DNA from: an uncultured Planctomycetia bacterium
GTDB taxonomy: Bacteria > Omnitrophota > Gorgyraeia > Tantalellales > Tantalellaceae
NCBI GenBank assembly: GCA_964527765.1
Contig: CAZGQR010000002.1
Coordinates: forward strand, 50,986-114,985
Length of the DNA stretch: 64,000 bases
Direction: 5' to 3'
How positions within the stretch are numbered: the first letter of the stretch is position 1; each line of letters opens with the position of its first letter. Below are positions 1 through 64,000 of the stretch, one piece after another. A program made the position numbers and the translations under genes. The notes beneath the pieces were generated by a model. The model searched no databases and was not told the DNA's origin. It worked only from the letters and a program-made list of their open reading frames with translations.

Positions 1-774
1 CATGGAGGCCACCAGACCGATCGATATCAATATCAGCGGGAAACTCATCGCGGTGAGAGGGTTTACCATCACGGCCCCTATAGCCATCGTTGCTATTACA
101 GAACCGACATAGGATTCGAAAAGGTCCGCTCCCATCCCGGCCGTGTCCCCGACATTGTCACCTACATTATCCGCTATGACCCCGGGATTTCGCGGATCGT
201 CTTCCGGGATACCGGCTTCGACCTTGCCGACAAGATCGGAACCCATATCCGCGGCTTTAGTGTAAATACCGCCGCCCACGCGCGCGAAAAGAGCTATGGA
301 GCTGGCGCCGAGGGCAAAACCGGTTATGATCGAAGTTTCCTTGGTGATCACGTACCATATGCCCACGCCCATAACACCCAGGGCGGCGACGGTTATGCCC
401 ATGACGGATCCGCCCTTGAAGGCGACATTAAGCGCTTCGGCGGGGCCGGAAGTCCTGGCAGCTTCGCAGGTCCTCGCGCCGGATCTGGTAGATGCCTTCA
501 TTCCGATAAAGCCGGCCAGCATCGAACAGAAAGCGCCGGAGACATATGCTATGGCCGTATAAAGAGAAAGGAACCTTGCTATTACGATGAACAGTATTGC
601 CATGAAAATGAGGATTATACGGTATTCATTCCTCAGGAAGACCATCGCGCCTTTATGGACTTCGTGAGAGATGTCGCGCATTTTTTCAAGACCTTCCGGT
701 CTTCGCAGGACCGTCATGAACGTTACTACGGCGAACAGGATACCGGCAAACCCGAGTACGGGAATAATTATCAT
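1..774 (-). CDS. hppA: K+/H+-translocating membrane pyrophosphatase (HppA). N-terminal ~258 aa; C-terminal part runs off the window edge.
   Basis: Reverse-strand translation from ATG at 774 reads MIIIPVLGFAGIL...GGGIYTKAADMGSDLVGKVEAGIPEDDPRNPGVIADNVGDNVGDTAGMGADLFESYVGS, including the V-PPase signature GDNVGD and DPRNP. Not in the ORF track because it has no stop inside the window. Confidence 0.85.
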   Translation of the reverse strand, partial: MIIIPVLGFAGILFAVVTFMTVLRRPEGLEKMRDISHEVHKGAMVFLRNEYRIILIFMAILFIVIARFLSLYTAIAYVSGAFCSMLAGFIGMKASTRSGARTCEAARTSGPAEALNVAFKGGSVMGITVAALGVMGVGIWYVITKETSIITGFALGASSIALFARVGGGIYTKAADMGSDLVGKVEAGIPEDDPRNPGVIADNVGDNVGDTAGMGADLFESYVGSVIATMAIGAVMVNPLTAMSFPLILISIGLVASM

Positions 775-797
775 AGATCACTCCTTATTTTACAGGA

Positions 798-1172
798 TCA
801 TCCGACGCTTTTCTTGACGTACTTCAAGATCTCATCGGGCCATATGAACTTCGAAAGGACCTTATCCGCTCCTTCTTTCTTTGCCTGTTCGATGAGCTCA
901 TTGGATATAAAAGCGGTAAGCATGAATATAACAACGTCCGCTTTAACTTCCTTTATGCGTTTTAAAAGTTCCACACCGTTCATTTGCGGCATTTTGTAGT
1001 CGATAATGATAAGATCAAAATCCCCCTTTTTTACCATTTCCAGGGCTTGGAGGGGGTCGGTGGTGTAACTGACGTTGTAGTTGGAATCCAGCGTCAGAAC
1101 GTCCGACAGGGACTCACACATGTCCCTGTCATCGTCCACGAGCAATATTTTTGCTTTGGTCTTCTTGTTCAT
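798..1172 (-). CDS. Single-domain response regulator (CheY-like receiver)
   Basis: 124 aa; LLVDDD...DLIIIDYKMP...MLTA receiver motifs; no output domain; ends 4 nt from the upstream kinase gene. Confidence 0.8.
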   Translation of the reverse strand: MNKKTKAKILLVDDDRDMCESLSDVLTLDSNYNVSYTTDPLQALEMVKKGDFDLIIIDYKMPQMNGVELLKRIKEVKADVVIFMLTAFISNELIEQAKKEGADKVLSKFIWPDEILKYVKKSVG

Positions 1173-2950
1173 CTTGGCAGAATTTTTGAGGAAGGCAGTT
1201 TTATGATAAAACAGGTGCCTTTTTCGCTTGTCTCCTCCAGGTAGAGGTGGCCGCCGTTCGCCTCTATTATGGATTTGGAAATAGGCAGCCCCAGCCCCGT
1301 GCCCGTTATTTTGGAGCTGTAAAACAGGTTGAATATCTTTGTCTGGACGCTTTCCATTATCCCGTGGCCCGTATCGCAGATGCGGATGCAGACTTTTGAG
1401 TCGTCGTCGGACGGGAACACCTTTATTATCAGTTTGCCCTTGCTCCCCATGGCCTGTATCGAATTAAGGACCAGGTTCCGCAGCACGCTGTAAAGCTGGT
1501 GGAAATCCATGAACACCATCAGGGCTTCTTCTTTCTCAAAGGAGACTTCTCTTTCTATGCTTTCCGGTGTATCCATGTCCTTGAGGACCGCTTCTATGCA
1601 TTCTTTCACCGAAACGGTCGAGGCCATTTCCGCTTTTACGCGGGAGTAACTGAGGATACTTTCAAGGATGTTACTGGAAAGCTTTATTTTATCTTCCAGC
1701 ATCCGCAGCCTTTTTTCGAACAGTTCCCTGTTTTCGCTGCCTTCTTTACGCAGAAGGAATACGGAATTGTTTATAATGCTGAGCGGGGTCCTGAGCTCAT
1801 GCGCGATCTGCCCGGCCAGTTTTCCCAGCACCGCCAGTTTGTCTTTTTCGACCATCTTCTGGCTCATGATCTGTATCTGCCGGGTTTTCATTTTCACGGT
1901 GGCGTTCAACGATGTCACCCACAAGAGCCCCATCAATACCAGCATTATGCCCGTGATCCCCCCGATGATCATGGCGACCATTTTCCAGGGGAAGGCTTCT
2001 ACAAGGTACAGCCCGAACCACTTTCTTCTGAGCCTGTCCAGTGTACCGTTTTTATCAAGTGTCGTTATGCCCCGGTTGATCTCTTTCAAGAGGGCCGTCT
2101 CGTTTTTTCTCACGGCCAGCGCGTATTTATAAGCCTGGCCTACCGGGGGGCCGACGATCTTGATATTTTTGATCTTTTTCTGCTGGATATAGAACAGGGC
2201 CACGTCTTTTTCCGCTATGACGGCCGTGACTTCTTTGTTTTTCAGCTTGGAGAGAGCTTCAAAGACCGATTCGGTTTCAAGCAGTTTTATGCGCTCGTCT
2301 TTTTGCAGTTCGTTTATGATGAGGCAGCTTTTACACACACCTACGACCGTGCCCCTGAGCGATTTTACGGAATTGACGTAACGGTTGGTCGTTTCAACGA
2401 ATATGGCAAAATCGATCTCCGCCACCGGCTCCGAATAGTCCATGTATCTTTCGCGTTCCTTGTAAACAGGGGCGCCTATGAGCCCGTTGATATGCCCCGC
2501 TCTCAGCTCCGACAGGCATTTTTCCCAGGGCATCAATTTTATGGTGATGTCTTTGTTGATGGTGGCGGAAAGTATCTTTACGAGGTCGATGGAATAACCG
2601 GTAGGTTCCTCCTCAACTACGGTAACGGTGACCAGTTCCTGGCGGGCATCCAGCGCCGAAAGGGTCTGTTCGGGGAAGTAAGAGTACGGAGCGAACTTGG
2701 CATTTCCCGCGAATACAACGGTCTTTTTCCTGATCCCCGGCTCTCTCGTGGCCTCCGTCAATTCACGCGCCTTTTCGCGTGTCATCCGCGCCTTTTCCTG
2801 GGCCTCTTTCTTTGCTTCTATTTCCATCTGCCACCCGGGTGTCGTTTTTTCTCCGGGGTTCCCCTCGGCCGCTATCTCCGGGGGCGCAATAAAGCCGGCG
2901 GAAACGACGATAACCGTCAGTAGTATGAACAGGGACAAAAACTTCCGCAT
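1169..2950 (-). CDS. Sensor histidine kinase with periplasmic solute-binding (SBP_bac_3-like) domains
   Basis: 593 aa; N-terminal signal/TM segment, two periplasmic substrate-binding-like segments, a second TM, a HisKA H-box (HELRTPLSII) and a HATPase_c G-box (DTGHGI...GTGLGL). Confidence 0.8.
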   Translation of the reverse strand: MRKFLSLFILLTVIVVSAGFIAPPEIAAEGNPGEKTTPGWQMEIEAKKEAQEKARMTREKARELTEATREPGIRKKTVVFAGNAKFAPYSYFPEQTLSALDARQELVTVTVVEEEPTGYSIDLVKILSATINKDITIKLMPWEKCLSELRAGHINGLIGAPVYKERERYMDYSEPVAEIDFAIFVETTNRYVNSVKSLRGTVVGVCKSCLIINELQKDERIKLLETESVFEALSKLKNKEVTAVIAEKDVALFYIQQKKIKNIKIVGPPVGQAYKYALAVRKNETALLKEINRGITTLDKNGTLDRLRRKWFGLYLVEAFPWKMVAMIIGGITGIMLVLMGLLWVTSLNATVKMKTRQIQIMSQKMVEKDKLAVLGKLAGQIAHELRTPLSIINNSVFLLRKEGSENRELFEKRLRMLEDKIKLSSNILESILSYSRVKAEMASTVSVKECIEAVLKDMDTPESIEREVSFEKEEALMVFMDFHQLYSVLRNLVLNSIQAMGSKGKLIIKVFPSDDDSKVCIRICDTGHGIMESVQTKIFNLFYSSKITGTGLGLPISKSIIEANGGHLYLEETSEKGTCFIIKLPSSKILPR

Positions 2951-2987
2951 ATTTAACCAGCTGTTTCTTTTATGAATTAAGGTATTT

Positions 2988-4145
2988 TTGAGAATATTGG
3001 CCGTTCGTATTACTCATAATTATATATTGCCGACCGGTGTTATGCAAGCCCCATTAATCATGCGGGTTGAGTTGCTCTTGTCAGGGGGAAATGCTACAAT
3101 AGGCGGAACAGGCGCGGGCAGGATAAGTAAAGATTTCACTTATTGGCGCATGGATGTTAAAATAAGTTCTGGCAGATATCCGCAATCGTTTGTTGGGAAG
3201 AATATGGTGAACGAGAACGCGTTAAAAGCTGTATTTAGAGGTTCATTGAAGCTCCGGCCCACGGAATCCTGCCTCGTAGTTACCGACACGGCCAAAGAAG
3301 CTATAGGTCGCGCCTTTTATGAATACGCCTGCCGCATAACTCCACGGGCCAGGATCGTTGTGATGGATCCGACGAAAGAGCACGGCGTCGAACCGCCGCA
3401 GGATGTCAGCCGGGAAATGCTGCGGCACGACGTCCAGATACTGGTGACGGATAAGTCCCTGACCCATACCCGCGCCAGGAGGGAAGCTACCGCAAAAGGG
3501 GCCAGGATAGCAACGATGCCGTCCATAACCGAGGATATCGCGAACAGGTGCCTTGATATCGATTACAACGCGCTTAAGAAAGAATCAACCCGTATTTACG
3601 ACATACTGAGAAAGACCCTGAAGGTGCGCGTGGTCACGGAATTAGGGACGGATATCACGTTTACGGTCGGGGCGAGCGAATTTTTCGGCAAAGAGGGCGG
3701 GGCGTTTGATTATCCCGGGGCTTTCGGGAATCTGCCGGAGGGAGAGATATCCTTCGGGCCCGACACATGCGAGGGGGTGTATGTTGTCGATGCGTCATTT
3801 CCGGACCTGGGGCTTCTAGAATCTCCTCTTACGTTCAGTGTAACCGGATGCAGGGTTCGTGATATCACGGGCGCGCGCGCCCGTGAAGTGATCCGGCGCC
3901 TGGACCGCGTCGGCCCGGGGGCGTACCGGGTGGCGGAACTGGGCATAGGGCTCAATCCCAAGGCGAAGGTGATCGGAAACATCCTGGAGGACGAAAAGGT
4001 CATAGGGACGGCGCATATAGCCGTCGGGAACAACCTTTCCTACGGCGGGGATAACGACGTTCCGCTGCATCTGGACGGGGTGATCACCGGACCGGACATT
4101 TACGCGGACGGCAAAAAGTTGATGGAAAAAGGAAGATTTGTCTGA
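2988..4145 (+). CDS. M29-family aminopeptidase (AmpS/PepS-like)
   Basis: GIGLNPKAKVIGNILEDEKVIGTAHIAVGNN and the overall layout look like thermophilic aminopeptidase T/S. The true start may be the internal ATG at 3204 (MVNENAL...). Confidence 0.6.
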   Translation: MRILAVRITHNYILPTGVMQAPLIMRVELLLSGGNATIGGTGAGRISKDFTYWRMDVKISSGRYPQSFVGKNMVNENALKAVFRGSLKLRPTESCLVVTDTAKEAIGRAFYEYACRITPRARIVVMDPTKEHGVEPPQDVSREMLRHDVQILVTDKSLTHTRARREATAKGARIATMPSITEDIANRCLDIDYNALKKESTRIYDILRKTLKVRVVTELGTDITFTVGASEFFGKEGGAFDYPGAFGNLPEGEISFGPDTCEGVYVVDASFPDLGLLESPLTFSVTGCRVRDITGARAREVIRRLDRVGPGAYRVAELGIGLNPKAKVIGNILEDEKVIGTAHIAVGNNLSYGGDNDVPLHLDGVITGPDIYADGKKLMEKGRFV

Positions 4146-4200
4146 TATTGCCATTCCCGCGGGAGCGGGGATCTATGAAAAAATCAGGGAACGGGAGAAC

Positions 4201-4923
4201 ATGAAAAAAGCGGTCGCTATAATCCTTGCCGGCGGCACCGGCGAGCGCATGAGGGGGACGATACCCAAACAGTTTTTGGAATTGGGCGGCAGGCCCGTTA
4301 TTGCGCGCACGCTCGAGCAGTTCGAAAGGAACGCCTTGATCTCACGTATCGTAGTTGTCTGTCATAAAGATCATGTGGAGGAACTGGAAGGACTTGTAAG
4401 GCAAAACGGGATCAAAAAGGTCTGCACGATCGTCCGGGGAGGGAAGACCAGACAGGAATCCTCCTTTATCGGCGTGAAAAGCTGCCCGCCGGATACGGAA
4501 CTCGTCCTTATCCACGATGCCGTGAGGCCCTTCGTTGATGAAAGGATCATCAAGGATACCCTGTCGGCGGCCGGGAAATCGGGGGCGGCGGGGCCCGTTA
4601 TCGATGCGGCCGATACCATAATCATAAAAAGGGGGGATTTCATCGAGGGTATCCCGGACAGGGAAGACGTTAAAAGGATGCAGACCCCGCAGGGCTTCCG
4701 TTACGGGACGATACTTAAGGCCCACCAGTGGGCCCTGAAGAACGGCATTAAAGACTCCACGGATGATTGCGGCCTGGTCCTGGGCACGGGCGCGCCCGTG
4801 AAAGCGGTGAATGGCTCCGCGAGAAATATCAAGATCACTGACCGGGCTGACATGTTTCTTGCGGAAAGGCTTGTCTCCCCGGGAAAAGGCCGGACAGGGA
4901 AGAAGGGGGATATCGGCGGATGA
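4201..4923 (+). CDS. IspD/TarI-family sugar-phosphate cytidylyltransferase
   Basis: MKKAVAIILAGGTGERMRGTIPKQFLELGGRPVI...; the GT-A nucleotidyltransferase fold motifs GxGxR and PKQFL resemble ribitol-5-P/MEP cytidylyltransferases. Its position inside the glycan cluster argues for a glycan precursor role over isoprenoid synthesis. The track ORF begins at 4138; the ATG at 4201 has a GGGAG RBS. Confidence 0.7.
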   Translation: MKKAVAIILAGGTGERMRGTIPKQFLELGGRPVIARTLEQFERNALISRIVVVCHKDHVEELEGLVRQNGIKKVCTIVRGGKTRQESSFIGVKSCPPDTELVLIHDAVRPFVDERIIKDTLSAAGKSGAAGPVIDAADTIIIKRGDFIEGIPDREDVKRMQTPQGFRYGTILKAHQWALKNGIKDSTDDCGLVLGTGAPVKAVNGSARNIKITDRADMFLAERLVSPGKGRTGKKGDIGG

Positions 4924-6329
4924 AAAGGGACGTAAGCGTCATTCTGGTCTGCCTGATCGTTGTTGTTTTTTTCATTCGTATCGGGAGTTTCAGCAGGGAA
5001 CACAATTTTACCTACGATGAGGTGGTATATTCCACGCTTGCCGCTCAAATAAGCGAAAATCCCGCGAATTACAACACAATGGGGCTTTATCAGCGGGACT
5101 CGCAGAAAGGGCGGGAACTGCCGGAATATTTCAAAGAGCCCCTGTTCAAGCACCCGCCTTTATTTGCGCGGCTCATCACGTTCAGCTACGGGCTGTTCGG
5201 GAGGACATATTTTTCCGCTTTCAAGGTATCGCTGTTCTTCGGGATCCTTTTGATAGCCCTTGCATATCTTTTGGGCTCGGCGCTGTTCGATAACAGGACC
5301 GGCGTGTACGCGGCTTTCCTCATGTCGATAGAACCGGTTATCTGGGTATCCTCACAGAAGATATGGATGGAGACGACGCTTGCCTTTTTCACCGTTTTGT
5401 CGCTTTATCTCTTTGCGCGCTCGATCAAGAAGTATAACCCTTATTTTATGATATCAAGCGGTGTATCCGCGGGGCTTGCCCTTCTTACCAAGTATCCCGG
5501 GATATTGGCTGTGGGGATAATCTTTTTGTATGCCTTGTGCGGTGAACGCTGGCTTTTCAGGAAGAAGACCTTTATTTTCAGCCTGCTCATTCCCTTTGCG
5601 ATGCTCGTGCCGTGGCTGGAATGGAATTACAGGATATACGGAACGGGGCTTTTTACGGCAAACGTGGAAATAGGTCAGATCCTGGGAAAGGTAGATCTTT
5701 TGATGAAGGATTTCTGGGGAATTTTTATCCTCGCAGCTGTAGTGTTAGTGTGTTTAATGGTAGTAAAGAAAAAGTCCCCGGATTTTTATGGGCGGATCTT
5801 GCTGCCTAAATTGAAAGTTTTTGAACGGATATTCATTATCGCCTTATTCTTCGCCGTTATTTTTATATTGCGGGGACATATTATCAACGCTTTGGACCTT
5901 GTTCATGTGCCCAGGGCAGGGTGGGAAATGGGTATGTTCTACAATGAACCCTGGTATTTTTATCTCGGGAGGCTTGCTGAGCTTTCGCCTTTTTACATTT
6001 TTTCTTTCGGCGGCCTGCTTCTCCTCATTTTTGACCGGCGGCATTCAAGGGAGTATTCGTTTCTTTTTCTTGTCTCCGCCGTCATTCTCGCGTTTTATAT
6101 TTTATGGGGGAATTACCAGTGCAGGTATGTCTCTGCCGCGGTGGTGCCCCTGATGGTGCTATCCTCCAAAACGCAATTGTTTATCGCGGATGCTTTCGGC
6201 AGGTTCCGTTCGAAACAGATGAGGTATGTGGCATATGCCTGCGCTTTATTGATCGTGGCGTACGCCGCTCTGAAGACACTGCGGATAGATATCATTTTGG
6301 CTGTTCCGAATAATATCTGTTATTTTTAG
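4920..6329 (+). CDS. GT39/GT83-type polyprenyl-phosphate-sugar glycosyltransferase (ArnT/PMT-like), polytopic membrane protein
   Basis: 469 aa and about 11 predicted TM segments; N-terminal region FKHPPLFARLITFSYGLFG is typical of the PMT_2/ArnT family. Confidence 0.65.
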   Translation: MKRDVSVILVCLIVVVFFIRIGSFSREHNFTYDEVVYSTLAAQISENPANYNTMGLYQRDSQKGRELPEYFKEPLFKHPPLFARLITFSYGLFGRTYFSAFKVSLFFGILLIALAYLLGSALFDNRTGVYAAFLMSIEPVIWVSSQKIWMETTLAFFTVLSLYLFARSIKKYNPYFMISSGVSAGLALLTKYPGILAVGIIFLYALCGERWLFRKKTFIFSLLIPFAMLVPWLEWNYRIYGTGLFTANVEIGQILGKVDLLMKDFWGIFILAAVVLVCLMVVKKKSPDFYGRILLPKLKVFERIFIIALFFAVIFILRGHIINALDLVHVPRAGWEMGMFYNEPWYFYLGRLAELSPFYIFSFGGLLLLIFDRRHSREYSFLFLVSAVILAFYILWGNYQCRYVSAAVVPLMVLSSKTQLFIADAFGRFRSKQMRYVAYACALLIVAYAALKTLRIDIILAVPNNICYF

Positions 6330-6341
6330 CTGAATCACAAG

Positions 6342-7814
6342 ATGATCATAACTCCTTTTGGCAGAAAGGTCGTAAGAGGCGGCGCGTGGGTCTTTGTGAC
6401 GCGTGCCCTTGTTCAATTAATCGCTTTCGTACGTACTATTGTTTTAGCCCGGCTTCTCGCCCCCAATGATTTCGGCCTTTTCGGCATAGCGCTTTTAATG
6501 CTGTCGATGTTCAGCGCCTTTTCGCAGACCGGATTTCGCCAGGCGTTGATCCAGAAAAAGGAAAATACGGATCTTTACTTAAATACAGCCTGGACGCTCG
6601 GCGTAATAAGAGGCGGGTTAATCGCTATTGTGCTTTTTTTCGGAGCGCCTTACGTGTCGGTTTTTTTCGAGGCCCCGGCTGCCGCGCCTATCCTGCGGAT
6701 TATAGGGCTGGCCATTATCTTGGAAGGTTTGACCAATGTTGCTGTTGTGTATTTTGAGAAGGAACTCCAGTTCCATAAGTATTTTGTTTATCAGCTAACC
6801 GGTGTGATTGTCGACCTGACCGTGGCCGTCAGCGCCGCTTTTATTCTTCGCAGCGCCTGGGCGCTTATTTTCGGTTATCTGGCCGGCGCACTGACAAGAT
6901 GCGTCATCTCATACGTGATCGATCCGTACCGCCCGAAAATAAGTTTTGAGATCGACAGGGCAAAAGAGCTTTTCGGCTTCGGTAAATGGGTCCTCGGGTC
7001 AAGCATATTGGCTTTTCTGATCCTGCACGGTGATGATATCTTCGTGGGCAGACTATTGGGAGCAACAGCTCTGGGTCTTTATCAAATGGCTTACCTTATT
7101 TCCAATCTGCCGGCTACGGAAATAACCAACATAGTTGCCCAGGTCACGTTCCCGGCTTATTCAAAAATGCAGGATGATATACCAAGGTTGAGAGATAATT
7201 ACTGGAAGATCCTCAATATTACGACGTTTTTGTCCTTTCCCGCGACGGGCTTGATATTCGTGCTGGCGCCGGATTTCACGAGAATATTTTTAGGGGAAAA
7301 GTGGATGCCCATGGTACCCGCGATACAGGTGCTGGTGTGGTGGGGAGGCATAAGGTCGATGACAGGGGTGAACGGGTCGCTGTTCCGGGCCGTTAAAAAA
7401 CCGGACATCGCCACCAAGCTGAGCGGCCTGAGGTTGCTTATTCTGGTCATTCTGATTTATCCACTGATTGTTAGACTGGGAATAGTGGGAGCGTCTTTGG
7501 CCGTACTCGTATCCTCGGTAGCGGTAATACCGGCTTCAGTCTGGATTGTCGCTAAGGATGTTCTGAAAAGTGGAAAAAGCTTTATTCTCAAGGCAGCGTT
7601 TATTCCTTTTCTCAGCACCATTACCGTAATTTTGCTGGGCTCTTTTTTTATACCGCATAAACTTTCCGTTCCCGGTTTCTTGTCATTTGCTCTCGCAATG
7701 ATGGTCGGTTATGTTTTGCTGGCTTATGCGCTCGATAAGATCTTAAAACACGGGATGTGGGTTAATTTGAGGTTCCTGTTGTTGCATATGATAAGGCGGG
7801 AAGATGAAACTTGA
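6342..7814 (+). CDS. Wzx-type oligosaccharide flippase (MOP superfamily, polysaccharide biosynthesis protein)
   Basis: 490 aa, 12-14 TM helices, polysaccharide_synt architecture, located in the glycosyltransferase cluster. Confidence 0.7.
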   Translation: MIITPFGRKVVRGGAWVFVTRALVQLIAFVRTIVLARLLAPNDFGLFGIALLMLSMFSAFSQTGFRQALIQKKENTDLYLNTAWTLGVIRGGLIAIVLFFGAPYVSVFFEAPAAAPILRIIGLAIILEGLTNVAVVYFEKELQFHKYFVYQLTGVIVDLTVAVSAAFILRSAWALIFGYLAGALTRCVISYVIDPYRPKISFEIDRAKELFGFGKWVLGSSILAFLILHGDDIFVGRLLGATALGLYQMAYLISNLPATEITNIVAQVTFPAYSKMQDDIPRLRDNYWKILNITTFLSFPATGLIFVLAPDFTRIFLGEKWMPMVPAIQVLVWWGGIRSMTGVNGSLFRAVKKPDIATKLSGLRLLILVILIYPLIVRLGIVGASLAVLVSSVAVIPASVWIVAKDVLKSGKSFILKAAFIPFLSTITVILLGSFFIPHKLSVPGFLSFALAMMVGYVLLAYALDKILKHGMWVNLRFLLLHMIRREDET

Positions 7815-8631
7815 TCGCCCGATTTTTATTGTCGGACACGCGCGGGGAGGCACTACGCTCCTCGCGGCGATAATTAACTGGCATTCTCAGGTCGGCCCTC
7901 GACACAGGAGCCTGGGCGAATTTAATGATATAAACGGTTTTCTCGCTTCGATCCTGGGTTCGCGCAAACATCTTGATTATTCGGAATATCTGGAGAAAAA
8001 AGAAGTGTGGTTTGATTATTTTCCGGGAAAAGATGTTTTTACCCATATGGGAAGAGAATTAATAGTTGAGGAACTGGTTCTTGATGATGCGCAGATCGAT
8101 GAATTAGTATCACGGCTGATAGTTGATTTCCGCCAGGAGCGCTTTTTATGCAAAGCCCCCACAAATTCTTTCCGGGTGAAAGTGATCCCGAAGATATTTC
8201 CCGGCGCAAAGGTGATCGCTGTGTACAGGGACGGTCCCTCTGTTGTCAGCTCCTGGGGGCAAAGGTCCTATGGTTTCGGCAAACCCGTTTTTTGGGGAAA
8301 AGAAAGACATATAAGACTTGGGTATAGGACAGGCATCAAAATATTCGCAAGGAAATGGAATGAGACCCTGGAATATCTGGAGTCTTGCAGGGAGCAAATG
8401 GGATTCATGGCTGTGCGGTATAGCGATCTGGTTGAAAACACATCAGAAACGCTGGAAAAGCTGATGAATTATCTGGAGCTGCCCGTCGAGGATTATATTT
8501 ACCGGGTAAAGCTGAAGAACCGCAATCCTCAGTGGAAAGAGAAGGTCCCCCGGCGATATCACAGGTTTTTGCTCGAAGAGACCGAAAAGGGAAGAAAATT
8601 TTTAGAGGCAATCGGAGAGAATGATACGTAA
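7804..8631 (+). CDS. Sulfotransferase-family protein
   Basis: N-terminal FIVGHARGGTTLL matches the 5'-PSB P-loop-like PAPS-binding motif of the Sulfotransfer_1/3 families; 275 aa. Confidence 0.6.
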   Translation: MKLDRPIFIVGHARGGTTLLAAIINWHSQVGPRHRSLGEFNDINGFLASILGSRKHLDYSEYLEKKEVWFDYFPGKDVFTHMGRELIVEELVLDDAQIDELVSRLIVDFRQERFLCKAPTNSFRVKVIPKIFPGAKVIAVYRDGPSVVSSWGQRSYGFGKPVFWGKERHIRLGYRTGIKIFARKWNETLEYLESCREQMGFMAVRYSDLVENTSETLEKLMNYLELPVEDYIYRVKLKNRNPQWKEKVPRRYHRFLLEETEKGRKFLEAIGENDT

Positions 8632-9307
8632 AATAATGCGAAAATTTAAGAACGCCTTTAGATCTGCGGCAAGGGCTTTTTTATGCATTGTATCGCTTGA
8701 ACACGCCGCTAAGGGTGGAGGCGGAAGACAGGCAGCCACGAAATTGGACGGCATAAGAAAGGATCACATAGGCAGATATCTTTTTGCATGCCAGTTCATA
8801 AAAAAGGACGATGTGGTATTAGACTGCGCTTGCGGGACGGGTTACGGGGCTTCGATCCTGGCGAACAGGACCGGAGCGTCAAAGGTCATAGCTGTTGATA
8901 AGGACAAAAAAGCCATAGATTATGCGCGGAAATATTATTCTACCCCCGGGGTAAATTACAGAAGAGAAGACATTTTTATGTTTAATGCTCCAAATGCCTA
9001 TTTTGATGTTATAATTTCACTTGAAACTATTGAGCATTTGGACGGGACCGCTATCATGAAATATTTTCACGATAAGTTAAAGCCCAAAGGCCTGCTTATT
9101 GTTTCCACGCCAAATGAAGAAAAAGTTCCGTTCAATAAAAGAGATTTTCCATTTCATTTGAGGCATTATACTCTCGAAGAATTTTCTGAGCTGTTGATTG
9201 ATAATGGTTTTGCGATAAAAGGCAGATTTACGCAATATAGCCGTGATATGCAAAAAGTTTCCGAGGGATGGGGCGGCTTATACAATATTGCCGTGGCGGA
9301 AAAATAG
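8621..9307 (+). CDS. Class I SAM-dependent methyltransferase
   Basis: Motif I VLDCACGTGYGASILA, followed by an acidic post-I loop (VDKDKKAIDYA). Confidence 0.75.
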   Translation: MIRKIMRKFKNAFRSAARAFLCIVSLEHAAKGGGGRQAATKLDGIRKDHIGRYLFACQFIKKDDVVLDCACGTGYGASILANRTGASKVIAVDKDKKAIDYARKYYSTPGVNYRREDIFMFNAPNAYFDVIISLETIEHLDGTAIMKYFHDKLKPKGLLIVSTPNEEKVPFNKRDFPFHLRHYTLEEFSELLIDNGFAIKGRFTQYSRDMQKVSEGWGGLYNIAVAEK

Positions 9308-9329
9308 AAAAAAAGAAGGCTGATATAAC

Positions 9330-10295
9330 ATGATCTTGAAAAGAGCTAAAAAGATACTCGAGTTCCAGGTCAAAGCGGTTGAAGGCCTGATGAAGAAAAT
9401 GGATAATAATTTCGTCAAAGCGGTCAAGATAATCCTATCCTGTAAAGGCCGGGTGGTCCTTACCGGCATGGGAAAGCCCGGGATCATAGCACAAAAAATA
9501 TCCGCCACTTTTTCCTCGACAGGTATCCCGAGTTTATTCCTGCATCCGGCCGAGGCTGTCCATGGGGATCTTGGCAGGGTCACCAGGGATGACGTTATAG
9601 TTGCTTTGTCGGACAGCGGGGAGACGGAAGAGCTTATAAAACTTATTCCGATCTTAAAGGAGATCGGCGCGAAGATCGTTGCTATCAGCGGCGATCCTAG
9701 ATCGACCTTAGCGAAATATTGTAATTGCCTGCTGGATGTCGGCGTGAAGAAAGAAAAAGGCCTTTTAGGCGTTATACCGAGCGCGGCTACCACAGCTATG
9801 CTGGCGATGGGAGACACCCTTGCCCTTATACTTGTCGAGCAGCGGGGGCTTAAGATCGAGGATTTTGCTTTTTACCATCCGGGAGGCACTATCGGCAAAA
9901 GGTTGCTTAAAGTCAAGGATATCATGCGGAAGGGAGCGACGCATGCTATCGTAAAAGAGAAAGAGCCCGTTAAGGAAGTGCTGCTAAAGATAACAAAAGC
10001 GCGCGCGGGAAGCGCAACTGTCGTTGACAATAAAGGCCGCCTGGCCGGCATTTTCACTGACGGCGATCTAAGGCGCAAGATCGAGATAGACCGGGATCTT
10101 CTGGGTAAAAAAGTTAAAGACGTGATGACAAAAAAACCCGTAACCTTAAGAGAAGAGGACCTGGCTGCGGAAGCGCTGAAGATACTCAGGGAGAAGAAGA
10201 TCGACGAAGCGCCTGTAATTGATAAGAACCGGAAGCCGGTAGGGCTGGTGGATGTCCAGGATCTCCTGAAGGCCGGGATCGTGGAAAACACATAG
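9330..10295 (+). CDS. kpsF: Arabinose-5-phosphate isomerase KpsF/GutQ (SIS domain + tandem CBS)
   Basis: SIS-domain motifs GRVVLTGMGKPGIIAQKISATFSSTGIPS...HGDLG followed by a C-terminal CBS pair; 321 aa, the typical KpsF size. Confidence 0.85.
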   Translation: MILKRAKKILEFQVKAVEGLMKKMDNNFVKAVKIILSCKGRVVLTGMGKPGIIAQKISATFSSTGIPSLFLHPAEAVHGDLGRVTRDDVIVALSDSGETEELIKLIPILKEIGAKIVAISGDPRSTLAKYCNCLLDVGVKKEKGLLGVIPSAATTAMLAMGDTLALILVEQRGLKIEDFAFYHPGGTIGKRLLKVKDIMRKGATHAIVKEKEPVKEVLLKITKARAGSATVVDNKGRLAGIFTDGDLRRKIEIDRDLLGKKVKDVMTKKPVTLREEDLAAEALKILREKKIDEAPVIDKNRKPVGLVDVQDLLKAGIVENT

Positions 10296-10319
10296 TTATC
10301 AGAAGAGGAGATTTATCCT

Positions 10320-11729
10320 ATGTTGTTAAAGAAATTATACGATATTCTGGTGAAAATATATTTTGACATTATAAGGGACCCCCTCGTTGCCGTCTGCGGC
10401 AGGCTTAAAAAGGTTCCCAAGAAACTCGTACTTGACATGGACTGGTACCACTGGTGCCTTACCGAACAGGAAGAGCGCCTGAACCTGCATTCGCATCCCT
10501 TGATCTCCAGGTATGCCGATTTTATACGGATCGAAAGATCCCAGGTCTTTAAGAAAAAAGATCCCCCTTTGGAGATAAGCCAGGCTGATTATAAGGGGTT
10601 TACTTACGGCGGATTTAATTTGTGGGGCATTTGCAAGGCCACTATACTTTCGAATCTTGGAGCATTGAAGATCGAGCCGGAAAATCCGGGACATCTTAAG
10701 GAAGTCCAAAGAGTATATGGCGAAGCGGTCGTGGGCATAGAGAATATCAGGAAGCTTTTTAAGCGCCTGAGGCCGGATACCGTTTTTGTCTGCCAGGGAG
10801 GCGTTTTTGACAGCAGGTGCATTATTGAGGTAGCCAGGCGCGCCGGCATTAATGTTGTGGGGGTCGAGAACTCGATGATCGGGGGTTTTATTATTTTCGA
10901 TAATCTTAGCGGGCTTATAATAAACCGGTATTCGCTCGCCCGCCTTGGTTCAGAGATACTTGAAACGTGGCAGGTAACTGATTCGGACAGGAAAAAGGTG
11001 TTTGAGATGTGGCGCCGGAAGCTGTCCGAAAAGGCCGATGAACACAAAACCGGAGGGGTTGACGGGGCGGAAGAGATAAGAAAGGCCCTGGATATACCGG
11101 AGGGAAAAAGCCTCCTGCTTTTGTTGACGCAGGTAAGGACAGATGCCTCGATAGCGCTTGATTCCACGCTGTATGAAGATCCGGTGGATATGATAGTGGA
11201 GGTAGCGAAAAGCATCCGTGATTCAGAGGACACGTTACTTTTAATACGTCTCCACCCCAAGGAGTTTATGGGGAAAGCCCCGAACGGGATCCCTTATAAT
11301 AGGATGACGTATAACCTCTTAAGGGAGAGGGGCATAGACCGCATGCCGAACGTAAAAATAGTGGAAGACCCCAGATACAACACTTATACTTTAATGGAAA
11401 TAGCGAATGCCGGGGTCACTATCAATTCGCAGGCGGGGTTTGAGATGTGTCTTCTCGGCAAGCCGGTCATGGTATGCGGCAACGCGTTCTACGGCAATAA
11501 GGGTTTCACCGTTGACCTGGGACATCCCGCGGCCCTCAAGCCGACACTTGATTTTCTGGTCCACAAGGCGGAGATGTCGCCCGGGCAGCATGAACGGGCG
11601 TTGAATTTCCTTCATTTCCTTTACACAAGACACCTGTTCGATCATAAATTATCGATCAACCAGGAACGCCTTGCCGAGATCTTCGGAATACGGCCGATGC
11701 CTGGGGTGGGCCGGAAAGATCGGCGCTAA
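10320..11729 (+). CDS. Capsule polysaccharide biosynthesis protein family (KpsC/KpsS-like putative beta-Kdo transferase)
   Basis: 469 aa; conserved RLHPKE (HP motif) and GNAFYG; adjacent to kpsF. I could not verify the family assignment. Confidence 0.4.
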   Translation: MLLKKLYDILVKIYFDIIRDPLVAVCGRLKKVPKKLVLDMDWYHWCLTEQEERLNLHSHPLISRYADFIRIERSQVFKKKDPPLEISQADYKGFTYGGFNLWGICKATILSNLGALKIEPENPGHLKEVQRVYGEAVVGIENIRKLFKRLRPDTVFVCQGGVFDSRCIIEVARRAGINVVGVENSMIGGFIIFDNLSGLIINRYSLARLGSEILETWQVTDSDRKKVFEMWRRKLSEKADEHKTGGVDGAEEIRKALDIPEGKSLLLLLTQVRTDASIALDSTLYEDPVDMIVEVAKSIRDSEDTLLLIRLHPKEFMGKAPNGIPYNRMTYNLLRERGIDRMPNVKIVEDPRYNTYTLMEIANAGVTINSQAGFEMCLLGKPVMVCGNAFYGNKGFTVDLGHPAALKPTLDFLVHKAEMSPGQHERALNFLHFLYTRHLFDHKLSINQERLAEIFGIRPMPGVGRKDRR

Positions 11730-11738
11730 AGGAGAATA

Positions 11739-12669
11739 TATGTCACAGGTTTTTGTTTCCGTGGTCATTCCCGTGCTGAATGATGCGCAAAGACTCGCTG
11801 TATGCCTCGGGGCCTTGCGGGCACAGACCTACCCGAAGGACCTTTTTGAGGTCATAGTCGTGGACAACGGTTCAACTGATGACATAAAAAGCGTTATTGA
11901 CGAGTTTAAGGATTTTACTTTTGTTTTGGAGACCGGCCGGGGTCCTGCCGCGGCAAGGAATAAAGGCGTTACTTTAGCCAGGGGCGAGATCATAGCTTTT
12001 ACCGATGCGGATTGCGTACCGGCGCCTGACTGGATCGAAAAAGCCGTTAAAAGCATGTCAAATGTTCCGAAATGCGATGTTATCGCCGGAAAAGTCGAAT
12101 TATTTTTCAAGGATGCGAATAACCCGAAGATCGTGGAACTTTACGAAAGTATCTGGGCATTTCAGCAGGAAAGATGTGTTGAAAAATCACGTTTCGGCGT
12201 AACCGCAAATCTTATTACCTATAAACAGGTCTTTAAAGATGTGGGTCTGTTTGACAGCAATACCTTTAAAACGGCCGCGGGAGAGGACAGGGAGTGGGGG
12301 AATCGGGTGTTCTCATCCGGACGCAGGATCGTCTACGCGGACGATGTACGGGTCGCCCACCCGGCTGTGTCTTCCTGGAAAGAGTTATTCAATAAGGAGA
12401 TCAGGATAGCCCGCGGGAATTTTCTGTTTGCCGGAGAGAAGACCTTACCAACACGGGAATATTTTTCAATCACGGTTAAAAGAGCGTCAGAAGTTCTTGA
12501 AAGCATAGTGCGTTTTTGGTCGGATAAAAGAGTAAAAGGGAAACGCCAGAAGATCGCCGTTATTTTTGTGCAAATATGCATGAGGTTTGTGGGATTTTTT
12601 GAAAGAACGCGATTGCGGTTGTCCGGAAAAGATAATGAAGAAAATAAGCGTCATAATCCCGACATATAA
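11739..12669 (+). CDS. GT2-family glycosyltransferase
   Basis: VSVVIPVLNDAQRL...VIVVDNGSTDD...FTDADC (DxD); RBS GGAGAA upstream of the ATG at 11739. The track ORF begins earlier, at 11671. Confidence 0.8.
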
Positions 12670-13489
12670 CAGGCCCGACCGTCTCAGGCGGTGCCTTGAG
12701 AGTGTTGCCCGGCAGACCCTTTCAAAGGAAGATTTTGAGGTTTTTATCATGGATGACGGGTCTGAACGGGACAATAGACCCGTGGTCGACGAGTTTTCCG
12801 GCGAGATGGACCTGACCTACGTGAAGTGCGAGAAAGAAGGACCCGCCGCCTCACGGAACAAGGGACTGAAGAGAGCAAATGCTCCTGTTGTTGCCTTTGC
12901 CGATGACGATTGCGTGCTTGATGAGGGCTGGTTATCCGCTATTCATGAAGGATTTGAGCGTCATCCCGGGATATCGTGCCTGAAGGGCAGGACCCTCGCG
13001 TTTGAACCCAATGAATTCGCCGGGGCCTGTGAAAAATATATTTATGGTTCAAAAAAGTCCCATGCGACGAACAATATCGCCTACAGGAAAGAGGTTTTTG
13101 GCGATATCGGCGGTTTTGACACGCGGTATCGTGGCGCTGCCGGCGAGGACGTGGATCTCAAGTGGCGGTTTTTGAAAGCGGGATACAAGAGGCTGTATTC
13201 GGAAGATATGGTGGCGTACCATCCGCATGAAGATTCGATGCCCGCCTTTAAGGATAAATGCTACAGGGTCGGTAACGGTTTAGGGGTTTTTGTAAGAAAA
13301 TATATCTTCAGGGATCCGCTATTGGCTATCGGCGCCTTTATTTATGATATAAGATATCTGCCGCTGAGCTGGTATTTTTTGTTGTTTAAAAAAGAAAGTC
13401 ATTCTTCATTTTCATTAAGGGCGGTGCGTTCTGCGCTGATCCTGAAGGGATTTTTGGATTCTTTCAAAATTAAGAATAAGGAAAAATGA
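12635..13489 (+). CDS. GT2-family glycosyltransferase
   Basis: KKISVIIPTYNRPDRLRRCLESVARQT...FADDDC; the track ORF begins at 12587, but MKKIS at 12635 is the likely start. Confidence 0.8.
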   Translation: MKKISVIIPTYNRPDRLRRCLESVARQTLSKEDFEVFIMDDGSERDNRPVVDEFSGEMDLTYVKCEKEGPAASRNKGLKRANAPVVAFADDDCVLDEGWLSAIHEGFERHPGISCLKGRTLAFEPNEFAGACEKYIYGSKKSHATNNIAYRKEVFGDIGGFDTRYRGAAGEDVDLKWRFLKAGYKRLYSEDMVAYHPHEDSMPAFKDKCYRVGNGLGVFVRKYIFRDPLLAIGAFIYDIRYLPLSWYFLLFKKESHSSFSLRAVRSALILKGFLDSFKIKNKEK

Positions 13490-14613
13490 GGATCTTATAC
13501 ATAACCAGGAAATTTCCGCCTTCTATCGGCGGGATGCAAAGACAGAGTTACGAGTTTTATAACGCTCTTAAGGAAAAGGAAGAAGTTTTTTTGGTTTCAT
13601 GGGGGCATTCCCAGAAGTTTCTGCCGTTTTTCCTTGCGATAGCCGCGGTTAAAGGAGCGTATCATATTCTACGGCATAAAGCGGATGTTGTGCAGGTCGG
13701 GGATATGGTACTTGCGCCCCTGGGTTTTATGTTTAAATTATTTTTCCGAAGGACTGTTTTTGCGATGTCGCACGGTAAGGATACGTACTTCAATAATGCG
13801 CTGTATCAGTACTGCATTCCCGGTTTCGCAAAGAGGCTTGACGGGATAATATGCGTAAGCGATTTTTTAAAGCAGGTTCTTGTGTCCAGGGGTCTGGATC
13901 CGGGAAAGTTGTTTGTTGTGAATAACGGCATGAACGCTGCGGATTATACTGAGATCCGCGATAAGATAGCGGCCGTGAACGAAATAGAGCTGAAATACGG
14001 GATAGACCTGGAAAATAAAAAGATAATCCTGTCGGTGTCCCGGCTGGTGAAAAGAAAAGGGCTTTCGCATTTCGTGAAAAACATATTCCCTCATATTGTC
14101 AAGGGCGTCCCGGATGCGGTGTTATTGCTGGCAGGCGAAGATGCCGGAAGAGAGACCAGGAAAGAAAAAGACGCGATCACGGAGATCGCGAAAAGACTTA
14201 ACATCGATAACAGGGTATTTTTCCTCGGTAACATCAGGGACAGGGGGCTGCTTGGCCGGATTTATTCGATCTCTGACGTACTGATAATGCCGAATATCGT
14301 GGTAAAAGGCGAGAGTGAAGGTTTCGGGATCGTGGCCCTGGAAGCTTCCGTGAGCAGGGTTCCGGTTATCGCTTTCAGCGTGGGCGGCATCCCGGATGCC
14401 GTGAAGAACGGAGAGAACGGTATATTGGTAAAAAAGGGCGATAACGATGGATTTGCGCAAGCCGTAGAAAGAATTCTAATCGATGAAAAAACGAGAATGG
14501 ATCTGGGCAATAAGGCCAGGGAATTTGTTAAGAAAAATTATGATTGGAACGTATTAATGAACAGATATGTTGAAATCTTAAAAAAGGCCCGAGGATCCCG
14601 CCGGGTCACTTAA
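13486..14613 (+). CDS. GT4-family (GT-B) glycosyltransferase
   Basis: MRILYITRKFPPSIGGMQRQ... and the C-terminal EGFGIVALEASVSRVPVIAFSVGGIPDAV (EX7E-like motif). Confidence 0.8.
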   Translation: MRILYITRKFPPSIGGMQRQSYEFYNALKEKEEVFLVSWGHSQKFLPFFLAIAAVKGAYHILRHKADVVQVGDMVLAPLGFMFKLFFRRTVFAMSHGKDTYFNNALYQYCIPGFAKRLDGIICVSDFLKQVLVSRGLDPGKLFVVNNGMNAADYTEIRDKIAAVNEIELKYGIDLENKKIILSVSRLVKRKGLSHFVKNIFPHIVKGVPDAVLLLAGEDAGRETRKEKDAITEIAKRLNIDNRVFFLGNIRDRGLLGRIYSISDVLIMPNIVVKGESEGFGIVALEASVSRVPVIAFSVGGIPDAVKNGENGILVKKGDNDGFAQAVERILIDEKTRMDLGNKAREFVKKNYDWNVLMNRYVEILKKARGSRRVT

Positions 14614-15576
14614 TCACATATTTAATTCCATTCTTTTTATCTTGCTCAGCGTATCTTCAACTAATCTTCTATTCGCGGATATCAGATCGGCCAGCATCCC
14701 CAGGAGGAATATCTGAAAGCCCAGGATCAGAAGAACGGCGGACAATATCAGCGACTGGACATGTCCGGCCGCTCCCTTGTTGATTATATAAAAGTAAAGG
14801 AATCTCAATCCGACCAGAAAACCCGCGAGGAAGATCGTTCCACCGAGCCGCGCAAAGACCTTTAACGGTTTGTACATGGTGTAGACCCTTAACAGGGTAG
14901 CTGCGGACCTGAGCAGGTATTCCGGAACGCTCTTGAAAAGGCGGGACTTCCTGAGGTCCGGGTTAGTGGAGACCTCGATATTCTCCACGGCAAGGCCTTT
15001 ATTGCCCGCCGCGATTATGGTTTCGAGAGTATAGGTGAACTCGGAGATGACATTTAATCTTATGGCGGCCTCCTTGCTGTAGGCCCTGAAACCGGTAGTG
15101 GCATCGGGGATATCGAGCCCCGAAAGGTACTTGACGACCTTGCTGCCGGTGCGCTGCAGTCTCTTTTTTATAAGGGAAAAATGCCTGATCTCCTCTATTT
15201 TTCTGTTCCCGATGACTATATCGGCCTTTTTTTCGATAATAGGCCGTACCAGTTTTTCTATGTCTTTGCCTTTATACTGGTTGTCGGCGTCCGTGTTCAC
15301 GATGATATCCGCGCCAAGCCTGAGCGCGGCATCTATCCCTGTTGCGAAGACGACGGCAAGACCCCTTCTTTTTTTGAGGCTTACGATGTGGCCGGCGCCG
15401 TTCTCCGCGGCTGCGCCGGCGGTATTGTCCGTGCTTCCGTCGTTTATCACGAGCGTCTCGATCTCGGAGACCCCCGGTATGGTCTTTGGCAGGCCTTTTA
15501 GCGTTACAGGCAGGGTTTTCTCCTCGTTGTAGCAGGGTATCTGGATGATCAGTTTATATTTTTCCATAAAAGTCAC
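14614..15576 (-). CDS. GT2 polyprenyl-phosphate glycosyltransferase (GtrB/ArnC/DPM-synthase-like) with C-terminal TM helices
   Basis: IIQIPCYNEEKTL...VINDGSTDNT...NTDADNQ followed by two C-terminal TM segments. This pairs logically with the GT39 enzyme at 4920-6329. Confidence 0.75.
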   Translation of the reverse strand: MTFMEKYKLIIQIPCYNEEKTLPVTLKGLPKTIPGVSEIETLVINDGSTDNTAGAAAENGAGHIVSLKKRRGLAVVFATGIDAALRLGADIIVNTDADNQYKGKDIEKLVRPIIEKKADIVIGNRKIEEIRHFSLIKKRLQRTGSKVVKYLSGLDIPDATTGFRAYSKEAAIRLNVISEFTYTLETIIAAGNKGLAVENIEVSTNPDLRKSRLFKSVPEYLLRSAATLLRVYTMYKPLKVFARLGGTIFLAGFLVGLRFLYFYIINKGAAGHVQSLILSAVLLILGFQIFLLGMLADLISANRRLVEDTLSKIKRMELNM

Positions 15577-15757
15577 CTTTGGATATTAAGAACTTTTCAA
15601 ATGTTCGCGTATTATAGATTTAAGATTATCATATTTGTTCCCGAAAAACAAGATGATAAAAATCACACTGACCGTTGCTATACGTCCGATTTATGCGGTA
15701 TAATATACTGGCCGGCACGCGCTCGCTTCTGTGGACCTGAAGCAAGGAGGTATTCCC

Positions 15758-16387
15758 ATGAAGGGCATGATTATCGTTTTGGTCTTTGCGCTCATTTGTT
15801 TTATGAGCCCGGGCTCTCATGCCGCTAATGAGATCCGTTTTGACTTCGAGGGGACGAACCAGGGCTGGATAATCCCCGATTGGGCCTATTATCAAAGTGA
15901 CCATAAAGCCAAAACCGTCGAGGTAAGCGATAAAGAGGTATCGCACGGCAAAAACTCCCTGGCGGTGATGTGTGAATTTCCGGGCGACGAATGGACGGCG
16001 GCACTTGTTGAGTGGAAAAGAGAGGTAGATCTAAGCGGGTATGATACTATCTCCGTCGATGTGTATGTTCCCAAAGGGGCGCCCAGGGCGCTTTTGAAGG
16101 GCAGGATCATACTGACCGCGGGGGAGGGGTGGCATTTCACCGAGATGAAAAACGCGGTTTACCTCAAACCCGGAAGATGGACCACCATAAAAGCAAAACT
16201 CGAATCCGAAGCGCCTGCGGAAGGCGAACCCTCGGATTGGAAAGGCAGGGGCGACAAAGCCCTTTATAAAAATATCGATAATATAAAGAAGATCGCCGTC
16301 AGGATAGAGTATGACGCCGCACCCCCTCACAGGATGGGCCCCAGATATCACGGTCCTATCTATATCGATAATGTAGTCATAAAATAA
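15758..16387 (+). CDS. Secreted hypothetical protein (signal peptide; beta-sandwich/CBM-like)
   Basis: AGGAGG RBS 8 nt upstream; MKGMIIVLVFALICFMSPGSHA signal peptide; no recognisable catalytic motif. Confidence 0.45.
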   Translation: MKGMIIVLVFALICFMSPGSHAANEIRFDFEGTNQGWIIPDWAYYQSDHKAKTVEVSDKEVSHGKNSLAVMCEFPGDEWTAALVEWKREVDLSGYDTISVDVYVPKGAPRALLKGRIILTAGEGWHFTEMKNAVYLKPGRWTTIKAKLESEAPAEGEPSDWKGRGDKALYKNIDNIKKIAVRIEYDAAPPHRMGPRYHGPIYIDNVVIK

Positions 16388-16407
16388 AGCTGAAGAGGGC
16401 AGGATCC

Positions 16408-17211
16408 ATGAAGAAAAAGATTCTCATAGGGATCCTTGTTCTGGCCCTGGTCTTTACGCTCGGCAAGAACAAGATCATAGAGATATTCGTTGAAAGAAGT
16501 TGCACCTCCATACTGGGCGCGAAGCTGGACATCCGGAGCATGAGAATAGGGATACTCAGGACGGCCATAGACATCAGGGGGATGAAACTGTATAATCCGG
16601 AAGGTTATCCTGACGAGCTTATGGCGGACATACCCGGGATCTATGTCGACTACAGTTTGCCGAGATTACTGAAAGGAACGGTGCATCTGAAGGAACTGAA
16701 GTTTTATCTGAAAGAGTTCAATATCATCAAGAACAGCAACGGAGAGGTGAACGTGAATTCCCTTAAGCCCGTTAGGACCAAAACGAACGGGAAAAAAATG
16801 GAACAGCAGGAAAAAGACAAGACCCCGGATATAGAGATAGATATATTGTATCTTAAGGCCGATGATGTTTTTTATAAGGACTATACAAAGGATCCTGTGG
16901 AAGTGCAGGATTTCAAAGTCGGCATCAACGAAAGATATGAGAATATCAGCGATCCGTATACCCTGGTGAGACTGATCATAGCCAGGGTCATCCGCAATAC
17001 GGCCGCATCAGGGCTTATAAACGTGCCCATGGCAGAGGTGCAGAAGGTCATGGGAAGTGTTTACCAGGTGGGGGCCAGTGCGGTCGAAGGGACTACCGGT
17101 ACCGCCGGGAAACTGGTAAAAGAAGCGGGCGGCACGGTAAAAGCGCTCCGGGAAGGACTGGGGGAGGCCATTGCGGGCCCTTTTTCACGCGAGGGATCCG
17201 GGAAGCAGTAA
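16408..17211 (+). CDS. Hypothetical protein with N-terminal signal anchor
   Basis: 267 aa ORF with a hydrophobic N-terminus (ILIGILVLALVF) and good coding periodicity; function unknown. Confidence 0.4.
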   Translation: MKKKILIGILVLALVFTLGKNKIIEIFVERSCTSILGAKLDIRSMRIGILRTAIDIRGMKLYNPEGYPDELMADIPGIYVDYSLPRLLKGTVHLKELKFYLKEFNIIKNSNGEVNVNSLKPVRTKTNGKKMEQQEKDKTPDIEIDILYLKADDVFYKDYTKDPVEVQDFKVGINERYENISDPYTLVRLIIARVIRNTAASGLINVPMAEVQKVMGSVYQVGASAVEGTTGTAGKLVKEAGGTVKALREGLGEAIAGPFSREGSGKQ

Positions 17212-17324
17212 CGTATTGAAAAATCTATCGACAAATCAAGATGCTTATTGTAGAATTTATATCACCTAACAATGTGGTTTTCTTCATCATGCAAGCGGCA
17301 TTTTTGCGGGAACGGAGATGATAT

Positions 17325-17684
17325 ATGAAAGAACATAATATACTGGTCGTTGACGATAACAAGGATTTTGCTGACGTTTTTTGCGATATATTGAAGGCCA
17401 ATGATTACAAGGCCGAAAGTTGTTACGGCGGCGCCCGGGCAGTGGAAATGGCGAAAGAGAACACCTATGATATAATGTTCCTGGATATAAGGATGCCGGA
17501 CATGGACGGCATCCAGACCCTCAAAGTGATCAAGAAGATCCGCCCGGAGACCATCGTCATCATGATGACCGGATATTCTGTGGACGAGATGGTCCATAAG
17601 GCGCTCGAAGAAAAGGCATCCGAGATAATATACAAACCTTTCGAAATAGATAAGGTCCTGAGTTTGATAAAGGACACCGCGTAG
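17325..17684 (+). CDS. Single-domain response regulator (CheY-like)
   Basis: ILVVDDN...DIMFLDIRMPDMDG...MMTG receiver motifs; 119 aa. Confidence 0.8.
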   Translation: MKEHNILVVDDNKDFADVFCDILKANDYKAESCYGGARAVEMAKENTYDIMFLDIRMPDMDGIQTLKVIKKIRPETIVIMMTGYSVDEMVHKALEEKASEIIYKPFEIDKVLSLIKDTA

Positions 17685-17696
17685 ATCCGCAAGGCT

Positions 17697-18479
17697 ATGA
17701 GAGGGAGCCTTTTAAATCCTTACCGAGAATTATTCACACATTCCGCGTGCAGGCGTTTTTTTCCGTATCTTTTGACAATTCTTATGTTCTCGGCGTGTAT
17801 TTCCATGCCCGCCGAAGCGTATGTTGACGAAAACAGGTTCTTCTCTTATAAAAGGTTCATCCTCAACAAGGATTTTGTCGGCAGCATTCCCGCTGACGGA
17901 AGGGTGCAAAAGACCCTGAACATTTTCGTGGCCGATTTCAAAAACGCCCTGGAAGCTATTTCCGACGGGCGCCCGGAAGAGGCAAAAAGAGATCTGCTGA
18001 AGGCGCGCGAGACCTGGCCCGAGTATTTCGGCGTGGATTTTTTGCTGGCACGCATCTATGAAGATCAGGGCGATTACGGGACCGCAGCGCGATACTATAA
18101 AAGCTATCTGAATAAACTCAAGGATCTGCATGCCGGAAGGTACCGCATTTCCGGACCGCTGATACGCGGCATCACCGCCTCCGGCATTGAAGAATATCAT
18201 TCCGCGCATGAACTTATTGAACGGCGGCTGGCCCGTTACGGTATCAGCCTGGGCGTCGTGCGTCCGGTTTTTACGCCCCCCAGGGTCCTGTTACCTTCTT
18301 TGCTGGTCATGGCCGCAGCCGGCGCTTACGCGATGATATACTACTGGTTATGGCCATATGTAAAAAGAAGGCGCTTGATCAGCAATCCGCCCGAGGGGTT
18401 CTGGATATGCAGGTATTGTGACACGGCTAATCCCGATCTTTGCAAGGAATGCGGAAAATGCGGCCACCCCCGGGAATAA
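17697..18479 (+). CDS. Membrane protein with periplasmic TPR-like segment and C-terminal zinc-ribbon
   Basis: Signal/TM region, TPR-like WPEYFGVDFLLARIYEDQGDYGTAARYYKSY, a second TM, and a cytoplasmic CRYCDTANPDLCKECGKCGHP. Confidence 0.4.
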   Translation: MRGSLLNPYRELFTHSACRRFFPYLLTILMFSACISMPAEAYVDENRFFSYKRFILNKDFVGSIPADGRVQKTLNIFVADFKNALEAISDGRPEEAKRDLLKARETWPEYFGVDFLLARIYEDQGDYGTAARYYKSYLNKLKDLHAGRYRISGPLIRGITASGIEEYHSAHELIERRLARYGISLGVVRPVFTPPRVLLPSLLVMAAAGAYAMIYYWLWPYVKRRRLISNPPEGFWICRYCDTANPDLCKECGKCGHPRE

Positions 18480-18500
18480 GCGTTACCGGTTTCATCTGAT

Positions 18501-19259
18501 ATGGATAAGGAAAAGTTGTTCAATTATTGTTTTGGCTGCCCGGCAGAGATCTTCCCGGAAACAGCGATCATAACCCCCGTTCTTCCGGTAAAAAGCTTCA
18601 AGGAGCACTGTGATGAGGCGGCGCCTTTCAGCGGCCGGTTATATTCGGGCATGATGGCCGTAAAGAACGGCGTGGAGTTTGCCGTGATCCATTGCGGCAT
18701 GGGGGACCGTTTCATGGGGGACGCAGTCCTTCTCATGGATATCGCTCCGGTACGCAGGATAGTTTTCGCCGGGACTTGCGGGGGGCTGAACGGATGCAGG
18801 ATAGGCGATCTCATAGCGTGCCGGAACGCTTTTAACGGAGAGGGTTTTTCCAGATACCATGCGGACTCGTTTGACATGAAAAAGGTTTTTGATACCGGCG
18901 AGCTGATACCCGCCGCTCCCGCTTATACGGAAAGTTTAATAGGGTTTTTGTCCGAACGGGCGCCGGGCGGAGCGGTTTTTAGGACCGGTGACATCTTCAC
19001 GATAGGATCGCTTATGGCGGAGGAACGGAAGAACGTGATCGGCATAGAAGAAAAGGGTTTCAAGGGGATAGACCTTGAGCTCTCAGCCGTGTATCATGCC
19101 GCGCGCAGGATCGGCCGTGAGGCGACGGGCCTGGCGCTTGTCAGCGACCTGCCCCTGCAAAGGCCGATATGGGATCAACCGGCTCAAAAGGAGAAGAACG
19201 GTTACGGTAACGGGCTAAGGCAACTGGTACGTTTTTCCGCGGAATTCGCTGTCCTTTGA
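18501..19259 (+). CDS. PNP/UDP-1-family nucleoside phosphorylase/hydrolase (MTAN/futalosine-hydrolase-like)
   Basis: GMGDRFMGDAVLLMDIAPVRRIVFAGTCGGL is a typical PNP_UDP_1 core. Confidence 0.5.
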   Translation: MDKEKLFNYCFGCPAEIFPETAIITPVLPVKSFKEHCDEAAPFSGRLYSGMMAVKNGVEFAVIHCGMGDRFMGDAVLLMDIAPVRRIVFAGTCGGLNGCRIGDLIACRNAFNGEGFSRYHADSFDMKKVFDTGELIPAAPAYTESLIGFLSERAPGGAVFRTGDIFTIGSLMAEERKNVIGIEEKGFKGIDLELSAVYHAARRIGREATGLALVSDLPLQRPIWDQPAQKEKNGYGNGLRQLVRFSAEFAVL

Positions 19260-19282
19260 AGAAGGGGCAGAAAGGAGATGAA

Positions 19283-19837
19283 ATGAAGAAGGAAGCGCTG
19301 GTAGTTCTTGCTGAAGGATTTGAAGAGATAGAAGCGATCACCCCCGTGGATGTCCTTCGCCGGGCAGAGGTGAATGTTATCGTGGCCGGTCTCGGGGGGA
19401 ACTCCGTAACCGGCGCGCACGGTGTCGCGATAATAACCGATATTGCCTTTGATGATTACGGGTCTCTCCCCGATGCCGTGGTATTTCCCGGAGGACTGCC
19501 GGGCGCCGAGAAGCTCGCGTCTTCGGTAAAGGTAAAAGATATGATCCTGAAGATGAATTCCGAACAGAGGCTGATCGCCGCGATATGCGCTTCACCGGCG
19601 CTGGTCCTTGCTCCGGCGGGTATCTTGAGCGGCAGGACGGCGACCTGTTATCCGGGGCTGGAAAAGAATTTTTTGCCGGACGTAAAGTTTGTGAAGGAAA
19701 AAGTCGTTCAGGACGGCAACATCATCACCAGCCGCGGGCCCGCGACGGCGCTGGATTTCGCCCTTAAGATCGCAGAGAATCTCGCAGGAAAGGCCAAAGC
19801 GGACATGCTCGCCCAGCAGGTGCTTTTCAATACATAG
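19283..19837 (+). CDS. DJ-1/PfpI-family protein (YajL-like)
   Basis: MKKEALVVLAEGFEEIEAITPVDVLRRA...AAICASPALVL, with the nucleophile-elbow Cys. Confidence 0.8.
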   Translation: MKKEALVVLAEGFEEIEAITPVDVLRRAEVNVIVAGLGGNSVTGAHGVAIITDIAFDDYGSLPDAVVFPGGLPGAEKLASSVKVKDMILKMNSEQRLIAAICASPALVLAPAGILSGRTATCYPGLEKNFLPDVKFVKEKVVQDGNIITSRGPATALDFALKIAENLAGKAKADMLAQQVLFNT

Positions 19838-19845
19838 ATCACGGC

Positions 19846-21048
19846 TTAAATGCTGCGGTGCCTGATGGCGTCTTCGCCGAACCTGTCCAGGATACGGTCA
19901 AGAGCTTTATGGAGCCTTTCCTTTTTTATCATCCGGTCGGAGCCCCGGTCGAACAGGTCTCCCTGATGCGAGGGATCGAGAAGATTCGATACGCGGACCC
20001 CGACCAGTCTTATCGCCTTGTTCCTTAGATCAAAGCTCTCCAGATTTCGCACGGATGTTCCATAGATGATGTCTACGAAGTTTGTGGATGTTTTGATCGT
20101 AGCGGATCTGGTATGGGTCCTGAAATCGGCAAATCTTATTTTCAACGTAACGGTCCGTCCTTTCAGTCCGGATTTGCGCAGGCGGCGGGAGACCTTTTCG
20201 CTCAGGAACATCAGTGTATCCATGATCTCGTTCTTTTCGAGGGTATCCCGTTCAAATGTGTGTTCATTGCTGATCGATTTCACGATGTCGGTTGTTTCCA
20301 CCCGGCGCGGATCGATACCGCCGGCAAGTTTCCAGGCATGCTCGCCGTTTTTTCCGAAGATGCCCTCAAGTTCCCTTACATTTTGTCTCGCCAGGTCGCC
20401 GATAGTATGGATCCCCATTTCTTTGAGCGCCGCGCGCGTCCTTTCACCGATGCCCCACAGCTTTTCCACCGGCAGGGGATGAAGGAAGCCCAGCAGGCCC
20501 TTTTGGTCCACCGCTATCATTCCGTCCGGCTTGCCGAGGTCCGAGGCTATTTTTGCGGTCATCTTGTTAGGCGCCAGCCCCACGGAAGCCGTGAGACCGG
20601 TCTCTTTTTTGATCGCGGTCTTGATCCTGCGGCAGGTCTCCAGCGGCGAGCCGAAAAGGCGCCAGCTGCCCGTTATATCCATGAAGGCCTCATCGATACT
20701 GACCGGCTCTATTTCGGGGGTGAACCTTTCCAGGATCCCGAATATCTTATGGGATATCCGGGCGTATTTCGCCATGTCTACCGGCAGGAACACCGCACCC
20801 GGACACCTTTTGTAAGCGGTTGAAATGGGAAGGGCGGAATGGATTCCGAATCTTCTGGCTTCGTATGAACAGGCCGCGACAACACCCCTGCCTTTCCCCC
20901 CTTTTGGATCTGCGCCTACAATGACCGGTTTGTCCCTGCAGGCGGGATTATCGCGCTGTTCTACGGACGCGAAAAAGGCGTCCATGTCGACATGGGCAAT
21001 GTATCTTTCCTTGGCGTTCATGGTATATTTGGCCGGTTTTATGGTCAT
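19846..21048 (-). CDS. dinB: DNA polymerase IV (Y-family translesion polymerase)
   Basis: YIAHVDMDAFFASVEQRDNP...; the 400 aa and domain order are typical of DinB. Confidence 0.9.
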   Translation of the reverse strand: MTIKPAKYTMNAKERYIAHVDMDAFFASVEQRDNPACRDKPVIVGADPKGGKGRGVVAACSYEARRFGIHSALPISTAYKRCPGAVFLPVDMAKYARISHKIFGILERFTPEIEPVSIDEAFMDITGSWRLFGSPLETCRRIKTAIKKETGLTASVGLAPNKMTAKIASDLGKPDGMIAVDQKGLLGFLHPLPVEKLWGIGERTRAALKEMGIHTIGDLARQNVRELEGIFGKNGEHAWKLAGGIDPRRVETTDIVKSISNEHTFERDTLEKNEIMDTLMFLSEKVSRRLRKSGLKGRTVTLKIRFADFRTHTRSATIKTSTNFVDIIYGTSVRNLESFDLRNKAIRLVGVRVSNLLDPSHQGDLFDRGSDRMIKKERLHKALDRILDRFGEDAIRHRSI

Positions 21049-21128
21049 TTAAGATTGTACCACAACATGTTGACAATGATCAGGATTTTACCTATAATTA
21101 AAATTCACCGGATGATTTTTAAGTACGC

Positions 21129-21540
21129 TCCCCGGTAGCTCAATGGTAGTAGCGACTGGCTGTAAATGAGGCCATGACTTATGGAGCGACAGCGAACATA
21201 AGTCATGCGACCGAATTTATCCCGAGCCATAAGTTTTGCGAAGCAAAACAAAATAATCTGGCGAGGGATGAATGTTGCAGCTTCCAAGGGAAACCTTGGT
21301 TGAAAAATTGGGTGAATTCAGGGAATCCTACGGCAGAAATGCTATGGAAACCGTGAGCAAAGCCTGCTGAAGAGACGTTGTGTAAGCAGGAATGTGCAGA
21401 GACTAAGGGATGAGGATCTCTACCAATAAGCCCTGCAAGCGCCCAATACCCTTAGGGGTAATGAGATAGTCCTACCCTTACGGAAACGTAAGAAGGTTGT
21501 AACCAGTAGGTTGTTGGTTCGAGTCCAACCCGGGGAGCCA
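21129..21540 (+). tRNA. Intron-containing tRNA gene, most consistent with tRNA-Asn(GUU). Exon 1 is 21129-21163; exon 2 is 21500-21540 and ends in CCA.
   Basis: Exons: TCCCCGG-TA-GCTC..AGC-G-ACTGG-CTGT | TAA-CCAGT-AGGTT-GTTGG-TTCGAGT-CCAAC-CCGGGGA-G-CCA. The joined exons give a 76-nt cloverleaf with anticodon loop CUGUUAA, a U1:A72 pair, G73 and a TTCGAGT T-loop, all features of bacterial tRNA-Asn. The 5' exon ends in U and the intron ends in G, as group I splicing requires. An alternative junction would give Thr(UGU). Confidence 0.6.
21164..21499 (+). ncRNA. Group I self-splicing intron (336 nt) inserted in the tRNA anticodon loop
   Basis: Contains the conserved core elements R (GTGCAGAGACTA, around 21394) and S (GAGATAGTCC, around 21461). 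A P9-like hairpin CTTACG-GAAA-CGTAAG lies just before the terminal G; a P1-like pairing is possible between the exon end and GGCCA near the intron 5' end. There is no homing-endonuclease ORF. Confidence 0.65.
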
Positions 21541-21547
21541 AATTTAA

Positions 21548-21586
21548 CCCCTTGCGATCAAATAGATCGCAAGGGGTTTTGTTTTT
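21548..21586 (+). terminator. Rho-independent terminator after the tRNA
   Basis: ACCCCTTGCGATC-AAATA-GATCGCAAGGGG followed by TTTTGTTTTT. Confidence 0.7.
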
Positions 21587-21627
21587 GAAACAAAAAATGA
21601 TATACTTGGGTAAAAAAGGAGGTAGAT

Positions 21628-22017
21628 ATGGATGCCGCGGTGTTTATCGCCAGGATTTTTGGCCTGCTTTATCTTGTCGCTGCTATAGGCATGATGGCGA
21701 ACAGGGAATTTTATCAGAAAGTCATGGAAGATTTCTGTAAAAATTCAACCCTGGTCCTTTATGGCGGGCTGCTCGCGCTTATTATGGGAGTCGTGATCAT
21801 CCTGATCCATAATGTATGGGTGGCTAACTGGACCGTGATAATCACGATCATAGGTTGGGCCGGGCTTATCAAGGGTATATGGATAATAGTCTTTCCAGGC
21901 ACGGTCTCCAGGTTCATGCAGGCCTACCAAAAAAATGAAAACCTGATAATGGTTCATTCGATCGCAGCGCTTATCCTTGGCGCTGTTTTGACTTTTTTTG
22001 GATTTTTCGCGGGATAA
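21628..22017 (+). CDS. Small hypothetical membrane protein (4 TM)
   Basis: 129 aa, strongly hydrophobic with coding periodicity; AAAGGAGG RBS upstream. Confidence 0.45.
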   Translation: MDAAVFIARIFGLLYLVAAIGMMANREFYQKVMEDFCKNSTLVLYGGLLALIMGVVIILIHNVWVANWTVIITIIGWAGLIKGIWIIVFPGTVSRFMQAYQKNENLIMVHSIAALILGAVLTFFGFFAG

Positions 22018-22070
22018 GGCACTTTCCCAAAAAACTCCGGGACTTGCAATCCCGGGGAACCGTTAAGTAA

Positions 22071-22096
22071 AAAAGCCGCCCTTGGCGGCTTTTTTA
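22071..22096 (+). terminator. Rho-independent terminator
   Basis: AAAAAGCCGCC-CTTG-GGCGGC followed by TTTTTTAT; a second hairpin CCGGGA..TCCCGG lies at 22036-22060. Confidence 0.7.
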
Positions 22097-22161
22097 TCCG
22101 GATCGCCTTCCCGGGCATATTTTATTTGGGATTTGCCGTTTTAATGGGTATAATTTAGCAT

Positions 22162-23901
22162 ATGAAAATACACAGGATCGGCAGATTAATATTTATCATA
22201 ATAACCCTGGGTATTTTTTCCATAATTTTCGAGGACGCGGCATTGCGGGTGCCGTTTCTCGGCCCTGTCGGCCACGCTCTTGATTTTGTCATTTTCTTCC
22301 TGTTCATATTCGCGTTCCTGGCGAGGCTCTCCAGGACCCGGAATAAAATAAAATTCATAAAGAGAAGCATTTTCGGAATAATCCTTATTACGGTCCTTTT
22401 CCTGTCGTTCATGTACGCCAAGTATTTCTATTTTTTTGTGGGATCGCACCCGTGGCACAAGATCCCCGTCAGTATTTTCCTGGTAGCGATCCTTTTCATC
22501 GCTCTCAATGCGTTCCTTCACATGGATAAGCTAAGGGCCTTTTTCCGTTATTTTTCCATACGCCCGGCCCGGACCATCTTTCTGAGTTTCATCATAGTGA
22601 TACTGGCAGGCACGGTGCTTTTGATGATGCCGTTCTCGGCCTCTTACCAAGTAAGGGTGGGGTTCATCGACGCCTTGTTCACGGCGACCTCCGCTATGTG
22701 CGTCACGGGGCTTGTCATAGGCAATACCGCCACCATGTTTTCCGGTTTTGGGAAATTGGTCATAATGCTCCTGATACAGACCGGAGGGCTCGGCATCATG
22801 ATCCTGGCGGTTTTTGTCGCGTTCCGTGTGGGGCGGAAACTGACTTCCCAGGACAAGATTGCAATGTCCCACATGCTGGATGACACCGGCATGAAAAACC
22901 TCGCCCAGCGCGTCAGGAACATCATTTCATTCACGGTTTTCTTCGAGGCATGCGGAGCTCTGTTTTTATTTGCCCCCTTCAAAGAGTCGGTCGGGGGGAG
23001 CATGAAAGCCGCGTTCTTTGCCGTGTTCCATTCGATCTCCGCTTTCTGTAATGCGGGTTTTGCGCTCTTTTCGGATAATCTGGAGCAATTCAGCTCTTCC
23101 GTTCCGGTCAACCTGACCGTGGCGGGTCTTATTATTGCGGGCGGCATCAGCTTTATCGTTATAAGCGACCTGTTCGGAAATCTTAAAGCCAGGGCCAAAA
23201 GAAGGTTTTTTCAGGGAAAGCAGAAACCATCGGGGCTGACCCTGAACACTAAAATAGTGCTCGCAGTGACTATTATCCTGCTTGTTTCAGGGACGCTGCT
23301 TATTTACGCCTTTGAATATGACTCCAATTTACGGTCGCTTGATATAAAAACGGGATGCCTGGAAGCTTTTTTTCAGACGGTGACCCTGCGCACGGCAGGC
23401 TTCAATACGATGGATATCTCCGGACTGCAGGGCGCCACATATTGCCTTATGATATTATTCATGTTCATAGGGGGCGCCGCCGGTTCTACTGCGGGCGGCA
23501 TCAAGGTAAACACCGTAGGGGTCTTATGGGCGCACATAAGATCCATTTTTGCCAACCGGGACGAAGTCGTGCTGATGAAACATTCGATACCTAAAAGCAT
23601 GATCAGCCAGGCTTTTTTAGTGGTGTTCCTGTCCCTGGGAGCCCTGTTTATTGGAGTCCTGATCCTGGCCCTGATCGAGCAGAGGGAAGTCATTAAGGTC
23701 GTATTTGAGGCTGTTTCCGCGTTCGGAACGGTGGGCCTCTCGACGGGTATAACCCCGCAGCTGGCCGGCGTAAGCAAAATAGTGATCATCCTCCTTATGA
23801 TCATCGGCAGGCTGGGGCCACTGACGCTTATTGCTATCCTTTCCGGAAAAGCCGAGCGCTCCCGCCTGGAATATCCTGTAGGGAAAGTCAACATAGGTTA
23901 G
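22162..23901 (+). CDS. trkH: TrkH/KtrB-family K+ transporter with an N-terminal extension of about 130 aa (extra TM helices)
   Basis: The core begins near RPARTIFLSFIIVILAGTVLLMMP; selectivity-filter-like GLVIGNTATM and TAGFNT are present; 579 aa versus about 450 typical. Confidence 0.75.
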   Translation: MKIHRIGRLIFIIITLGIFSIIFEDAALRVPFLGPVGHALDFVIFFLFIFAFLARLSRTRNKIKFIKRSIFGIILITVLFLSFMYAKYFYFFVGSHPWHKIPVSIFLVAILFIALNAFLHMDKLRAFFRYFSIRPARTIFLSFIIVILAGTVLLMMPFSASYQVRVGFIDALFTATSAMCVTGLVIGNTATMFSGFGKLVIMLLIQTGGLGIMILAVFVAFRVGRKLTSQDKIAMSHMLDDTGMKNLAQRVRNIISFTVFFEACGALFLFAPFKESVGGSMKAAFFAVFHSISAFCNAGFALFSDNLEQFSSSVPVNLTVAGLIIAGGISFIVISDLFGNLKARAKRRFFQGKQKPSGLTLNTKIVLAVTIILLVSGTLLIYAFEYDSNLRSLDIKTGCLEAFFQTVTLRTAGFNTMDISGLQGATYCLMILFMFIGGAAGSTAGGIKVNTVGVLWAHIRSIFANRDEVVLMKHSIPKSMISQAFLVVFLSLGALFIGVLILALIEQREVIKVVFEAVSAFGTVGLSTGITPQLAGVSKIVIILLMIIGRLGPLTLIAILSGKAERSRLEYPVGKVNIG

Positions 23902-23936
23902 TGACGGCAGTTGCGGATAAAGGAGGCGATTTGGTG

Positions 23937-24929
23937 ATGAAGAGGCGCAAGACCCTGATCGTGGACGGGAAAACAGTGAAAAGTCTGATCACTGTCAGGG
24001 GGGCGATAAGGGAAGTGGAGAAGGCCTTTAAGCTTTTTGGCGAAGGTAAGGTGCAGATGCCCCCTAAAGTCTACATACATCTTAATAAATATAAGGGGGA
24101 TTTTCGGGCAATGCCCGCGTATGTCGAGGGCCTGGAAAAGTGCAGTATAAAATGGGTGAACGTGCACCCCGAAAACAGAAAGAAAGCGCTCCCGACGGTC
24201 ATGGCGATCATAATACTGAGCGATCCGGCGAACGGTTTTCCGCTCTCTGTGATGGATGCCACATATGTGACAGCTTTAAGGACCGGGGCGGCAGGCGGTG
24301 TCGCGGCTAAATATCTTGCCAGGAAAGATTCAAAGAGCGTCGCCCTTGTCGGCTGCGGCGTACAGGCCCAGACCCAGCTCGCGGCTTTGAACGAGAATTT
24401 TAATATCGAACGCGTCAGGATATGGGGACACCTGCGCTCGGAAGCCGCCGGGTTCAAAAGAAAGGCAAGCGGGATCGGGGATTTTAAAATGGAGATCTCG
24501 AAGACGATCAAGTCGTGCGTCGAGGACAGCGACATAATAGTTACGACCACGCCTTCGCGCCGGCCGCTCGTCAGATCGGGGTGGCTCAAAAGAGGCGCGC
24601 ATGTAAACGCCATCGGGGCGGATGCAAAAGGCAAGCAGGAGCTGGATCCGAAGATATTGAAAAAAGCGAAGATCGTGGTAGACGCCTGGGAGCAGGCTTC
24701 GCACAGCGGCGAGATAAACGTGCCGCTTGCTGAGCGCCAGATATCGAAAAAGGACATATACGCCGATATCGGGGAAGTGGTCGCCGGCAAAAAGAAAGGA
24801 AGGACAAGCGGAAAAGAGATCACTGTTTTCGATTCGACCGGACTCGCCATACAGGACACGGCTGTCGCGAATGTTGTATATAGGGAAGCTAAAAGGCGCA
24901 GGAAAGGCCGGTATGTGAGTTTTCTGTAA
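23937..24929 (+). CDS. Ornithine cyclodeaminase/mu-crystallin-family protein
   Basis: Rossmann-like GCGVQAQTQL...; overall OCD_Mu_crystall layout; AAAGGAGG RBS before the ATG at 23937. The track ORF begins at 23901. Confidence 0.7.
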   Translation: MKRRKTLIVDGKTVKSLITVRGAIREVEKAFKLFGEGKVQMPPKVYIHLNKYKGDFRAMPAYVEGLEKCSIKWVNVHPENRKKALPTVMAIIILSDPANGFPLSVMDATYVTALRTGAAGGVAAKYLARKDSKSVALVGCGVQAQTQLAALNENFNIERVRIWGHLRSEAAGFKRKASGIGDFKMEISKTIKSCVEDSDIIVTTTPSRRPLVRSGWLKRGAHVNAIGADAKGKQELDPKILKKAKIVVDAWEQASHSGEINVPLAERQISKKDIYADIGEVVAGKKKGRTSGKEITVFDSTGLAIQDTAVANVVYREAKRRRKGRYVSFL

Positions 24930-24979
24930 TATCAGGGTTCTCACCGGCCGCCGCGCGCCGGGCAAGGCAGGAGACAGAT

Positions 24980-27109
24980 ATGGCAAAAATTAACCTTCCT
25001 AAAAAAGTCAGAAAAAGAGACGCCTCGGTTGTCAGATTCAACAGGGAAAAGATCCTAAAGGCGATCGAAAAGGCCGCGTTTGAAGTCCTGAAGAAAAAAG
25101 CCGATGCCCGTGCCGTATCTCAGACGGTGACCGACCGGGTGACCGATAAACTGTCCTCCCTGTATAAAGGTAAGATCCCGAGCGTCGAATCCATCCAGGA
25201 TATCGTGGAGATGGCCCTGATGAGCGAGGGGTACAGCCACATAGCCAGAAGCTATATCTTGCACCGGGAAAGGCATGCCGAGATCAGACAGGCGAAGTCG
25301 GCTCTGGGCCTCAAGGATGACCTGAAACTGCCGATAAATACCATAGAGGTATTGAAAAGAAGATATCTTCTGAAAGATGATAACAGGGATCTGGTAGAGA
25401 CCCCGAGCGAGCTCTTCAGGAGGGTGGCTTCGGCTGTTGCCCGGGCGGAGAAGGGCCTGAAGTCAGGGCCCGGCGTCAGGGAAACCGAAGAGAATTTCTA
25501 CGGGATGATGCGGGACCTGGAGTTCATGCCGAATTCGCCGACTCTCATGAACGCGGGCACTTCCCTGGGGCAGCTTTCCGCCTGTTTTGTCCTTCCGGTG
25601 GAGGATTCCATGGAAGGGATATTCGAAGCGCTGGGGAACATGGCCCGGATCCACCAGAGCGGAGGCGGCACCGGATTCAGTTTTTCAGGATTGAGGCCAA
25701 AAGGCGATCTTGTGAGCTCCACAAAGGGGGAGGCTTCCGGTCCGGTCTCGTTCATGAGCATATTTGACAAAGCCACGGGGATCATTGTCCAGGGCGGCAG
25801 AAGGCGCGGCGCCAACATGGGAATACTGCGCTGCGACCATCCCGACATCGTCGAGTTTATCGGAGCAAAGATAGAAAAGGACAAGTTCAGCAATTTTAAT
25901 CTGTCGGTGGGCATAACCGATAAGTTCATGGGAGCCGTCAGGAAGAACGGGGAATTTGACCTGGTGAATCCCCGCACCGGGCGAAGAGCGCGCAGGATAA
26001 AGGCAAGGGCCGTCTTTGATCTCATGGTCAACGCGGCCTGGAGGACAGGCGATCCGGGGCTGGTATTTCTGGACACGATAAACAGAAAAAACCCCACTCC
26101 GAGTATCGCAAGGATCGAAGCGACGAACCCCTGCGGGGAGCTGCCCCTCCTTCCGTATGAGAGCTGCAACCTGGCCTCTATAAATCTTGCGAAGATGGTG
26201 AAAGGGAGGTCCCCGGACTGGCGGAAGCTCGGGGACCGCGTGAGGTGGGGGATCCGGTTCCTGGATAATGTGATAGAGGTCAACAGGTTCCCTTTGGCGG
26301 AAATAAAAAGAATCACTTTCGCGAACAGGAAAGTAGGTCTCGGAGTAATGGGGTTTGCGGACATGCTTATAAAGCTGGGCATACCTTACGGTTCAAAAGG
26401 GGCCATCGAGCTTGCGGAAAAACTCATGCGGTTCATACACAGGCAGTCCATAAACGCCTCGGCGGGGCTGGCCGGGGAAAGAGGGGTTTTCCCGAATTTC
26501 AGAAAGTCCATCTACGCGAAAAGAAATTTGAGGCTGCGTAACGCCACGGTCAATACGATCGCTCCTACCGGCACGATAAGCATAATTGCCGGCTGTTCCA
26601 GCGGGATAGAGCCGCTGTTCGCCGTGAGTTTCGTGCGCAACGTGCTGTCCGGGGCGGAACTTTTTGAGGTCAACCCGATGTTCGAGAAGGCCGCCAGGGA
26701 AAAGGGCATTTACAGCAGGAAGATCCTCGCCGAGATCGCCGGAAAAGGTTCTTTAAAAGACATAAAAAATATCCCGGAGGGCCTGAAACGCGTTTTTGTC
26801 ACGGCGTTCGATATAAAAGCCGAAAAACACCTTCAGACCCAGGCAGCCTTCCAGAAGTATACGGATAATTCCGTTTCCAAGACGATAAACCTGCCTCCGG
26901 AGGCGACGATCGAGGACGTAGAGAAGATATACATGATGGCGCATAAATTAAAATGCAAGGGCATAACCGTTTACAGGTACGGGAGCAAGGATAACCAGGT
27001 GCTGACCTTCGGTTTCGGGGGGAAGGGCGGACAAGTAGGCGAGAGCGATTTACTTACCACCGATGCCGAATATTCCGGGGGATGCATGGCGCGCGCGTGC
27101 CCGTTTTAG
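24980..27109 (+). CDS. nrdJ: Adenosylcobalamin-dependent (class II) ribonucleotide reductase with N-terminal ATP-cone
   Basis: ATP-cone (VVRFNREKILKAIEKA), PTLMNAG, thiyl-radical region TNPCGELPL, and a C-terminal CxxC pair; 709 aa. Confidence 0.85.
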   Translation: MAKINLPKKVRKRDASVVRFNREKILKAIEKAAFEVLKKKADARAVSQTVTDRVTDKLSSLYKGKIPSVESIQDIVEMALMSEGYSHIARSYILHRERHAEIRQAKSALGLKDDLKLPINTIEVLKRRYLLKDDNRDLVETPSELFRRVASAVARAEKGLKSGPGVRETEENFYGMMRDLEFMPNSPTLMNAGTSLGQLSACFVLPVEDSMEGIFEALGNMARIHQSGGGTGFSFSGLRPKGDLVSSTKGEASGPVSFMSIFDKATGIIVQGGRRRGANMGILRCDHPDIVEFIGAKIEKDKFSNFNLSVGITDKFMGAVRKNGEFDLVNPRTGRRARRIKARAVFDLMVNAAWRTGDPGLVFLDTINRKNPTPSIARIEATNPCGELPLLPYESCNLASINLAKMVKGRSPDWRKLGDRVRWGIRFLDNVIEVNRFPLAEIKRITFANRKVGLGVMGFADMLIKLGIPYGSKGAIELAEKLMRFIHRQSINASAGLAGERGVFPNFRKSIYAKRNLRLRNATVNTIAPTGTISIIAGCSSGIEPLFAVSFVRNVLSGAELFEVNPMFEKAAREKGIYSRKILAEIAGKGSLKDIKNIPEGLKRVFVTAFDIKAEKHLQTQAAFQKYTDNSVSKTINLPPEATIEDVEKIYMMAHKLKCKGITVYRYGSKDNQVLTFGFGGKGGQVGESDLLTTDAEYSGGCMARACPF

Positions 27110-27163
27110 CGGGAGCGGCTCCCGGTCCAGCGGAAAATACGATAGCACGAGGGAGGTACGATC

Positions 27164-27598
27164 ATGAAATTAACGAGTCCGGAATTCGAAAATAAGGGAT
27201 CCATACCCTCAAAATTCACATGTGAGGGGGAAGACGTAAGCCCCGAACTTATTATCGATGATATCCCGCAAGATGCCGGGAGCCTGGCGCTGATCGTGGA
27301 TGATCCTGACGCCCCCATGGGGACCTGGGTCCACTGGGTGGTCTATGACATGCCCGCGATCTCAAAGATCGACGAGGGCGCTGTCCCGGGCAAACAGGGC
27401 ATCAACGATTTCGGAAAGAAAGACTACGGAGGGCCCTGTCCGCCGTCAGGGCGGCATCGCTACTTTTTCAAGCTATATGCCCTGGACAAGGAACTCGATC
27501 TGGATGAAGGGATCGACAAAAAAGCGCTGGAAAAAGCGATGGACGGGCATATACTCGCCCAGGCCGAACTGGTAGGGTTATATCAGCGCGGAAAATAG
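27164..27598 (+). CDS. YbhB/YbcL-family PEBP (Raf-kinase-inhibitor-like) protein
   Basis: LIVDDPDAP...WVHWVVYDM...GYGGPCPPSGRHRYFFKLYALD are classic PEBP motifs. Confidence 0.85.
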   Translation: MKLTSPEFENKGSIPSKFTCEGEDVSPELIIDDIPQDAGSLALIVDDPDAPMGTWVHWVVYDMPAISKIDEGAVPGKQGINDFGKKDYGGPCPPSGRHRYFFKLYALDKELDLDEGIDKKALEKAMDGHILAQAELVGLYQRGK

Positions 27599-27619
27599 AG
27601 CGGATTAGAGAGTCAAGGT

Positions 27620-27964
27620 ATGCATATTGACGCCTACTCATTCGGTTCCATGACAGTTAACGGCAGGACGTATACCTCGGATCTCATTGTCTTTCCTGAC
27701 AGGGTAGCTTCCGGCTGGTGGCGGATCGAGGGACACTCCCTGAGCGCGGAAGACCTGAAGGATGTCATAGTTTATAAGCCGGAAGTCCTGATCGTCGGCA
27801 AGGGCGCTTCCGGATGCATGAAGGTCCCCTTGTCCACGAGAAAAGCCCTGGAAGATAAGAACATCGAGATCATCGACAGGAATACGGGCGAAGCCTATGC
27901 CCTTTTTAATGAAGAGATCAAAAAGGGCAGGAGGGCTGTAGGCGCGTTCCATCTTACGTGTTAA
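27620..27964 (+). CDS. Mth938-like domain protein (DUF498)
   Basis: 114 aa; ...PEVLIVGKGASG...IEII pattern typical of the Mth938/NDUFAF3-like fold. Confidence 0.5.
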   Translation: MHIDAYSFGSMTVNGRTYTSDLIVFPDRVASGWWRIEGHSLSAEDLKDVIVYKPEVLIVGKGASGCMKVPLSTRKALEDKNIEIIDRNTGEAYALFNEEIKKGRRAVGAFHLTC

Positions 27965-28041
27965 ACCCGGCCTATTTCTTCAAGTCTTGAAAGAGCTTAC
28001 CGCCCCGGTTTATATATCCCGAGATTTACATGTTATTGCCC

Positions 28042-28091
28042 TTGACAGGGGAAAGAAAATGATGTAAAATTGATAATGGAAACCATTTTCA
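28042..28091 (+). promoter_or_regulatory. Sigma70 promoter (TTGACA-17-TAAAAT) with an overlapping Fur-box-like palindrome, upstream of the fur-family gene
   Basis: -35 TTGACA at 28042-28047, a 17-nt spacer, -10 TAAAAT at 28065-28070. Immediately after comes TGATAATGGAAACCATTTTCA at 28071-28091; GATAATGG...CCATTTTC is a near-perfect inverted repeat resembling the Fur consensus GATAATGATAATCATTATC. Confidence 0.6.
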
Positions 28092-28110
28092 ATAAGGAAG
28101 GCGGATAAAA

Positions 28111-28581
28111 ATGCCGGGGAGAAGAGTTACGGGCCTGCACCGGTGGCATGGAAGGTTCAGGGGGTGCGGCTACAGGATGACCGTTCCGAGGCAGGCGATA
28201 CTGGACGTTTTAACTAAGACATCCAAGCACCTGAGCGCCGAGGATATATACTTTGAAGTCCATAAGATCTATCCCCATGTCGGGCTTACAACGGTCTATC
28301 GCACGCTGGAACTTCTTGTCCAGATGGACCTGATCTTTAAGTTTGATTTCGGGGACGGCAGGGCGCGGTATGAACTGGCAGAAGGGCCGAAAGGCGCTCA
28401 TCACCACCATTTGATATGCGTGAAGTGTAAAAGGGTAATAGATTATACCGATTTCATGGATGAAGAGGCGGAGTTTCTGAAAAGAGCGGAGAAGGGCCTT
28501 GCCAAAAAGTATAAGTTCGAGGTAAAGGGCCATCTTATCCGATTTTACGGATTATGCGAGAAATGTAAAAGTAAAAAGTGA
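28111..28581 (+). CDS. fur: Fur-family metalloregulator (Fur/Zur/PerR type)
   Basis: DNA-binding helix region, HHHHLICVKCKRVIDY...GLCEKCK with both CxxC pairs; the actual start may be 28156 (MTVPRQAILDVL). Confidence 0.8.
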   Translation: MPGRRVTGLHRWHGRFRGCGYRMTVPRQAILDVLTKTSKHLSAEDIYFEVHKIYPHVGLTTVYRTLELLVQMDLIFKFDFGDGRARYELAEGPKGAHHHHLICVKCKRVIDYTDFMDEEAEFLKRAEKGLAKKYKFEVKGHLIRFYGLCEKCKSKK

Positions 28582-28588
28582 AGGGAAG

Positions 28589-28981
28589 GTGAGTACGATG
28601 CCAGGTGGAGACAGAACTGGTCCAAGGGGCTTAGGGCCCATGACGGGTAGAGCTGCCGGATATTGCGCCGGCTATTCCGTTCCCGGGTACATGAACCCGG
28701 TTACCGGAAGGGGATGGTTTGCTTATGGCAGAGGCCGCGGCGGCGGCCGCGGATGGCGGAACTGGTACTATGCCACGGGCATGCCCGGCTGGCAGAGAGC
28801 CGCGTACGGTTATCCGGCTTTTGGAGCGGGAACATATCCCTATCCGCCGGAACCGACGGTCGACGAGGAAAAAAGTATGCTGAAGGAAGAAGCGGAAATG
28901 CTCAAACAGCAGCTTGAGGACATCCAGGACCGTATAAGCACTCTCGAAAAAGCCCGGGATTCAGAAGAGAAAAAGAAGTAA
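28589..28981 (+). CDS. DUF5320-like Gly/Arg-rich small protein with C-terminal coiled coil
   Basis: MPGGDRTGPRGLGPMTGRAAGYCAGY...GRGRGGGRGW; KEEAEMLKQQLEDIQDRISTLEK coiled coil; strong GGAGG-type RBS. Confidence 0.55.
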   Translation: MSTMPGGDRTGPRGLGPMTGRAAGYCAGYSVPGYMNPVTGRGWFAYGRGRGGGRGWRNWYYATGMPGWQRAAYGYPAFGAGTYPYPPEPTVDEEKSMLKEEAEMLKQQLEDIQDRISTLEKARDSEEKKK

Positions 28982-29004
28982 GAGCTAAAGAGGAGGTATT
29001 TTCA

Positions 29005-29385
29005 ATGCGGATAGCCATATCTACAGATGGGGATAGTGTATCCCCGCATTTCGGGCGCTGTCCTTCTTTTACTATTGTTGATATTGAGGAAGGTAATATA
29101 ATAAAGAAAGAGACCGTCGACAATCCGGGGCACCATCCGGGTTTCCTGCCCCAGTTTTTGCGCGAAAGAAACGTTAATTATATCATTGCCGGCGGAATGG
29201 GACAAAGGGCGGTTCAGTTGTTCGCGCAAGAGGGGATCGAGATAATAGTCGGGGTCAGCGGTACGATCGATGACGTCATACGGAAGATCGCGAACGGCAC
29301 TCTCGAAGGAGGAGAGAGTTTATGTGAACCCGGCGCGGGAAAAGGATACGGGGTGGACAAGACCGAATGCGAGCATGAGGAATAG
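29005..29385 (+). CDS. NifX/NifB-C/NafY-like (dinitrogenase FeMo-cofactor-binding fold) domain protein
   Basis: MRIAISTDGDSVSPHFGRCPSFTIVDIEEG...NVNYIIAGGMGQRA; a single-domain 126 aa protein. Confidence 0.75.
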   Translation: MRIAISTDGDSVSPHFGRCPSFTIVDIEEGNIIKKETVDNPGHHPGFLPQFLRERNVNYIIAGGMGQRAVQLFAQEGIEIIVGVSGTIDDVIRKIANGTLEGGESLCEPGAGKGYGVDKTECEHEE

Positions 29386-29444
29386 AGAGTTCCCGTAAAC
29401 ATCCATCGGCCGAGGGCCCGAATTTTAACGAAGGAGGTAAGTTT

Positions 29445-29810
29445 ATGAAGATTTGCGTAACGGCACAGGGTGATAACCTGGATGCGCAGGTGGACCCCAG
29501 GTTCGGAAGGTGCCAGTACTTTATTTTTGTCGATACGGATACGCTCCAGTTTGAGGCGGTCGAGAATCCCAGCGCCGATGTCATGGGGGGAGCCGGGGTC
29601 GTGTCAGGCCAGCTCGTGGCGGGAAAACAGGTCAAAGCGGTGCTTACCGGCAATGTCGGACCCAACGCTTTTCAGACGCTGCAGGCGGCAGGGATCGATA
29701 TCATCACCGGCGCTTCCGGCAGCGTGAAAGAGGCGGTCGAGAAGTACGGGAAAGGCGAATTGAAGTCTACGGGGGATCCTACCGTCGGCCCCAAGTTCGG
29801 AGTACAGTAA
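29445..29810 (+). CDS. NifX/NifB-C-like domain protein (second copy)
   Basis: MKICVTAQGDNLDAQVDPRFGRCQYFIFVDTDT...VKAVLTGNVGPNA. Confidence 0.75.
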   Translation: MKICVTAQGDNLDAQVDPRFGRCQYFIFVDTDTLQFEAVENPSADVMGGAGVVSGQLVAGKQVKAVLTGNVGPNAFQTLQAAGIDIITGASGSVKEAVEKYGKGELKSTGDPTVGPKFGVQ

Positions 29811-29840
29811 ATAACGGATATTTTAAATCGGAGGTGTGAT

Positions 29841-30059
29841 ATGCCATTGGGAGATGGAACAGGCCCCCGCGGCCGGGGGCCGGGGACCGGAAGAGGTATG
29901 GGTAGAGGCGGCGGACGCGGACCCGGAGGAAGGCCGGGCGCCGGACCCGGCGGCAACTGTGTGTGCCCGAGCTGCGGAACAAAAGCTCCCCACAGGCCGG
30001 GAGTTCCCTGTGCTTCGATGAATTGTCCGAAATGCGGCGCGGGGATGGTAAGGGCATAG
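29841..30059 (+). CDS. Small Gly/Arg-rich protein with C-terminal CxxC...CxxC zinc ribbon (DUF5320-like N-terminus)
   Basis: [30 protein letters not shown]...[27 protein letters not shown]; GGAGG RBS upstream. Confidence 0.45.
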
Positions 30060-30062
30060 CAT

Positions 30063-30911
30063 ATGATCATATCGATTGCCAGCGGAAAAGGCGGCACCGG
30101 AAAGACCACGGTGGCCACGAGTCTCGCTCTTTCAATAGAGCGCGCCGTTCAATTTTTAGACTGTGATGTTGAAGAACCGAACGCGCACATCTTCATAAAG
30201 CCTGATATCGAGAGCACGCAGGCTGTTTTTATTCCCGTGCCCGAGATCGACGAATCCAAATGCGATTATTGCGGCAGGTGTCAGGAAGTCTGCGTTTACA
30301 ACGCGATCGCCGTTATCCCTCCCGCGGAAAAACCCGTCCGCGCGGGAAAAACGCTTATTTTCCCGGAGCTGTGTCACGGGTGCGGCGCCTGTTCTTATTT
30401 TTGCCCGAAAGGAGCCATAAAGGAGGTCAATAGACAAATAGGCGTTGTCGAAAAAGGCAAAAAGGAGGGACTGGAGTTCGTGCACGGCAGGCTCAATATC
30501 GGGGAACCGATGGCTCCGCCGCTGGTAAGAGCGGTCAGACGACATGTCGATCGCGCAAAAACCGTTATAATCGATGCTCCCCCGGGGACATCCTGCCCGG
30601 TCATCACTTCCATAAAGGATACGGATTACTGTATTCTTGTTACCGAACCCACTCCCTTCGGGCTTTACGACCTGATCCTGGCGGTCGAAGTTTTGAAGAA
30701 ACTGAAGATCCCTTTCGGTGTTATTATTAACCGCGCCGGCCTGGGCAACGATGAGACCGATAAGTATTGCAGGAAAGAGAATATCCCCGTTCTCATGAAG
30801 ATACCGTTCAGCAGGGAGATCGCAGCGGCTTATTCCAGGGGCACTGCTGTTGTCGAAGCATTCCCCGAGTATAGAGAACGCTTTATGAAAGTATTTAAGG
30901 ATATAAAATAG
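30063..30911 (+). CDS. MinD/Mrp-superfamily P-loop ATPase with inserted 2x[4Fe-4S] ferredoxin domain
   Basis: Deviant Walker A IASGKGGTGKTT; CDYCGRCQEVCVYNAI and CHGCGACSYFCPKGAI cluster motifs. Confidence 0.8.
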   Translation: MIISIASGKGGTGKTTVATSLALSIERAVQFLDCDVEEPNAHIFIKPDIESTQAVFIPVPEIDESKCDYCGRCQEVCVYNAIAVIPPAEKPVRAGKTLIFPELCHGCGACSYFCPKGAIKEVNRQIGVVEKGKKEGLEFVHGRLNIGEPMAPPLVRAVRRHVDRAKTVIIDAPPGTSCPVITSIKDTDYCILVTEPTPFGLYDLILAVEVLKKLKIPFGVIINRAGLGNDETDKYCRKENIPVLMKIPFSREIAAAYSRGTAVVEAFPEYRERFMKVFKDIK

Positions 30912-30912
30912 A

Positions 30913-31770
30913 ATGAAAGAGTTAGTGATCATAAGCGGTAAAGGCGGAACGGGTAAGACCATACTTACCGCGGCTTTCGCCTCTTTGGCCGAAAACAAGG
31001 TAATGGCTGATTGTGATGTGGACGCGGCGGACCTGCATCTCGTTTTAAAGCCTGCCGTAAAAGAGCGCCACCTGTTCAAGAGCGGGATGACGGCGCTTAT
31101 AGACAAGGGTCTCTGTACGGGGTGCGGGAAGTGTATCGATGTTTGCCGCTTTGATGCCATAGGCGAAGACTTTGTCGTGGATGCTGTCGCCTGTGAGGGC
31201 TGCGCTTTTTGCAGCCATGCGTGCCCGGAAGGGGCCATAAGGATGGAAGAGAACACCGCGGGTCAGTGGTTCATCTCCGACACGAGATTCGGTCCCATGG
31301 TCCACGCAAAACTGGGCATTGCCGAGGAAAATTCCGGCAAGCTTGTGAGCCTGGTCAAGAAAAAAGCCAGGGAGATAGCCGAGAGGCGGAACCTGGAATG
31401 GATAATTGTTGACGGCGCCCCCGGGATAGGGTGCCCGGTCATTGCCTCTATTTCCGGCGTCAGCTGCGCGCTGGTAGTGACCGAGCCGACCGTCTCGGGC
31501 CTGCACGATGCCGACCGGGTAATAAAAGTGGCCAGGCATTTCGGCGCCCCCGTAAGACTTGTGATCAATAAGTATGATTTAAATCCCGAGATGACGGAAA
31601 AGATCGAGGGATATTGCCGGGAGAACGATATACCGCTCGTAGGGAAAATACCTTTTGATGAATCTGTCGTAAAAGCTGTGGTGAGAGCTGAAACAGTGAT
31701 AGAATATTCTCACGGGCCGGCAGGACAGGAGATCAGGAAAATATGGGACAAGTTAAAAGTTGAAATTTAG
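30913..31770 (+). CDS. MinD/Mrp-superfamily P-loop ATPase with inserted ferredoxin domain (second copy)
   Basis: ISGKGGTGKT; CTGCGKCIDVCRFDAI and CEGCAFCSHACPEGAI. Confidence 0.8.
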   Translation: MKELVIISGKGGTGKTILTAAFASLAENKVMADCDVDAADLHLVLKPAVKERHLFKSGMTALIDKGLCTGCGKCIDVCRFDAIGEDFVVDAVACEGCAFCSHACPEGAIRMEENTAGQWFISDTRFGPMVHAKLGIAEENSGKLVSLVKKKAREIAERRNLEWIIVDGAPGIGCPVIASISGVSCALVVTEPTVSGLHDADRVIKVARHFGAPVRLVINKYDLNPEMTEKIEGYCRENDIPLVGKIPFDESVVKAVVRAETVIEYSHGPAGQEIRKIWDKLKVEI

Positions 31771-31786
31771 GGCCGGCGCCTGAAAA

Positions 31787-32416
31787 ATGAAATATATCCC
31801 CAAGTTAAATGATACGGAAATAGAAGATAATCACCGGCACTTTGAAGAAAGGGCCTCCGTCTATAAAAGAAAAGGGCTTGATTTCATGAAAAGCCGGGAG
31901 TTTATTATCGGGACCGCCGGCCCGCTGAAAGGCAGAGTGCTGGAGATAGGCGCGGGCAACGGCCATACCACGCTGGCGCTGGTGAAAATGGGATACAGGT
32001 TCACGGCGGTAGATAACGACAGGGAATCCCTGAAAATAACGGCCATGAACCTCGCTTACGAGAAAGCGCTGGATAGCGTCGAGCTTTATGTCATGGACGG
32101 GAGGTCGCTGACTTTCGCGGACGGCAGTTTCGACAGCGTAGTCATGGTGAACCTGTTCCATCACGTGAGTGACGTGGAAAGACTCCTTTCGGAAGCGGAC
32201 AGGGTTTTATGCGAAGGCGGCAAGCTTGTCCTGGCTGATTTTAACGGAAAAGGGATGGAAATAATAGGTTCCGTTCACGGACAGGAAGGGCGCACCCACG
32301 AAGATTCCGGCGTCAGCCGGGGCCGGGTATATTCTTACTTAAACGGTCTCGGCTACAAAACCGAAAGATACGACGAAGATCATCACTGGATCCTGATAGC
32401 GAAAAAAGCAAAATAG
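31787..32416 (+). CDS. Class I SAM-dependent methyltransferase
   Basis: VLEIGAGNGHTTLAL, motif I, Methyltransf_11-like. Confidence 0.7.
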   Translation: MKYIPKLNDTEIEDNHRHFEERASVYKRKGLDFMKSREFIIGTAGPLKGRVLEIGAGNGHTTLALVKMGYRFTAVDNDRESLKITAMNLAYEKALDSVELYVMDGRSLTFADGSFDSVVMVNLFHHVSDVERLLSEADRVLCEGGKLVLADFNGKGMEIIGSVHGQEGRTHEDSGVSRGRVYSYLNGLGYKTERYDEDHHWILIAKKAK

Positions 32417-32632
32417 ATGCAAGTAAGGGGTATGCGCAAAATGGCCTGCAAATGGTTCGATGTCTGCCCGCTCAAGAGATTTTACGAAGAAGGCAGGCTG
32501 CATGAAAAGTGGGTCAGGGGTTACTGCAAGGGCGATCATTCAAGATGCGTGAGGAAGAAGATGGAAGAAGACGGGACATATCACCCCGATAACATGCTCC
32601 CGGACGGAACGATCGATAAGAACCTGCGATGA
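32417..32632 (+). CDS. Small Cys/His-rich protein (71 aa), overlapping the radical SAM gene by 4 nt
   Basis: MACKWFDVCPLKRFYEEGRLHEKWVRGYCKGDHSRCVRKK; Cys at positions 11, 17, 37 and 44; its stop overlaps the downstream start (ATGA). Confidence 0.45.
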   Translation: MQVRGMRKMACKWFDVCPLKRFYEEGRLHEKWVRGYCKGDHSRCVRKKMEEDGTYHPDNMLPDGTIDKNLR

Positions 32633-33405
32633 CCAAAAGAAAATATAAATATATTTACGGACCGGTGCCTTCGTGGCGGCTCGGAAGTTCTCTCGGGGTG
32701 GACCCCATCCAGGGCAGGGAAAAGGTCTGCTCGTTCGATTGTCTTTATTGCCAGCTCGGCAGGACCGAGATCTTTACCGCCAGAAGAAAGAAGTTCGTCG
32801 CCACCTCCGAGGTCATGAAGGAAATAAATTCCCTGCCCCCGGTCAAGATCGATTACATAACGTTTTCAGGGATGGGCGAACCCACCCTGGCCAAAAATCT
32901 GGGCGAGATGATAAGGGCGGTCAAGAGGGCCAGGAAGGAAAAAGTGGCGGTGCTTACGAACGCCTCTCTTATGTACAGGAAAGATGTCCGGAGGGACCTG
33001 TTAAAAGCCGATCTTGTGGCGGTCAAGATGGACGCTTCTTCGGAAAAACTGTTGCGTAAAGTGAACAAGCCCACCGGGGGCATTACATTGGGGCGCATTG
33101 TAAGGTCCATAAAGGATTTTAAGGCCGCGTATAAGGGAAAACTTGCCCTGCAGATCATGTTCGTGAAAGAGAACGAGAAATACGCGAAAGAAATAGCGGG
33201 GATAGCGAAAGAGATCGGTCCGGACGAAGTTCAGATCAATACTCCCCTGCGGCCATGCGCAGTAAAGCCTTTAACAAGAAATAAGATCAGCAGGATCAAA
33301 AAGTATTTTCAGCCGTTGAATGCCGTTTCCGTTTATGAAAGCAGGCGTAAGAAGGTCAGGCCGATCAGCACGGAGGAAACCCTGAAAAGGAGAGGTAAGA
33401 TATAA
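32629..33405 (+). CDS. Radical SAM protein
   Basis: CSFDCLYCQ (Cx3Cx2C), with YGPVPSWRLGSSLGV at the N-terminus; 258 aa. Confidence 0.75.
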   Translation: MTKRKYKYIYGPVPSWRLGSSLGVDPIQGREKVCSFDCLYCQLGRTEIFTARRKKFVATSEVMKEINSLPPVKIDYITFSGMGEPTLAKNLGEMIRAVKRARKEKVAVLTNASLMYRKDVRRDLLKADLVAVKMDASSEKLLRKVNKPTGGITLGRIVRSIKDFKAAYKGKLALQIMFVKENEKYAKEIAGIAKEIGPDEVQINTPLRPCAVKPLTRNKISRIKKYFQPLNAVSVYESRRKKVRPISTEETLKRRGKI

Positions 33406-33851
33406 TGGGCACGATGAAATCGAAGAAGTTTAGTTACAGGTGTTCCGTCAGGTGGGCGGGAGAGAAAAAGGGCATACTCTCATCGGCGGGCAAGCCGGAT
33501 ATCGAGGTGGCCACGCCCCCCGAATTCAGGGGCCATGCGGGCATGTGGACCCCCGAAGAACTGTTCGTCGCTTCGGTCAATATCTGTATCAAGACCACGT
33601 TTCTGCATTATGCCGAGAAGAACAGTTTCGAGATCCTGAGCTATGAAAGCGACGCGGAAGGGGTCCTGGAAAAAGTAGGGGACCGGTTCATGTTCTCGGA
33701 GATAAATGTCAGGCCCAGGATCCGTGTCAGATCAGGCGCCGAGATCGATAAGGCAAAGGAATTTATAGGGCTTTCAGAGAAGAACTGTCTTATTTCCAAT
33801 TCCGTGGAATCCAGGGTCGAAGTTCTTGCTGAGATCAGCGCGGGAGGTTAG
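33405..33851 (+). CDS. OsmC/Ohr-family protein
   Basis: 148 aa; WTPEELFVASVNICIKTTFLHYA is the typical OsmC core. Confidence 0.65.
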   Translation: MGTMKSKKFSYRCSVRWAGEKKGILSSAGKPDIEVATPPEFRGHAGMWTPEELFVASVNICIKTTFLHYAEKNSFEILSYESDAEGVLEKVGDRFMFSEINVRPRIRVRSGAEIDKAKEFIGLSEKNCLISNSVESRVEVLAEISAGG

Positions 33852-34170
33852 AATGGCGGATTTTAAACAGATAGATGAAGCGAGGAGCCTGCTGGGGCTT
33901 GATGAAGATTCGACCCTGCAGGAAATAAGGAAGGCTTATCGAAGGCTTGCCTTGAAATATCATCCCGATAAGTGCAAGGAGAAAGACAAAAAGAAGTGCG
34001 AGGAAATGTTCAAAAAGATAAATCACGCCAATGGCATCATCCTGTCTTACTGCGCGAATTACAGGATCTCTTTTAAGGAAAAAAGCGTCAAGGAAACAAC
34101 GATGGATAAGGAGCTGTACGACCACCTGAAAAGGTTCTACGACGGCTGGTGGGGAAACCTGGATTTATGA
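33852..34170 (+). CDS. J-domain (DnaJ-like) protein
   Basis: LQEIRKAYRRLALKYHPDK carries the HPD motif; GGAGG RBS before the ATG at 33852. Confidence 0.75.
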
Positions 34171-34790
34171 GCGATTTTTTTGACGAGCATTACAAGCAGT
34201 ACGACGCATGGTACGACAGGAATAAATTCGCTTATTTGTCGGAACTGGAGGCCGTGAAGAAAGCCCTTCCCCGAGAAGGTCACGGGCTGGAGGTCGGGGT
34301 CGGTTCCGGGAGGTTCGCCGCTCCGCTGGGGATCGCGGTGGGCATCGACCCCTCGAAAAAAATGGTGGAACTTGCCAGGAAAAGGGGAGTGGACGCCCGC
34401 CCGGGCTCAGGTGAGGACCTTCCGTTTGAAGATGCCACCTTCGATTACGTGGCGATAATCGTTACATTGTGCTTTGTCGGCGATCCCGGACAGGTTATAG
34501 GGGAATCAGCAAGGGTCCTGAAGGGCCGCGGGAGGATCATCATCGGGATAGTGGATAAAGACAGCTTCCTGGGCGAGTCCTACCGGGAGAAAAAAAGCGT
34601 GTTTTACGGCCGCGCGCATTTCTTCAACGTTAAAGAAGTCACGTTAATGCTCAAGGAAGCGGGATTTGGCGAGTTCTCGTATTATCAGACCTTGTTTGAC
34701 CTGCCGGATAAAATGAGCTCCGTTGCGGAACCGCGGGAAGGTTTTGGCAAAGGCGGTTTTGTCGTTATCAGCGGGGTCAGACGCGGATGA
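34166..34790 (+). CDS. Class I SAM-dependent methyltransferase (Methyltransf_11)
   Basis: LEVGVGSGRFAAPLG motif I; the track ORF starts at 34149. Confidence 0.7.
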
Positions 34791-34875
34791 CCTATTTCTT
34801 TTCTTATCCCGGAGTATGGTGTATAATTTAACCGTTCATCGTGAAGCGTTTTTTTAATGTTACAAGGTCATCCGT

Positions 34876-36711
34876 ATGAAGTTAAAAAGAGAACTCGTTC
34901 TTCTTGACGTTTTCTGCGTTGCATCGGGTGCGATGATAAGTTCCGGGATTTTTATACTGCCGGGACTCGCTCATGCTCTTGCGGGGCCGTCCGCCGTCAT
35001 TTCCTATTTCCTGGCGGGTCTTTTGGCGATGGCGGGAATGCTCAGCCAGGCGGAACTCGTGTCCGCCATGCCAAGAGCGGGCGGCACGTATTTTTACGTT
35101 ACGCGCAGCATGGGCCCCGCCTTCGGGACGATCGACGGCCTTCTCACGTGGCTTTCAATATCGCTCAAGAGCTCCTTCGCACTCGTTGGCATGGCCGCCT
35201 TCACCAGCCTCGCGGTAGGGATCGACGCCCGCCTGATAGCTCTCGGGTTTTGCCTTTTTTTCATTACTATTAACTATATCGGCATAAAAGAAGCCGGCAG
35301 GGTCCAGGTCGGCATCGTAGTTGTCCTGCTGGCGCTTCTGATCGCGTATGTGATAAAGGGGATACCTGCTGTCGGAATGGATAATTTCCGGCCGTTCGCG
35401 CCTTACGGGATCACCGCGATCTTTTCTACCGCCGGGTTTGTGTTTGTTTCGTATGGAGGGCTGCTTAAGGTCGCGAGCATCGCGGAAGAGGTAAAAAATC
35501 CCGGGAAGATCGTGCCGCTCGGCATGATACTTTCTCTCGCGGTTGTGGGGGTTCTGTACACGCTGGTCGTTTTTGTGACGTCGGGTGTCCTGGGCGCCGA
35601 ACAGCTCGATCATTCTATGACGCCGATCTCGGACGGAGCCGGGGTATTCCTCGGCGAATGGGGGAGAATAGCCCTCGGTGTAGCCGCCATACTCGCGTTC
35701 GTGTCGACAGCCAATGCCGGCATCATGGCGGCCTCAAGGTATCCTTTGGCGCTCAGCCGAGACCATCTTCTTCCCGACATCTTCGGCAATGTCAGCAAGA
35801 GATTTCAAACGCCGGATGTCTCTATATTGTTCACCGGAATTATCATAATGTCTGCCCTCTTTCTCGATCTGTACGTCCTTGTCGAAGTCGCGTCCACGGT
35901 GCTTATCCTTACCTTCATATTCTCCTGCCTGTGCGTGATAATCATGCGGGAGAGTAAGGTGCAGAACTATCAGCCGAGATTCAGGGCTCCGCTGTATCCC
36001 TGGGTACAGCTTGCGGGTATTTTCGGTTGCTGGCTCATGGTGGTCAACATGGGGAAAGAGGCCCTCTTCATCGGTTCCGTTCTCTTTGCATGCGGCCTGG
36101 CGGTATTTTGGTTCTATGGCCGCTTAAGGGCCAGGAAGGATTTTGCGCTTCTGCACTTGATAGAGAGGATAACGGCAAAAGAACTGGTCAATGTTTCCCT
36201 CGAATCGGAGCTCAAGGAGATAATCAGGGAAAGGGACGAGGTCATAAAAGACAGGTTCGACCACAGTGTCGAAGAGGGCATAGTCCTGGATATCGATGGG
36301 TCCATGACCATGCATGAGTTCTTCGGGCTTGCCGCGAAAAAAATGTCTGAAAAACTTGGCATGGACAGTTCCGATCTTCTGCGCCTGCTGCTTGAAAGGG
36401 AGAAGCAAAGCAGCACGGTACTGAGTCCCGGCCTGGCAATACCGCACATTATAATCGACGGTCTCCAGACCTTTCTTATACTTCTGGCCAGATGCAAAGC
36501 GGGTATCATTTTTCCGGGCAAGGAGAGAAAGGTACATACCGTTTTCGTGATAGCCGGCACCAAGGATGAGAGGAATTTTCATCTCCGCACTTTATCGGCT
36601 ATAGCGCAGATCGTCCAGGACCCGCGTTTTGAGAGAAAATGGATGAGCGCGAAAAACACCGAAGCTCTTCGTGACATCGTCCTGCTCGGGAAACGCAGGC
36701 GCCATCACTGA
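34876..36711 (+). CDS. APC-family amino-acid permease fused to a C-terminal PTS EIIA-type-2 (PtsN-like) domain
   Basis: 12-TM APC core (GAMISSGIFILPG...). The C-terminal ~150 aa has LGMDSSDLLRLLLEREKQSSTVLSPGLAIPHIIIDG, with the conserved His of EIIA(Fru/Ntr). Confidence 0.7.
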   Translation: MKLKRELVLLDVFCVASGAMISSGIFILPGLAHALAGPSAVISYFLAGLLAMAGMLSQAELVSAMPRAGGTYFYVTRSMGPAFGTIDGLLTWLSISLKSSFALVGMAAFTSLAVGIDARLIALGFCLFFITINYIGIKEAGRVQVGIVVVLLALLIAYVIKGIPAVGMDNFRPFAPYGITAIFSTAGFVFVSYGGLLKVASIAEEVKNPGKIVPLGMILSLAVVGVLYTLVVFVTSGVLGAEQLDHSMTPISDGAGVFLGEWGRIALGVAAILAFVSTANAGIMAASRYPLALSRDHLLPDIFGNVSKRFQTPDVSILFTGIIIMSALFLDLYVLVEVASTVLILTFIFSCLCVIIMRESKVQNYQPRFRAPLYPWVQLAGIFGCWLMVVNMGKEALFIGSVLFACGLAVFWFYGRLRARKDFALLHLIERITAKELVNVSLESELKEIIRERDEVIKDRFDHSVEEGIVLDIDGSMTMHEFFGLAAKKMSEKLGMDSSDLLRLLLEREKQSSTVLSPGLAIPHIIIDGLQTFLILLARCKAGIIFPGKERKVHTVFVIAGTKDERNFHLRTLSAIAQIVQDPRFERKWMSAKNTEALRDIVLLGKRRRHH

Positions 36712-36780
36712 TTTGTCTCGAATTTTCCGGCTGTTATTTTACCCCTCCGCAACGCTTTAAGGCGAGTCCAAAAATTCCGC

Positions 36781-36846
36781 TTGACAAGCCGATATAAAAG
36801 TATTATATTTGTGAAATCCGGAACGAAGTCTGTGAATATTATCACA
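36781..36846 (+). promoter_or_regulatory. Sigma70 promoter (TTGACA-17-TATATT) followed by a Rex operator (TGTGAATATTATCACA) immediately upstream of rex
   Basis: -35 at 36781-36786 and -10 at 36804-36809. An inverted repeat TGTGAA-N4-ATCACA at 36831-36846 matches the Rex consensus TTGTGAA-N4-TTCACAA; an extra half-site TTGTGAAAT lies at 36809. Confidence 0.6.
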
Positions 36847-36847
36847 A

Positions 36848-37480
36848 ATGATCATGAATGGAAAGAAAATACCCGAAAGCACCATCTCCCGTCTTTTTGT
36901 CTACCTGAGAGAGATTGCCGAACTTGCCAAATTGAACATACGCACGATCTCGTCCGCTGAATTGGGGGAGAGGACCAACCTGAGCGACGCTCAGGTCAGG
37001 AAGGATCTCGGGTATTTCGGGCAGTTCGGCGTGAGCGGTTCGGGTTATGATACGGCTGAACTTAAGAAAGCGCTGGAAAAGATACTCGGCAAGGACAAGA
37101 CCTGGAATGTCGCAGTTGTGGGCGTGGGGCATCTTGGTTCGGCCCTGCTTTCCTATACCGGGTTCGAGAGGCACGGGCTTGAAATAGTGGCCGCGTTTGA
37201 TACCGATCCGGAAAAGGTCGGCAAGCTGGACGGCCTGACCGTGCGGGCGATAGACGAGCTCCCGAAAACGGCGGCCGATAAAAAGATATCCATTGCCATC
37301 ATAGCGGTCCCGGCCGAAAACGCGCAGGAAGTAGCGGAGAGACTGGTCGGTGCGGGAGTTAAATGTATACTGAATTTCGCGCCCGTCAGCTTGAATACCC
37401 CGGAGGACGTTAAAGTCAAGAATGTCGATCTCTCGCGGGAGCTGGAAACATTATCGTATTTTCTGGTGAATAAAAAATAG
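36848..37480 (+). CDS. rex: Redox-sensing transcriptional repressor Rex
   Basis: PESTISRLFVYLREI..., the Rossmann region VAVVGVGHLGSALL, and ILNFAP; closely resembles Bacillus Rex. Confidence 0.9.
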   Translation: MIMNGKKIPESTISRLFVYLREIAELAKLNIRTISSAELGERTNLSDAQVRKDLGYFGQFGVSGSGYDTAELKKALEKILGKDKTWNVAVVGVGHLGSALLSYTGFERHGLEIVAAFDTDPEKVGKLDGLTVRAIDELPKTAADKKISIAIIAVPAENAQEVAERLVGAGVKCILNFAPVSLNTPEDVKVKNVDLSRELETLSYFLVNKK

Positions 37481-37495
37481 GCCAAAGATCCGAAA

Positions 37496-38530
37496 ATGCT
37501 GCACATCTCCAACAAAAATTTTGTAAAGCTGCTGGGATCCCTGAAAAGGGATTACCGGGTCTACGTGCCCGTGAAGAAAGACGACCAGCGGTTCTACCGG
37601 GAATATACGGAATTCAGCGATGACATCGTGATCGGCGAAGTAAGAGCTTTCGAACCTCTCAAGGCTTTTTTTACGCGCGCAAGGGAAAAAGTAGCGGAGG
37701 ATTTCAAGCCGGACATACCCCATGCCGGCGACAAGCCGTTCGCCATCGTGGGCGTGAAGGCCTGCGACCTGAAAGGCCTTAAAATCCAGGATCATGTCTT
37801 CATGGACCACGATTACAAGGACCCTTTTTATGCCAGGACCCGTGAAGCAAATCTCATTATCTCGGCGGATTGCACCTGCGCGATAGAAACGTGTTTCTGT
37901 CTCGCGGTGGGCGTGGAGCCGCATCCGAGGGAAGATTTCGATATCAATCTTTCAACAACGGACGACGGATTTCTCATCGAAACGGGATCGGAAAAAGGGG
38001 AAAGGATCGTTGAGAAAAATCTTTCGCTCTTTCAGGAGGCAAGCGACAGGTTCATCTCCAGGAGGGACAGGAAAAGAGAAAATGTCATCAAGGAAGTGGA
38101 GAAAAATATCAGGGAGAACGGCGTTCCGGACGAGCAACTTTTTGAAGGGATCGTCGAAAGGAATTACGAGTCGGATATATGGAACGACGAAGCCCAGACC
38201 TGCGTGGAATGCGGAGCGTGCACTATCATATGCCCGACCTGCCACTGTTTTCTTCTTTACGATCAGAAGGACGAGCAGCGGATGGCGCGCCTGCGCATAT
38301 GGGATTCCTGCATGATAAAAGACTATGCCAGGGTCGCCGGCGGCGGCAATCCGAGAAAGAAACTATGGATGCGGCTCCGGAACAGGTTTGAGAAAAAGTT
38401 TGACTTCTTTCCGAAAGCGGCGGACATATACGCCTGTACCGGGTGCGGACGCTGCATATCGGCGTGTCCCGCGAAGATCGACATAAGAGAGGTTCTTAAA
38501 AGGCTGGTTACCGGCAATGAAGAAAAGTGA
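37496..38530 (+). CDS. Fe-S subunit, AsrA/HydB(sulfhydrogenase beta)-like 4Fe-4S dicluster protein
   Basis: CTCAIETCFC, CVECGACTIICPTCHCF and CTGCGRCISACP cluster motifs. Confidence 0.65.
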   Translation: MLHISNKNFVKLLGSLKRDYRVYVPVKKDDQRFYREYTEFSDDIVIGEVRAFEPLKAFFTRAREKVAEDFKPDIPHAGDKPFAIVGVKACDLKGLKIQDHVFMDHDYKDPFYARTREANLIISADCTCAIETCFCLAVGVEPHPREDFDINLSTTDDGFLIETGSEKGERIVEKNLSLFQEASDRFISRRDRKRENVIKEVEKNIRENGVPDEQLFEGIVERNYESDIWNDEAQTCVECGACTIICPTCHCFLLYDQKDEQRMARLRIWDSCMIKDYARVAGGGNPRKKLWMRLRNRFEKKFDFFPKAADIYACTGCGRCISACPAKIDIREVLKRLVTGNEEK

Positions 38531-39344
38531 GAACATATACAGGCCCATCGAGGCGGAAGTGCTTGAGGTCATAACCGAAAGCCGGACCATCAAGACGTTC
38601 AAGCTTAAACCCAGGGAAGATCTGACCTTTGTGGCCGGCCAGTTCATCGAGCTGACCATTCCCGGCGTGGGGGAGGCGCCGTTCACCCCTTCATCGAATC
38701 CCGCGATCAAGGAAACGATGGAAGTGACGATAATGAAGGCGGGCAAGGTCACCGAAAAGGTCCACCAGCTGGCCAAAGGCGATATTGTCGGGTTGAGGGG
38801 CCCTTACGGTGACGGCTACCCCATGGACCATTTCGCGGGCAAGGAAGTACTGGTCTTCGGCGGGGGTGTCGGCCTCGCGCCGCTGAGAAGCCTGATGCAC
38901 GCGCTTTTTAACAGGATAGATGATTTCAAGAAGATATATTTCAGATATGGCTCGAAGACCCCCGGGGATATCATATATAAGGAAGAGATCAGGAAATGGG
39001 AAAAAAGAAAAGACCTGGATTACAGGATAACCGTCGATGCCGGGGATGATAAGTGGAAAGGGCACGTAGGGCTGGTCACGACGATCTTGGACGACAAGAT
39101 GGGCATGGACTTCGGCTCGGCGATAGCGGTTGTCTGCGGTCCGCCGATAATGATGAAATTCGGGACCTCCAAACTCTTGGAGCTGGGTTTCAGGGAAGAA
39201 AATATATATCTCTCCATGGAGAAGAACATGTCCTGCGGCCTCGGCAAGTGCGGGCATTGCAGGATAGGGACATACTATGCCTGTAAGGACGGCCCTGTTT
39301 TTACTTATGACAAGATAAAGGATTTTCACGGAATATGGGACTAG
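38517..39344 (+). CDS. FAD/NAD(P)-binding oxidoreductase subunit (PyrK/AsrB/HydG-like) with C-terminal [2Fe-2S]
   Basis: FAD_binding_6/NAD_binding_1 layout (RPIEAEV...GQFIEL..., VLVFGGGVGLAPL) and CGLGKCGHCRIGTYYAC. Confidence 0.75.
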   Translation: MKKSENIYRPIEAEVLEVITESRTIKTFKLKPREDLTFVAGQFIELTIPGVGEAPFTPSSNPAIKETMEVTIMKAGKVTEKVHQLAKGDIVGLRGPYGDGYPMDHFAGKEVLVFGGGVGLAPLRSLMHALFNRIDDFKKIYFRYGSKTPGDIIYKEEIRKWEKRKDLDYRITVDAGDDKWKGHVGLVTTILDDKMGMDFGSAIAVVCGPPIMMKFGTSKLLELGFREENIYLSMEKNMSCGLGKCGHCRIGTYYACKDGPVFTYDKIKDFHGIWD

Positions 39345-39913
39345 ACGGTATGGATACAAGCGCCGAACAGATCCACCAGGGAAAGATAAACACCGAGCCG
39401 AAGAAGGGTAAGGACAAACGGCTTTTTATCGATCTCGATGTCTGCGCTTCCGGGGAGTGCAAGGAATGCGTCGTCAAGTGCAGTTATTTTTACCACCGCC
39501 AGACCGTGAATAACGGTATCATTTCTATCATAGAGCTTGCCGCGTATGCGCTTGTCTGCCGCAGGTGCGAAGAGCCGCATTGTGTCAATGCCTGTCCGGT
39601 AGAGGCGCTTGAGCAAGAGAAGGAGAAGGACAAGTTTCTGGTAAGGCACAACATGCGGTGTATCAGCTGCGGGTCGTGCTCGCATGCGTGCCCTTACGGC
39701 ACGATATACCCGGAGGCCGTGCCCCTGCTTGTCCACAACTGCGATTTCTGTCTGGACAGGAGGGATGAGAAAGATGAACCGCTTTGCATAACCACCTGTC
39801 CTTACGGGGCGTTGAGCCTGAAAAAGGGCGATATTGAACTGGATGAGAATACTTTTCTCGTGGGGGATAACCTGATAGTCCATTCCACGCACTGGGACCG
39901 GGAGAAGGCATGA
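39335..39913 (+). CDS. Poly-ferredoxin (HycB-like, about four [4Fe-4S] motifs)
   Basis: CRRCEEPHCVNACP, CISCGSCSHACPYG, CDFCLDRRDEKDEPLCITTCPYG. Confidence 0.75.
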   Translation: MGLDGMDTSAEQIHQGKINTEPKKGKDKRLFIDLDVCASGECKECVVKCSYFYHRQTVNNGIISIIELAAYALVCRRCEEPHCVNACPVEALEQEKEKDKFLVRHNMRCISCGSCSHACPYGTIYPEAVPLLVHNCDFCLDRRDEKDEPLCITTCPYGALSLKKGDIELDENTFLVGDNLIVHSTHWDREKA

Positions 39914-40833
39914 TATACGTATTGTATCTTTTATTTTTCGGTTTTTTCCTGACGGCCGCCGTGGGCCTTTTTGCCAGCTGGATCGACAGGAAAGTAACGG
40001 CGCGCGTGCAGTACCGCGTCGGGCCGCCCGTTCTCCAGCCGCTTATCGATATCATAAAACTCCTCGGCAAGGAGACACTTGTCCCGGCGGGCGCTTCAAA
40101 AACGACCTTTCTGCTGGCTCCGGTCCTGGGTCTGGGGAGCGTGATACTGGTCTCGACGCTTTTGTGGGTGAACGATATAAATGTGGGACAGGGTTTTATG
40201 GGGGATATAATAGTGGCCTTATATCTTTTGACGATACCTTCCATAAGCATTATAATCGGGGGTTTTGCTTCGGCCAATCCGCTGGCCAGTCTGGGTGCGT
40301 CCCGGGAGATGAAACTCATCCTCGGATATGAACTCCCGTTCGTTCTTGCGATGCTGGTCCCCGTGATAAAGGCCGGTTATTCTATCAGGATAGGGGATAT
40401 TCTTCTTTTTCAGGCCCGGAGCGGGGTAATAGCCGGAAACCCCTCAGGCATACTGGCTCTGGTGGTGGCCCTGATGTGCGTGCAGGCGAAACTGGCTCTG
40501 GTGCCTTTTGATATCCCCGAGGCCGAAACGGAGATCTCGGGAGGAGCGCTCATCGAATATTCGGGGGCCGGTCTTGCGGTCTATCGCCTCATGAAGAACA
40601 TGCTTCTTTTTACGCTGCCGTTCTTCCTGATAATACTTTTTATGGGCGGTTTAAGGTTCGACGGCATCCATCTATTGTACGGCGTGTTGAAATACGTAGG
40701 GCTTGTGGCCCTGATAACGGTCATAAGGAATACCAATCCGCGGGTCAGGATCGACCAGGCCGTCAAATTCTTCTGGGGACCCATGACGGTCATCGCGGCA
40801 ATAGCGGTAGTGCTGGCTTTTAAAGGTTTATAA
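39910..40833 (+). CDS. Group-4 hydrogenase membrane subunit (NuoH/HycD/EchB/MbhM-like)
   Basis: WIDRKVTARVQYRVGPP is the complex-I subunit 1 signature; 8 TM helices. Confidence 0.85.
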   Translation: MIYVLYLLFFGFFLTAAVGLFASWIDRKVTARVQYRVGPPVLQPLIDIIKLLGKETLVPAGASKTTFLLAPVLGLGSVILVSTLLWVNDINVGQGFMGDIIVALYLLTIPSISIIIGGFASANPLASLGASREMKLILGYELPFVLAMLVPVIKAGYSIRIGDILLFQARSGVIAGNPSGILALVVALMCVQAKLALVPFDIPEAETEISGGALIEYSGAGLAVYRLMKNMLLFTLPFFLIILFMGGLRFDGIHLLYGVLKYVGLVALITVIRNTNPRVRIDQAVKFFWGPMTVIAAIAVVLAFKGL

Positions 40834-40851
40834 GTATAGTAAAGAGGCCAT

Positions 40852-41277
40852 ATGAGTTTCAAGTTGAAAGCACTTTTAAAATCTCCGTGGGTGTTCCATC
40901 TCTCGACGGGCAGTTGCAACAACTGCGACATCGAGATACTGGACTGCCTTACCCCGAGGTTTGACATCGAAAGGTTCGGGATGCTTCTCGCCCCGAGCAT
41001 AAAACATGCGGATGTTCTTCTGGTCACGGGATCCTGTAACAGAAAATCCGCCGAGAGACTGAAGAGACTGTACGAACAGGCGCCCAAACCCTGCCTGGTG
41101 GTCGCGATAGGGGAGTGTTCCCTTTCGAGAGGGATGTTCATACACAGCTATAACTGTCCCGTGCCGTTGGATAAGATCATTCCCGTGGACGTGTACATCC
41201 CGGGCTGTCCGCCTAAACCGGAAGCCATCATCGCGGGCGTGGTGAAGCTGATAGAAAAAGTGAAGAGCGGAAAATGA
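40852..41277 (+). CDS. [NiFe] hydrogenase small subunit (NuoB/HycG/MbhJ-like)
   Basis: GSCNNCDIE...GSCN...GCPPKP carries the NuoB-type proximal cluster cysteines. Confidence 0.85.
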   Translation: MSFKLKALLKSPWVFHLSTGSCNNCDIEILDCLTPRFDIERFGMLLAPSIKHADVLLVTGSCNRKSAERLKRLYEQAPKPCLVVAIGECSLSRGMFIHSYNCPVPLDKIIPVDVYIPGCPPKPEAIIAGVVKLIEKVKSGK

Positions 41278-41747
41278 CGCGCAAAGAGATCTTAAAGAAC
41301 ATACAGGAAAAGTTCAAGAAGGATATAATCGATGTTTTCGACAAGCATCCGAAACGGGTGTATATCGAGATCAAACCCGGATCGATAGTCAAGATCGCCG
41401 GTTATATGTTCAAAGAACTGGGCACAAGGTTCAATATAGCCACGGGGGTGGATCTAAGAGAGCATATGGAGATCCTGTACCATTTCACCGACGAGGATAT
41501 AAACCTGTTGATCTCCCTGAGGGTGAAACTGCCCAAGGATAAATTAGAGATAGATTCGCTTGCTCCTGTTTTCGAAGGCGCGAACTGGATAGAAAGGGAG
41601 ATGCACGAACTTCTGGGTATCACTTTTAAAGGGCATCCTGACATGAGAAGGCTGCTTCTGCCGGACGAATGGCCCGAGGGCGTGTATCCCTTGAGGGCCG
41701 ACTATGAGGAATGGGACGAAAAGGCGATAAGGGACAGGGGATTATAG
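41274..41747 (+). CDS. NuoC/MbhK-like 30 kDa subunit
   Basis: 157 aa; ...NWIEREMHELLGITFKGHPDMRRLLLPDEW is a Complex1_30kDa motif. Confidence 0.8.
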   Translation: MTRKEILKNIQEKFKKDIIDVFDKHPKRVYIEIKPGSIVKIAGYMFKELGTRFNIATGVDLREHMEILYHFTDEDINLLISLRVKLPKDKLEIDSLAPVFEGANWIEREMHELLGITFKGHPDMRRLLLPDEWPEGVYPLRADYEEWDEKAIRDRGL

Positions 41748-41750
41748 AAA

Positions 41751-42935
41751 ATGGCGAAGACAATAGTGCCGATAGGACCGTATCACCCGCTTCAGGAAGA
41801 GCCTGAGTTTTTCAGTCTCACCATGGAGGGCGAGAAGGTCGTCGATATCGACGTCCAGGTCGGCTACAACCACAGGGGCATAGAAAAGCTCTCCGAGATG
41901 AAGACCTTCGACCAGTCCACTTTTGTCATAGAAAGGATCTGCGGAATATGTTCGACAAGCCATCCCTTCGCTTACACAAGGGCGGTCGAGGATATAATCC
42001 CCGTTGAGGTCCCCGAAAGGGCAAAATACATAAGGACGGTAATAGCCGAAGGCGAGAGGGTGCACTCGCACCTTTTGTGGCTCGGGCTCGCGGGGCATTT
42101 CCTGGGATACAATACGGTCTACATGTGGGCATGGAAGCTGAGAGAAGAGATCCTGGACGTCATGGAGATACTCTCCGGCAACAGGAACAATTACGCCATG
42201 TTCAAGCCCGGAGGAGTGAGAAGGGATTTCAAGCCCGAGGACATACCGCTCGTTATCGAAAAACTTGATTCCATTGTTCCTACCATGGAGATGCTTAAAA
42301 AGGCCGTGATAGACGATCCCGTTCTCCACGCCAGGACGAAGGGGATAGGCGTTCTGACAAAAGAGGCGGCCATAGATTTCTGCGCGCTCGGCCCCACTTC
42401 GCGCGCTTCCGGGGTGGCAAGGGACGTGAGAAAAGATTCCCCGTACGGGGCTTACGATAAGATCGAATGGGAGATGATAGTGAGGCATAACGGGGACGTC
42501 TTCGATAAGGTGGTGGTAAGGATACTGGAGATCCTGGAGTCAATAAAGATAATGAAGACCTGTCTTCTGGAACTGCCCTCCGGTGAAATAGACGCCAAAC
42601 TGAAGAGCATCCCTCCGGGAGAGGGTATCGGCCACGTTGAAGCGCCGAGGGGAGAGACCTTTCATTATGTAAGAAGCGACGGCACGAACAGCCCGGTCAG
42701 GCATAAGGTAAGAGCGCCCACGTTCATGAACCTTCCGACCTATAAGGCCACTGTCGTGGGAGAGACGATATCGGACGCGACGATAATCCTCGCGGCCATA
42801 GACCCGTGTTATTGCTGTACGGAGAGGATGGCGGTGCGTGACGTGAAGGGAAAGAAACTCTATAACGGGGAGGATCTGATCCGGCTTTCCCGGGAAAAGA
42901 CCGAGAAGATGAAGCAGAAGAAAGGGCTGAAATGA
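41751..42935 (+). CDS. Group 4 [NiFe]-hydrogenase large subunit (NuoD/HycE/MbhL/EchE-like)
   Basis: N-terminal L1 motif RICGICSTSH and C-terminal DPCYCCTER (DPCxxCxxR); both Ni-Fe ligand cysteine pairs are intact. Confidence 0.85.
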   Translation: MAKTIVPIGPYHPLQEEPEFFSLTMEGEKVVDIDVQVGYNHRGIEKLSEMKTFDQSTFVIERICGICSTSHPFAYTRAVEDIIPVEVPERAKYIRTVIAEGERVHSHLLWLGLAGHFLGYNTVYMWAWKLREEILDVMEILSGNRNNYAMFKPGGVRRDFKPEDIPLVIEKLDSIVPTMEMLKKAVIDDPVLHARTKGIGVLTKEAAIDFCALGPTSRASGVARDVRKDSPYGAYDKIEWEMIVRHNGDVFDKVVVRILEILESIKIMKTCLLELPSGEIDAKLKSIPPGEGIGHVEAPRGETFHYVRSDGTNSPVRHKVRAPTFMNLPTYKATVVGETISDATIILAAIDPCYCCTERMAVRDVKGKKLYNGEDLIRLSREKTEKMKQKKGLK

Positions 42936-43534
42936 ACGGCGAGATCAAGGTCCGCATACAGGAAATGTCCGGGATCATCTCCGAGATGATCGATCTCGTT
43001 TTCCGGGGCTTTATGGAAAATGATATGCATATTCTTGACAAGAGCCTGGACAAGGAACGCGCGCTCGACGATCTGGAAAAAGAGATCACCGCCGGTATCG
43101 TGAAACTTTCCAAAGGGCTCAGCGACAGGGAAAGAAAGAAGCTTGTTATAGCGGGGCAGATCGCCGAGAATATCGAGCGCATGGGCGATGAACTGCGCTA
43201 TCTGACCGAACGCATCGAGCTCAAGATCGCGGATAAGCTTTATTTCAGCGATAAAGGGGTCGAGCAGTATAAGGAAGTTTTTGAGAAGATGCAGAGGTCG
43301 GTGAGCCTGATCGTGAGGTTCCTGGGTGACGATGATGCCGAGGTCCTGGATAAGGTCCTGGAGAACGGCGACCAGATCAAGGAATTGATCGAAAGATACA
43401 GGGCCGAGCATATCGACCGTCTGGCCAGGGGGATATGCGAGCCGAGGGCGGCGAACATGTATTTTGACATGCTTGATTTTACCGGGAACATCGCCAGGCA
43501 CTGCACGAATATAGCGAGGATCTCCAAAAAATAA
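42932..43534 (+). CDS. PhoU-domain protein (two PhoU-like repeats)
   Basis: QIAENIERMGDELRYL and FTGNIARHCTNIARI resemble the paired PhoU E(D)-x3-D/ERIGD...HATNIA motifs. Confidence 0.45.
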   Translation: MNGEIKVRIQEMSGIISEMIDLVFRGFMENDMHILDKSLDKERALDDLEKEITAGIVKLSKGLSDRERKKLVIAGQIAENIERMGDELRYLTERIELKIADKLYFSDKGVEQYKEVFEKMQRSVSLIVRFLGDDDAEVLDKVLENGDQIKELIERYRAEHIDRLARGICEPRAANMYFDMLDFTGNIARHCTNIARISKK

Positions 43535-45186
43535 TGACAATACCCGAACTTTTCAGATTAGATAATTTGTCCGTTTTTGTAGGCATATTCATCGGTGTTT
43601 TCTCGCTGCTGGTCATCTTTTATTCTTTCGGCTTTATGCGCGGAAGAAAAGGGCTGGTGAGGTATTACCTGTATCTCGTTCTCACTTTTCTCGCCTCGCT
43701 CGGCACGGTCTTTTCCAATAACCTCATACTCTTTATTGTCTTCTGGGGATTTCTGGGGCTTCTTTTATACCTCCTGATCGGTTTCGGGCAGAGAGATGGT
43801 ACCGCTTATACGGCCAAGAAGGCGTTCATAATAATCGGGGGGACCGATGCCTTTATGCTGCTGGGGCTGGCTTTTATCTGGCATATTGCGGGAACGTTCC
43901 AGATGGATAAGATAAGCATTGCCCTGGATTCCAGGTCCGCGATCCTTGCGTACATATGCCTTGCGGCGGGAGCGTTCGCCAAGACCGGGGCGATGCCTTT
44001 TCATACCTGGGTTCCCGATACGGCCGAGGACGCGCCCACGCCGGTGGCTGCGTTCCTCCCGGCTTCCCTGGACAAGCTCCTGGGGATATATTTCCTTGCC
44101 AGGATATCCCTGGACATGTTCCGGATGAACCTGGGCATGAATACGTTCCTGATGGTAGTGGGCAGCGTCACTATCGTGGCCGCGGTCATGATGGCGCTCA
44201 TCCAGCATGATATGAAAAGGCTTCTGGGGTATCATGCGGTAAGTCAGGTCGGGTACATGGTCCTGGGTATCGGCACCGGCAACCCCGTCGGCATCGCGGG
44301 GGGAGTGTTCCACATGCTGAACAACGCGATATACAAGTCGTGCCTTTTTCTTTCCGGCGGCGCGGTGGAAAAAAAGGCGGGGACGACCGACCTGGAAAAA
44401 CTGGGCGGCTTTGCCAGGATCATGCCCATTAGTTTCCTGACGTTCCTGATAGCGTCGTTCTCGATATCGGGGGTTCCGCCCTTCAACGGGTTCGCTTCGA
44501 AGTGGATGATTTATCAGGGGGTGATAGAAACGGCCTCGGGTGGCGGACGGCTGTGGGTGGTATGGCTCGTTGCCGCCGTGTTCGGAAGCGCCCTGACGCT
44601 GGCGAGTTTCATGAAGCTTGTGCATACCGTGTTTCTCGGCCAGCCTTCCCGCGAGGCGCGCGAAAGAAGGTCCGAGATGAGGGATACCAGTCCTTCCATG
44701 CTGATCCCCTCGATGATACTTGCTTTCCTTTGCGTGATCTTCGGCGTTTTTGCTTACCGGATCCCTCTTAAGATGTTCATATTCCCGAGTCTGGGAGGAG
44801 AAGCGGGATTTACCGGCATATGGGATCCGTCCCTGGCCACGGCTCTGATAATCGTGGGTGTAGCGATAGGGTTGGTTATCTACCTGATCGGCACTGCTTT
44901 AAAGACGAGAACGACGGAAGTGTTCATCGGCGGAGAGATCCTGGAGAAGAAACCCGACATGAGGATTTCCGGGACCGAGTTTTATGAGACCATCAGGGAA
45001 ATGGGGTGCCTTAAGGCCATATACGCCCTGGCGGAGAAGAAAGTGTTTGATATATATGAAGTCGGCGTCAAGTTCACGCTTGCTTTTAACAGGGTATTGC
45101 GTTACATTCACAACGGAGTGCTCCTTACGTACCTGTCCTGGTGTCTTTTGGGGATGGTGATACTCTTTTACGTTCTGGTAAGGTGA
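43534..45186 (+). CDS. Mrp/complex-I antiporter-like subunit (MrpA/D, NuoL/M, MbhH-like proton-conducting membrane transporter)
   Basis: 550 aa, about 14 TM; HAVSQVGYMVLGIG and WVPDTAEDAPTPVAAFL (conserved Proton_antipo_M motifs). Confidence 0.8.
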   Translation: MTIPELFRLDNLSVFVGIFIGVFSLLVIFYSFGFMRGRKGLVRYYLYLVLTFLASLGTVFSNNLILFIVFWGFLGLLLYLLIGFGQRDGTAYTAKKAFIIIGGTDAFMLLGLAFIWHIAGTFQMDKISIALDSRSAILAYICLAAGAFAKTGAMPFHTWVPDTAEDAPTPVAAFLPASLDKLLGIYFLARISLDMFRMNLGMNTFLMVVGSVTIVAAVMMALIQHDMKRLLGYHAVSQVGYMVLGIGTGNPVGIAGGVFHMLNNAIYKSCLFLSGGAVEKKAGTTDLEKLGGFARIMPISFLTFLIASFSISGVPPFNGFASKWMIYQGVIETASGGGRLWVVWLVAAVFGSALTLASFMKLVHTVFLGQPSREARERRSEMRDTSPSMLIPSMILAFLCVIFGVFAYRIPLKMFIFPSLGGEAGFTGIWDPSLATALIIVGVAIGLVIYLIGTALKTRTTEVFIGGEILEKKPDMRISGTEFYETIREMGCLKAIYALAEKKVFDIYEVGVKFTLAFNRVLRYIHNGVLLTYLSWCLLGMVILFYVLVR

Positions 45187-45190
45187 TGAT

Positions 45191-45748
45191 ATGGTAGAGC
45201 TTTATGTATTGCTTGTTCTGATGATCATCGGCGCCTTGATCGCGATCGAGATAAAAGATCTGCTTTCCTCCGTGATAGCGGTGGGCGCCGCGGGGCTTGC
45301 GCTTTCGATAATCTTTTTGATACTTAAGGCGCCGGACGTGGCTATCACTCAGCTGGTCGTCGAGATATTGGCCCTGATCATACTGGTCAGGGGGACCCTC
45401 AAGAGGGATCTGCCTTTTTCAACGACGGGCAGGTGGCTTCTGAACACTATTATCACCGCGTGTTTTGTGGTCATATTTCTGGCGGTGGGGATGAAATGCT
45501 TTAAGGACCTGCCTGAATTCGGCTATCCGATAATGAAGGTCGCCGGTACCTATATCCAGGAAGGGCTCCAGAAGACAGGCGCCGTCAATCTTGTGGCTTC
45601 GGTGATACTGGACTTCAGGGCTTATGACACGCTCGGCGAGGCGACTATCCTTTTCACGGCTGTTATAGGTGTTCTGGCGATCGTGAGGAAGATAGGCAGG
45701 AAAAAGGTGGACGAAGAGATCAGGGAAGAAGACGAGGAAGAAATATGA
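45191..45748 (+). CDS. MnhB-related N-terminal domain protein (DUF4040; MbhD/E-like)
   Basis: Hydrophobic 185 aa; LSSVIAVGAAGLALSIIFLILKAPDVAITQLVVE pattern. Confidence 0.55.
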   Translation: MVELYVLLVLMIIGALIAIEIKDLLSSVIAVGAAGLALSIIFLILKAPDVAITQLVVEILALIILVRGTLKRDLPFSTTGRWLLNTIITACFVVIFLAVGMKCFKDLPEFGYPIMKVAGTYIQEGLQKTGAVNLVASVILDFRAYDTLGEATILFTAVIGVLAIVRKIGRKKVDEEIREEDEEEI

Positions 45749-46221
45749 GCAGGGAACGCGAAAAAGGCATGTCACTGATCGTGAAGACGATAACCCGCCT
45801 CACGGTAGGGCTTATATTTCTTTACGGGGTTTACATAGTGACTCACGGGCATCTTTCGCCCGGCGGCGGTTTTGCCGGCGGGGTGATCATAGCGCTGTCG
45901 TTCGTCCACCTCATGCTGGCGTACGGCAAGGAAAAGGCTTTTGAGAAGCTCTCGAGGGCCGCCGCTTCGCTGTTTGAGGATGCCGGGGCGATACTTTTCC
46001 TGAGTATCGCTCTTCTGGGGTTTACCGGGGGCTATTTCTTTCTTAACTTCATATCCAAAGGTCAGCCTTTTAAGCTGTTCAGCGCGGGGATCATCCTGCC
46101 CTGCAACATAGCCATAAGCCTGAAGGTCGGCGCCGGGATCTTTGCGATAGTCGTTGCGCTTGTTCTCTTGGAGTTTGAACTGGAAGAAGAGAAAAAGGAA
46201 GAGAAAAAAGGAAAAAGATGA
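45745..46221 (+). CDS. Na+/H+ antiporter MnhB-subunit-like protein
   Basis: TRLTVGLIFLYGVYIVTHGHLSPGGGFAGGVIIA is characteristic of the MnhB domain. Confidence 0.7.
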   Translation: MSREREKGMSLIVKTITRLTVGLIFLYGVYIVTHGHLSPGGGFAGGVIIALSFVHLMLAYGKEKAFEKLSRAAASLFEDAGAILFLSIALLGFTGGYFFLNFISKGQPFKLFSAGIILPCNIAISLKVGAGIFAIVVALVLLEFELEEEKKEEKKGKR

Positions 46222-46556
46222 GCATCTATCTGCTTTGCCTGATAATTTTTAGTCTGGGCATTTACTGCGTCGTACGGAAACGTAACGTCATCAAGATCAT
46301 AATAGGCGTCATCATACTGGAATACGCGGTCAACCTGTTCTTTGTGCTTGTGGCTTACCGTGTTAACGGCCGCGCTCCGATATTTTCGGCGGAGCAGGAA
46401 GTGCTGAACATGGTGGACCCGCTGCCGCACGCGCTGGTGCTTACCGCGATCGTTATCGGGCTGGCGACCACCGCTCTGCTTGTGGGGATCGCCATGCGAC
46501 TTTATGAAAAATACAGGACTTTTGATATCACGAAGATAAGGGAGCTAAAGGGATGA
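46218..46556 (+). CDS. MnhC/NuoK-like subunit
   Basis: 112 aa, 3 TM, in the NuoK/MrpC size class. Confidence 0.65.
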   Translation: MSIYLLCLIIFSLGIYCVVRKRNVIKIIIGVIILEYAVNLFFVLVAYRVNGRAPIFSAEQEVLNMVDPLPHALVLTAIVIGLATTALLVGIAMRLYEKYRTFDITKIRELKG

Positions 46557-48058
46557 TGCCGGCAGAGAACATAATACCGCTTTTTGTCGCCGTAGCGCTT
46601 GCCGGGGCCTTTATTGTCGCTCTTGCAGGCGGGAAGGTGAGGTGGGCGCCCGACGCGCTGGGGAACCTCTTCACGCTGGCCCTGACGGTCTTATCCGTCG
46701 TATCGGTGCTGGCGGTAAGGCAGTACGGGGTTCTTGTCTACAGCGTCGGCGCGTGGAAGCCTCCCGTGGGCATAGCGATGGTGCTGGACGGCTTGACCTC
46801 GTTCATGCTGGTGACCGTGAACCTGATGGCGTTTATCATAACCGTTTTTTCGGTGAATTACATGGAGAAATACACCTCCAAATGGAAATTCTATTGCCTG
46901 TTCCTGCTGATGGTGGCGGGCATGAACGGCGTCATTATAAGCGGTGACATGTTCAATCTGTTCGTGTTCCTGGAGATCGCTTCCGTCGCGAGTTACGCCC
47001 TGGTCGCGTTCGGGACGGAACGCCAGGAGCTTGAAGCGGCTTTTAAATACGCGGTCATGGGCACCGTGGGATCGCTTTTCACTCTTCTCGGCATCGTCTT
47101 TCTGTACAGTTATACCTCTACGCTTAACATGGCGGACATGGCGCAGGTCCTGATCCAGAAAGGTGGGAAGGACATCACTCTCATGGTGAGCGTCTTGTTC
47201 ATAATGGGGTTCGGCCTGAAGGCGGCGCTCGTTCCGTTCCACGCCTGGCTTCCGGATGCCCATCCTTCGGCTCCCGCGCCGATATCGGCCATGCTCTCGG
47301 GTGTGTTGATAAAATCACTCGGTATCTACGCCCTGTGCAGGGTATTCTACAACGTGATCGGCATAGACCAGGCCGTTTCTTCCGTGCTGCTTTTCCTTGG
47401 CGCTTTGTCCATGGTGGTCGGGGTGTTCCTGGCCATAGGCCAATGGGATTTCAAACGCCTTCTGGCGTATCACTCCATAAGCCAGATAGGCTATGTTGTT
47501 CTCGGGATCGGACTGGGGACCCCGCTCGGCATCCTGGGCGGCCTCTTCCATCTTTTTAATCATTCCGTGTTCAAATCGCTGCTCTTTTTGAATTCCGGGG
47601 CCGTGGAATATTCGACCGGGACGCGCGACCTGAAGGAGATGGGAGGACTGGCATCAAAGATGCCGCTGACAGGAACGACAAGCCTTATAGCTTCGATGTC
47701 CATCGCCGGGATCCCGCCTTTCAACGGGTTCTGGAGCAAGCTGATCATAATAATAGCGGCGGTTCAGGCCGGCAGGTACGGGTACGCGTTCTGGGCCGTT
47801 GTAGCAAGCGTGCTGACCCTGGCGTCCTTCATGAAGGTCATGAAGTACGCCTTTCTGGACAGGCTGAAGGAAAAATGGAACGCGGTGAAAGAAGTGCCCG
47901 TTTTCATGAAGTTGTCCATGAGTGCCCTGGCGCTTATTTGCATTCTGGGAGGGGTCTTACTTGTCGGAGCCCTTAATGATGCTTTTCTTGAACGGGCGAC
48001 CGATGTTCTTCTGGAGGGGACAAAGTACGCGGCCATTGTTTTTAAGGGGATCGGGTAA
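46553..48058 (+). CDS. MrpD/NuoN-like antiporter-type subunit
   Basis: 501 aa; HAWLPDAHPSAPAPISAML and HSISQIGYVVLGIG motifs. Confidence 0.8.
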   Translation: MMPAENIIPLFVAVALAGAFIVALAGGKVRWAPDALGNLFTLALTVLSVVSVLAVRQYGVLVYSVGAWKPPVGIAMVLDGLTSFMLVTVNLMAFIITVFSVNYMEKYTSKWKFYCLFLLMVAGMNGVIISGDMFNLFVFLEIASVASYALVAFGTERQELEAAFKYAVMGTVGSLFTLLGIVFLYSYTSTLNMADMAQVLIQKGGKDITLMVSVLFIMGFGLKAALVPFHAWLPDAHPSAPAPISAMLSGVLIKSLGIYALCRVFYNVIGIDQAVSSVLLFLGALSMVVGVFLAIGQWDFKRLLAYHSISQIGYVVLGIGLGTPLGILGGLFHLFNHSVFKSLLFLNSGAVEYSTGTRDLKEMGGLASKMPLTGTTSLIASMSIAGIPPFNGFWSKLIIIIAAVQAGRYGYAFWAVVASVLTLASFMKVMKYAFLDRLKEKWNAVKEVPVFMKLSMSALALICILGGVLLVGALNDAFLERATDVLLEGTKYAAIVFKGIG

Positions 48059-48059
48059 A

Positions 48060-48557
48060 ATGAAAAGCAGAATAGTTTTATTTGTCCTGGCGTATTTAAT
48101 CTGGTGTTTCTTGAACTGGGTGCCGGACTGGCAGCATCTCCTGGTCGGGGTCTTTGCGGCGTTTCTTGTCGCGTTTCTGACCGGCGATCTTTTCATGACC
48201 AGGCCGCGGATCCTGAAGAACCCCCGGCGCTACTGGTATTTTATGGCGCAATACATACCCAGATTTTTATGGGAATGTTTCAAGGCGAACATCGACGTGG
48301 CATACCGTGTTATTCACCCGAAACTCCCCATAAATCCGGGGATCGTCAAGGTCAAGACGAAATTAAAAACGGATACGGCCCTTACGTTCCTGGCCAATTC
48401 GATAACGCTTACGCCGGGGACCATGAGCGTGGATATAGACAGGGAAAAAGGGGTCCTGTACATACACTGGATCAATGTGAAAGAGACGGACGTTGAGGCC
48501 GCGACCGAGGCCATTGTCGGAAGGTTTGAGAGGATACTCGCAAGGATTTTTGAATAA
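48060..48557 (+). CDS. MnhE (MrpE)-like subunit
   Basis: MKSRIVLFVLAYLIWCFLNWVPDWQHLLVGVFAAFLVAFLTG is the typical MnhE N-terminus; the track ORF starts earlier (47922) in the same frame. Confidence 0.65.
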   Translation: MKSRIVLFVLAYLIWCFLNWVPDWQHLLVGVFAAFLVAFLTGDLFMTRPRILKNPRRYWYFMAQYIPRFLWECFKANIDVAYRVIHPKLPINPGIVKVKTKLKTDTALTFLANSITLTPGTMSVDIDREKGVLYIHWINVKETDVEAATEAIVGRFERILARIFE

Positions 48558-48568
48558 AGGAATGACGA

Positions 48569-48939
48569 ACATGAAAATAATAAGATGGTTTTTAGGGGCG
48601 GTTGTTTTGATAGTCATCATCGCCATGGTCGTCGTAAGGCCGTTTCCTTTTCTTTTTTATCCCGATCTTCCTTATATAGGCGTTCTCGGCAGGGCCATGT
48701 ACATACTTGTCCTGGCGTGCGCCTTGTGCCTTTACCGGGTGTTCATGGGGCCCACAGGCGCCGACCGGATCGTAGCTATCGATATATTCGGTATCATGAT
48801 AATCGGTTTCTGCGCGGTGCTTACCATTTCGACCGGCAGATCATGGTACATAGATATAGGGATAGCCTGGGCACTGCAGAGTTTCATAGCCACGCTCGCG
48901 CTTTCAAAATATCTGGAAGGAAAGGGTTTCGATGAGTGA
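48569..48939 (+). CDS. MnhF (MrpF)-like subunit
   Basis: MKIIRWFLGAVVLIVIIAMVV... 3 TM; its position between the mnhE-like and mnhG-like genes supports the call. Confidence 0.55.
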
Positions 48940-49267
48940 TATTATAGGGCTGGTATTTATAGCTGTCGGTCTTGCTTTTGACTTTTTCGGGTGTCTCGGC
49001 CTCGTAAGGCTCCCGGATGTTTATAACCGCCTGCAGGCCGCGACGAAAAGCGTTACCCTGGGGACGTGCAGTATCCTTTTCGGGACGTTCCTGATCGTGG
49101 GGGCCAATGCCGCGGGGCTGAAATCTCTTCTTTGTATCATATTTATTTTGCTGACCTCGCCTGTGGCGGCGCATGCGGTGGCAAGAGGCGCCCACAGGGC
49201 CGGATTCAAACTATGGGATAAAAGCGTTATTGACAGGTACGCTGAGGACAAGGAAGGCGAGATATAA
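48932..49267 (+). CDS. MnhG (MrpG)-like subunit
   Basis: MSDIIGLVFIAVGLAFDFFGCLGLVRLPDVYNRLQAATKSVTLG is the typical MnhG/PhaG N-terminus. Confidence 0.75.
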   Translation: MSDIIGLVFIAVGLAFDFFGCLGLVRLPDVYNRLQAATKSVTLGTCSILFGTFLIVGANAAGLKSLLCIIFILLTSPVAAHAVARGAHRAGFKLWDKSVIDRYAEDKEGEI

Positions 49268-49903
49268 ATGAGAATACCGAAGCCGAAGATAAGAGAGATA
49301 ATAGAAGCCGTGAAAGCGCTTATCAAAGGTCCGTATACGTCAAGGTTCCCCAAGGTCGGGCATGAGCCGTATCCGAGTTTCCGGGGGCAGCCGAAGTATA
49401 ACGACGAGAAATGCGTGGGGTGCCTGGCCTGCGTGCATGTCTGTCCGGTCGGGGCGCTTGATTTTAAGGATTCCGCCGATCCCAAGGATCCCAAAAGGAC
49501 GTTATACCACCACACGGATACCTGTATATTCTGCGGACAGTGTGAGGCTGCGTGCATAGCCGATAACGAGGGAATAAAGCTTTCCAGGGACTGGGAACTT
49601 TCTTTCTTTGAAAGAAAAGAAGCCACGGAGAGCATCGAAAAAGAACTGCAGCTGTGCGAGATATGCGGCGATCCCATCGCCTGCAAGGATCATTTAAAAT
49701 GGATATCTCAAAAGTTAGGTGAATTGACCTATTCAAGCCCTACCTTGTATCTGTCCCGTCTTAAAAGTCTCGGCATCGTAGATGAGAATATTATTTCCGC
49801 GATGAAGGATTACGGTCGTTCCGACAGGACAAAGATCCTCTGCGCCCGCTGCAGGAGGGAAACGACTCTTACCACGAAAGAGTCCGAAACGACTAAAAAG
49901 TAA
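49268..49903 (+). CDS. NuoI/HycF/MbhN-like 2x[4Fe-4S] ferredoxin subunit
   Basis: CVGCLACVHVCPVGAL and CIFCGQCEAACIA. Confidence 0.75.
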   Translation: MRIPKPKIREIIEAVKALIKGPYTSRFPKVGHEPYPSFRGQPKYNDEKCVGCLACVHVCPVGALDFKDSADPKDPKRTLYHHTDTCIFCGQCEAACIADNEGIKLSRDWELSFFERKEATESIEKELQLCEICGDPIACKDHLKWISQKLGELTYSSPTLYLSRLKSLGIVDENIISAMKDYGRSDRTKILCARCRRETTLTTKESETTKK

Positions 49904-49928
49904 CCGTAAAGGACAGGATTTCCTCAGG

Positions 49929-50411
49929 ATGAAGAATAATATGCCGGAAGTGTCTAAAATTCTTTCGAAAGTGTTTAAAGGCAGGACCGTTATCGTCGGC
50001 ATGGGCAACGTTCTCAAGGGGGACGATGCTTTCGGTCCGAGGCTGGTCGAAAGGCTGAAGGGCGATGCAAAAGCCGTGTGCATAGACGCGGGAAGCGCAC
50101 CTGAGAATTATACGGGCAAGATAATAAAGGAAAGACCCGAGACGATCATTATCGCCGATGCGGTACATCTGGGGCTGAAGCCCGGGGAGTGCGACGTTTT
50201 AAGAAAAGACGATATCGTCAGGAGCGGATTTACGACGCATGATATTTCTCCGGTCATGTTCATCGAATATCTGGAAAACCAAACGGGAGCGGATATTTAT
50301 ATGCTGGCTGTCCAGCCGGAGACTGTCGGCTTTGGAGAAGAGATGTCCGACAGCGTTAAAAAGGCGCTTGAGGAGATCTCTGTACTGATAAAGGAGGCGC
50401 AAGATGCATGA
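49929..50411 (+). CDS. hycI: Hydrogenase maturation endopeptidase (HycI/HybD family)
   Basis: VIVGMGNVLKGDDAFGPRLVERL...IDAG...IIADAV are the canonical motifs. Confidence 0.85.
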   Translation: MKNNMPEVSKILSKVFKGRTVIVGMGNVLKGDDAFGPRLVERLKGDAKAVCIDAGSAPENYTGKIIKERPETIIIADAVHLGLKPGECDVLRKDDIVRSGFTTHDISPVMFIEYLENQTGADIYMLAVQPETVGFGEEMSDSVKKALEEISVLIKEAQDA

Positions 50412-50646
50412 AACACATTTGATAGAGCCCGTGATAAAGGGCATATCCGAGCATGCCCGGAAAGAAGGAGCAGGATCGGTGAGCAAGGTCAGGCTGAAAG
50501 TAGGGGCCCTTACCTGCGTCAGGGAGGACTCCTTCAGGGAGACTTTCAGTGTCCTGGCGAAGGGGACCGTTCTCGAGAATGCGGAACTGGAGATCACGTT
50601 CTTCCCGGGCTCGAGGGTCGAAGTGGTGTCGTTCGATATTGATTAG
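50404..50646 (+). CDS. HypA-like N-terminal (nickel-binding) domain protein lacking the zinc-finger domain
   Basis: 80 aa; starts MHETHLIEPVI... like the MHE Ni site of HypA, but no CxxC...CxxC follows. Confidence 0.4.
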   Translation: MHETHLIEPVIKGISEHARKEGAGSVSKVRLKVGALTCVREDSFRETFSVLAKGTVLENAELEITFFPGSRVEVVSFDID

Positions 50647-50654
50647 ATCACTGA

Positions 50655-50722
50655 TGTTCGAATTGTTTTCGGGAACCATGCCCGCTCGGTCGTTCGACGT
50701 CCCGCTCGAAACAATTCAAACA
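50655..50722. repeat. Long imperfect inverted repeat (16-17 bp arms, about 35-nt spacer)
   Basis: TGTTCGAATTGTTTTCG ... CGAAACAATTCAAACA, in the 100-nt gap between the hypA-like and hypF-like genes. Confidence 0.5.
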
Positions 50723-50746
50723 TCAACAAACGAATAAATAAATATT

Positions 50747-51826
50747 ATGAACAGGACAATACTCGCGCTCGGCGCGGACATAAAGAACAGATCTCTTCTG
50801 GGAAGAGGGCGGGAACTGCGCTTCGGACCCGATATAGGGGACCTGAGCGATGCCGCGAACTATGAAAGGTTCCGGAAGGAAGCGGCGCTTCTGGCGAAGA
50901 GAGCCGGCACCAGGCCGGGTATCGTCGCCTGTGACCTTCACCCGGGATATTTCTCGGCCAGGTTCGCGAAGGACGGCCGGAAATGGTTCGCTAAAAATTA
51001 CAGGACCGTTCCTGTCCAGCATCACCACGCGCACGTAGCGAGCGTGATGCAGGAATACGGCCTGGAAGGTCCTGTCATAGGCGTGTCTTTTGACGGGACG
51101 GGTTACGGGACGGACGGGAACATATGGGGCGGTGAGTTCCTCATTGTCGATAAAGCCGGGTTTAAAAGGGCGGGTCATCTCAGGTACCGCATGATGCCCG
51201 GAGGCGACAGGGTGGTCTCCGAACCGTGGAGGATGGTACTGAGCATACTGGGGGAAAAGGGAGCCGGTTTGATCAAAAAGGTGGATCGAAAGAATAAAGA
51301 TCTTGTCCTGGCAATGATGTCAGGGAATATAAACTCACCGCTGACTTCAAGCGCGGGACGCCTTTTTGATGCCGCTGCCGCACTTCTGGGTGTATGTGAA
51401 TACGCCTCGCGCGAAGCGGAAGGCCCCGTAAAGCTTGAATCCATGTGTGAAGGAAACGTAGAGGAAAGTTACGGATTTGAGATATTAAAAGATGATGACC
51501 GCGATGTAATAGATACCGGGGGTTTGTTCCTGGGGATGGCCGCTGATATGAAAAAAGGTAAAGACAAGGGAGTTATAGCCGCCAGGTTCCACAATTCCAT
51601 GGCTGAAGTTATCGTTAAGACGGCCGGGAGGATATCGAAACGTTCCGGCATCATGGATATCGCGCTGAGCGGTGGGGTCTTTCAGAACGATCTCTTAAGG
51701 ACCGGGGTCATGAAAAGATTGGGCCGTTCGGGTTTCAAGGTGTTCATCAACAGTTCCATCCCTGTCAACGACCTGAACATAGCATTGGGGCAGTATTATG
51801 TGTCTGGCAATTCCTGCAAGAGTTGA
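50747..51826 (+). CDS. hypF: HypF C-terminal (Kae1/YgjD-like carbamoyl-transfer) domain protein; the acylphosphatase, Zn-finger and YrdC parts of canonical HypF are absent
   Basis: 359 aa; ILALGADIKN... and IALSGGVFQNDLL match the HypF C-terminal domain; canonical HypF is about 750 aa. Confidence 0.6.
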   Translation: MNRTILALGADIKNRSLLGRGRELRFGPDIGDLSDAANYERFRKEAALLAKRAGTRPGIVACDLHPGYFSARFAKDGRKWFAKNYRTVPVQHHHAHVASVMQEYGLEGPVIGVSFDGTGYGTDGNIWGGEFLIVDKAGFKRAGHLRYRMMPGGDRVVSEPWRMVLSILGEKGAGLIKKVDRKNKDLVLAMMSGNINSPLTSSAGRLFDAAAALLGVCEYASREAEGPVKLESMCEGNVEESYGFEILKDDDRDVIDTGGLFLGMAADMKKGKDKGVIAARFHNSMAEVIVKTAGRISKRSGIMDIALSGGVFQNDLLRTGVMKRLGRSGFKVFINSSIPVNDLNIALGQYYVSGNSCKS

Positions 51827-52055
51827 GAGTATCGAAAAGAGCGCTGCCGTCGTGGATTTCGGCGGCGTGCGTAAAAAGATCTCGCTTGGGGTCCTGAGCG
51901 GCGTGAAAAAGGGAGATCATGTCCTGGTCCATGCCGGGTTCGCGATAGGAAAAGTAGAGAGGGAAGAGGCGGAGGACACGCTGAAAGTATTGCGGGAGCT
52001 GAAGGAGGCGGTGAGAGAAGAAAGCGGCATGGCGGGGACAGGCCCTTTTAACTGA
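51798..52055 (+). CDS. hypC: Hydrogenase assembly chaperone HypC
   Basis: MCLAIPARV..., N-terminal Cys2, 85 aa. Confidence 0.85.
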   Translation: MCLAIPARVESIEKSAAVVDFGGVRKKISLGVLSGVKKGDHVLVHAGFAIGKVEREEAEDTLKVLRELKEAVREESGMAGTGPFN

Positions 52056-52056
52056 T

Positions 52057-53067
52057 ATGAAGAAGATAAAGCTGATGGAAGTATGCGGGACGCATACAAT
52101 GGCGATCGCGAAGGCGGGTATCAAAAAACTCCTTCCCGAGGGAATAGAGCTCATCTCCGGTCCGGGTTGCCCCGTATGCGTGACCTCCCAGGAAGATATC
52201 GACAGGGCGATAAAGATCGCCGGCGTGAAGGATGTCATCATGGCTACCTTCGGCGACATGATGCGGGTGCCGGGAAGCCTGGGGAGCCTCGAGGATATTA
52301 AAAGACGCGGTGCGGATGTGCGGATCGTGTACTCATGCATCGATGCGCTGGATATGGCAGAAAAGAACCCTTCCAAAAAAGTCGTTTTCATGGGGGTCGG
52401 TTTTGAGACGACCTCTCCCACCGTGGCGGCGACCGTGATAGAGGCAAAAAGGCGGAAGGCGCGGAATTTTTTCGTCCTGTCGGATTTCAAGCTTATTTTC
52501 CCGGCTCTTGAGGCTATCGCCGGGTCCGGCAGGGTCGGGGTGGACGGCTTTTTGTGCCCGGGGCATGTCAGTGTCATCACGGGGAGCGTTCCTTATGAAA
52601 GAATAGCGAAGCGCTACGGGAAGGCCTGCGTTATAACAGGGTTTGACGATGCTGATATTATAAAGGGAATAAAGCGCCTCGTCGACCAGATACAGAGAAA
52701 CGAGAGCGAGGTCGAGATCGAGTACAGAAGGGCTGTCGGCAAAGAAGGCAATGTTACCGCAAAGAAGGTCTTGCGCGCGGTGTTCAAACCGGGCCCGGCG
52801 CGGTGGAGAGGGCTTGGGAAGATAGAAAAAAGCGGCCTTAAGTTAAGGAAAACATATGAGAGGTTCGATGCCGAGAAAGAATTTAAGATCAAAATCCCCA
52901 GACCGAAGCCGCATAAGGGCTGCATATGCGGGGATGTTCTCCAGGGGATAAAGTCGCCTGTTGACTGCAAACTGTTCGGGAAAAAATGTGACCCCCGCAG
53001 TCCCGTGGGGCCCTGCATGGTTTCCTCGGAAGGCACTTGCGCGGCATATTTTAAGTACGGGGCATAG
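52057..53067 (+). CDS. hypD: Hydrogenase formation protein HypD
   Basis: CGTHT, GPGCPVCV and FETT motifs; 336 aa. Confidence 0.9.
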   Translation: MKKIKLMEVCGTHTMAIAKAGIKKLLPEGIELISGPGCPVCVTSQEDIDRAIKIAGVKDVIMATFGDMMRVPGSLGSLEDIKRRGADVRIVYSCIDALDMAEKNPSKKVVFMGVGFETTSPTVAATVIEAKRRKARNFFVLSDFKLIFPALEAIAGSGRVGVDGFLCPGHVSVITGSVPYERIAKRYGKACVITGFDDADIIKGIKRLVDQIQRNESEVEIEYRRAVGKEGNVTAKKVLRAVFKPGPARWRGLGKIEKSGLKLRKTYERFDAEKEFKIKIPRPKPHKGCICGDVLQGIKSPVDCKLFGKKCDPRSPVGPCMVSSEGTCAAYFKYGA

Positions 53068-53068
53068 T

Positions 53069-54061
53069 ATGGCACACAAAAATATAACCCTGGCTCACGG
53101 CAACGGCGGCAGGCTCATGCACGAGCTTATTGACGTGTTCCGTTCGAAGTTCTCGAACAGGATACTGGATGAATTATCGGATGCCGCCGAGATCCGTTTG
53201 CGGGAAGACCGGCTGGCCTTCAGCACGGATTCGTTCGTGGTAAAACCCCTGTTTTTCCCCGGCGGCGATATAGGTAAACTCGCCGTTCATGGCACGGTAA
53301 ACGATATATCCATGAAAGGCGCAAAGCCGCTGTTCATCTCTCTTGCCTTAATTCTCGAGGAGGGACTTGAGCTTTCCGTGCTTGAGAGAATAGTCTCTTC
53401 CATAAAACAAGCTTCCCGTAAAGCCGGGGTCAAGGTCGTTACGGGCGATATAAAGGTCGTTGAAAAAGGCGCCGCCGATAAGATCTTCATAAATACTTCC
53501 GGTATAGGCGTTATCGGTCATTCCGGGAAAAGTGTAGGTTCCAGGGCGCGAAAGGGCGATTCTGTCGTGATCAACGGCGGGATAGCCGAGCACGGGATGG
53601 CGATCCTGAATGCCAGGGAGGGTCTGGGTTTTGAATCCGGTATAAGAAGCGATTGCCGCAACCTGAACTTTGAAGTTGAGAGGTGCCTTAAGGCGTCAAG
53701 GAATATAAGTGTCATGCGCGACCCTACAAGAGGGGGGCTTGCCACGGCGCTGAACGAGATAGCGTCCGCCTCAAATCTTGGCATAGAGATCCACGAAAAG
53801 GATATACCGGTCAAGCCGGGGGTAAAAAGATTGTGTGATGTTCTGGGGCTTGACCCCCTGTACATCGCCAATGAGGGAAAATTCGTCTGTTTTGTCAAAG
53901 AAAAGGACGCGCCGAAGATAGAGCGCTCGATGGGTCGGGGCGCCCGGATCATAGGAAAAGTCACTTCCGCCCACAAAAAAGAGGTCCGTCTGCGGACACG
54001 GATCGGTTCAAGCCGTATCCTGCCGGCCCTGGAATCGGATCAACTCCCCCGCATCTGCTGA
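53069..54061 (+). CDS. hypE: Hydrogenase maturation protein HypE
   Basis: MAHKNITLAHGNGG...; PurM-like fold; ends in the conserved ...PRIC; the track ORF (52961) begins earlier in frame. Confidence 0.85.
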   Translation: MAHKNITLAHGNGGRLMHELIDVFRSKFSNRILDELSDAAEIRLREDRLAFSTDSFVVKPLFFPGGDIGKLAVHGTVNDISMKGAKPLFISLALILEEGLELSVLERIVSSIKQASRKAGVKVVTGDIKVVEKGAADKIFINTSGIGVIGHSGKSVGSRARKGDSVVINGGIAEHGMAILNAREGLGFESGIRSDCRNLNFEVERCLKASRNISVMRDPTRGGLATALNEIASASNLGIEIHEKDIPVKPGVKRLCDVLGLDPLYIANEGKFVCFVKEKDAPKIERSMGRGARIIGKVTSAHKKEVRLRTRIGSSRILPALESDQLPRIC

Positions 54062-54075
54062 TATCGAAAAAAGCT

Positions 54076-54121
54076 TGACGTCGGGCAACAACTGTGTTAC
54101 GATTTTGAAAATCGTAACACA
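54076..54121 (+). promoter_or_regulatory. Promoter (TTGACG-17-TACGAT) overlapped by a perfect 27-bp palindrome, a candidate NikR operator
   Basis: GTGTTACGATTTT-G-AAAATCGTAACAC at 54095-54121 overlaps the -10, directly upstream of the nikR GTG start at 54134. The half-site GTAACAC/TAACACG recurs twice, at 54569-54576 and 54588-54596, upstream of the porin gene. Confidence 0.55.
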
Positions 54122-54133
54122 AGGAGATCCAAA

Positions 54134-54550
54134 GTGGCGGAATTAATGCGTTTCGGCGTATCGCTGGAAAAAGACCTTCTTGATAAGTTTGACAGGATTA
54201 TCAGGATCGAAAATTATTCCAACCGTTCCGAAGCCATCCGCGACCTGATAAGGGAAAAGCTTGTCAGGAAAGAGTGGAAGGGAAAAGCCGAGGTAGCCGG
54301 AGCCGTTATCCTCGTTTATGATCATCACAAAAGGGACCTTTTGAATTCTCTCGTGGATATCCAGCACGACTTTCATCACCTGATCATCGCCAACCAGCAT
54401 GTTCACCTGGACCATCACAATTGTCTTGAGATCATTGTGGTCAAGGGAAAGCCCGGAGAGATCGAAAAACTTGCCCACAAATTAAAATCCGCCAAGGGGG
54501 TCAAACACGGCCAGCTTACGGCGGCTACGACAGGAAAAGAACTGGCATAA
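54134..54550 (+). CDS. nikR: Nickel-responsive regulator NikR (ribbon-helix-helix + ACT-like metal-binding domain)
   Basis: VSLEKDLLDKFDRIIRIENYSNRSEAIRDLIRE is an RHH region; the C-terminus has HHLIIANQHVHLDHHNC with His/Cys Ni ligands. Confidence 0.85.
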   Translation: MAELMRFGVSLEKDLLDKFDRIIRIENYSNRSEAIRDLIREKLVRKEWKGKAEVAGAVILVYDHHKRDLLNSLVDIQHDFHHLIIANQHVHLDHHNCLEIIVVKGKPGEIEKLAHKLKSAKGVKHGQLTAATTGKELA

Positions 54551-54622
54551 AAATTTTTTTGAGATGCAATAACACGAATATGGTATTTGTAACACGGATA
54601 AAAAAGTAAGGAGGAGAAAGAG

Positions 54623-56047
54623 ATGTTTTTCAGGAAAGCCGTTACGGTTATCGGCGCGACGAGCATGTTTTTATTTTTTTGTATCTCTGCCTTCGGGGCG
54701 GATGTGCCGTCGAATGCGGAACTTCTCAAGGAACTCAGAGAGATGCGAAAAATAATAAAAAAGCAGGATGAAAGGATCGCGGTGCTGGAAAAACAGCTGC
54801 AGGAACAAAGTAAAGCGGTGGAAGAACAGCAAAGTGCGAGTGACGCCCGTAAGCGGGAAATGGACCTTTTACACGGCAAAGTCGCGGAAACGCAAAAGGC
54901 CCTGGCGGTGAGGGAAGCGGCGCCGGCGGACGCGCGCAAGGAAGAGCTGGACCGCTTGCGCGGCGTAGCGGAAGCCTTCGAGGGACTCATTATCAACGCG
55001 GGGATAACCGCTGTCGGGCAGGGCACGCCGGACGCCAATAACGCCGGCGGAGGGGAAGACTCCAGATTCGACGGGTCGTACTCGGTGGATGTTGAACTTG
55101 AGAAACAGTTCGACGATTATGGGCTGGCATTTATTCATCTGGAAGCCGGCCAGGGCGATACCATAGAAGGGGACCTGGCGGTTTTCAGCAATGTCAATAG
55201 GGACGCCGGGGATTCAAACGCGCATGTCGACGTGACGGAAGCCTGGTACGAGCACTTTCTGTTTGACAGGCAGGTGATAATCACGGGCGGGAAACTTGAC
55301 GCCTCGGGCTTTATCGATACCAACGAGTACGCGAACGATGAGTGTTCGCAGTTCCTCGGGCGCATGTTCAGGAATTCCGACGCGATCGATTGGCCTGACG
55401 ATAATGCCCTGGGCGGGCGGATAATGCTTGCCCCGGAAATGCTGAAGGCCTTTGAGCTTGATGCCGTTTACATGGACGAGGACGGCGACTGGGAGGAGAT
55501 ATTCAACAAACCGTTTGCCGGCGTTCAGCTTAATTTCATGCCGGCCAGGGCGTTTGACTACGACGAGGATATGTGGGGAGGCAACTACCGCGTGTACTTC
55601 TGGTATAACGGGGCGGACCATACCAAGTGGAAAGACGCCGAAAAGACGAAGGAGACCAACTGCGGCGTCGGCCTGAGCTGTGACCAGATGCTTACGGAAG
55701 TTTTCGGCCTGTTTGGCCGGTTCGGATGGCAGAATCCCGAAGTGAGCGTTCTGGAATATCACTGGTCCGTCGGCGGGCAGATGACCGGTCAATATTGGAA
55801 CAGGGAAAGGGATGTTGTCGCCGTGGCTGTGGGGCAGGCGATCCCCGGCAAGGAATACGGCGATGCCGGTAATCCTCATGACAACGAAACACACCTCGAA
55901 GCTTACTACGCTTATAAAGTGAATGACCATCTTACCCTGTCTCCCGATATGCAGTTTATCTGGGATCCCAACGGCGTGGGAAACAGCGCCGACGGCGACA
56001 ACGATTGTATATTTGTATATGGCGTAAGAGGCCAGGTCGATTTTTAA
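54623..56047 (+). CDS. Outer-membrane beta-barrel protein (porin-like) with N-terminal signal peptide and coiled-coil segment
   Basis: Signal peptide MFFRKAVTVIGATSMFLFFCISAFGA; a coiled-coil of about 100 aa; alternating beta-strand pattern; a C-terminal ...YGVRGQVDF with a terminal Phe (beta-signal). Confidence 0.55.
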   Translation: MFFRKAVTVIGATSMFLFFCISAFGADVPSNAELLKELREMRKIIKKQDERIAVLEKQLQEQSKAVEEQQSASDARKREMDLLHGKVAETQKALAVREAAPADARKEELDRLRGVAEAFEGLIINAGITAVGQGTPDANNAGGGEDSRFDGSYSVDVELEKQFDDYGLAFIHLEAGQGDTIEGDLAVFSNVNRDAGDSNAHVDVTEAWYEHFLFDRQVIITGGKLDASGFIDTNEYANDECSQFLGRMFRNSDAIDWPDDNALGGRIMLAPEMLKAFELDAVYMDEDGDWEEIFNKPFAGVQLNFMPARAFDYDEDMWGGNYRVYFWYNGADHTKWKDAEKTKETNCGVGLSCDQMLTEVFGLFGRFGWQNPEVSVLEYHWSVGGQMTGQYWNRERDVVAVAVGQAIPGKEYGDAGNPHDNETHLEAYYAYKVNDHLTLSPDMQFIWDPNGVGNSADGDNDCIFVYGVRGQVDF

Positions 56048-56061
56048 AAAAGGGGGGAAAG

Positions 56062-56697
56062 ATGCATATACCGGATGGTTTTTTGACCGCCAGCACATGG
56101 GTGCCCGCCTGGGTCCTGTCCGCAGGCGGTATCGGGTATTGCCTGAGAAAGACGGGGGAGATACTTAGAGACAGGATGATCCCCTTGATGGGGGTCATGG
56201 CGGCTTTTATTTTCGCGGCGCAGATGCTTAACTTTCCCGTAGTCGGGGGCACGTCCGGCCATCTGCTGGGGGGAGTACTGGCCGCGGTTCTGCTCGGGCC
56301 GTATGCCGGAGCTCTCGTGATAACAGTGGTTTTGATCGTCCAGTGTTTTGTTTTTCAGGACGGGGGAGTGACGGCGTTGGGCGCCAACGTATTTAATATG
56401 GCTATTGTCGGAGCTATGGGGGGATATTTTCTCTACGGTTTTCTAAGGCGGGGCATAAAGGGCACTGCCGGTCTTATTGTGGGGGCCGGTGTTGCCGCAT
56501 GGGCGTCCGTGGTCGTTGCTTCGATCGTTTGCGCGGTTGAACTTGCCTTATCGGGTACCTCGCCGATAAGGATCGCGTTGCCGGCCATGGCGGGTATCCA
56601 CGCGCTCATAGGTATAGGAGAAGCGATCATAACCTGCCTGGTCGTGTCGTTCGTCGCGAAGGTAAGGCCCGACCTGATATATAAGATCGCAGAATGA
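56062..56697 (+). CDS. cbiM: ECF-transporter substrate-capture component CbiM/NikM (Ni/Co)
   Basis: N-terminus MHIPDGFL, with the conserved Met1-His2 metal-binding start; about 6 TM. Confidence 0.85.
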   Translation: MHIPDGFLTASTWVPAWVLSAGGIGYCLRKTGEILRDRMIPLMGVMAAFIFAAQMLNFPVVGGTSGHLLGGVLAAVLLGPYAGALVITVVLIVQCFVFQDGGVTALGANVFNMAIVGAMGGYFLYGFLRRGIKGTAGLIVGAGVAAWASVVVASIVCAVELALSGTSPIRIALPAMAGIHALIGIGEAIITCLVVSFVAKVRPDLIYKIAE

Positions 56698-56753
56698 GAT
56701 CATGTAAACCCCGCCGGAGAGGCCTGCCTTCCCCGGCGGGGCAAGAAGGAGAG

Positions 56754-57047
56754 ATGACGATGAAAAAGAAGGAAATATTTTTCGGTATCCTGGCAGCGCT
56801 TTTTTTGGCCGTAATGCTTTCTCCGTTCGCTTCTCCCTGGCCGGACGGTCTGGAAAAAGTTGCCGAGGATAAAGGGTTCCTGGAAAAGGGCGAGGGCGAG
56901 CCCCTTCTTATTTCGCCCGTTCCCGATTATGTCTGGCCGAAACTGGAAAACGAAAAGGTCGCTACAGCGGTCGCCGGCGCGGCCGGAACGCTGATCACGT
57001 TCGGAGGAGGCATTGCCCTGGCGGCCCTTATCAAACGGCGGGGCTGA
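56754..57047 (+). CDS. PDGLE-domain small membrane protein (CbiN/NikL-like auxiliary component)
   Basis: MTMKKKEIFFGILAALFLAVMLSPFASPWPDGLEKV contains the PDGLE motif; a TM helix lies at each end. Confidence 0.7.
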   Translation: MTMKKKEIFFGILAALFLAVMLSPFASPWPDGLEKVAEDKGFLEKGEGEPLLISPVPDYVWPKLENEKVATAVAGAAGTLITFGGGIALAALIKRRG

Positions 57048-57822
57048 TACATTGCGGCATCATTTTATAGACGAATACAGTGACGGGGGAAGTTTCATTC
57101 ACCGGCTGGACCCGAGAGCGAAACTCGCGGGCCTTCTCATGTTCATATTATTCGTGATAAGCACGCCCCCGGACTCTTTTATCTGTTTCGCGCTTTACGG
57201 CGCGCTTATCTGCGGCTTGATCTTGCTATCCGGCATACCTCCGGCGTTTATGATCAAAAGATCCCTGTGCATATTCCCGTTCGTGTTTCTGGTCGCCATG
57301 TTCATTCCTTTTTTCAGGGAAGGGGAGATCGTCTGGACGGGATCTTTCGGCCCGATGCATCTTGCGGTTACGCGCGACGGCCTGATGGTCTTTTGGAACG
57401 TTCTTTCCAAGGGATACCTGAGCGTTCTGTGCCTGATCCTCCTTATGAGCAGCACCGGGTTCGTTGACCTTTTAAAGGGGATGGAAAGATTAAAGCTGCC
57501 GGGACTTTTTATCATGATACTTTCGTTCATGTATCGCTATATTTTTCTGGTGGAAGATGAATTGATGATCATGAAACGGGCAAAAGATTCCCGGTCGACA
57601 GGAGGGTCGAGGTGGTTTCACATAAGGGCCCTGGCCAATATAATAGGGGTACTGTTCATAAAAAGCTATGAAAGAGCGGAAAACGTTTATCTTGCCATGT
57701 GCTCGAGAGGATTTAACGGCTGTGTGAATACTTTGAACGTTTTCCGGTTAAGGGCCGGCGATTGGGGTTTTCTGGTTACCCTGGCCGGCGTGTTGGCGGG
57801 GATCCGCTTTGCATGGGGATAA
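57013..57822 (+). CDS. cbiQ: ECF transporter transmembrane (T) component CbiQ
   Basis: HRLDPRAKL... and overall CbiQ topology. The start is uncertain: the track ORF overlaps the upstream gene, and a later start near 57052 is possible. Confidence 0.75.
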   Translation: MPWRPLSNGGADTLRHHFIDEYSDGGSFIHRLDPRAKLAGLLMFILFVISTPPDSFICFALYGALICGLILLSGIPPAFMIKRSLCIFPFVFLVAMFIPFFREGEIVWTGSFGPMHLAVTRDGLMVFWNVLSKGYLSVLCLILLMSSTGFVDLLKGMERLKLPGLFIMILSFMYRYIFLVEDELMIMKRAKDSRSTGGSRWFHIRALANIIGVLFIKSYERAENVYLAMCSRGFNGCVNTLNVFRLRAGDWGFLVTLAGVLAGIRFAWG

Positions 57823-58579
57823 GATGCGCAAAAAAGTCATCAAGATCAGGGAATTAAGTTATAAGTATCCCGACGGGACAAGGGCGCTGGATAATGTTGA
57901 CATGGATGTCTTCGAAGGCGATTCTGTCGGGATCATTGGCCCCAACGGGGCGGGGAAATCCACGCTCCTGTTCCATCTCAACGGTATTTTGGAGGGACAA
58001 GGGCGGATCAGCATAATGGGCATGGAAATAGAGAAACAGAACCTGGCTTATATCAGGAGCAAGGTGGGGCTGGTTTTTCAGAATCCGGATGACCAATTGT
58101 TCATGCCCACGGTTTTTGATGACGTGGCGTTCGGTCCGATCAACATGAAATTGACAGAGGATCAGGTCAGGGAGACGGCCAGTAAGGCCCTGTCGGATGT
58201 GGACATGTCAGATGCCGCCGGACGCTCCTCACATCATCTGAGTTTCGGAGAAAAGAAAAGGGTCTCATTGGCGACAGTTCTGTCCATGCATCCGGAAATA
58301 TTGGCTTTGGACGAGCCCACCAGCAATCTGGACCCAAGACACAGGCGGGAATTGATAAGCCTTCTTAGGCAGCTGCCTCTCACAAAGGTGATCACGACCC
58401 ACGACCTGGAACTGGTCGTGGACACATGTTCGAGGGTCGCGTTGATGGACGGCGGAAGAGTGGTCGCCTCGGGCGCAACCAGGGACATGCTTGCAAATAA
58501 GCACCTGCTTGAATCTCATCATCTTGAAGTTCCGGCTTCACTTCTGCGCGAACGATCGTACCTTAACTCCCGAATATAA
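57809..58579 (+). CDS. cbiO: ECF transporter ATPase CbiO
   Basis: Walker A GPNGAGKST, signature LSFGEKKRVSLA, Walker B ILALDEPT. Confidence 0.85.
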   Translation: MHGDKMRKKVIKIRELSYKYPDGTRALDNVDMDVFEGDSVGIIGPNGAGKSTLLFHLNGILEGQGRISIMGMEIEKQNLAYIRSKVGLVFQNPDDQLFMPTVFDDVAFGPINMKLTEDQVRETASKALSDVDMSDAAGRSSHHLSFGEKKRVSLATVLSMHPEILALDEPTSNLDPRHRRELISLLRQLPLTKVITTHDLELVVDTCSRVALMDGGRVVASGATRDMLANKHLLESHHLEVPASLLRERSYLNSRI

Positions 58580-58692
58580 AAACATTTTATTTTATTGCTT
58601 TAAAGCGAATCATTGATAAAATAGTAGATATCAAGTGAGACTCCTCGCTTTTTTGCGAAAGCGGGCAAAAGGCGCATTGAATAAGGAGAAAT

Positions 58693-60798
58693 ATGATGGA
58701 TGAAAGAGCCGAAGAAAAAGACATCAGGACGGCAGCGGATATTTATGGCGAAAATGTCTTCAGCCTCAGGACCATGCGCAATTATCTTTCGGATAAGGCG
58801 TTCAATTCCCTGAGGTCGACCATAAAGGAAGGCCGCTCTCTGGACCCGGAGATCGCCAGCGAGGTGGCCGATGCCATGAAGACCTGGGCCGTTTCCAAGG
58901 GGGCGACTCACTTCACCCACTGGTTCCAGCCTCTGACCGGCGCCACTGCCGAGAAACACGATTCGTTCATCATGCCGGATCAGGAGGGGGGAGCTATTCT
59001 CAAATTTTCGGGAAAAGAACTTATAAAAGGCGAGCCGGACGCGTCGAGCTTTCCTTCAGGGGGTTTGAGGGCGACATTTGAAGCGCGCGGATATACGGCA
59101 TGGGATCCGACCAGCCCCGCTTTCATCAAAGAAGGCAAGAACAGCGCTACCCTATGTATCCCGACGGCGTTTTATTCATATCACGGAGAGGCGCTTGATA
59201 AGAAGACCCCGCTACTCAGGTCCAGGGACGTGCTTTCCAAACAGGTCTGCCGGCTCGGGAAGCTCTTCGGTATCGATGTGGAGAACAAGCGCGCGTACGC
59301 GGAACTCGGCCCCGAACAGGAATATTTTCTTGTCGACAGGAAACTTTACGGCAAAAGGCTTGATCTTATCCAGACGGGCAGGACGCTTTTCGGGAGAAAA
59401 CCGGCGAAGCACCAGCAAATGGGAGATCACTATTTCGGCGCTATCAAGGGCCGCGTGCTGACATTCATGGAAGATGTTGACCGCGAGCTGTGGAGACTCG
59501 GGATACCCGCGAAGATCCGCCATAATGAGGTCTGCCCGGGGCAGTACGAAATAGCTCCCATTTTCGAGGAGCTGAATCTCTCCGTGGACCATAACATGAT
59601 GATAATGGAAACGTTGCGGCAGGTCGCGGAACGCCACGGATTCGTGTGTCTCCTGCATGAAAAACCTTATGCCGGCGTGAACGGTTCCGGCAAACACATC
59701 AATTGGTCCATCTGCGGTCCTGACGGAAAGAACTGGCTGAGCCCCGGCGATGATCCCCACGAGAACGCCAAGTTCCTTACGATCATCTGCGTCCTGATGA
59801 AGGCCATTGATAAATATGCGGGACTGCTCAGGGCTTCCGTTGCTTCCGCCGGAAATGACCACCGGCTCGGCGCGAACGAAGCACCCCCTGCGATCCTTTC
59901 CGTCTTTTTAGGCGGGCCGCTGCGCGACGTGATAGACCAGATCGAACGGGGCGGCGCAAAGAGCTCTCCCAAAAGCGGAGTTATAGAGATAGGCATGACG
60001 TCCCTTGCGCCGATGCCTCGCGATATAACCGACCGGAACAGGACATCTCCCTTTGCCTTTACGGGGAACAAGTTCGAGTTTCGTGCGGTCGGATCGAATC
60101 AGAGTTGTGCGGGGGCAAGCGTCGTTCTGAACACCATTGTTGCCGATGTGCTGGACGAGGTCTGCGCGAAACTGGAGTCTGACGCGGAAAGCGGGAAAGA
60201 TTTCAACGAATCTCTCCAGGCGGTTCTTCAGGACATCGTAAAAAAACACAAGCGTATTCTGTTTGACGGCGACAATTACAGCGAAAAGTGGCAAAAGGAG
60301 GCCAAAAGACGCGGGCTTCCCAATCTCAAGACCACCCCTGAGGCGCTTGAAATGCTGCAGGACAAAAAGACCGTTGAACTGTTCGAAAAGCACGGAGTGC
60401 TTTCAAAAGGAGAGCTCAGGTCCCGTTATGAGATATATAAGGGACAGTACGAGAAGATCATCGATATAGAGGCCAGGTGCGCCTTGACCATGGCCAAGAC
60501 CATGATCGTCCCCGTGGCGATCGAATATCAGAATGATCTCGCGGAGACAATAGAGGATGTACAGAGCTGCGGCTGTAAACCGAGAGAGACCAGAAAAATG
60601 CTTAAAGAAGTATGCGGCCTGACCGAAAAGTCCCTGGCCGGCATCAGGAAACTCGAGAATGCCATCGAAAGCGGCTCCACGCCGGAGATGATAACCGGCA
60701 TGAACGAGCTGCGGGATACAGTGGATGCCCTTGAAGGCCTGATGCCCGAGAGTATATGGCCGCTGCCTTCCTACGCCAAGATGATGACGCAGGCTTAA
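58693..60798 (+). CDS. glnN: Glutamine synthetase type III (GlnN)
   Basis: 701 aa; N-terminal region ...VADAMKTWAVSKGATHFTHWFQPLTG is conserved in GSIII. Confidence 0.85.
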   Translation: MMDERAEEKDIRTAADIYGENVFSLRTMRNYLSDKAFNSLRSTIKEGRSLDPEIASEVADAMKTWAVSKGATHFTHWFQPLTGATAEKHDSFIMPDQEGGAILKFSGKELIKGEPDASSFPSGGLRATFEARGYTAWDPTSPAFIKEGKNSATLCIPTAFYSYHGEALDKKTPLLRSRDVLSKQVCRLGKLFGIDVENKRAYAELGPEQEYFLVDRKLYGKRLDLIQTGRTLFGRKPAKHQQMGDHYFGAIKGRVLTFMEDVDRELWRLGIPAKIRHNEVCPGQYEIAPIFEELNLSVDHNMMIMETLRQVAERHGFVCLLHEKPYAGVNGSGKHINWSICGPDGKNWLSPGDDPHENAKFLTIICVLMKAIDKYAGLLRASVASAGNDHRLGANEAPPAILSVFLGGPLRDVIDQIERGGAKSSPKSGVIEIGMTSLAPMPRDITDRNRTSPFAFTGNKFEFRAVGSNQSCAGASVVLNTIVADVLDEVCAKLESDAESGKDFNESLQAVLQDIVKKHKRILFDGDNYSEKWQKEAKRRGLPNLKTTPEALEMLQDKKTVELFEKHGVLSKGELRSRYEIYKGQYEKIIDIEARCALTMAKTMIVPVAIEYQNDLAETIEDVQSCGCKPRETRKMLKEVCGLTEKSLAGIRKLENAIESGSTPEMITGMNELRDTVDALEGLMPESIWPLPSYAKMMTQA

Positions 60799-60807
60799 AC
60801 TAATACC

Positions 60808-61524
60808 GTGAAAAAATCATCCGAAAAAGAATATCTTGCTACGCTGACCAAGATCAGCAGGGCCATAACGTCCGACCTTTACCTTGAAGACATACTGAAG
60901 CTTATTGTCAACCTTACGGCCAGTGTCATGAAAGCCAAGATATGTTCTTTGTGGCTCCTTGATGAAGAGACCCGGGAACTTAAGATAAGAGCTACCCAGG
61001 CGATGAGCCAGGGATATTTGAAGGACAGGACATTGAAGGTAGGAGAAGGCATTGTCGGTCTTGTGTTCAGGGAAAAGAAACCGATGGTGATCTCCGATGT
61101 TTCCAAGGACAAGAGATACAAGGAAAAGAAGCTTGCGGGAAAAGAAGGCCTTGTTTCGATGCTCAGCGTTCCCATGCTGGTCAAGGACAGGAGTATCGGA
61201 GTTATAAACGTATATACCGTAAAGCCGTACAAGTACACAAAGAGCGACATAAACTTATTAAGCGCGGCTGCCAATCAGGCGGCGGCAGCTATCGAGAATA
61301 CCGAACTCATGGTCAAGACCAAGGTCATACAGGAGGAGCTCGAGGCCAGGAAAAAGATCGAAAAAGCTAAGGGTATCCTGATGAGAGAGCAGGACCTGTC
61401 GGAGGATGAGGCCTACGCGCTTATAAGAAAATCCAGCATGAACAAGCGTATTTCCATGAAAGACGTCGCCGAAGCGATAATACTCTCTTTTGATATCAGA
61501 AGGCCCGAGAAAAAACGGTCATAA
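60808..61524 (+). CDS. GAF-ANTAR RNA-binding antitermination regulator
   Basis: N-terminal GAF domain; C-terminal ANTAR EARKKIEKAKGILMREQDLSEDEAYALIRKSSMNKRISMKDVAEAII. Confidence 0.8.
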   Translation: MKKSSEKEYLATLTKISRAITSDLYLEDILKLIVNLTASVMKAKICSLWLLDEETRELKIRATQAMSQGYLKDRTLKVGEGIVGLVFREKKPMVISDVSKDKRYKEKKLAGKEGLVSMLSVPMLVKDRSIGVINVYTVKPYKYTKSDINLLSAAANQAAAAIENTELMVKTKVIQEELEARKKIEKAKGILMREQDLSEDEAYALIRKSSMNKRISMKDVAEAIILSFDIRRPEKKRS

Positions 61525-61532
61525 GGAGGGAT

Positions 61533-61928
61533 ATGAGAAAAGTACTGGTGTTGGTCATTTTCCTGGCTCTGCCGCTTACGGGTTGTGCCATATTTGAGGT
61601 TCAGGGCCTGAAGGATAAAGTGGATGTCCTGGAAGAAAAGGTGGCTTCTATTGAAGATCAGATGGGGGAAAAAGGCGAAGGGATCACCTATACTTCAACG
61701 GCCGAGGCCGAAAAACCGGGCAGACGGGAACCCGTCGTTTCAATGTCCAATAAAGAAGTGCAGATCGCTCTCAGCAATGCCGGGTATTACGGCGGGCCGA
61801 TCGACGGCAAACTGGGGCCGAAGTCCAAAAAAGCCATCAAGGGATTTCAGGCTGATAACGGGCTCAAGGTTGATGGCATTGCCGGCTCCAAAACCAAGAG
61901 AGCGCTCATACGTTATTTGACAAAATAA
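61533..61928 (+). CDS. Lipoprotein with peptidoglycan-binding (PG_binding_1) domain
   Basis: Signal peptide plus lipobox LTGC; SNAGYYGGPIDGKLGPKSKKAIKGFQADNGLKVDGIAGSKTKRAL. Confidence 0.75.
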   Translation: MRKVLVLVIFLALPLTGCAIFEVQGLKDKVDVLEEKVASIEDQMGEKGEGITYTSTAEAEKPGRREPVVSMSNKEVQIALSNAGYYGGPIDGKLGPKSKKAIKGFQADNGLKVDGIAGSKTKRALIRYLTK

Positions 61929-62006
61929 GTTTTTTCTCTTGACTAATCGCGTAAAATCGTAGATAATTATCAAGCTGGTACGATATTGGTATCAAAAAGG
62001 AACAAA

Positions 62007-63434
<1,428 letters not shown>

Positions 63435-63452
63435 TCCGGCGCAGGGTATGTA

Positions 63453-63486
63453 AAAACGCCCGAGGTTTTCCTCGGGCGTTTTTTTC
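63453..63486 (+). terminator. Rho-independent terminator after gdhA
   Basis: AAAAACGCCCGAGG-TTTTC-CTCGGGCGTTTTTTT. Confidence 0.8.
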
Positions 63487-63556
63487 TACACATTATACAG
63501 GATATATTATATAGTATTATAATTATAGTCGGACATAAGACATAAGAGGACAATTT

Positions 63557-64000
63557 ATGGATAGCGTTTCTTTGGGGCTTGCGTTTTTAGCCGGTATTCT
63601 TTCTTTTCTGTCCCCCTGCGTGTTGCCGCTCGTGCCGGGCTATATTTCGTTTTTGTCGGGCGTATCCCTGGAGGAACTGCGGGAAGGCACGCGGCGCAGG
63701 GAAGTTGCCCTGAAAGCAGGCCTGACCTCCGTGTTCTTTGTTATGGGATTTTCGATCGTCTTCGTGGCACTGGGTGCCTCCGCTTCCTTTATCGGTAAAT
63801 TGCTGGCGGATCATATCGTAGTATTGACCAGGATAGCCGGAATAGTGATCGTGATCCTGGGACTGCATCTGGTAGGGATCCTTAAGGTCGGGTGGCTTAA
63901 TTATGAAAAACGTCTGAATATAGGGCGGTTCCATCCCGGTTTTTTCGGCGCCTTGCTGATCGGTTTGGCTTTCGCTTTCGGCTGGACCCCCTGCATCGGA
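63557..64000 (+). CDS. ccdA: Cytochrome c biogenesis/thiol-disulfide transporter CcdA/DsbD-family protein (3' end beyond window)
   Basis: MDSVSLGLAFLAGILSFLSPCVLPLVPGYISF... and a second Cys in ...FGWTPCIG; the ORF is open to the end of the window, so it is not in the track. Confidence 0.75.
   Translation, partial: MDSVSLGLAFLAGILSFLSPCVLPLVPGYISFLSGVSLEELREGTRRREVALKAGLTSVFFVMGFSIVFVALGASASFIGKLLADHIVVLTRIAGIVIVILGLHLVGILKVGWLNYEKRLNIGRFHPGFFGALLIGLAFAFGWTPCIG

What the first reader, a model, noticed from the sequence alone, without database searches (positions are those of the whole stretch)
36781..49903. Rex-controlled hybrid group 4 [NiFe] hydrogenase: NAD(P)H module + Hyc/Ech-like core + complete Mrp-antiporter-like module, with an embedded PhoU-like gene
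A single co-directional gene string (36848-49903) sits behind a promoter carrying a Rex box (TGTGAA-N4-ATCACA). It encodes, in order: Rex; an AsrA/HydB-like Fe-S protein; an AsrB/HydG/PyrK-like FAD-NAD(P) [2Fe-2S] protein; a HycB-like polyferredoxin; NuoH-, NuoB-, NuoC- and NuoD-like hydrogenase subunits; a PhoU-domain protein; seven Mrp/Mnh-like subunits (A/D-like, DUF4040, B, C, D, E, F, G); and a NuoI-like ferredoxin.

The large subunit has intact Ni-Fe cysteine motifs (RICGICSTSH, DPCYCCTER).

This architecture joins a sulfhydrogenase-type NAD(P)H input module to an Mbh/Mrp-type energy-converting hydrogenase. I infer that it could couple NAD(P)H oxidation or H2 production to Na+/H+ translocation under redox (NADH/NAD+) control by Rex. 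It differs in order and composition from the Pyrococcus Mbh operon (mbhA-N), and the PhoU-domain insert between the large subunit and the antiporter module is something I have not seen described.
Basis: partly seen in the sequence, partly recalled or inferred. Interest (0 to 1): 0.7.

Follow-up and report, generated by a model that had tools for sequence, protein, structure and literature searches.

The report
Rex-controlled Hun hydrogenase operon with PhoU-like gene
This is a real operon in an Omnitrophota-like genome for the already published but never purified "Hun" membrane [NiFe] hydrogenase–antiporter complex; new here are conserved Rex operators, sequence evidence for NAD(P)H input, and a PhoU-like protein family found almost only inside these operons.

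Summary
The Ni-Fe motifs (RICGICSTSH, DPCYCCTER) and the Rex box are real.

The architecture is not new. It is the 16-subunit "Hun" Ni-Fe hydrogenase–Na+/H+ antiporter supercomplex (Glass et al. 2021), also called the "Mbh-Mrp-oxidoreductase type". It is classed as HydDB group 4g, was already reported in Omnitrophica, and has never been characterised biochemically.

Three points in this work were not found in the papers searched:
- **Rex control.** 32 of 38 strong Rex boxes in 1.2 Mb of related loci lie just upstream of the operon, against 0.09 expected.
- **Electron input.** HunA and HunB are full-length homologues of the beta and gamma (NADPH diaphorase) subunits of Pyrococcus sulfhydrogenase I. 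Their FAD, NAD(P) and 2Fe-2S motifs are conserved across the family. This favours NAD(P)H input over the published ferredoxin assumption, but does not prove it.
- **The PhoU-like gene.** It belongs to a Hun-dedicated family: 64 of 68 metagenome loci carry it inside a hun operon, always at one end of the Mrp-like gene block. Only 8 of 74 close relatives keep it, so it is dispensable.

Verdict: a known kind of system, with a new accessory and regulatory variant. Moderate interest.

The parts
36781..36809 (+). Sigma-70-like promoter, TTGACA-17 nt-TATATT
   Evidence: Best promoter-like match in 36400-55000, 11 of 12 positions. It is a consensus match only, not a mapped promoter.
36809..36826 (.). 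Degenerate upstream Rex half-operator TTGTGAAATCCGGAACGA. Left half 7/7, right half 3/7. It abuts the -10 hexamer.
   Evidence: Read from the sequence. Many relatives carry two boxes 21 bp apart at the same relative positions.
36830..36847 (.). Rex operator CTGTGAATATTATCACAA, 12 of 14 consensus positions, ending 1 nt before the rex ATG
   Evidence: The box position is conserved upstream of rex or hunA in relatives: 32 of 38 strong boxes in 1.2 Mb fall there, P about 1e-69.
36848..37480 (+). rex, the redox-sensing repressor (210 aa)
   Evidence: Pfam Put_DNA-bind_N plus CoA_binding. NCBIfam Rex 265 bits against a cut-off of 126. GxGxxG motif VGVGHLG.
37496..38530 (+). hunA, an AsrA / sulfhydrogenase-beta-like Fe-S protein (344 aa)
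   Evidence: Fer4_22. PDB 9nez_B, E 3e-47, residues 6-339. NCBIfam ShyB 197 bits, HydB 172, AsrA 142, all below the equivalog cut-offs.
38517..39344 (+). hunB, an AsrB / sulfhydrogenase-gamma / PyrK-like FAD-NAD(P)-[2Fe-2S] flavoprotein (275 aa)
   Evidence: FAD_binding_6, NAD_binding_1 and DHODB_Fe-S_bind. PDB 9nez_C, E 2e-53. Motifs PFTPSS, GGGxGxAP and Cx4CxxC...C are conserved in 63-65 of 65 homologues.
39335..39913 (+). hunC, a HycB/CooF/DmsB-type ferredoxin with four Cys motifs (192 aa)
   Evidence: Fer4_11. The four Cys clusters are read from the sequence.
39910..40833 (+). hunD, NuoH/MbhM-like membrane subunit
   Evidence: PF00146, E 1.7e-62.
40852..41277 (+). hunE, NuoB-like small subunit with four Cys for one [4Fe-4S] cluster
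   Evidence: PF01058. CNNC, GEC and GCPP motifs.
41274..41747 (+). hunF, NuoC-like subunit
   Evidence: PF00329.
41751..42935 (+). hunG, the group 4 [NiFe] large subunit. L1 motif RICGICSTSH, L2 motif DPCYCCTER, plus a 35-aa C-terminal tail.
   Evidence: PF00374 and PF00346. Closest PDB chains are MbhL 6cfw_L (1e-90) and HycE 7z0s_E (9e-83). The motifs are present in 80 of 81 relatives.
42932..43534 (+). PhoU-like accessory protein (200 aa). Overlaps the hunG stop by 4 nt and the hunH start by 1 nt.
   Evidence: PF01895, two repeats. AlphaFold2 pLDDT 95, TM-score 0.85-0.88 to PhoU crystal structures. The family lies inside hun operons in 64 of 68 metagenome loci.
43534..45186 (+). hunH, MrpA/D- and NuoL-like antiporter subunit (550 aa)
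   Evidence: Proton_antipo_M and Proton_antipo_N.
45191..45748 (+). hunI, MbhD+MbhE (equivalent to the MrpA C-terminal part)
   Evidence: PF13244 and PF20501.
45745..46221 (+). hunJ, MnhB-like subunit
   Evidence: PF04039.
46218..46556 (+). hunK, MnhC/NuoK-like subunit
   Evidence: PF00420.
46553..48058 (+). hunL, the second antiporter-like subunit (MrpD/NuoN-like, 501 aa)
   Evidence: Proton_antipo_M, E 9.5e-69.
48060..48557 (+). hunM, MnhE-like subunit (corrected coordinates)
   Evidence: PF01899, E 2e-49. Start codon chosen.
48562..48939 (+). hunN, MrpF-like subunit (corrected coordinates)
   Evidence: PF04066. Start codon chosen.
48932..49267 (+). hunO, MnhG-like subunit
   Evidence: PF03334.
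49268..49903 (+). hunP, NuoI/HycF-like 2x[4Fe-4S] ferredoxin with a Cys-containing C-terminal extension (211 aa)
   Evidence: Fer4_7. NCBIfam formate hydrogenlyase Fe-S subunit family, 87 bits, below its cut-off.
49929..50411 (+). hycI-type maturation endopeptidase
   Evidence: PF01750. It follows hunP in nearly all relatives.
50404..54061 (+). hyp maturation genes: hypA 50404-50646, hypF C-terminal half 50747-51826, hypC 51798-52055, hypD 52057-53067, hypE 53069-54061
   Evidence: Pfam. hypF matches positions 391-739 of the 741-position TIGR00143 model.

Best explanation
The region is one Rex-repressed operon encoding the Hun complex. Hun is a group 4 (HydDB 4g-like) membrane-bound [NiFe] hydrogenase fused to a complete Mrp-type cation/proton antiporter module. 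The operon is followed by its own maturation genes.

**Proposed working (inferred).**
- HunB, a flavoprotein with FAD, an NAD(P)-binding domain and a [2Fe-2S] cluster, exchanges a hydride with NAD(P)H.
- Electrons then pass through the Fe-S clusters of HunA, the four-cluster ferredoxin HunC, the NuoI-like HunP and the NuoB-like HunE to the Ni-Fe site of HunG, where protons and H2 interconvert.
- This wiring resembles formate hydrogenlyase with the formate dehydrogenase replaced by the beta-gamma diaphorase of a group 3b sulfhydrogenase.
- Redox turnover is coupled to H+/Na+ movement through HunD and the Mrp-like subunits HunH to HunO, which include two antiporter-like subunits.

**Direction.** NAD(P)H to H2 is uphill at standard conditions. 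The complex would therefore either spend ion-motive force to vent reductant as H2, or run near equilibrium and conserve a little energy at the very low H2 pressures of sediments and groundwater.

**Regulation.** Rex bound to one or two operators overlapping and just downstream of the promoter keeps the operon off. When NADH/NAD+ rises, the operon is derepressed. This fits a reductant-disposal role.

**The PhoU-like protein.** It is a soluble six-helix-bundle accessory or regulatory subunit specific to Hun. It most likely docks on the cytoplasmic face at the junction between the hydrogenase arm and the Mrp-like module. It is dispensable in most lineages.

**What is shown and what is inferred.** Shown: gene content, motifs, homologies, operator conservation and the genomic linkage of the PhoU-like family. 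Inferred: the electron donor, the direction of the reaction, ion coupling and the role of the PhoU-like protein.
For: **Identity as Hun.**
- Same 16 genes in the same order as described by Glass et al..
- The diagnostic CGIC...CYCC motifs are present.
- 80 genome loci with a large subunit 80-88% identical share the order hunA-P plus hycI. Two of them are labelled Atribacteria or Atribacterota.

**NAD(P)H module.**
- HunA and HunB are full-length homologues of sulfhydrogenase I beta and gamma.
- NCBIfam places them between the NAD(P)-dependent sulfhydrogenase beta/gamma families and AsrA/AsrB.
- The FAD motif PFTPSS (65/65), the dinucleotide motif GGGxGxAP (63/65) and the [2Fe-2S] cysteines (64/65) are conserved.
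- HydDB describes group 3b as NADP-coupled and reversible.

**Rex.**
- The Rex gene passes the NCBIfam cut-off.
- 32 of 38 strong boxes in 1.2 Mb lie in the 320 bp upstream of the first operon gene, against 0.09 expected.
- Boxes are present in 15/23 loci with rex upstream, 9/9 with rex downstream and 4/25 without an adjacent rex.
- Paired boxes 21 bp apart recur.
- The boxes sit at and just after the best promoter match.

**PhoU-like protein.**
- PhoU fold at pLDDT 95 and TM-score 0.85-0.88.
- 64 of 68 family members found in metagenomes lie inside hun operons: 12 between hunG and hunH, 52 between hunO and hunP.
- Start and stop codons overlap those of its neighbours.
- In a split operon it stays with the Mrp half.
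- The nearest relatives outside the family are C-terminal PhoU domains of Na+/Pi cotransporters.
Against: - No biochemical data exist for any Hun complex.
- The published interpretation takes ferredoxin as the donor. All characterised group 4 relatives (Mbh, Ech) use ferredoxin, formate or CO.
- NAD(P)H (-320 mV) to H2 (-414 mV) cannot drive outward ion pumping under standard conditions. The coupling direction is therefore uncertain.
- HunA and HunB score below every NCBIfam equivalog cut-off. They are homologues, not demonstrated orthologues, of the sulfhydrogenase diaphorase.
- Rex also controls the ferredoxin-dependent Ech in C. bescii, so Rex control does not identify the substrate.
- Fermentibacteria/Aegiribacteria-type loci mostly lack both an adjacent rex gene and a strong Rex box (only L076 has a strong box, about 240 bp upstream of hunA). 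Across all loci without an adjacent rex, only 4 of 25 carry a strong box.
- The PhoU-like gene is absent from 66 of 74 close relatives and is patchy on the tree. It cannot be essential, and its role is pure inference.
- Co-transcription is inferred from gene spacing only.
Confidence: 0.6

Rival explanations
1. This is the ferredoxin-driven Hun model as published. HunA, HunB and HunC accept electrons from reduced ferredoxin. Exergonic proton reduction then drives H+/Na+ export through the Mrp module, as in Pyrococcus Mbh. The flavoprotein HunB serves only as an electron-transfer subunit.
For: Glass et al. propose this model and HydDB labels group 4g "ferredoxin-coupled (putative)". The closest solved large subunit is that of the ferredoxin-dependent Mbh. 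The NuoI-like HunP corresponds to the ferredoxin-docking subunit of Mbh (my own knowledge of the Mbh structure). The energetics favour outward pumping. Rex also regulates the ferredoxin-dependent Ech.
Against: A one-electron ferredoxin-to-Fe-S relay needs no FAD/NAD(P) flavoprotein, yet the FAD and dinucleotide motifs of HunB are conserved throughout the family. The best homologues of HunA and HunB are NAD(P)(H)-linked modules: sulfhydrogenase beta-gamma, AsrAB and PyrK. Mbh works without any such module.
Confidence: 0.25
2. Hun is a dual-input or three-way enzyme. Reduced ferredoxin enters at HunP or HunC and NAD(P)(H) at HunB. The complex then works as an ion-coupled ferredoxin:NAD(P)+ oxidoreductase with H2 as an overflow valve, or it combines both donors to make H2.
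For: The complex contains both a NuoI-like ferredoxin-type entry subunit and a diaphorase module. The chain of roughly ten Fe-S clusters is long. Some relatives insert a further molybdopterin oxidoreductase between hunB and hunC, so the input end is modular.
Against: Only one flavin site is predicted and no NuoF/HydB- or NfnB-like bifurcating subunit is present. Nothing in the sequence requires two donors. This rival is not distinguishable from the main explanation with sequence data.
Confidence: 0.12
3. Hun works mainly as an uptake hydrogenase. It oxidises H2 to reduce NAD(P)+ (-18 kJ/mol under standard conditions) and exports ions, supplying both NAD(P)H and ion-motive force.
For: This direction is downhill at high H2. 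HydDB describes group 3b enzymes with the same diaphorase as reversible. The Mrp module has two antiporter-like subunits.
Against: Rex logic (derepression when NADH is high) fits an NADH-consuming enzyme better than an NADH-producing one (inference). The organisms carrying hun are described as fermenters in low-H2 habitats.
Confidence: 0.1
4. The PhoU-like gene is not a Hun component. It would be a phosphate- or metal-related regulator, or a metallochaperone for Ni/Fe delivery, that merely rides in the operon.
For: The first repeat keeps the PhoU metal-binding-type motif ERMGDE, and C169 and H190 are invariant. No hypB is seen in the cluster. The gene is dispensable in most relatives.
Against: The family is essentially confined to hun operons and always sits at a junction of the Mrp block. 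It scores 32 bits against the 130-bit cut-off of the PhoU equivalog and has no pst neighbours. Relatives that lack the PhoU-like gene have the same hyp gene set.
Confidence: 0.2

Closest known systems
Hun Ni-Fe hydrogenase–Na+/H+ antiporter supercomplex (Glass et al. 2021, bioRxiv 10.1101/536078). The same system is called "Mbh-Mrp-oxidoreductase type" by Matheus Carnevali et al. 2019 (PMC6349859) and Meheust et al. 2020 (10.1101/765248).
   Same: All 16 genes hunA-P in the same order. AsrA/AsrB-like HunA and HunB. The CGIC...CYCC motifs in HunG. The Mrp-like HunH to HunO and the NuoI-like HunP. Already reported in Omnitrophica, Atribacteria and Elusimicrobia. Predicted from genomes only.
   Different: Those papers do not mention rex, Rex operators, NAD(P)H or a PhoU-like gene. 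They take ferredoxin as the donor or call the oxidoreductase function unknown. Here the operon carries rex in front and a PhoU-like gene between hunG and hunH.
Pyrococcus furiosus Mbh (group 4d; PDB 6CFW)
   Same: It has the closest solved large subunit (E 1e-90). [quoted passage not shown]
   Different: Mbh has 14 genes in a different order, with the MrpEFG-like genes first. It has one antiporter-like subunit instead of two and no HunABC module. It uses ferredoxin (my own knowledge of the Mbh literature; HydDB table).
Group 3b NADP-coupled sulfhydrogenase I of P. furiosus (PDB 9NEZ), beta and gamma subunits
   Same: HunA and HunB align full length with the beta and gamma subunits (E 3e-47 and 2e-53). 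They have the same domain set: Fer4_22, and FAD/NAD(P)/[2Fe-2S].
   Different: The catalytic subunits here are group 4 (NuoD/NuoB-like), not group 3. The enzyme is membrane-bound with an Mrp module. HunA and HunB fall below the NCBIfam equivalog cut-offs.
E. coli formate hydrogenlyase (group 4a; PDB 7Z0S)
   Same: Its large subunit is the second-closest solved one (E 9e-83). It has the same wiring logic: a soluble dehydrogenase, then a HycB-type four-cluster ferredoxin, a NuoI-like subunit, a NuoB-like subunit and the Ni-Fe site. The L2 motif DPCYSCTDR is similar and HycI processing is shared (the L2 motif and processing are from my own knowledge).
   Different: No formate dehydrogenase or molybdopterin gene is present here. 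A diaphorase module takes its place, and a full Mrp module is present.
Rex regulons of anaerobes, for example Caldicellulosiruptor bescii (PMC6391272)
   Same: Rex autoregulates and represses hydrogenase operons through TTGTGAANNNNTTCACAA operators. [quoted passage not shown]
   Different: The target there is the ferredoxin-dependent Ech. Rex control of Hun, and the rex-hunA gene fusion into one operon, were not found in the papers searched.
PhoU, and the C-terminal PhoU domains of Na+/Pi cotransporter (PF02690) proteins
   Same: Two PhoU repeats forming a six-helix bundle (TM-score 0.85-0.88). The ERxGDE motif is retained in repeat 1. The nearest relatives outside the family are transporter-attached PhoU domains.
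   Different: It is a stand-alone 200-aa protein. It scores 32 bits against the 130-bit cut-off of the PhoU equivalog. The repeat 2 motif is changed to TGNIARH. It is never next to pst genes and is found inside hun operons.

Membership tests
Hun supercomplex (Glass et al. 2021) | Sixteen genes hunA-P in the conserved order: AsrA-like, AsrB-like, ferredoxin, NuoH, NuoB, NuoC, large subunit, eight Mrp-like genes, NuoI-like | tested here: met
   for the window. The order is identical in 80 related genome loci.
Hun supercomplex (Glass et al. 2021) | Large-subunit metal-site motifs CGIC (L1) and CYCC (L2) | tested here: met
   RICGICSTSH and DPCYCCTER. Present in 80 of 81 relatives.
Hun supercomplex (Glass et al. 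2021) | Close sequence relationship to the reference HunG (RXG63129, Atribacteria) | not testable with these tools
Indirect support: two loci labelled Atribacteria or Atribacterota with the same architecture have a large subunit 84% identical to this one.
Group 4 respiratory [NiFe] hydrogenases | NuoD-like large subunit with both Ni-Fe cysteine pairs, and a NuoB-like small subunit with four Cys for one [4Fe-4S] cluster | tested here: met
   PF00374 and PF00346. Closest solved chains are MbhL and HycE. The Cys motifs are read from the sequence.
Group 4 respiratory [NiFe] hydrogenases | Subgroup assignment by HydDB (4g) | not testable with these tools
   HydDB could not be run. Glass et al. and Williams et al. 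report 4g for Hun and for the Omnitrophota enzymes.
Mbh (group 4d, Pyrococcus type) | mbhA-N gene order, a single antiporter-like subunit, and no additional oxidoreductase module | tested here: not met
   The order differs. There are two Proton_antipo_M subunits (HunH and HunL), and HunABC are present.
Formate hydrogenlyase / formate- or CO-respiring Mrp-linked hydrogenases (groups 4a, 4b) | A formate dehydrogenase or CO dehydrogenase gene in the operon | tested here: not met
   No molybdopterin or CODH domain was found in any ORF from 36848 to 54061. The hunB-hunC junction overlaps, leaving no room for one.
Group 3b sulfhydrogenase diaphorase module (beta and gamma subunits) | A Fer4_22 Fe-S subunit paired with an FAD/NAD(P)/[2Fe-2S] subunit that has intact cofactor motifs | tested here: met
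Group 3b sulfhydrogenase diaphorase module (beta and gamma subunits) | Equivalog-level similarity to HydB/HydG or ShyB/ShyC | tested here: not met
   HunA scores 197 and 172 bits against cut-offs of 690 and 750. HunB scores 183 and 178 bits against cut-offs of 650 and 600. They are homologous modules, not the same family.
Group 3b sulfhydrogenase diaphorase module (beta and gamma subunits) | NAD(P)H oxidation or reduction activity | not testable with these tools
   This needs an enzyme assay.
Rex-regulated operon | A Rex protein with a winged-helix N-terminus and an NADH-binding Rossmann domain | tested here: met
   PF06971 and PF02629. NCBIfam 265 bits against a cut-off of 126.
Rex-regulated operon | An operator matching TTGTGAANNNNTTCACAA in the promoter region, conserved in orthologous loci | tested here: met
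   12 of 14 positions at 36830-36847. Enrichment upstream of hun operons is 32 observed against 0.09 expected.
Rex-regulated operon | NADH-sensitive binding and repression | not testable with these tools
   This needs a gel-shift assay or genetics.
PhoU (phosphate signalling complex protein) | Two PhoU repeats forming a six-helix bundle | tested here: met
PhoU (phosphate signalling complex protein) | Equivalog score, and linkage to pstSCAB or phoBR | tested here: not met
   TIGR02135 scores 32 bits against a cut-off of 130. The neighbours are hun genes in 64 of 68 loci.

The most novel reading that the evidence does not exclude
Hun is not a ferredoxin-driven Mbh variant. It is an NAD(P)H:proton oxidoreductase coupled to Na+/H+ translocation, in effect a "complex I that reduces protons instead of quinone". 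This would let energy-starved fermenters vent or recapture NAD(P)H-level reductant at very low H2. A dedicated PhoU-like 17th subunit, borrowed from Na+/Pi transporters, would gate or brake the Mrp-like ion module. Rex would tie expression to the NADH/NAD+ ratio.
Probability: 0.3. Interest if true: 0.75.

Novelty: new variant of a known kind. Interest (0 to 1): 0.42.

Why it matters
Hun-type hydrogenases are widespread. The large subunit is 80% or more identical across MAGs labelled Omnitrophota, Fermentibacteria, Aegiribacteria, Atribacterota, Hydrogenedentota and Sumerlaeota. They are often reported as the only hydrogenase of uncultured subsurface fermenters, and none has been characterised.

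Metabolic reconstructions currently take ferredoxin as the donor. If the conserved flavoprotein module in fact couples the enzyme to NAD(P)H, models of redox balance, H2 thresholds and energy conservation in these lineages would change. A new class of ion-coupled NAD(P)H-linked hydrogenase would also join the complex I family.

The conserved Rex operators give a testable regulatory handle. The Hun-restricted PhoU-like family would be the first candidate soluble regulator of an Mrp-type module encountered in this work.

If ferredoxin proves to be the donor and the PhoU-like protein is a minor accessory, the locus is simply one more example of a known operon.

Tried and rejected
- **Window-only test of the Rex box.** 3 matches at 3 or fewer mismatches against 2.4 expected. 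This is not informative, so I replaced it with the comparative test.
- **First tblastn map.** One search used the wrong reading frames for MnhE and MrpF. I corrected them after translating the frames and re-ran the map.
- **Sequence search of the PDB with the PhoU-like protein.** It gave only a weak hit (1t72, E 0.003). Fold prediction and Foldseek settled the fold.
- **Does the PhoU-like gene replace a missing domain in a neighbour?** The lengths of HunG, HunH, HunO and HunP are the same in loci with and without it. Rejected.
- **Is the PhoU-like gene confined to one clade of the close relatives?** The NJ tree of HunD+G+H shows it scattered across the tree. This is better explained by repeated loss than by a single gain.
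- **Formate hydrogenlyase or CO-linked reading.** No formate dehydrogenase, CODH or molybdopterin gene is present. Rejected.
- **Internal promoters and terminators.** Promoter-like hits are not above the shuffle expectation (20 against 15 ± 4). All terminator-like hits lie inside coding sequence. There is no evidence for sub-operons.
- **Literature searches.** Searches for PhoU with Mrp or hydrogenase, for Kosmotoga Hun biochemistry and for a sulfhydrogenase I structure paper found nothing useful.
- **NADH versus NADPH specificity.** I tried to read it from the region after the dinucleotide motif. The consensus is FFRGGCKTP, with no acidic residue, similar to sulfhydrogenase I gamma. This hints at NADP(H) but is too weak to call.
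- **tRNA scan.** ARAGORN found no tRNA in the window, although a tRNA-like gene interrupted by an intron is visible by eye.

Full report
**1. What is in the sequence**

- Rex
- an AsrA/HydB-like Fer4_22 protein
- an AsrB/HydG/PyrK-like FAD-NAD(P)-[2Fe-2S] flavoprotein
- a four-cluster HycB/CooF-type ferredoxin
- NuoH-, NuoB- and NuoC-like subunits
- a NuoD-like [NiFe] large subunit
- a PhoU-domain protein
- eight Mrp/Mbh-like membrane subunits
- a NuoI-like 2x[4Fe-4S] protein

Neighbouring genes overlap or are separated by at most 25 bp. The large subunit carries RICGICSTSH and DPCYCCTER, followed by a 35-residue tail. The small subunit has the four cysteines of a proximal cluster.

Two gene models needed correction. 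MnhE is 48060-48557 and MrpF is 48562-48939.

The string continues beyond the reported end with hycI, hypA, a hypF that encodes only the C-terminal half, hypC, hypD and hypE, up to 54061. An OprB-like porin and a CbiMQO-type Ni/Co transporter follow.

The closest homologues of the large subunit come overwhelmingly from Candidatus Omnitrophota MAGs, at 85-92% identity.

**2. What it is**

The closest solved large subunits are Pyrococcus MbhL (E 1e-90) and E. coli HycE (E 9e-83). This is therefore a group 4 enzyme.

The literature search shows that this exact architecture has been described.
- Glass et al. 2021 named it Hun, a 16-subunit Ni-Fe hydrogenase–Na+/H+ antiporter supercomplex. HunA and HunB are AsrA/AsrB-like, HunC is a ferredoxin, HunD to HunG are the hydrogenase core, HunH to HunO are Mrp-like and HunP is NuoI-like.
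- They report a diagnostic CGIC...CYCC motif pair in HunG and a HydDB assignment to group 4g. They found it in Atribacteria, Omnitrophica, Elusimicrobia, Firmicutes and Kosmotoga.
- Matheus Carnevali et al. 2019 described an "enigmatic" relative in Saganbacteria whose nearest sequences were from Zixibacteria and Omnitrophica.
- Meheust et al. 2020 call it the "Mbh-Mrp-oxidoreductase type" and state that the function of the oxidoreductase is unknown.
- Williams et al. 2021 list a group 4g, Mrp-linked hydrogenase in Omnitrophota MAGs.

The window meets the defining features I could test: gene order and motifs. It is also 84% identical in HunG to loci labelled Atribacteria that have the same architecture.

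The hybrid architecture is therefore not new. What remains open is how the complex works.

**3. Comparative anatomy**

A scan of one genome per species returned 80 loci whose large subunit is 80-88% identical to this one. They are labelled Omnitrophota, Fermentibacteria, Aegiribacteria, Atribacterota, Hydrogenedentota, Sumerlaeota and others. Many labels are MAG-level and uncertain.

Mapping the window's proteins onto these loci shows that the order hunA-P plus hycI is invariant wherever the contig reaches. A few genomes split the operon at the hunG/hunH junction (L002, L040, L073).

The HunG motifs are present in 80 of 81 sequences. In HunB, three features are conserved:
- the FAD motif PFTPSS, 65 of 65
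- the dinucleotide-binding motif GGGxGxAP, 63 of 65
- the [2Fe-2S] cysteines, 64 of 65

**4. Electron input**

HunA and HunB align over their full length with the beta and gamma subunits of Pyrococcus furiosus sulfhydrogenase I (9nez_B, E 3e-47; 9nez_C, E 2e-53). NCBIfam ranks them between the NAD(P)-dependent sulfhydrogenase beta/gamma families and AsrA/AsrB, but below every equivalog cut-off.

HydDB describes the group 3b enzymes that carry this module as NADP-coupled and reversible. PyrK and NqrF, the next-best matches for HunB, are also NAD(H)-linked flavoproteins.

A flavoprotein with a conserved nicotinamide-dinucleotide site is not needed for a one-electron ferredoxin relay. This runs against the ferredoxin assumption in the Hun paper.

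The inference is not proof. NAD(P)H to H2 is uphill under standard conditions, so the Mrp module would have to consume ion-motive force, or the enzyme would have to work near equilibrium at very low H2. A second entry point for ferredoxin at HunP or HunC cannot be excluded.

The region that usually sets NADH/NADPH preference lacks an acidic residue and resembles sulfhydrogenase I gamma. This is only a weak hint towards NADP(H).

**5. Rex**

The encoded protein is a clear Rex. The box at 36830-36847 matches the consensus TTGTGAANNNNTTCACAA, as quoted in PMC6391272, at 12 of 14 positions. A degenerate second box lies 21 bp upstream and abuts the -10 hexamer of the best promoter match in the region.

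Within the window this could be chance. Across the related loci it is not.
- 32 of the 38 strong boxes in 1.2 Mb lie within the 320 bp upstream of the first operon gene, against 0.09 expected.
- Boxes occur in 15 of 23 loci with rex directly upstream of hunA.
- They occur in 9 of 9 loci where a different rex (about 43% identical) sits about 1.6 kb downstream of hycI.
- They occur in 4 of 25 loci with no adjacent rex.
- Paired boxes 21 bp apart recur.

Rex control of hun is therefore well supported for the Omnitrophota-type loci. It is not supported for the Fermentibacteria/Aegiribacteria-type loci.

Rex control does not identify the substrate, because Rex also represses the ferredoxin-dependent Ech in C. 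bescii. Neither Rex nor NAD(P)H is mentioned in the Hun paper.

**6. The PhoU-like gene**

The 200-residue product has two PhoU repeats. It is predicted with pLDDT 95 as a six-helix bundle and superposes on PhoU crystal structures at TM-score 0.85-0.88.

It scores far below the PhoU equivalog cut-off, 32 bits against 130. Its invariant residues are ERMGDE in repeat 1, C169, and a very conserved NMYFDMLDFTGNIARH segment in repeat 2.

A search that read every cluster representative finds a compact family of stand-alone proteins of about 200 residues, down to about 32% identity. The next relatives are the C-terminal PhoU domains of Na+/Pi cotransporters of about 540 residues.

Genomic context is the striking part. 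Of 68 metagenome loci recovered with family-specific peptide patterns, 64 place the gene inside a hun operon:
- 12 lie between hunG and hunH, as here. In these the large subunit is 82-88% identical to this one wherever most of it is on the contig.
- 52 lie between hunO and hunP. These belong to a second Hun clade with the large subunit about 57-69% identical, still carrying DPCYCCTER.

More distant members at 32-41% identity show the same two positions. In a closed genome with a split operon the gene heads the Mrp half.

Among the 74 close relatives in which hunG and hunH are adjacent, only 8 keep it. These 8 are scattered over the tree. Neighbouring subunits do not change in length with or without it.

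My reading is that this is a Hun-dedicated but dispensable accessory, probably ancestral and repeatedly lost. It is placed at either junction between the hydrogenase genes and the Mrp-like block. Its role as a regulator, brake or assembly factor for the ion-translocating module is inference from PhoU biology and from its kinship with transporter-attached PhoU domains. A metal-handling role is a live alternative. I found no description of it in the papers searched.

**7. Verdict**

- **Observation:** confirmed.
- **Interpretation:** partly supported. The anatomy, the sulfhydrogenase-type module, Rex control and the unreported PhoU insert are right. The claim that the architecture is unprecedented is wrong. 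The NAD(P)H coupling remains a well-founded hypothesis that conflicts with the published assumption.
- **Novelty:** a new variant (rex fused in front, PhoU-like gene inside) of a known, uncharacterised kind.
- **Interest:** moderate. It would rise sharply if NAD(P)H-driven, ion-coupled H2 metabolism were shown experimentally.

Noticed in passing
window 21127-21540 (Rfam hit 21260-21493, + strand): A group I catalytic intron (RF00028, 71 bits, E 4e-16) interrupts the anticodon loop of a tRNA-like gene. The 5' exon reads GCTCCCCGGTAGCTCAATGG... and the 3' exon ends ...GGTTCGAGTCCAACCCGGGGAGCCA. A promoter-like site lies upstream and a hairpin downstream. ARAGORN reports no tRNA in the window. 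I could not fix the exact splice sites or the anticodon by eye.
   Followed up: partly
window 50747-51826; also L002 17570-18628: hypF encodes only the C-terminal Kae1-like half (359 aa, matching positions 391-739 of the 741-position TIGR00143 model). It lacks the acylphosphatase, zinc-finger and YrdC-like parts. A closed Omnitrophota genome has the same short form of 352 aa.
   Followed up: partly
window 49929-54061: The maturation cluster is hycI-hypA-hypF'-hypC-hypD-hypE with no hypB. HypA is short, 80 aa, matching positions 1-69 of the 112-position Pfam model. hypB may lie elsewhere in the genome.
   Followed up: no
window 54623-58579: An OprB-family porin (54623-56047) is followed by CbiM (56005-56697), CbiQ (57013-57822) and an ABC ATPase (57809-58579). 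This is a likely Ni/Co uptake system placed directly after the hydrogenase maturation genes.
   Followed up: no
window 42830-42935 (HunG C-terminus); L090-L139: The tail after DPCYCCTER, which is expected to be cleaved off by HycI, is conserved (...GEDLIRLSQEKTEK...). This holds even in the second Hun clade, whose large subunit is about 57-69% identical. Such conservation is unusual for a discarded peptide.
   Followed up: no
L003-L082: HunG (80-88% identical) and HunE (79-96%) are far more conserved than the membrane subunits (HunH 43-79%) across MAGs labelled as different phyla. This points to strong constraint on the catalytic core, lateral transfer, or both.
   Followed up: no
L017, L048, L056, L059-L061, L070, L080: In one sub-clade a second type of rex (39-46% identical to the window's) lies about 1.6 kb downstream of hycI instead of upstream of hunA. 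hunA is then preceded by a near-perfect box, usually TTGTGATTTTATTCACAA, at -44 to -79.
   Followed up: partly
L002, L040, L073: Some genomes split the operon at the hunG/hunH junction. In L040 and L073 hunP and hycI follow hunG directly and the Mrp block lies elsewhere or is inverted. In L002 the Mrp half starts with the PhoU-like gene.
   Followed up: no
L030 (hunG-hunH gap 536 bp), L075 (379 bp), L049 (1832 bp): These loci have unexplained extra sequence at the hunG/hunH junction. L030 and L075 show no detectable PhoU match. L049 has the PhoU-like gene plus an extra MrpA-like fragment.
   Followed up: no
window 34876-36711: The gene immediately upstream of the operon encodes an amino-acid permease fused to a C-terminal PTS EIIA-2 domain.
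   Followed up: no

Follow-up and report, generated by a model that had tools for sequence, protein, structure and literature searches.

A candidate streamlined [NiFe] hydrogenase maturation module with a zinc-finger-less HypA and a one-domain HypF in a probable member of the Omnitrophota

Here, we describe a compact set of hydrogenase maturation genes that we read, with slightly better than even confidence, as a functional streamlined maturation module for a group-4 [NiFe] hydrogenase of the Mbh/Mrp type, reported as group 4g. The genes lie in a 64,000-nucleotide stretch of DNA, which was analyzed as a whole and is referred to below as the window. Its host is probably an uncultured bacterium of the Omnitrophota; the nearest named relatives are Candidatus Omnitrophota. 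The genes of the module are conserved and under purifying selection. The module is a variant of a known system, and a one-domain HypF is already known from C. necator HypF1. The features of the hydrogenase operon, the maturation genes, and the nickel supply genes are as follows.

39910–42935, + strand: core of a group-4 membrane-bound [NiFe] hydrogenase (Pfam NADHdh, Oxidored_q6, Complex1_30kDa, and Complex1_49kDa plus NiFeSe_Hases), with a NuoH-like membrane subunit, a small subunit (40852–41277), a 30-kDa subunit, and the large subunit (41751–42935, 394 aa)
43534–49903, + strand: Mrp/Mnh antiporter-like subunits and a 4Fe-4S subunit (211 aa, 49268–49903), completing the hydrogenase operon (Pfam Proton_antipo_M, MbhD/MbhE, MnhB, MNHE, MrpF, PhaG, and Fer4)
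49929–50411, + strand: HycI-type endopeptidase for the large-subunit C terminus (Pfam HycI, 62.9 bits; TIGR00072, 109 bits, cut-off 47)
50404–50646, + strand: mini-HypA, 80 aa, the HypA nickel-binding domain minus the zinc-finger insert (Pfam HypA), overlapping hycI by 8 nt
50747–51826, + strand: HypF of 359 aa with the Kae1-like domain only (Pfam HypF_C, 87 bits, and HypF_C_2, 260 bits)
51798–52055, + strand: HypC, starting MCLAIP with the N-terminal Cys2 (Pfam HupF_HypC, 89.8 bits; TIGR00074, 80.5 bits, cut-off 48)
52057–53067, + strand: HypD (Pfam HypD, 489 bits; TIGR00075, 463.5 bits, cut-off 192.8)
53069–54061, + strand: HypE with the C-terminal PRIC carbamoylation site (AIRS and AIRS_C; TIGR02124, 428.7 bits, cut-off 251.6)
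54134–54550, + strand: NikR nickel-responsive repressor (Pfam RHH_1 and NikR_C)
54623–58579, + strand: OprB-family porin (54623–56047) and ECF-type Ni/Co importer of the CbiMNQO type made up of CbiM/NikM (56062–56697, starting MHIPDG), a PDGLE protein, CbiQ, and an ABC ATPase (Pfam OprB, CbiM, PDGLE, CbiQ, and ABC_tran; gene calls from the identical public contig)

The large subunit carries the motifs RICGICSTSH and DPCYCCTER, keeps all four Cys ligands, and ends in a 36-residue C-terminal extension. As a comparison set, we used 46 related loci besides the window, with neighbors considered within ±10 kb; the antiporter and Fer4 families of the operon were found again in 32–44 of them. Mrp-linked enzymes of this type in Omnitrophota have been assigned to group 4g (PMC8542988, PMC10066038).

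The reading frame at 50404–50646 had been described in an earlier note on this DNA as an 80-residue HypA-like protein with the MHE N terminus but no CxxC zinc domain, and our results bear this out. The protein matched positions 1–69 of the 112 in the Pfam HypA profile with 58.9 bits (cut-off 28.9), and its score of 59.5 bits against the NCBIfam equivalog TIGR00100 fell below the cut-off of 88.1. It starts with MHETH, contains a single Cys in its entire length, and has no CxxC motif. In a MAFFT alignment, canonical HypAs carry their two CxxC motifs exactly where mini-HypA has a gap of ∼34 residues, and residues 69–80 of mini-HypA aligned with their C-terminal strand, which is thus retained. No CxxC remnant was detected in any frame of the 100-nt gap between the mini-HypA gene and hypF, nor were there frameshifted remnants. 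An AF2 model reached a pLDDT of 94.7, and its best 14 Foldseek matches were all HypA structures, the first being T. kodakarensis HypA (PDB entry 3a43; query TM-score 0.89). Judged from this model, mini-HypA adopts the fold of the nickel domain of HypA, from which the zinc finger has been cleanly excised.

Canonical HypA/HybF proteins (E. coli, H. pylori, and T. kodakarensis; PDB entries 3a43 and 6g81) share the MHE N terminus and the α/β nickel-binding domain with mini-HypA and are likewise encoded beside hydrogenase genes, but their Zn(Cys)4 domain of ∼34 residues is entirely missing from mini-HypA. A 2025 review describes HypA with both domains (PMC12134894). Met-1, His-2, and Glu-3 are invariant across 42–44 aligned mini-HypA relatives, as are His-5 and His-17, two residues that the aligned HypAs of E. 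coli, C. necator, and T. kodakarensis do not share. The length of mini-HypA is kept in more than 100 relatives at 60–89% identity, and nearly all of the best 120 homologues, at 74–89% identity, have exactly 80 residues. Synonymous sites are saturated, and pN/pS has a median of 0.23. The frame, which the earlier note had allowed might be non-coding, is therefore coding. The gene directly follows that of HycI at the 3′ end of the group-4 Mbh/Mrp hydrogenase operon in 45 of the 46 related loci and is tied to this single operon type throughout. The genes for the short HypF, HypC, HypD, and HypE lie downstream of it in 19–23 of the 46.

The 359-residue HypF covered positions 391–739 of the 741 in TIGR00143, with 252.8 bits (below the cut-off of 466.1). 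Its residues 3–353 align to residues 400–745 of the 761-residue Caldanaerobacter HypF and 401–758 of the 772-residue T. kodakarensis HypF, so that the protein starts at the equivalent of residue ∼396–400 of full-length HypFs. The protein preserves the Kae1 motifs for metal and nucleotide binding (HHHAH, DGTGYG, GGVFQN at residues 309–314, and ND..LGQ), and a motif alignment places in them the His/His/Asp/Asp metal site and the nucleotide pocket of the transfer domain. Pfam found no YrdC-like (PF01300), acylphosphatase (PF00708), or zinc-finger (PF07503) domain in the protein. The best 120 homologues are all Kae1-only proteins of 313–407 residues, every named one from an Omnitrophota MAG, and the short form is the copy accompanying hypCDE in 23 of the 46 loci. 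The hypC gene overlaps the end of hypF by 29 nt, and the best start of hypE is the ATG at 53069. The domain boundary proposed for this HypF, namely that only the C-terminal Kae1-like domain is present, is confirmed by the alignment to full-length proteins, and the claim that hypC, hypD, and hypE are intact holds, as all three score above their NCBIfam cut-offs.

The closest precedent is C. necator HypF1 (Ralstonia eutropha H16, megaplasmid pHG1), a protein of 394 aa with the same Kae1-like-only architecture, which aligns end to end with residues 2–353 of the window HypF at 36% identity. As in the window, hypF1 lies directly upstream of hypC-hypD-hypE. The two systems differ in several respects. 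The aerobe C. necator has hydrogenases of groups 1, 2, and 3, whereas the window comes from an organism of the anaerobe type whose enzyme belongs to group 4. The C. necator gene is preceded by canonical hypA1 and hypB1, whereas HypB is not encoded nearby in the window; C. necator also encodes the full-length HypF2, whereas no full-length HypF occurs in ∼87 kb around the window cluster. Unlike in C. necator, the short HypF appears to be the norm across a candidate phylum, as seen in the best 120 homologues. An independent origin of the two truncations is likely. HypF1 is thought to require pre-made carbamoyl-adenylate (PMC9100943) and showed no activity in E. coli under anaerobic conditions (PMC9100943, PMC7460606), so a supply of carbamoyl-adenylate in trans is not guaranteed.

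Pfam searches of all larger window ORFs gave no match to HypB/CobW, YrdC/Sua5, acylphosphatase, or zf-HYPF domains, in agreement with the earlier statement that the window holds no hypB, and neither hypB nor the HypF N-terminal domains were found in the window or ∼87 kb of its contig. A phmmer search with E. coli HypB (E < 1e-3) returned no match in the 46 loci within ±10 kb; the same query detected HypB at 213–230 bits in two other loci (L057 and L058), and the search was therefore able to detect HypB. In 45 of the 46 loci, there was no HypB or HypF N-terminal domain within ±10 kb. As a weak negative, no Omnitrophota-named protein occurred among the best 120 matches to a HypF N-terminal half. 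The KO table of one Omnitrophota MAG (genome 231, 92.7% complete) lists hypA, hypC, hypD, hypE, and hypF with one copy each, the KO assignment giving no length for the single hypF; it has no match to hypB and also lists acyP, tsaC/sua5, and carB. A genome-wide absence of HypB and full-length HypF is thus supported only indirectly. The earlier note had left two options, namely that the missing functions have their genes elsewhere or that the route is non-canonical. These data lean toward a system that is streamlined throughout the lineage and away from spare paralogues because the short HypF accompanies hypCDE in half of the loci, its best 120 homologues are truncated, and the KO profile of genome 231 is of the kind described.

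We propose that mini-HypA would act as an operon-specific nickel chaperone that retains the MHE nickel site and the α/β domain and dispenses with the zinc finger; the invariant His-5 may complete the nickel site in this family. The neighboring porin and ECF importer, under NikR control, would ensure the nickel supply, and HypB is on this account probably absent or dispensable. The nickel specificity of the importer is inferred from its adjacency to nikR, a gene that follows hypE in five related loci. HypC, HypD, and HypE would assemble the Fe(CN)2CO unit in the usual way. The Kae1-only HypF would carry out just the last HypF half-reaction and depend on carbamoyl-adenylate produced in trans, for which a separate YrdC-family enzyme is the most plausible source; the 203-kb contig that contains the window also carries a Sua5 gene, ∼5 kb upstream of the window. 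In the final step, HycI would cleave the C-terminal extension off the large subunit.

The feeding of TsaD/Kae1 by TsaC/Sua5 in t6A synthesis serves as the model for this proposed split between a Sua5-like enzyme and the HypF C-terminal domain. In the t6A system and in TobZ/GdmN-type carbamoyltransferases, the acyl-adenylate is formed by a YrdC-like domain and transfer of the carbamoyl group falls to a Kae1-like domain, and in t6A synthesis the two are separate proteins, the same arrangement as proposed here. The substrates differ, as threonylcarbamoyl-AMP is passed to tRNA in t6A synthesis and carbamoyl-AMP to HypE by HypF; formation of carbamoyl-AMP by Sua5 would be an assumption by analogy.

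Another explanation, possible but one to which we give clearly less credence than to the streamlined module, is that the short proteins are extra hydrogenase-specific paralogues and that the essential chemistry is done by a canonical HypA and HypB and a full-length HypF whose genes lie elsewhere in the genome. The short proteins would then do no more than fit the pathway to the group-4 enzyme, comparable with E. coli HybF/HypA or C. necator HypF1/HypF2. The coexistence of truncated HypF1 and full-length HypF2 in C. necator (PMC9100943) fits this explanation, as does the constant bond of mini-HypA to one operon type. So do four of the related loci: in L023 (Nitrospirota), mini-HypA adjoins a 785-residue HypF, a 120-residue HypA, and a second protease, and L026, L032, and L034 have a canonical Zn-containing HypA in addition to mini-HypA, next to another group-4 hydrogenase large subunit. 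Against it, the short HypF is itself the copy linked to hypCDE in 23 loci, genome 231 has a single hypF and no hypB, no canonical counterparts occur in the ∼87 kb around the cluster, and the search with a HypF N-terminal half points, weakly, in the same direction. It is improbable, in our estimate, that the Kae1-only HypF is self-sufficient, making carbamoyl-AMP from ATP and carbamoyl phosphate (or carbamate) bound in its own nucleotide pocket, or transferring the carbamoyl group directly from carbamoyl phosphate, with no partner. ATP, AMP, and carbamoyl-AMP have all been observed bound in the Kae1-like domain of related carbamoyltransferases (PMC9633730), and the operon has no conserved partner gene; however, for HypF and enzymes of the TobZ type, the adenylation step has been attributed to the YrdC-like domain (PMC9633730), and HypF1 failed in anaerobic E. 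coli.

Two further explanations carry far less weight. The earlier note had suggested that MinD-like ATPases upstream are candidates for a HypB replacement. That the two proteins encoded at 30063–31770 replace HypB in nucleotide-driven nickel delivery, as in the Mrp/MinD-type HypB of Thermococcales, seems very unlikely. They do belong to the P-loop MinD/ParA family, an ATPase-type HypB from that superfamily exists (PDB 3vx3; PMC12134894), and hypE and nikR of one related locus (L011) flank the same pair. The Thermococcales protein (PDB entries 3vx3 and 5aun) is a precedent for a non-GTPase in the HypB role. However, the window genes and the hyp genes downstream of them are ∼18 kb apart, with unrelated genes in between; the former belong to a Fur/DUF5320/NifX-like cluster and are linked to hyp genes in only 1 of 46 other loci. 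Unlike the Thermococcales HypB, their products are not encoded adjacent to hypA, contain inserts of two [4Fe-4S] ferredoxin clusters, and resemble 3vx3 in the P-loop only (26.7 bits versus 40 bits to MinD); the suggestion was not borne out. We give practically no credence to the short genes being decaying remnants or gene-calling artifacts of a degenerating hyp cluster. Mini-HypA and the short HypF both score below their NCBIfam equivalog cut-offs, as decay would have it, but length and high identity are kept in hundreds of relatives, the pN/pS is low, the fold is confidently predicted, the catalytic motifs are intact, and frameshifted remnants are lacking. This explanation was rejected as refuted by the conservation data.

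HypA to HypF are regarded as a universal six-protein kit for [NiFe] cofactor assembly, and the zinc domain of HypA and the three-step HypF reaction are presented in reviews as general features. A conserved natural set with no zinc domain, only one of the four HypF domains, and probably no HypB lends itself to testing which pathway parts can be dispensed with. It could be used to test the actual contribution of the zinc finger and HypB and to trace the source of carbamoyl-adenylate when HypF cannot make it, and it could simplify the heterologous production of group-4 H2-evolving hydrogenases. It is conceivable, although we remain doubtful, that a candidate phylum and other lineages with this operon mature their [NiFe] hydrogenase without HypB, using an 80-residue HypA and a transfer-domain-only HypF. 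The MHExH motif would then form a self-sufficient high-affinity nickel site, and carbamoyl-AMP would be obtained under anoxic conditions from a housekeeping YrdC-family enzyme (Sua5) acting outside its t6A role. If true, this would redefine the minimal maturation machinery and run counter to the suggestion that a truncated HypF is functional in aerobes alone.

Two points were absent from the earlier note, namely the one-domain precedent of C. necator HypF1 and the wide spread of Zn-less HypAs. We found no description of a Zn-less HypA in the open literature, and yet the best 150 representatives include 49 separate clusters of such proteins. These dozens of sequence clusters constitute an annotation gap, which we attribute to scores below the NCBIfam HypA equivalog cut-off. 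One Zn-less HypA gene elsewhere sits directly upstream of a canonical HypB gene; given this case and the wide spread of the family, a small HypA alone does not imply the loss of HypB.

We found one long hydrogenase locus on the + strand of the window, in which the maturation genes stand between the antiporter-type subunits and NikR. An earlier note, made from the sequence alone, had described a reduced Hyp set at this place, and all of the elements that it listed were found there.

Features of the hydrogenase locus (window coordinates)
36848, + strand: Rex-like regulator
Genes after 36848, + strand: electron-input Fe-S and flavin proteins
39910, + strand: NuoH-like membrane subunit
40852, + strand: hydrogenase small subunit
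41274, + strand: 30-kDa subunit
41751-42935, + strand: [NiFe] large subunit, 394 aa
42932-43534, + strand: PhoU-domain protein, 200 aa (4-nt overlap with the large-subunit stop codon)
43534-49267, + strand: Mrp/Mnh antiporter-type subunits
49268-49903, + strand: 4Fe-4S protein, 211 aa
49929-50411, + strand: HycI
50404-50646, + strand: HypA-like protein, 80 aa (mini-HypA)
50747-51826, + strand: HypF-like protein, 359 aa (HypF-C)
51798-52055, + strand: HypC
52057-53067, + strand: HypD
53069-54061, + strand: HypE
54134, + strand: NikR
54623, + strand: OprB-type porin
56062-58579, + strand: CbiM/PDGLE/CbiQ/ABC importer

Both cysteine pairs (RICGICSTSH and DPCYCCTER) are present in the large subunit, which also has a C-terminal extension of 36 residues; it can therefore be expected to depend on nickel insertion and on cleavage by HycI, as do other [NiFe] enzymes. 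A scan of 49000-56200 for promoters and terminators gave no signal exceeding the shuffled background. Some details of the annotation deserve mention. The PhoU-domain protein lies within the hydrogenase operon and is present in only 5 of 46 loci. The CbiM/NikM-like subunit (56062-56697) most likely starts at an internal MHIPDG rather than at the TTG farther upstream in the ORF, giving a second N-terminal Met-His metal-binding motif behind NikR, a few kb 3' of the MHE of mini-HypA. Some public gene calls start HypC (L001:11106-11309, identical contig) at an internal Met (67 aa), which removes the essential N-terminal Cys, and some begin HypD (L001:11353-12321) 14 residues late (322 aa), with loss of the MEVCGTHT motif.

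Mini-HypA matches Pfam HypA positions 1-69 (58.9 bits), aligns to residues 1-64 of Thermococcus kodakarensis HypA, and falls under the NCBIfam HypA equivalog cut-off (59.5 versus 88.1 bits). When it was aligned with the canonical HypAs of Escherichia coli, C. necator, and five related loci, its residues 1-68 corresponded to their N-terminal part and residues 69-80 to their C-terminal strand, leaving a gap of ∼34 residues exactly over both CxxC motifs. The AlphaFold2 model (pLDDT 94.7; input including 44 relatives) has an alpha-beta-alpha-beta-beta fold, and its best 14 PDB matches were all HypA structures, with a query TM-score of up to 0.89. Together, the gap and the predicted fold indicate that mini-HypA is the HypA nickel domain from which the zinc finger has been neatly removed. 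Of its best 120 homologues, nearly all are exactly 80 aa long, at 74-89% identity; pN/pS has a median of 0.23, synonymous sites being saturated, and the invariant positions include M1, H2, E3, H5, P9, G13, and H17. We rejected the possibility of a pseudogene or frameshift product because the 80-aa length is conserved and no CxxC remnant occurs in any frame of 50590-50760.

HypF-C matches just the two Kae1-like HypF domains in Pfam. In alignments, its residues 3-353 correspond to 400-745 of the Caldanaerobacter HypF and to 401-758 of that of T. kodakarensis; in the NCBIfam HypF model (741 positions), the protein spans 391-739, with a score of 252.8 bits where the cut-off is 466.1. The motifs HHHAH, DGTGYG, GGVFQN, and ND..LGQ, which belong to the metal and nucleotide site of Kae1, are intact. 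The short HypF is no local accident: the best 120 of more than 7,600 homologues all measure 313-407 aa and have the same two domains. Their identity is 55-75%, except for one near-identical copy at 99%, so that the mini-HypA family is the more strongly conserved of the two, and all source-named members of these 120 come from Candidatus Omnitrophota MAGs. HypF-C also aligned end to end with the truncated HypF1 of C. necator H16 (pHG1, 394 aa; 36% identity). The one-domain architecture is already known from HypF1, and HypF-C adds a new instance of that truncated type, one that is phylum-wide. In work from 1998, HypF1 could reportedly sustain maturation in C. necator with the full-length HypF2 deleted. 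HypF1 has been proposed to depend on ready-made carbamoyl-adenylate (Fan et al., PMC9100943); in anaerobic E. coli it was inactive (PMC9100943; PMC7460606).

A scan of GTDB species representatives located mini-HypA at 45 loci, mostly in Omnitrophota MAGs and including a complete 1.43-Mb Omnitrophota chromosome (CP070780.1); a few are labeled Planctomycetia, Elusimicrobiota, Nitrospirota, and others. At every one of them (45/45), the same Mbh/Mrp operon ends with HycI and, immediately after it, mini-HypA, which is followed by HypF-C, HypC, HypD, and HypE in 19-23 loci and by NikR as well in 5. Given this invariable linkage, mini-HypA behaves as an operon-specific accessory of that hydrogenase type; Omnitrophota Mrp-linked enzymes have been assigned to group 4g (PMC8542988, PMC10066038). 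These data show that the gene set is conserved, under selection, and linked to a single type of hydrogenase. Three loci also have, near mini-HypA, another large subunit of the group-4 type, smaller at 359 aa (L026:10968-12723, L032:18186-19947, and L034:2178-3341); it is accompanied by a Zn-containing HypA of its own (111-150 aa), again with no HypB within range. L023, from Nitrospirota, is the only locus with a full-length HypF; it also encodes a 120-aa HypA and a second protease. When the N-terminal half of this HypF was used as the query for full-length or split HypF in Omnitrophota, none of the best 120 matches was Omnitrophota-named (Nitrospira, Manganitrophus, Acidobacteriota, and others), a weak negative.

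The main rival explanation is that canonical HypA, HypB, and HypF are encoded elsewhere in the genome and that the short genes are specialized paralogues. A Pfam search of all larger ORFs in the 64-kb window detected no HypB/CobW GTPase, YrdC/Sua5, acylphosphatase, or HypF zinc finger, bearing out the earlier statement that hypB is missing from it. Likewise, neither hypB nor the HypF N-terminal domains were found in ∼87 kb of a 203-kb contig encoding proteins identical to those of the window, and no hyp genes were found in ∼10 kb on either side of the window. An E. coli HypB query, which scored 213-230 bits on real HypB elsewhere, found no similar gene within ±10 kb of any mini-HypA locus. At the level of a whole genome, the KO table of one hyp-bearing Omnitrophota MAG (genome 231, Velamenicoccia, 92.7% complete, 0% contamination) has one copy each of K04651, K04653, K04654, K04655, and K04656, lacks K04652 (hypB), and includes acyP, tsaC/sua5, and carB (Seymour et al. 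2023, PMC10066038); the supplementary tables of PMC8542988 hold no hyp entries. Genome-wide absence of HypB is thus supported, not proven.

Nor did we find specific support for the suggestion that MinD-like ATPases upstream replace HypB. Both ATPases (30063-31770) are P-loop proteins of the MinD/ParA type and carry 2×[4Fe-4S] inserts. They belong to a separate cluster (28111-31770) comprising a Fur-family regulator, a DUF5320 protein, two NifX/NifB-like (Nitro_FeMo-Co) proteins, and the two MinD-like ATPases with their ferredoxin inserts, and a methyltransferase, a radical-SAM protein, OsmC, DnaJ, and a permease lie between it and the hydrogenase operon. Against the PDB they matched ferredoxin modules and MinD (40 bits), whereas the match to the archaeal ATPase-type HypB (3vx3) covered the P-loop only (26.7 bits), and just 1 of the 46 other loci has them together with hyp genes. 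On these grounds, we rejected a role as HypB substitutes as unsupported. The MinD-like pair is present again in L011 (15550-17251), between hypE and nikR. We also rejected a conserved unknown operon gene as a HypB or YrdC surrogate, because ORF clustering across the 46 loci gave known families only (structural subunits, HycI, mini-HypA, and HypF/C/D/E).

We therefore regard the observation in the earlier note as confirmed and its interpretation as supported only in part. The combination of a short HypA, a short HypF, and no HypB nearby is a new variation on a known system, of moderate interest and open to direct testing. In the most probable mechanism, HypC, HypD, and HypE would have their canonical roles, and HypF-C would perform only the carbamoyl transfer to HypE. 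Carbamoyl-AMP would be supplied by a distinct enzyme of the YrdC family, in the way that TsaC/Sua5 serves TsaD/Kae1. A 337-aa Sua5 (PF01300 plus Sua5_C) is encoded ∼5 kb upstream of the window start (L055:20-1033, ENA contig ERZ27256778 k141_346678) and is the stand-alone YrdC-family enzyme of the organism, on the same contig as the Kae1-only HypF. It is less likely that the Kae1 pocket of HypF-C makes carbamoyl-AMP itself. Mini-HypA would dock on the large subunit via its retained nickel domain. In the T. kodakarensis HypA-HypB structure, the high-affinity nickel site needs a His from outside the N-terminal motif. The invariant His-5 of MHETH could provide that ligand in cis, lowering the need for HypB, and the adjacent NikR, porin, and ECF importer would keep nickel available.

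We searched 1.84 billion cluster representatives exhaustively with phmmer and obtained 312 matches. Among the best 150, 49 were Zn-less proteins of 76-92 aa matching over their full length, and 52 were canonical HypAs with at least two CxxC motifs. Identity of the Zn-less proteins to the query reached down to 26%, so that they form many separate clusters. P0384 comes after a 443-aa large subunit and its protease, and P0460 lies 3' of HoxF/U/Y/H-like genes, with a canonical HypB (MCTTCGC motif) directly next. Loss of the zinc domain is thus recurrent across several hydrogenase groups and, as P0460 indicates, does not by itself imply loss of HypB. His-5 occurred in 17 of the 49 Zn-less and 3 of the 52 canonical proteins (odds ratio 8.7, p = 3e-4), in a ranking biased by a query that itself has His-5; the His of this MHExH motif could make up for a nickel ligand that disappeared together with the zinc-domain region. 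A 2025 review gives the two-domain HypA architecture as general (PMC12134894); the Zn-less HypA is a widespread variant of which we found no description in the open-access literature. L057 (8001-8909) and L058 (2192-3127) encode an 80-aa Zn-less HypA that looks proteobacterial. It is preceded by HoxF/U/Y/H-like genes, a protease, and a cNMP-binding protein, and the canonical HypB directly after it begins MCTTCGC, followed by a His-rich stretch.

Finally, in ∼10 loci, mini-HypA is followed instead by a 435-441-aa fusion of an N-terminal HypC domain (beginning MCYAIPG; Pfam 51.8 bits) and a radical-SAM/BATS module like HydE or BioB (L015:10355-11668, L017:10255-11568, and L040:10282-11589; also L018, L022, L038, L041, L042, L047, and L049). 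The next genes encode a Rex-like regulator and a radical-SAM protein of 499 aa that resembles HydG/ThiH. A HypC domain joined to an [FeFe]-maturase-like enzyme near a [NiFe] operon is unusual and could hint at a tie between HydG-type CO/CN synthesis and [NiFe] maturation.

Follow-up and report, generated by a model that had tools for sequence, protein, structure and literature searches.

Gene content of the locus

Examination of the 64-kb window (the whole stretch of DNA analysed here, from a Candidatus Omnitrophota genome) revealed six plus-strand genes, nikR, a porin gene, nikM, a nikN-like PDGLE gene, nikQ and nikO, located directly 3' of hyp maturation genes and of a group-4 [NiFe] hydrogenase. 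The identities of all six genes are backed by Pfam and NCBIfam. The sequence features named in a preliminary description of this DNA, namely a palindrome, additional half-sites, the porin ORF and the nik genes, are all present.

The membrane-bound group-4 hydrogenase, with Mrp-like subunits, spans positions 39910-48939 (plus strand; Pfam), and the large subunit (41751-42935) has kept both nickel-ligand CxxC motifs, RICGIC and DPCYCC. The hyp region follows at 49929-54061 on the same strand and comprises, according to Pfam and the ORF list, genes for a hycI-like protease, a short HypA, the C-terminal half of HypF, HypC, HypD and HypE; its role is [NiFe] hydrogenase maturation. These hyp genes and a large subunit with both CxxC motifs speak for a nickel demand, and the [NiFe] hydrogenase first proposed as a neighbour of the nickel genes is genuine. 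The order hypE-nikR-porin is repeated in four related loci (L015, L018, L027 and L042), and in L021 hypE lies directly 5' of the porin gene, without nikR.

The nikR gene (54134-54550, plus strand) has a GTG start and codes for a 138-amino acid protein with a ribbon-helix-helix (RHH) domain and a NikR_C nickel-binding domain (Pfam; NCBIfam NF003381 at 192 bits). Its best solved relative is NikR of P. horikoshii (150 bits), whose metal-ligand positions QH, HVH and C align with the window NikR.

The genes of an ECF transporter lie 3' of the porin gene on the plus strand. nikM (56062-56697) encodes the 211-amino acid substrate-capture component, which begins with MHIPDGFL (Pfam CbiM, E = 5.5e-66). 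The start of nikM has its own Shine-Dalgarno sequence and follows the stop codon of the porin at a distance of 14 nt; no terminator was predicted between the two genes. Met1-His2 and His67, the nickel ligands of NikM (PMC3945884), are present. The PDGLE gene (56754-57047; Pfam PDGLE, E = 6.7e-17; literal motif WPDGLE) lies in an ORF that opens at 56694; translation probably starts at an ATG, either 56754 or 56760, preceded by GGAGAG, giving about 95-97 amino acids, and its homologues are 93-97 amino acids long. nikQ/cbiQ (57013-57822, exact start uncertain) encodes the T component (Pfam CbiQ; TIGR02454, 161 bits), and nikO/cbiO (57809-58579, starting at TTG 57809 or ATG 57824) the ATPase (Pfam ABC_tran and ECF ATPase models). 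The NikM-PDGLE-Q-O nickel transporter put forward at the outset is therefore complete in its components, with the metal ligands of NikM in place.

It is highly improbable that this ECF system imports cobalt (CbiMNQO) and not nickel. The best NCBIfam models for the M, N and O components are named cobalt transporter CbiM, CbiN and CbiO, and Co2+ can also bind the NikM/CbiM metal site (PMC3945884), but every such match falls below the curated cut-off, and the best solved relative of the window NikM is the nickel protein TtNikM2 (4M58; 100 bits, versus 51 bits for CbiM of R. capsulatus). Moreover, NikR and NikR boxes head the locus, hyp and [NiFe] hydrogenase genes flank it, and no cobalamin or other riboswitch was found in the window.

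Predicted NikR-binding sites

A consensus scan identified a sigma-70-like promoter of nikR at 54075-54103 (plus strand), with a -35 box TTGACG (54075-54080), a 17-nt spacer, an upstream TG and a -10 box TACGAT (54098-54103). The -10 box is covered by the candidate operator O1, a perfect 29-bp palindrome, TGTGTTACGATTTT-G-AAAATCGTAACACA (54093-54121), whose 14-nt arms are 100% complementary. The 27-bp core, GTGTTAC-N13-GTAACAC (54094-54120), has no other exact match within the window and was absent from 100 of 100 dinucleotide-preserving shuffles. Allowing R/Y degeneracy at one half-site position and up to two mismatches (GTGYTAC-N13-GTARCAC), O1 is kept in 37 of the 44 evaluable nikR loci, about 25-45 nt 5' of the nikR start; for the strict motif, the background rate lies near 2e-5 per position. 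A TTGACA box precedes the left half-site by 13 nt in about 40 related loci, and wherever O1 is kept it stands behind such a box. GTGTTAC-[N13/14]-GTAACAC is the NikR consensus predicted upstream of nikMNQO operons in delta-proteobacteria (PMC545781), and O1 is identical to it. Reading the palindrome as a predicted NikR operator over the -10 box of nikR, as the preliminary description did, is thus supported by a match to an already published operator type and by conservation upstream of nikR in related loci.

A second candidate site, O2 (54569-54595, plus strand), lies between nikR and the porin gene, its centre about 41 nt 5' of the porin ATG. It consists of the half-sites ATAACAC (54569-54575) and GTAACAC (54589-54595), that is, the same 7-mer as in O1 at exactly the same N13 spacing, but arranged as a direct repeat and not as a palindrome. 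Right after the nikR stop codon and 8 nt before O2 stands a run of seven T (54554-54560, plus strand) which is conserved in alignments and is preceded by TATTAT in most relatives. The extended pattern RTARCACGA-N11-GTARCAC matches nowhere else in the window, with 0 matches expected by chance. Across 853 kb of loci, GTARCAC-N13-GTARCAC (at most one mismatch) occurs 26 times, at least 20 of them directly 5' of a porin gene, and elements of this type are confined to the vicinity of nikR or nik genes. With up to two mismatches, the direct repeat is found in 31 of the 46 genome loci with nikR 5' of the porin; of 54 nikR loci from metagenomes, 21 carry it too. One locus without nikR (L035) carries O1 and O2 in tandem directly 5' of the porin.

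The half-sites which the preliminary description had seen ahead of the porin gene are therefore present, within 1 nt of where it placed them, and conserved, but they are not specific to the porin: O2 belongs to the junction after nikR and also occurs in porin-less loci where nikM directly follows nikR. Most likely, judging from its half-sites and distribution, O2 would offer NikR a second foothold at the uptake genes. That O2 is instead a promoter or UP-like element, or is bound by another factor and only resembles NikR half-sites, appears rather unlikely. Such a reading would account for the direct orientation of the half-sites, and the conserved TATTAT-T7 element and the fixed CGA that accompany them could be promoter features; it fits poorly with a 7-mer and a spacing equal to those of O1, with restriction of the element to nikR/nik neighbourhoods, and with the classical inverted NikR-type box (e.g. 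GTGTTAC-N13-ATAACAT) that other lineages carry in the place of O2, after the same T-run. A scan of the window locus found no consensus promoter or terminator in the O2 region, and the aligned related loci show no enrichment of a -35 box ahead of the T7 run and O2.

A symmetric NikR tetramer would be expected to prefer inverted half-sites, and the direct repeat runs counter to this expectation. Binding to O2 would need an RHH dimer that accepts the 7-mer in either orientation, which is plausible, GTnnnAC being a palindrome in its own right and everted NikR sites having been predicted earlier in D. psychrophila (PMC545781).

An OprB-family porin within the probable operon

The porin gene (54623-56047, plus strand) encodes a 474-amino acid protein of the Pfam family OprB (PF04966, E = 1.7e-30). 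The predicted layout comprises a signal peptide (residues ~1-25), a periplasmic coiled-coil helix (~31-113) and an acidic 16-strand beta-barrel (122-473); the N-terminus is signal-peptide-like and the C-terminus (...RGQVDF) ends in phenylalanine. An AlphaFold2 model (mean pLDDT 79) has a 16-strand barrel and contains no plug domain. Its best Foldseek match is OprB of P. putida (4GEY; E = 8e-21, TM 0.69 normalised to the target, 16% identity), so that the earlier assignment of the protein as an outer-membrane beta-barrel agrees with the prediction. The barrel contains 64 D+E versus 22 K+R (net charge about -42, pI 4.15). The preliminary description had called the coiled coil unusual, which does not hold: it is present in 40 of 40 aligned family members, feo-linked ones included, and the structural matches include the coiled-coil porins OmpM1 and DcaP.

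A total of 359 homologues were found, almost all in Omnitrophota, and annotated in databases as 'carbohydrate porin' or, for several, as 'high affinity Mn2+ porin' (JGI). Of 80 porin loci from Omnitrophota MAGs, 46 have nikR next to the porin gene, nearly always immediately 5' and otherwise no more than 2.5 kb away; in most of them nikM comes right after the porin. The importers that follow the porin are NikM proteins of three divergent types (identity 70-80%, about 45% and about 38%) or a His-rich permease of the DsbD_2 type. In a tree of 78 porins, 51 have Nik-type genes (nikR, nikM, His-rich permease) as their only flanks and 19 have dtxR/feoB alone; L058 has both flank types, and some of the rest adjoin fur. 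Dozens of species thus carry the porin inside NikR/Nik loci, which supports the initial reading of the window.

A purely general or structural porin, serving carbohydrate or solute diffusion or coiled-coil outer-membrane anchoring and placed among nik genes without meaning for transport, is very unlikely. The 'carbohydrate porin' annotation, the fold nearest to a glucose porin, the matches to DcaP and to the outer membrane attachment porin OmpM1, and the presence of several paralogues per genome (three in JAVCDB01, two in JBDRAX01) would suit it. It is at odds with the metal-related flanks of the tree porins, kept despite differing importers, with the conserved NikR-type sites directly 5' of the porin even without nikR, and with the near contiguity of porin and nikM.

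Nor is the proposal of a dedicated Ni/Co-specific channel supported. A high-affinity Ni2+ (or Ni/Co) channel, representing a new class of nickel porin, is unlikely, although the nikR-porin-nik genes keep a tight order throughout the phylum, together with nickel importers of several kinds, predicted NikR sites lie 5' of the porin, and a metal-selective porin-type channel has a precedent in MnoP (cited in PMC6011978) and an echo in the JGI labels. The NJ tree mixes Nik-linked porins with dtxR-feoAB-linked ones, and the closest relatives of the window porin are feoB-linked (L001 and L002, 63-67% identity, against 53% for the porin of the syntenic locus L018). No barrel column separates the nik-linked from the feo-linked porins beyond the permutation null, which only coiled-coil residues 34-35 exceed, and net charge and His/Cys content are equal in both groups. 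Because family paralogues attach to either NikR/Nik or DtxR/FeoAB genes, the porin is best described as a putative divalent-cation porin used under metal limitation, analogous to the Mn2+ channel MnoP.

A model for nickel uptake

Taken together, nikR-porin-nikM-nikN(PDGLE)-nikQ-nikO is probably a nickel uptake operon, in which the porin would be a cation porin induced by metal limitation and not one of proven nickel specificity. The preliminary interpretation stands for the NikR operator, the barrel, the nickel transporter and the hydrogenase neighbourhood, and is not supported for the Ni/Co-specific channel, the unusual coiled coil and the porin-specific second site.

We infer the following regulation and transport function. 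When nickel is plentiful, Ni-NikR would bind O1 over the -10 box of nikR and shut off the operon, a repression suggested by the operator type and its conservation. O2 would give NikR a second hold on the uptake genes, by repression of an internal promoter or as a roadblock. Under nickel scarcity the cell would produce the strongly acidic OprB-type porin with its 16 strands, whose periplasmic coiled coil probably holds a trimer together, and this porin would raise the permeability of the outer membrane to Ni2+ by diffusion. NikMNQO would be made as well, the Met1-His2/His67 site of NikM capturing Ni2+ for ATP-driven import. From the position of the porin inside a NikR-controlled import operon, one would thus predict that nickel crosses the outer membrane through a porin.

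Comparison with known systems

Veillonella OmpM1 and Acinetobacter DcaP have, like the window porin, a periplasmic N-terminal coiled coil before the barrel; OmpM1 carries an SLH domain, whereas Pfam found none in the window porin. The best fold match, P. putida OprB (PDB 4GEY/4GF4), belongs to the same Pfam family. OprB is a sugar channel, however, whereas the genomic context of the window porin is metals and not carbohydrates.

TonB-dependent transporters, as a class, are 22-strand barrels with a plug. MnoP, which is under the control of Mur, differs from the window porin in its regulator (Mur versus NikR) and in its metal (Mn versus Ni). The Mn2+ channel MnoP (blr0095) of the Bradyrhizobium japonicum outer membrane (Hohle et al. 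2011, cited in PMC6011978) is, like the window porin, porin-type and not TonB-dependent; it is dedicated to divalent-metal acquisition together with an inner-membrane importer, a role that the window porin would share. The JGI label 'high affinity Mn2+ porin' on several homologues of the window porin is the name of MnoP. Helicobacter pylori FrpB4 and FecA3, cited in PMC11247825 as NikR-repressed TonB-dependent outer-membrane transporters, share with our reading of the window porin nickel entry across the outer membrane under NikR control, but they are energised, whereas the window porin is modelled as a passive 16-strand porin without a plug.

In Geobacter sulfurreducens, a Fur-regulated OprB-family porin was predicted upstream of feoAB (PMC545781). 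As here, a PF04966 porin directly adjoins an inner-membrane metal importer and stands behind the regulator box for that metal, and the logic is that of the dtxR-feoAB-porin paralogues found in this work. The Geobacter case concerns iron, a single genome and a gene that precedes its regulator, whereas here it is nickel, a phylum-wide family and a gene that follows its regulator.

The closest parallels in regulation are the nik(MN)QO operons of delta-proteobacteria (Rodionov et al. 2004, Genome Biol 5:R90; PMC545781), which share the operator consensus and the association of nikR with an ECF-type NikMNQO near hydrogenase genes, and in which half-site orientation is already variable. Unlike these operons, the Omnitrophota locus has a porin between nikR and nikM and two predicted operators, O1 before nikR and the direct-repeat O2 after it.

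nikR and its predicted operator

The nikR gene (54134-54550, plus strand, GTG start at 54134) encodes a protein with an N-terminal RHH domain and a C-terminal ACT-like NikR_C domain (Pfam RHH_1 and NikR_C, E = 2.1e-32), which scored 192 bits against the NikR equivalog family NF003381 of NCBIfam (cut-off 105). Its closest solved relative is the NikR of P. horikoshii (150 bits). In the alignment to that structure (2BJ1) the QH, HVH and C positions are all kept (DIQHDF...QHVHLDHHNC), which brings the His/His/His/Cys positions of the nickel site into register. The high-affinity square-planar nickel site of NikR is of the His3Cys type (PMC11672702).

Upstream of nikR lies the predicted operator O1, a perfect inverted repeat at 54093-54121 (TGTGTTACGATTTT-G-AAAATCGTAACACA). 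A consensus scan placed a promoter of sigma-70-like type (TTGACG-17-TACGAT with an upstream TG) at 54075-54103, so that its -10 box, 31 nt ahead of the nikR GTG, is overlain by the palindrome's left arm. The perfect palindrome that the preliminary description had placed over the -10 of nikR is exact. Its core, GTGTTAC-N13-GTAACAC (54094-54120), has no other exact copy in the 64 kb, and no such match arose in 100 dinucleotide-preserving shuffles. O1 matches letter for letter the NikR box reported in 2004 upstream of delta-proteobacterial nikMNQO operons, GTGTTAC-[N13/14]-GTAACAC (Rodionov et al. 2004; PMC545781).

The site is conserved among related loci, most of them from Omnitrophota MAGs. 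Of the 44 nikR loci that could be evaluated, 37 carry the form GTGYTAC-N13-GTARCAC, with R/Y at one half-site position and at most two mismatches; its centre lies about 25-45 nt ahead of the start codon, and a near-consensus TTGACA lies 13 nt upstream of the left half-site in related nikR loci. The strict motif, again with up to two mismatches, gave 38 sites across all loci, almost all just before nikR, the background rate being about 2e-5 per position. A search of the window for four half-site arrangements with at most two mismatches returned no NikR sites beyond O1 and a second site, O2, located between nikR and the porin gene.

The probable nickel transporter and nickel demand

The six genes named in the preliminary description (nikR, a gene for an OprB-family protein ending in Phe, nikM, a PDGLE-domain gene, cbiQ and cbiO) were all recovered as described. 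The last four encode an ECF transporter: nikM (56062-56697, beginning MHIPDGFL), the PDGLE-domain gene (ORF 56694-57047, probably starting at 56754 or 56760), cbiQ/nikQ (57013-57822, Pfam CbiQ) and cbiO/nikO (57809-58579, Pfam ABC_tran). The PDGLE (N), T-component (Q) and ATPase (O) genes form a single cluster, and TIGR02454 scored 161 bits on nikQ (cut-off 112). The best solved relative of NikM is TtNikM2, with 100 bits compared to 51 bits for a cobalt CbiM. NikM carries the extracytoplasmic Met1-His2 N-terminus expected of an M component, and His67; these are nickel-binding residues in TtNikM2 (PMC3945884), and Q94, GG101-102 and N109 align as well. The metal-binding site of NikM by itself does not tell nickel from cobalt; nickel is favoured because of the context of the locus, namely NikR and its boxes, the hyp and [NiFe] hydrogenase genes, and the lack of a cobalamin (B12) riboswitch. 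Regulator, operator and transporter are members of known families and represent ordinary, described biology.

The genes upstream of nikR are hycI, a short hypA, the C-terminal half of hypF, hypC, hypD and hypE. A group-4 membrane-bound [NiFe] hydrogenase is encoded farther upstream, and both nickel-ligand motifs, RICGIC and DPCYCC, are retained in its large subunit. No hypB was seen between the hydrogenase and nikR. HypA (50404-50646) has just 80 amino acids and an intact MHE N-terminus; the zinc-finger part is missing, as the match covers only positions 1-69 of the 112 of Pfam HypA. HypF (50747-51826, 359 amino acids) consists of the Kae1-like C-terminal half alone.

Elsewhere in the window, a tRNA gene is split by a group I intron (21129-21540, plus strand; Rfam RF00028 at 21260-21493, 71 bits). 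ARAGORN made no call by default and, with introns allowed, reported a tRNA-Asn(GTT) whose 336-nt intron sits at position 36. The 3' exon includes a T-arm and encodes the CCA; a hairpin and a T-run come after it.

A predicted outer-membrane porin in the operon

The gene between nikR and nikM (54623-56047) encodes a 474-amino acid protein with a C-terminal Phe and a signal-peptide-like N-terminus (MFFRK...AFG|AD). Residues 154-474 match Pfam OprB (PF04966) with 107 bits, the gathering cut-off being 22.9. Database searches returned 359 homologues, nearly all from Candidatus Omnitrophota MAGs, annotated as 'carbohydrate porin' and in some JGI entries as 'high affinity Mn2+ porin'; the genomic context is one of metal uptake, not of sugar catabolism. 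All 40 aligned members share the same architecture, i.e. a signal peptide, a coiled coil of about 70-90 residues and an OprB barrel ending in ...RGQVDF.

A profile search of the PDB gave merely marginal OprB matches (E = 0.014), so that a fold search was needed to establish the relationship. The AlphaFold2 model (mean pLDDT 79) has a long helix (31-97, 103-113) followed by 16 strands within 122-473, and the best Foldseek match was OprB of P. putida (4GEY; E = 8e-21, target-normalised TM 0.69); OmpM1, a stalked porin, is among the matches that follow, and DcaP ranks lower. The protein is accordingly predicted to be an outer-membrane barrel, as had been proposed, and neither a non-barrel nor a periplasmic protein. 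The barrel contains 64 Asp+Glu and 22 Lys+Arg (pI 4.15), and such an acidic barrel would fit a cation-selective pore.

Linkage of porin and nickel genes across Omnitrophota

Scanning one genome per species with the porin alignment yielded 80 loci. In 46 of them nikR adjoins the porin gene; nearly all of these have it directly upstream, the others within 2.5 kb, and nikM comes straight after the porin gene in most of the 46. The importers encoded behind the porin are of several kinds: NikM+PDGLE+Q+O sets like that of the window (70-80% identity), a fused NikM-PDGLE type (about 45%) and a third NikM type (about 38%). In L024, L045 and L057 (also L012), the porin is followed, with no nikM, by a His-rich membrane protein of 235-250 amino acids (HKHIHSH...HSHGHSH; Pfam DsbD_2), which may be a secondary nickel permease. 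The persistence of the porin across exchanges of the importer is good evidence that it is functionally tied to nickel uptake. The hypE-nikR-porin order of the window is common to L015, L018, L027 and L042, and in L021 hypE directly precedes the porin gene in a locus devoid of nikR. Two features appear to be additions to the described biology: an OprB-type porin inserted into predicted NikR operons across the phylum, and a conserved direct-repeat second site.

A second site behind nikR

Two additional half-sites had been noted ahead of the porin gene, and both are present: ATAACAC at 54569-54575 and GTAACAC at 54589-54595. These half-sites, forming O2, are 20 bp apart from start to start, spaced exactly as the arms of O1, yet both are in one orientation. 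In 853 kb of loci there are 26 copies of the direct repeat GTARCAC-N13-GTARCAC with at most one mismatch, at least 20 of them immediately 5' of the porin gene, and with up to two mismatches the repeat was found in 31 of the 46 nikR-porin loci. A T7 run right after the nikR stop codon always precedes O2, mostly as TATTATTTTTTT, with a gap of 8 nt between T-run and site. In other lineages an inverted NikR-type box (e.g. GTGTTAC-N13-ATAACAT) occupies the O2 position behind the same T-run. An inner palindrome (ACGAAT...ATTCGT) was considered as an alternative register for O2; it occurs in a few loci only (e.g. L095) and is not general.

A second and unbiased sample, picked from metagenomes solely by NikR, comprised 54 non-redundant loci, in which the gene after nikR encodes the porin (16), NikM (18) or another protein (20). 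The direct-type site was found in 21 of the 54, including loci with nikM directly after nikR (L084, L124, L128). O2 thus belongs to the nikR junction and not to the porin, because it is also present where nikM directly follows nikR. In L026 and L034 the site remains beside nikR although rfaD and hypA are inserted before the porin gene. L035 (6860-6985) has no nikR; there TTGACA-O1 and T8-O2 form a tandem just ahead of porin-nikM, with a distance of about 50 bp between their centres, as though the intervening nikR had been cut out.

The conserved element in front of O2, (G)TATTAT-T7, lies directly after the nikR stop codon in the window (54547-54560), is highly conserved in many loci and is kept even in lineages with the inverted type of site. 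TATTAT resembles a -10 box without a matching -35 box. A consensus scan detected neither promoter nor terminator between nikR and the porin gene, and TTGACA boxes 16-18 nt upstream of the conserved TATTAT were not enriched over control offsets. O2 may serve either in the repression of an internal promoter or as a roadblock. Everted arrangements of NikR half-sites were predicted earlier (Rodionov et al. 2004; PMC545781). Since the ends of the 7-mer GTAACAC are palindromic (GTnnnAC), a two-fold-symmetric RHH dimer could accept either orientation. The palindromic and direct-repeat pair of NikR-type sites could serve as a natural test of the strictness of NikR on half-site orientation.

An RNA-based explanation of the junction was also considered. 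Rfam detected no riboswitch, cobalamin type included, either in the window or in those relatives whose intergenic regions are long, and a GC-rich insert present in some relatives gives a mere 7-bp hairpin with one compensatory pair. This insert is an element of about 95 nt, just 3' of the post-nikR site in 12 loci (L065:6838-6942, L066, L069, L074, L058, L110, L120/121, L136/139, L150/152; nhmmer E 1e-25 to 8e-12); it includes both a CCCCGCC...GGCGGGG hairpin and a conserved motif, CCAAGCCCRGCCATAAGTATACCATAA, matches no Rfam family and is absent from the window. In L054, L061 and L064 a small ORF of about 50 amino acids with ...NYGEVVITIHNSKI.QIEK.EKKRF lies between the post-nikR site and the porin gene; its product may resemble the YezD/DUF2292 proteins.

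Metal specificity of the porin

Porins of this family also occur away from nickel genes. In nineteen porin loci the neighbours encode a DtxR-family repressor together with FeoA and FeoB, and in further loci a Fur-family gene lies alongside; the dtxR-feo-porin context suggests an iron counterpart of the nickel arrangement. The order DtxR-family repressor, (feoA), feoB, porin is seen in L001-L003, L030, L044, L047, L049, L052, L053, L056, L058, L072, L077 and others, and L001-L003 have genes for a small secreted protein and a DUF4198 periplasmic protein between feoB and the porin gene. The window itself carries a fur-led cluster at 28111-31770 (plus strand) encoding a Fur-family regulator, a Gly/Arg-rich small protein, two NifX/NifB-like small proteins and two MinD/Mrp-like Fe-S ATPases, and the same cluster adjoins porin paralogues in L004, L011, L014 and L019. 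Minus-strand ORFs at 29.0-31.6 kb are ORF-calling artefacts, the genuine genes there being on the plus strand.

The preliminary description had regarded the protein as a candidate for a channel specific for nickel or cobalt. A nickel-specific subfamily failed to separate in any of the comparisons. In a neighbour-joining tree of 78 porins, nik-linked members (adjoining nikR/nikM) and feo-linked members (adjoining dtxR/feoAB) are thoroughly interleaved, which is suggestive and not final for a simple distance tree built without bootstrap support. The window porin is 63-67% identical to the L001 and L002 porins, which follow feoB and the DUF4198 gene, and 53% identical to that of the syntenic nik-locus L018. 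Per-column mutual information revealed no barrel column separating nik- from feo-linked porins beyond the permutation null; the only columns above it are in the N-terminal coiled coil (residues 34-35). Net charge and His/Cys content are similar in the two groups. The preliminary interpretation is thus supported in part: the predicted nickel regulon, its operator, the predicted barrel and the linkage of these genes stand, and nickel specificity of the porin is not supported, given the interleaved tree, the lack of a discriminating barrel residue and the closer similarity to feo-linked porins. The simplest reading is that of an acidic divalent-cation porin family, copies of which would have been wired to whichever metal-uptake regulon they served.

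Gene order, protein families, ligand residues, two conserved DNA sites and the barrel fold can be read from the sequence, and a working model may be drawn from them. Nickel-bound NikR would bind O1, occluding the -10 box, and would bind O2 as well; at low nickel the operon would be derepressed. The porin, probably a trimer held by its coiled coil, would let hydrated Ni2+ diffuse into the periplasm, where NikM would capture it for import powered by the Q/O module, and the imported nickel would be delivered to the Hyp machinery and the neighbouring hydrogenase.

A stronger version, in which the porin is tuned to Ni2+ as a component of nickel acquisition and NikR reads a direct repeat besides the palindrome, seems to us unlikely. 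If it were true, the Omnitrophota would possess the first nickel porins, i.e. porin-type, TonB-independent, NikR-controlled channels, and GTARCAC-N13-GTARCAC would represent a binding mode not expected of a symmetric tetramer.

Relation to known systems

To our knowledge, outer-membrane passage of nickel is known only for a few TonB-dependent systems, and porin routes have been assumed with no genes assigned. The acidic OprB-type porin, built into predicted NikR-controlled import operons, is a concrete and phylum-wide candidate for such a route, with sister paralogues built into DtxR/FeoAB iron loci. TonB-dependent transporters of the FrpB4/FecA3 type have a 22-strand barrel and an N-terminal plug domain. 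The window porin differs from these NikR-regulated transporters of Helicobacter, to which it is not related, because it has 16 predicted strands and a coiled coil in place of the plug; no TonB-receptor Pfam domain was found in it.

No full-text report of a NikR-linked OprB porin or of an Omnitrophota nickel porin was found, a mention being possible in Rodionov 2006 or Benanti & Chivers 2010; the same two papers, the latter on G. uraniireducens NikR, may contain an earlier mention of a non-palindromic NikR site.

The nearest parallels are with other metals. MnoP of B. japonicum is described, as cited in PMC6011978, as a Mn2+ porin paired with an inner-membrane importer, and in G. sulfurreducens a Fur-boxed OprB-type porin has been predicted upstream of feoAB (PMC545781). 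Like both, the window porin is predicted to be metal-regulated and is encoded beside an inner-membrane importer. The combination of a regulator-controlled porin with an importer would be of the MnoP type, with O1 and O2 upstream and nikM beginning 14 nt downstream of the porin gene, in an arrangement found in 46 of the 80 loci.
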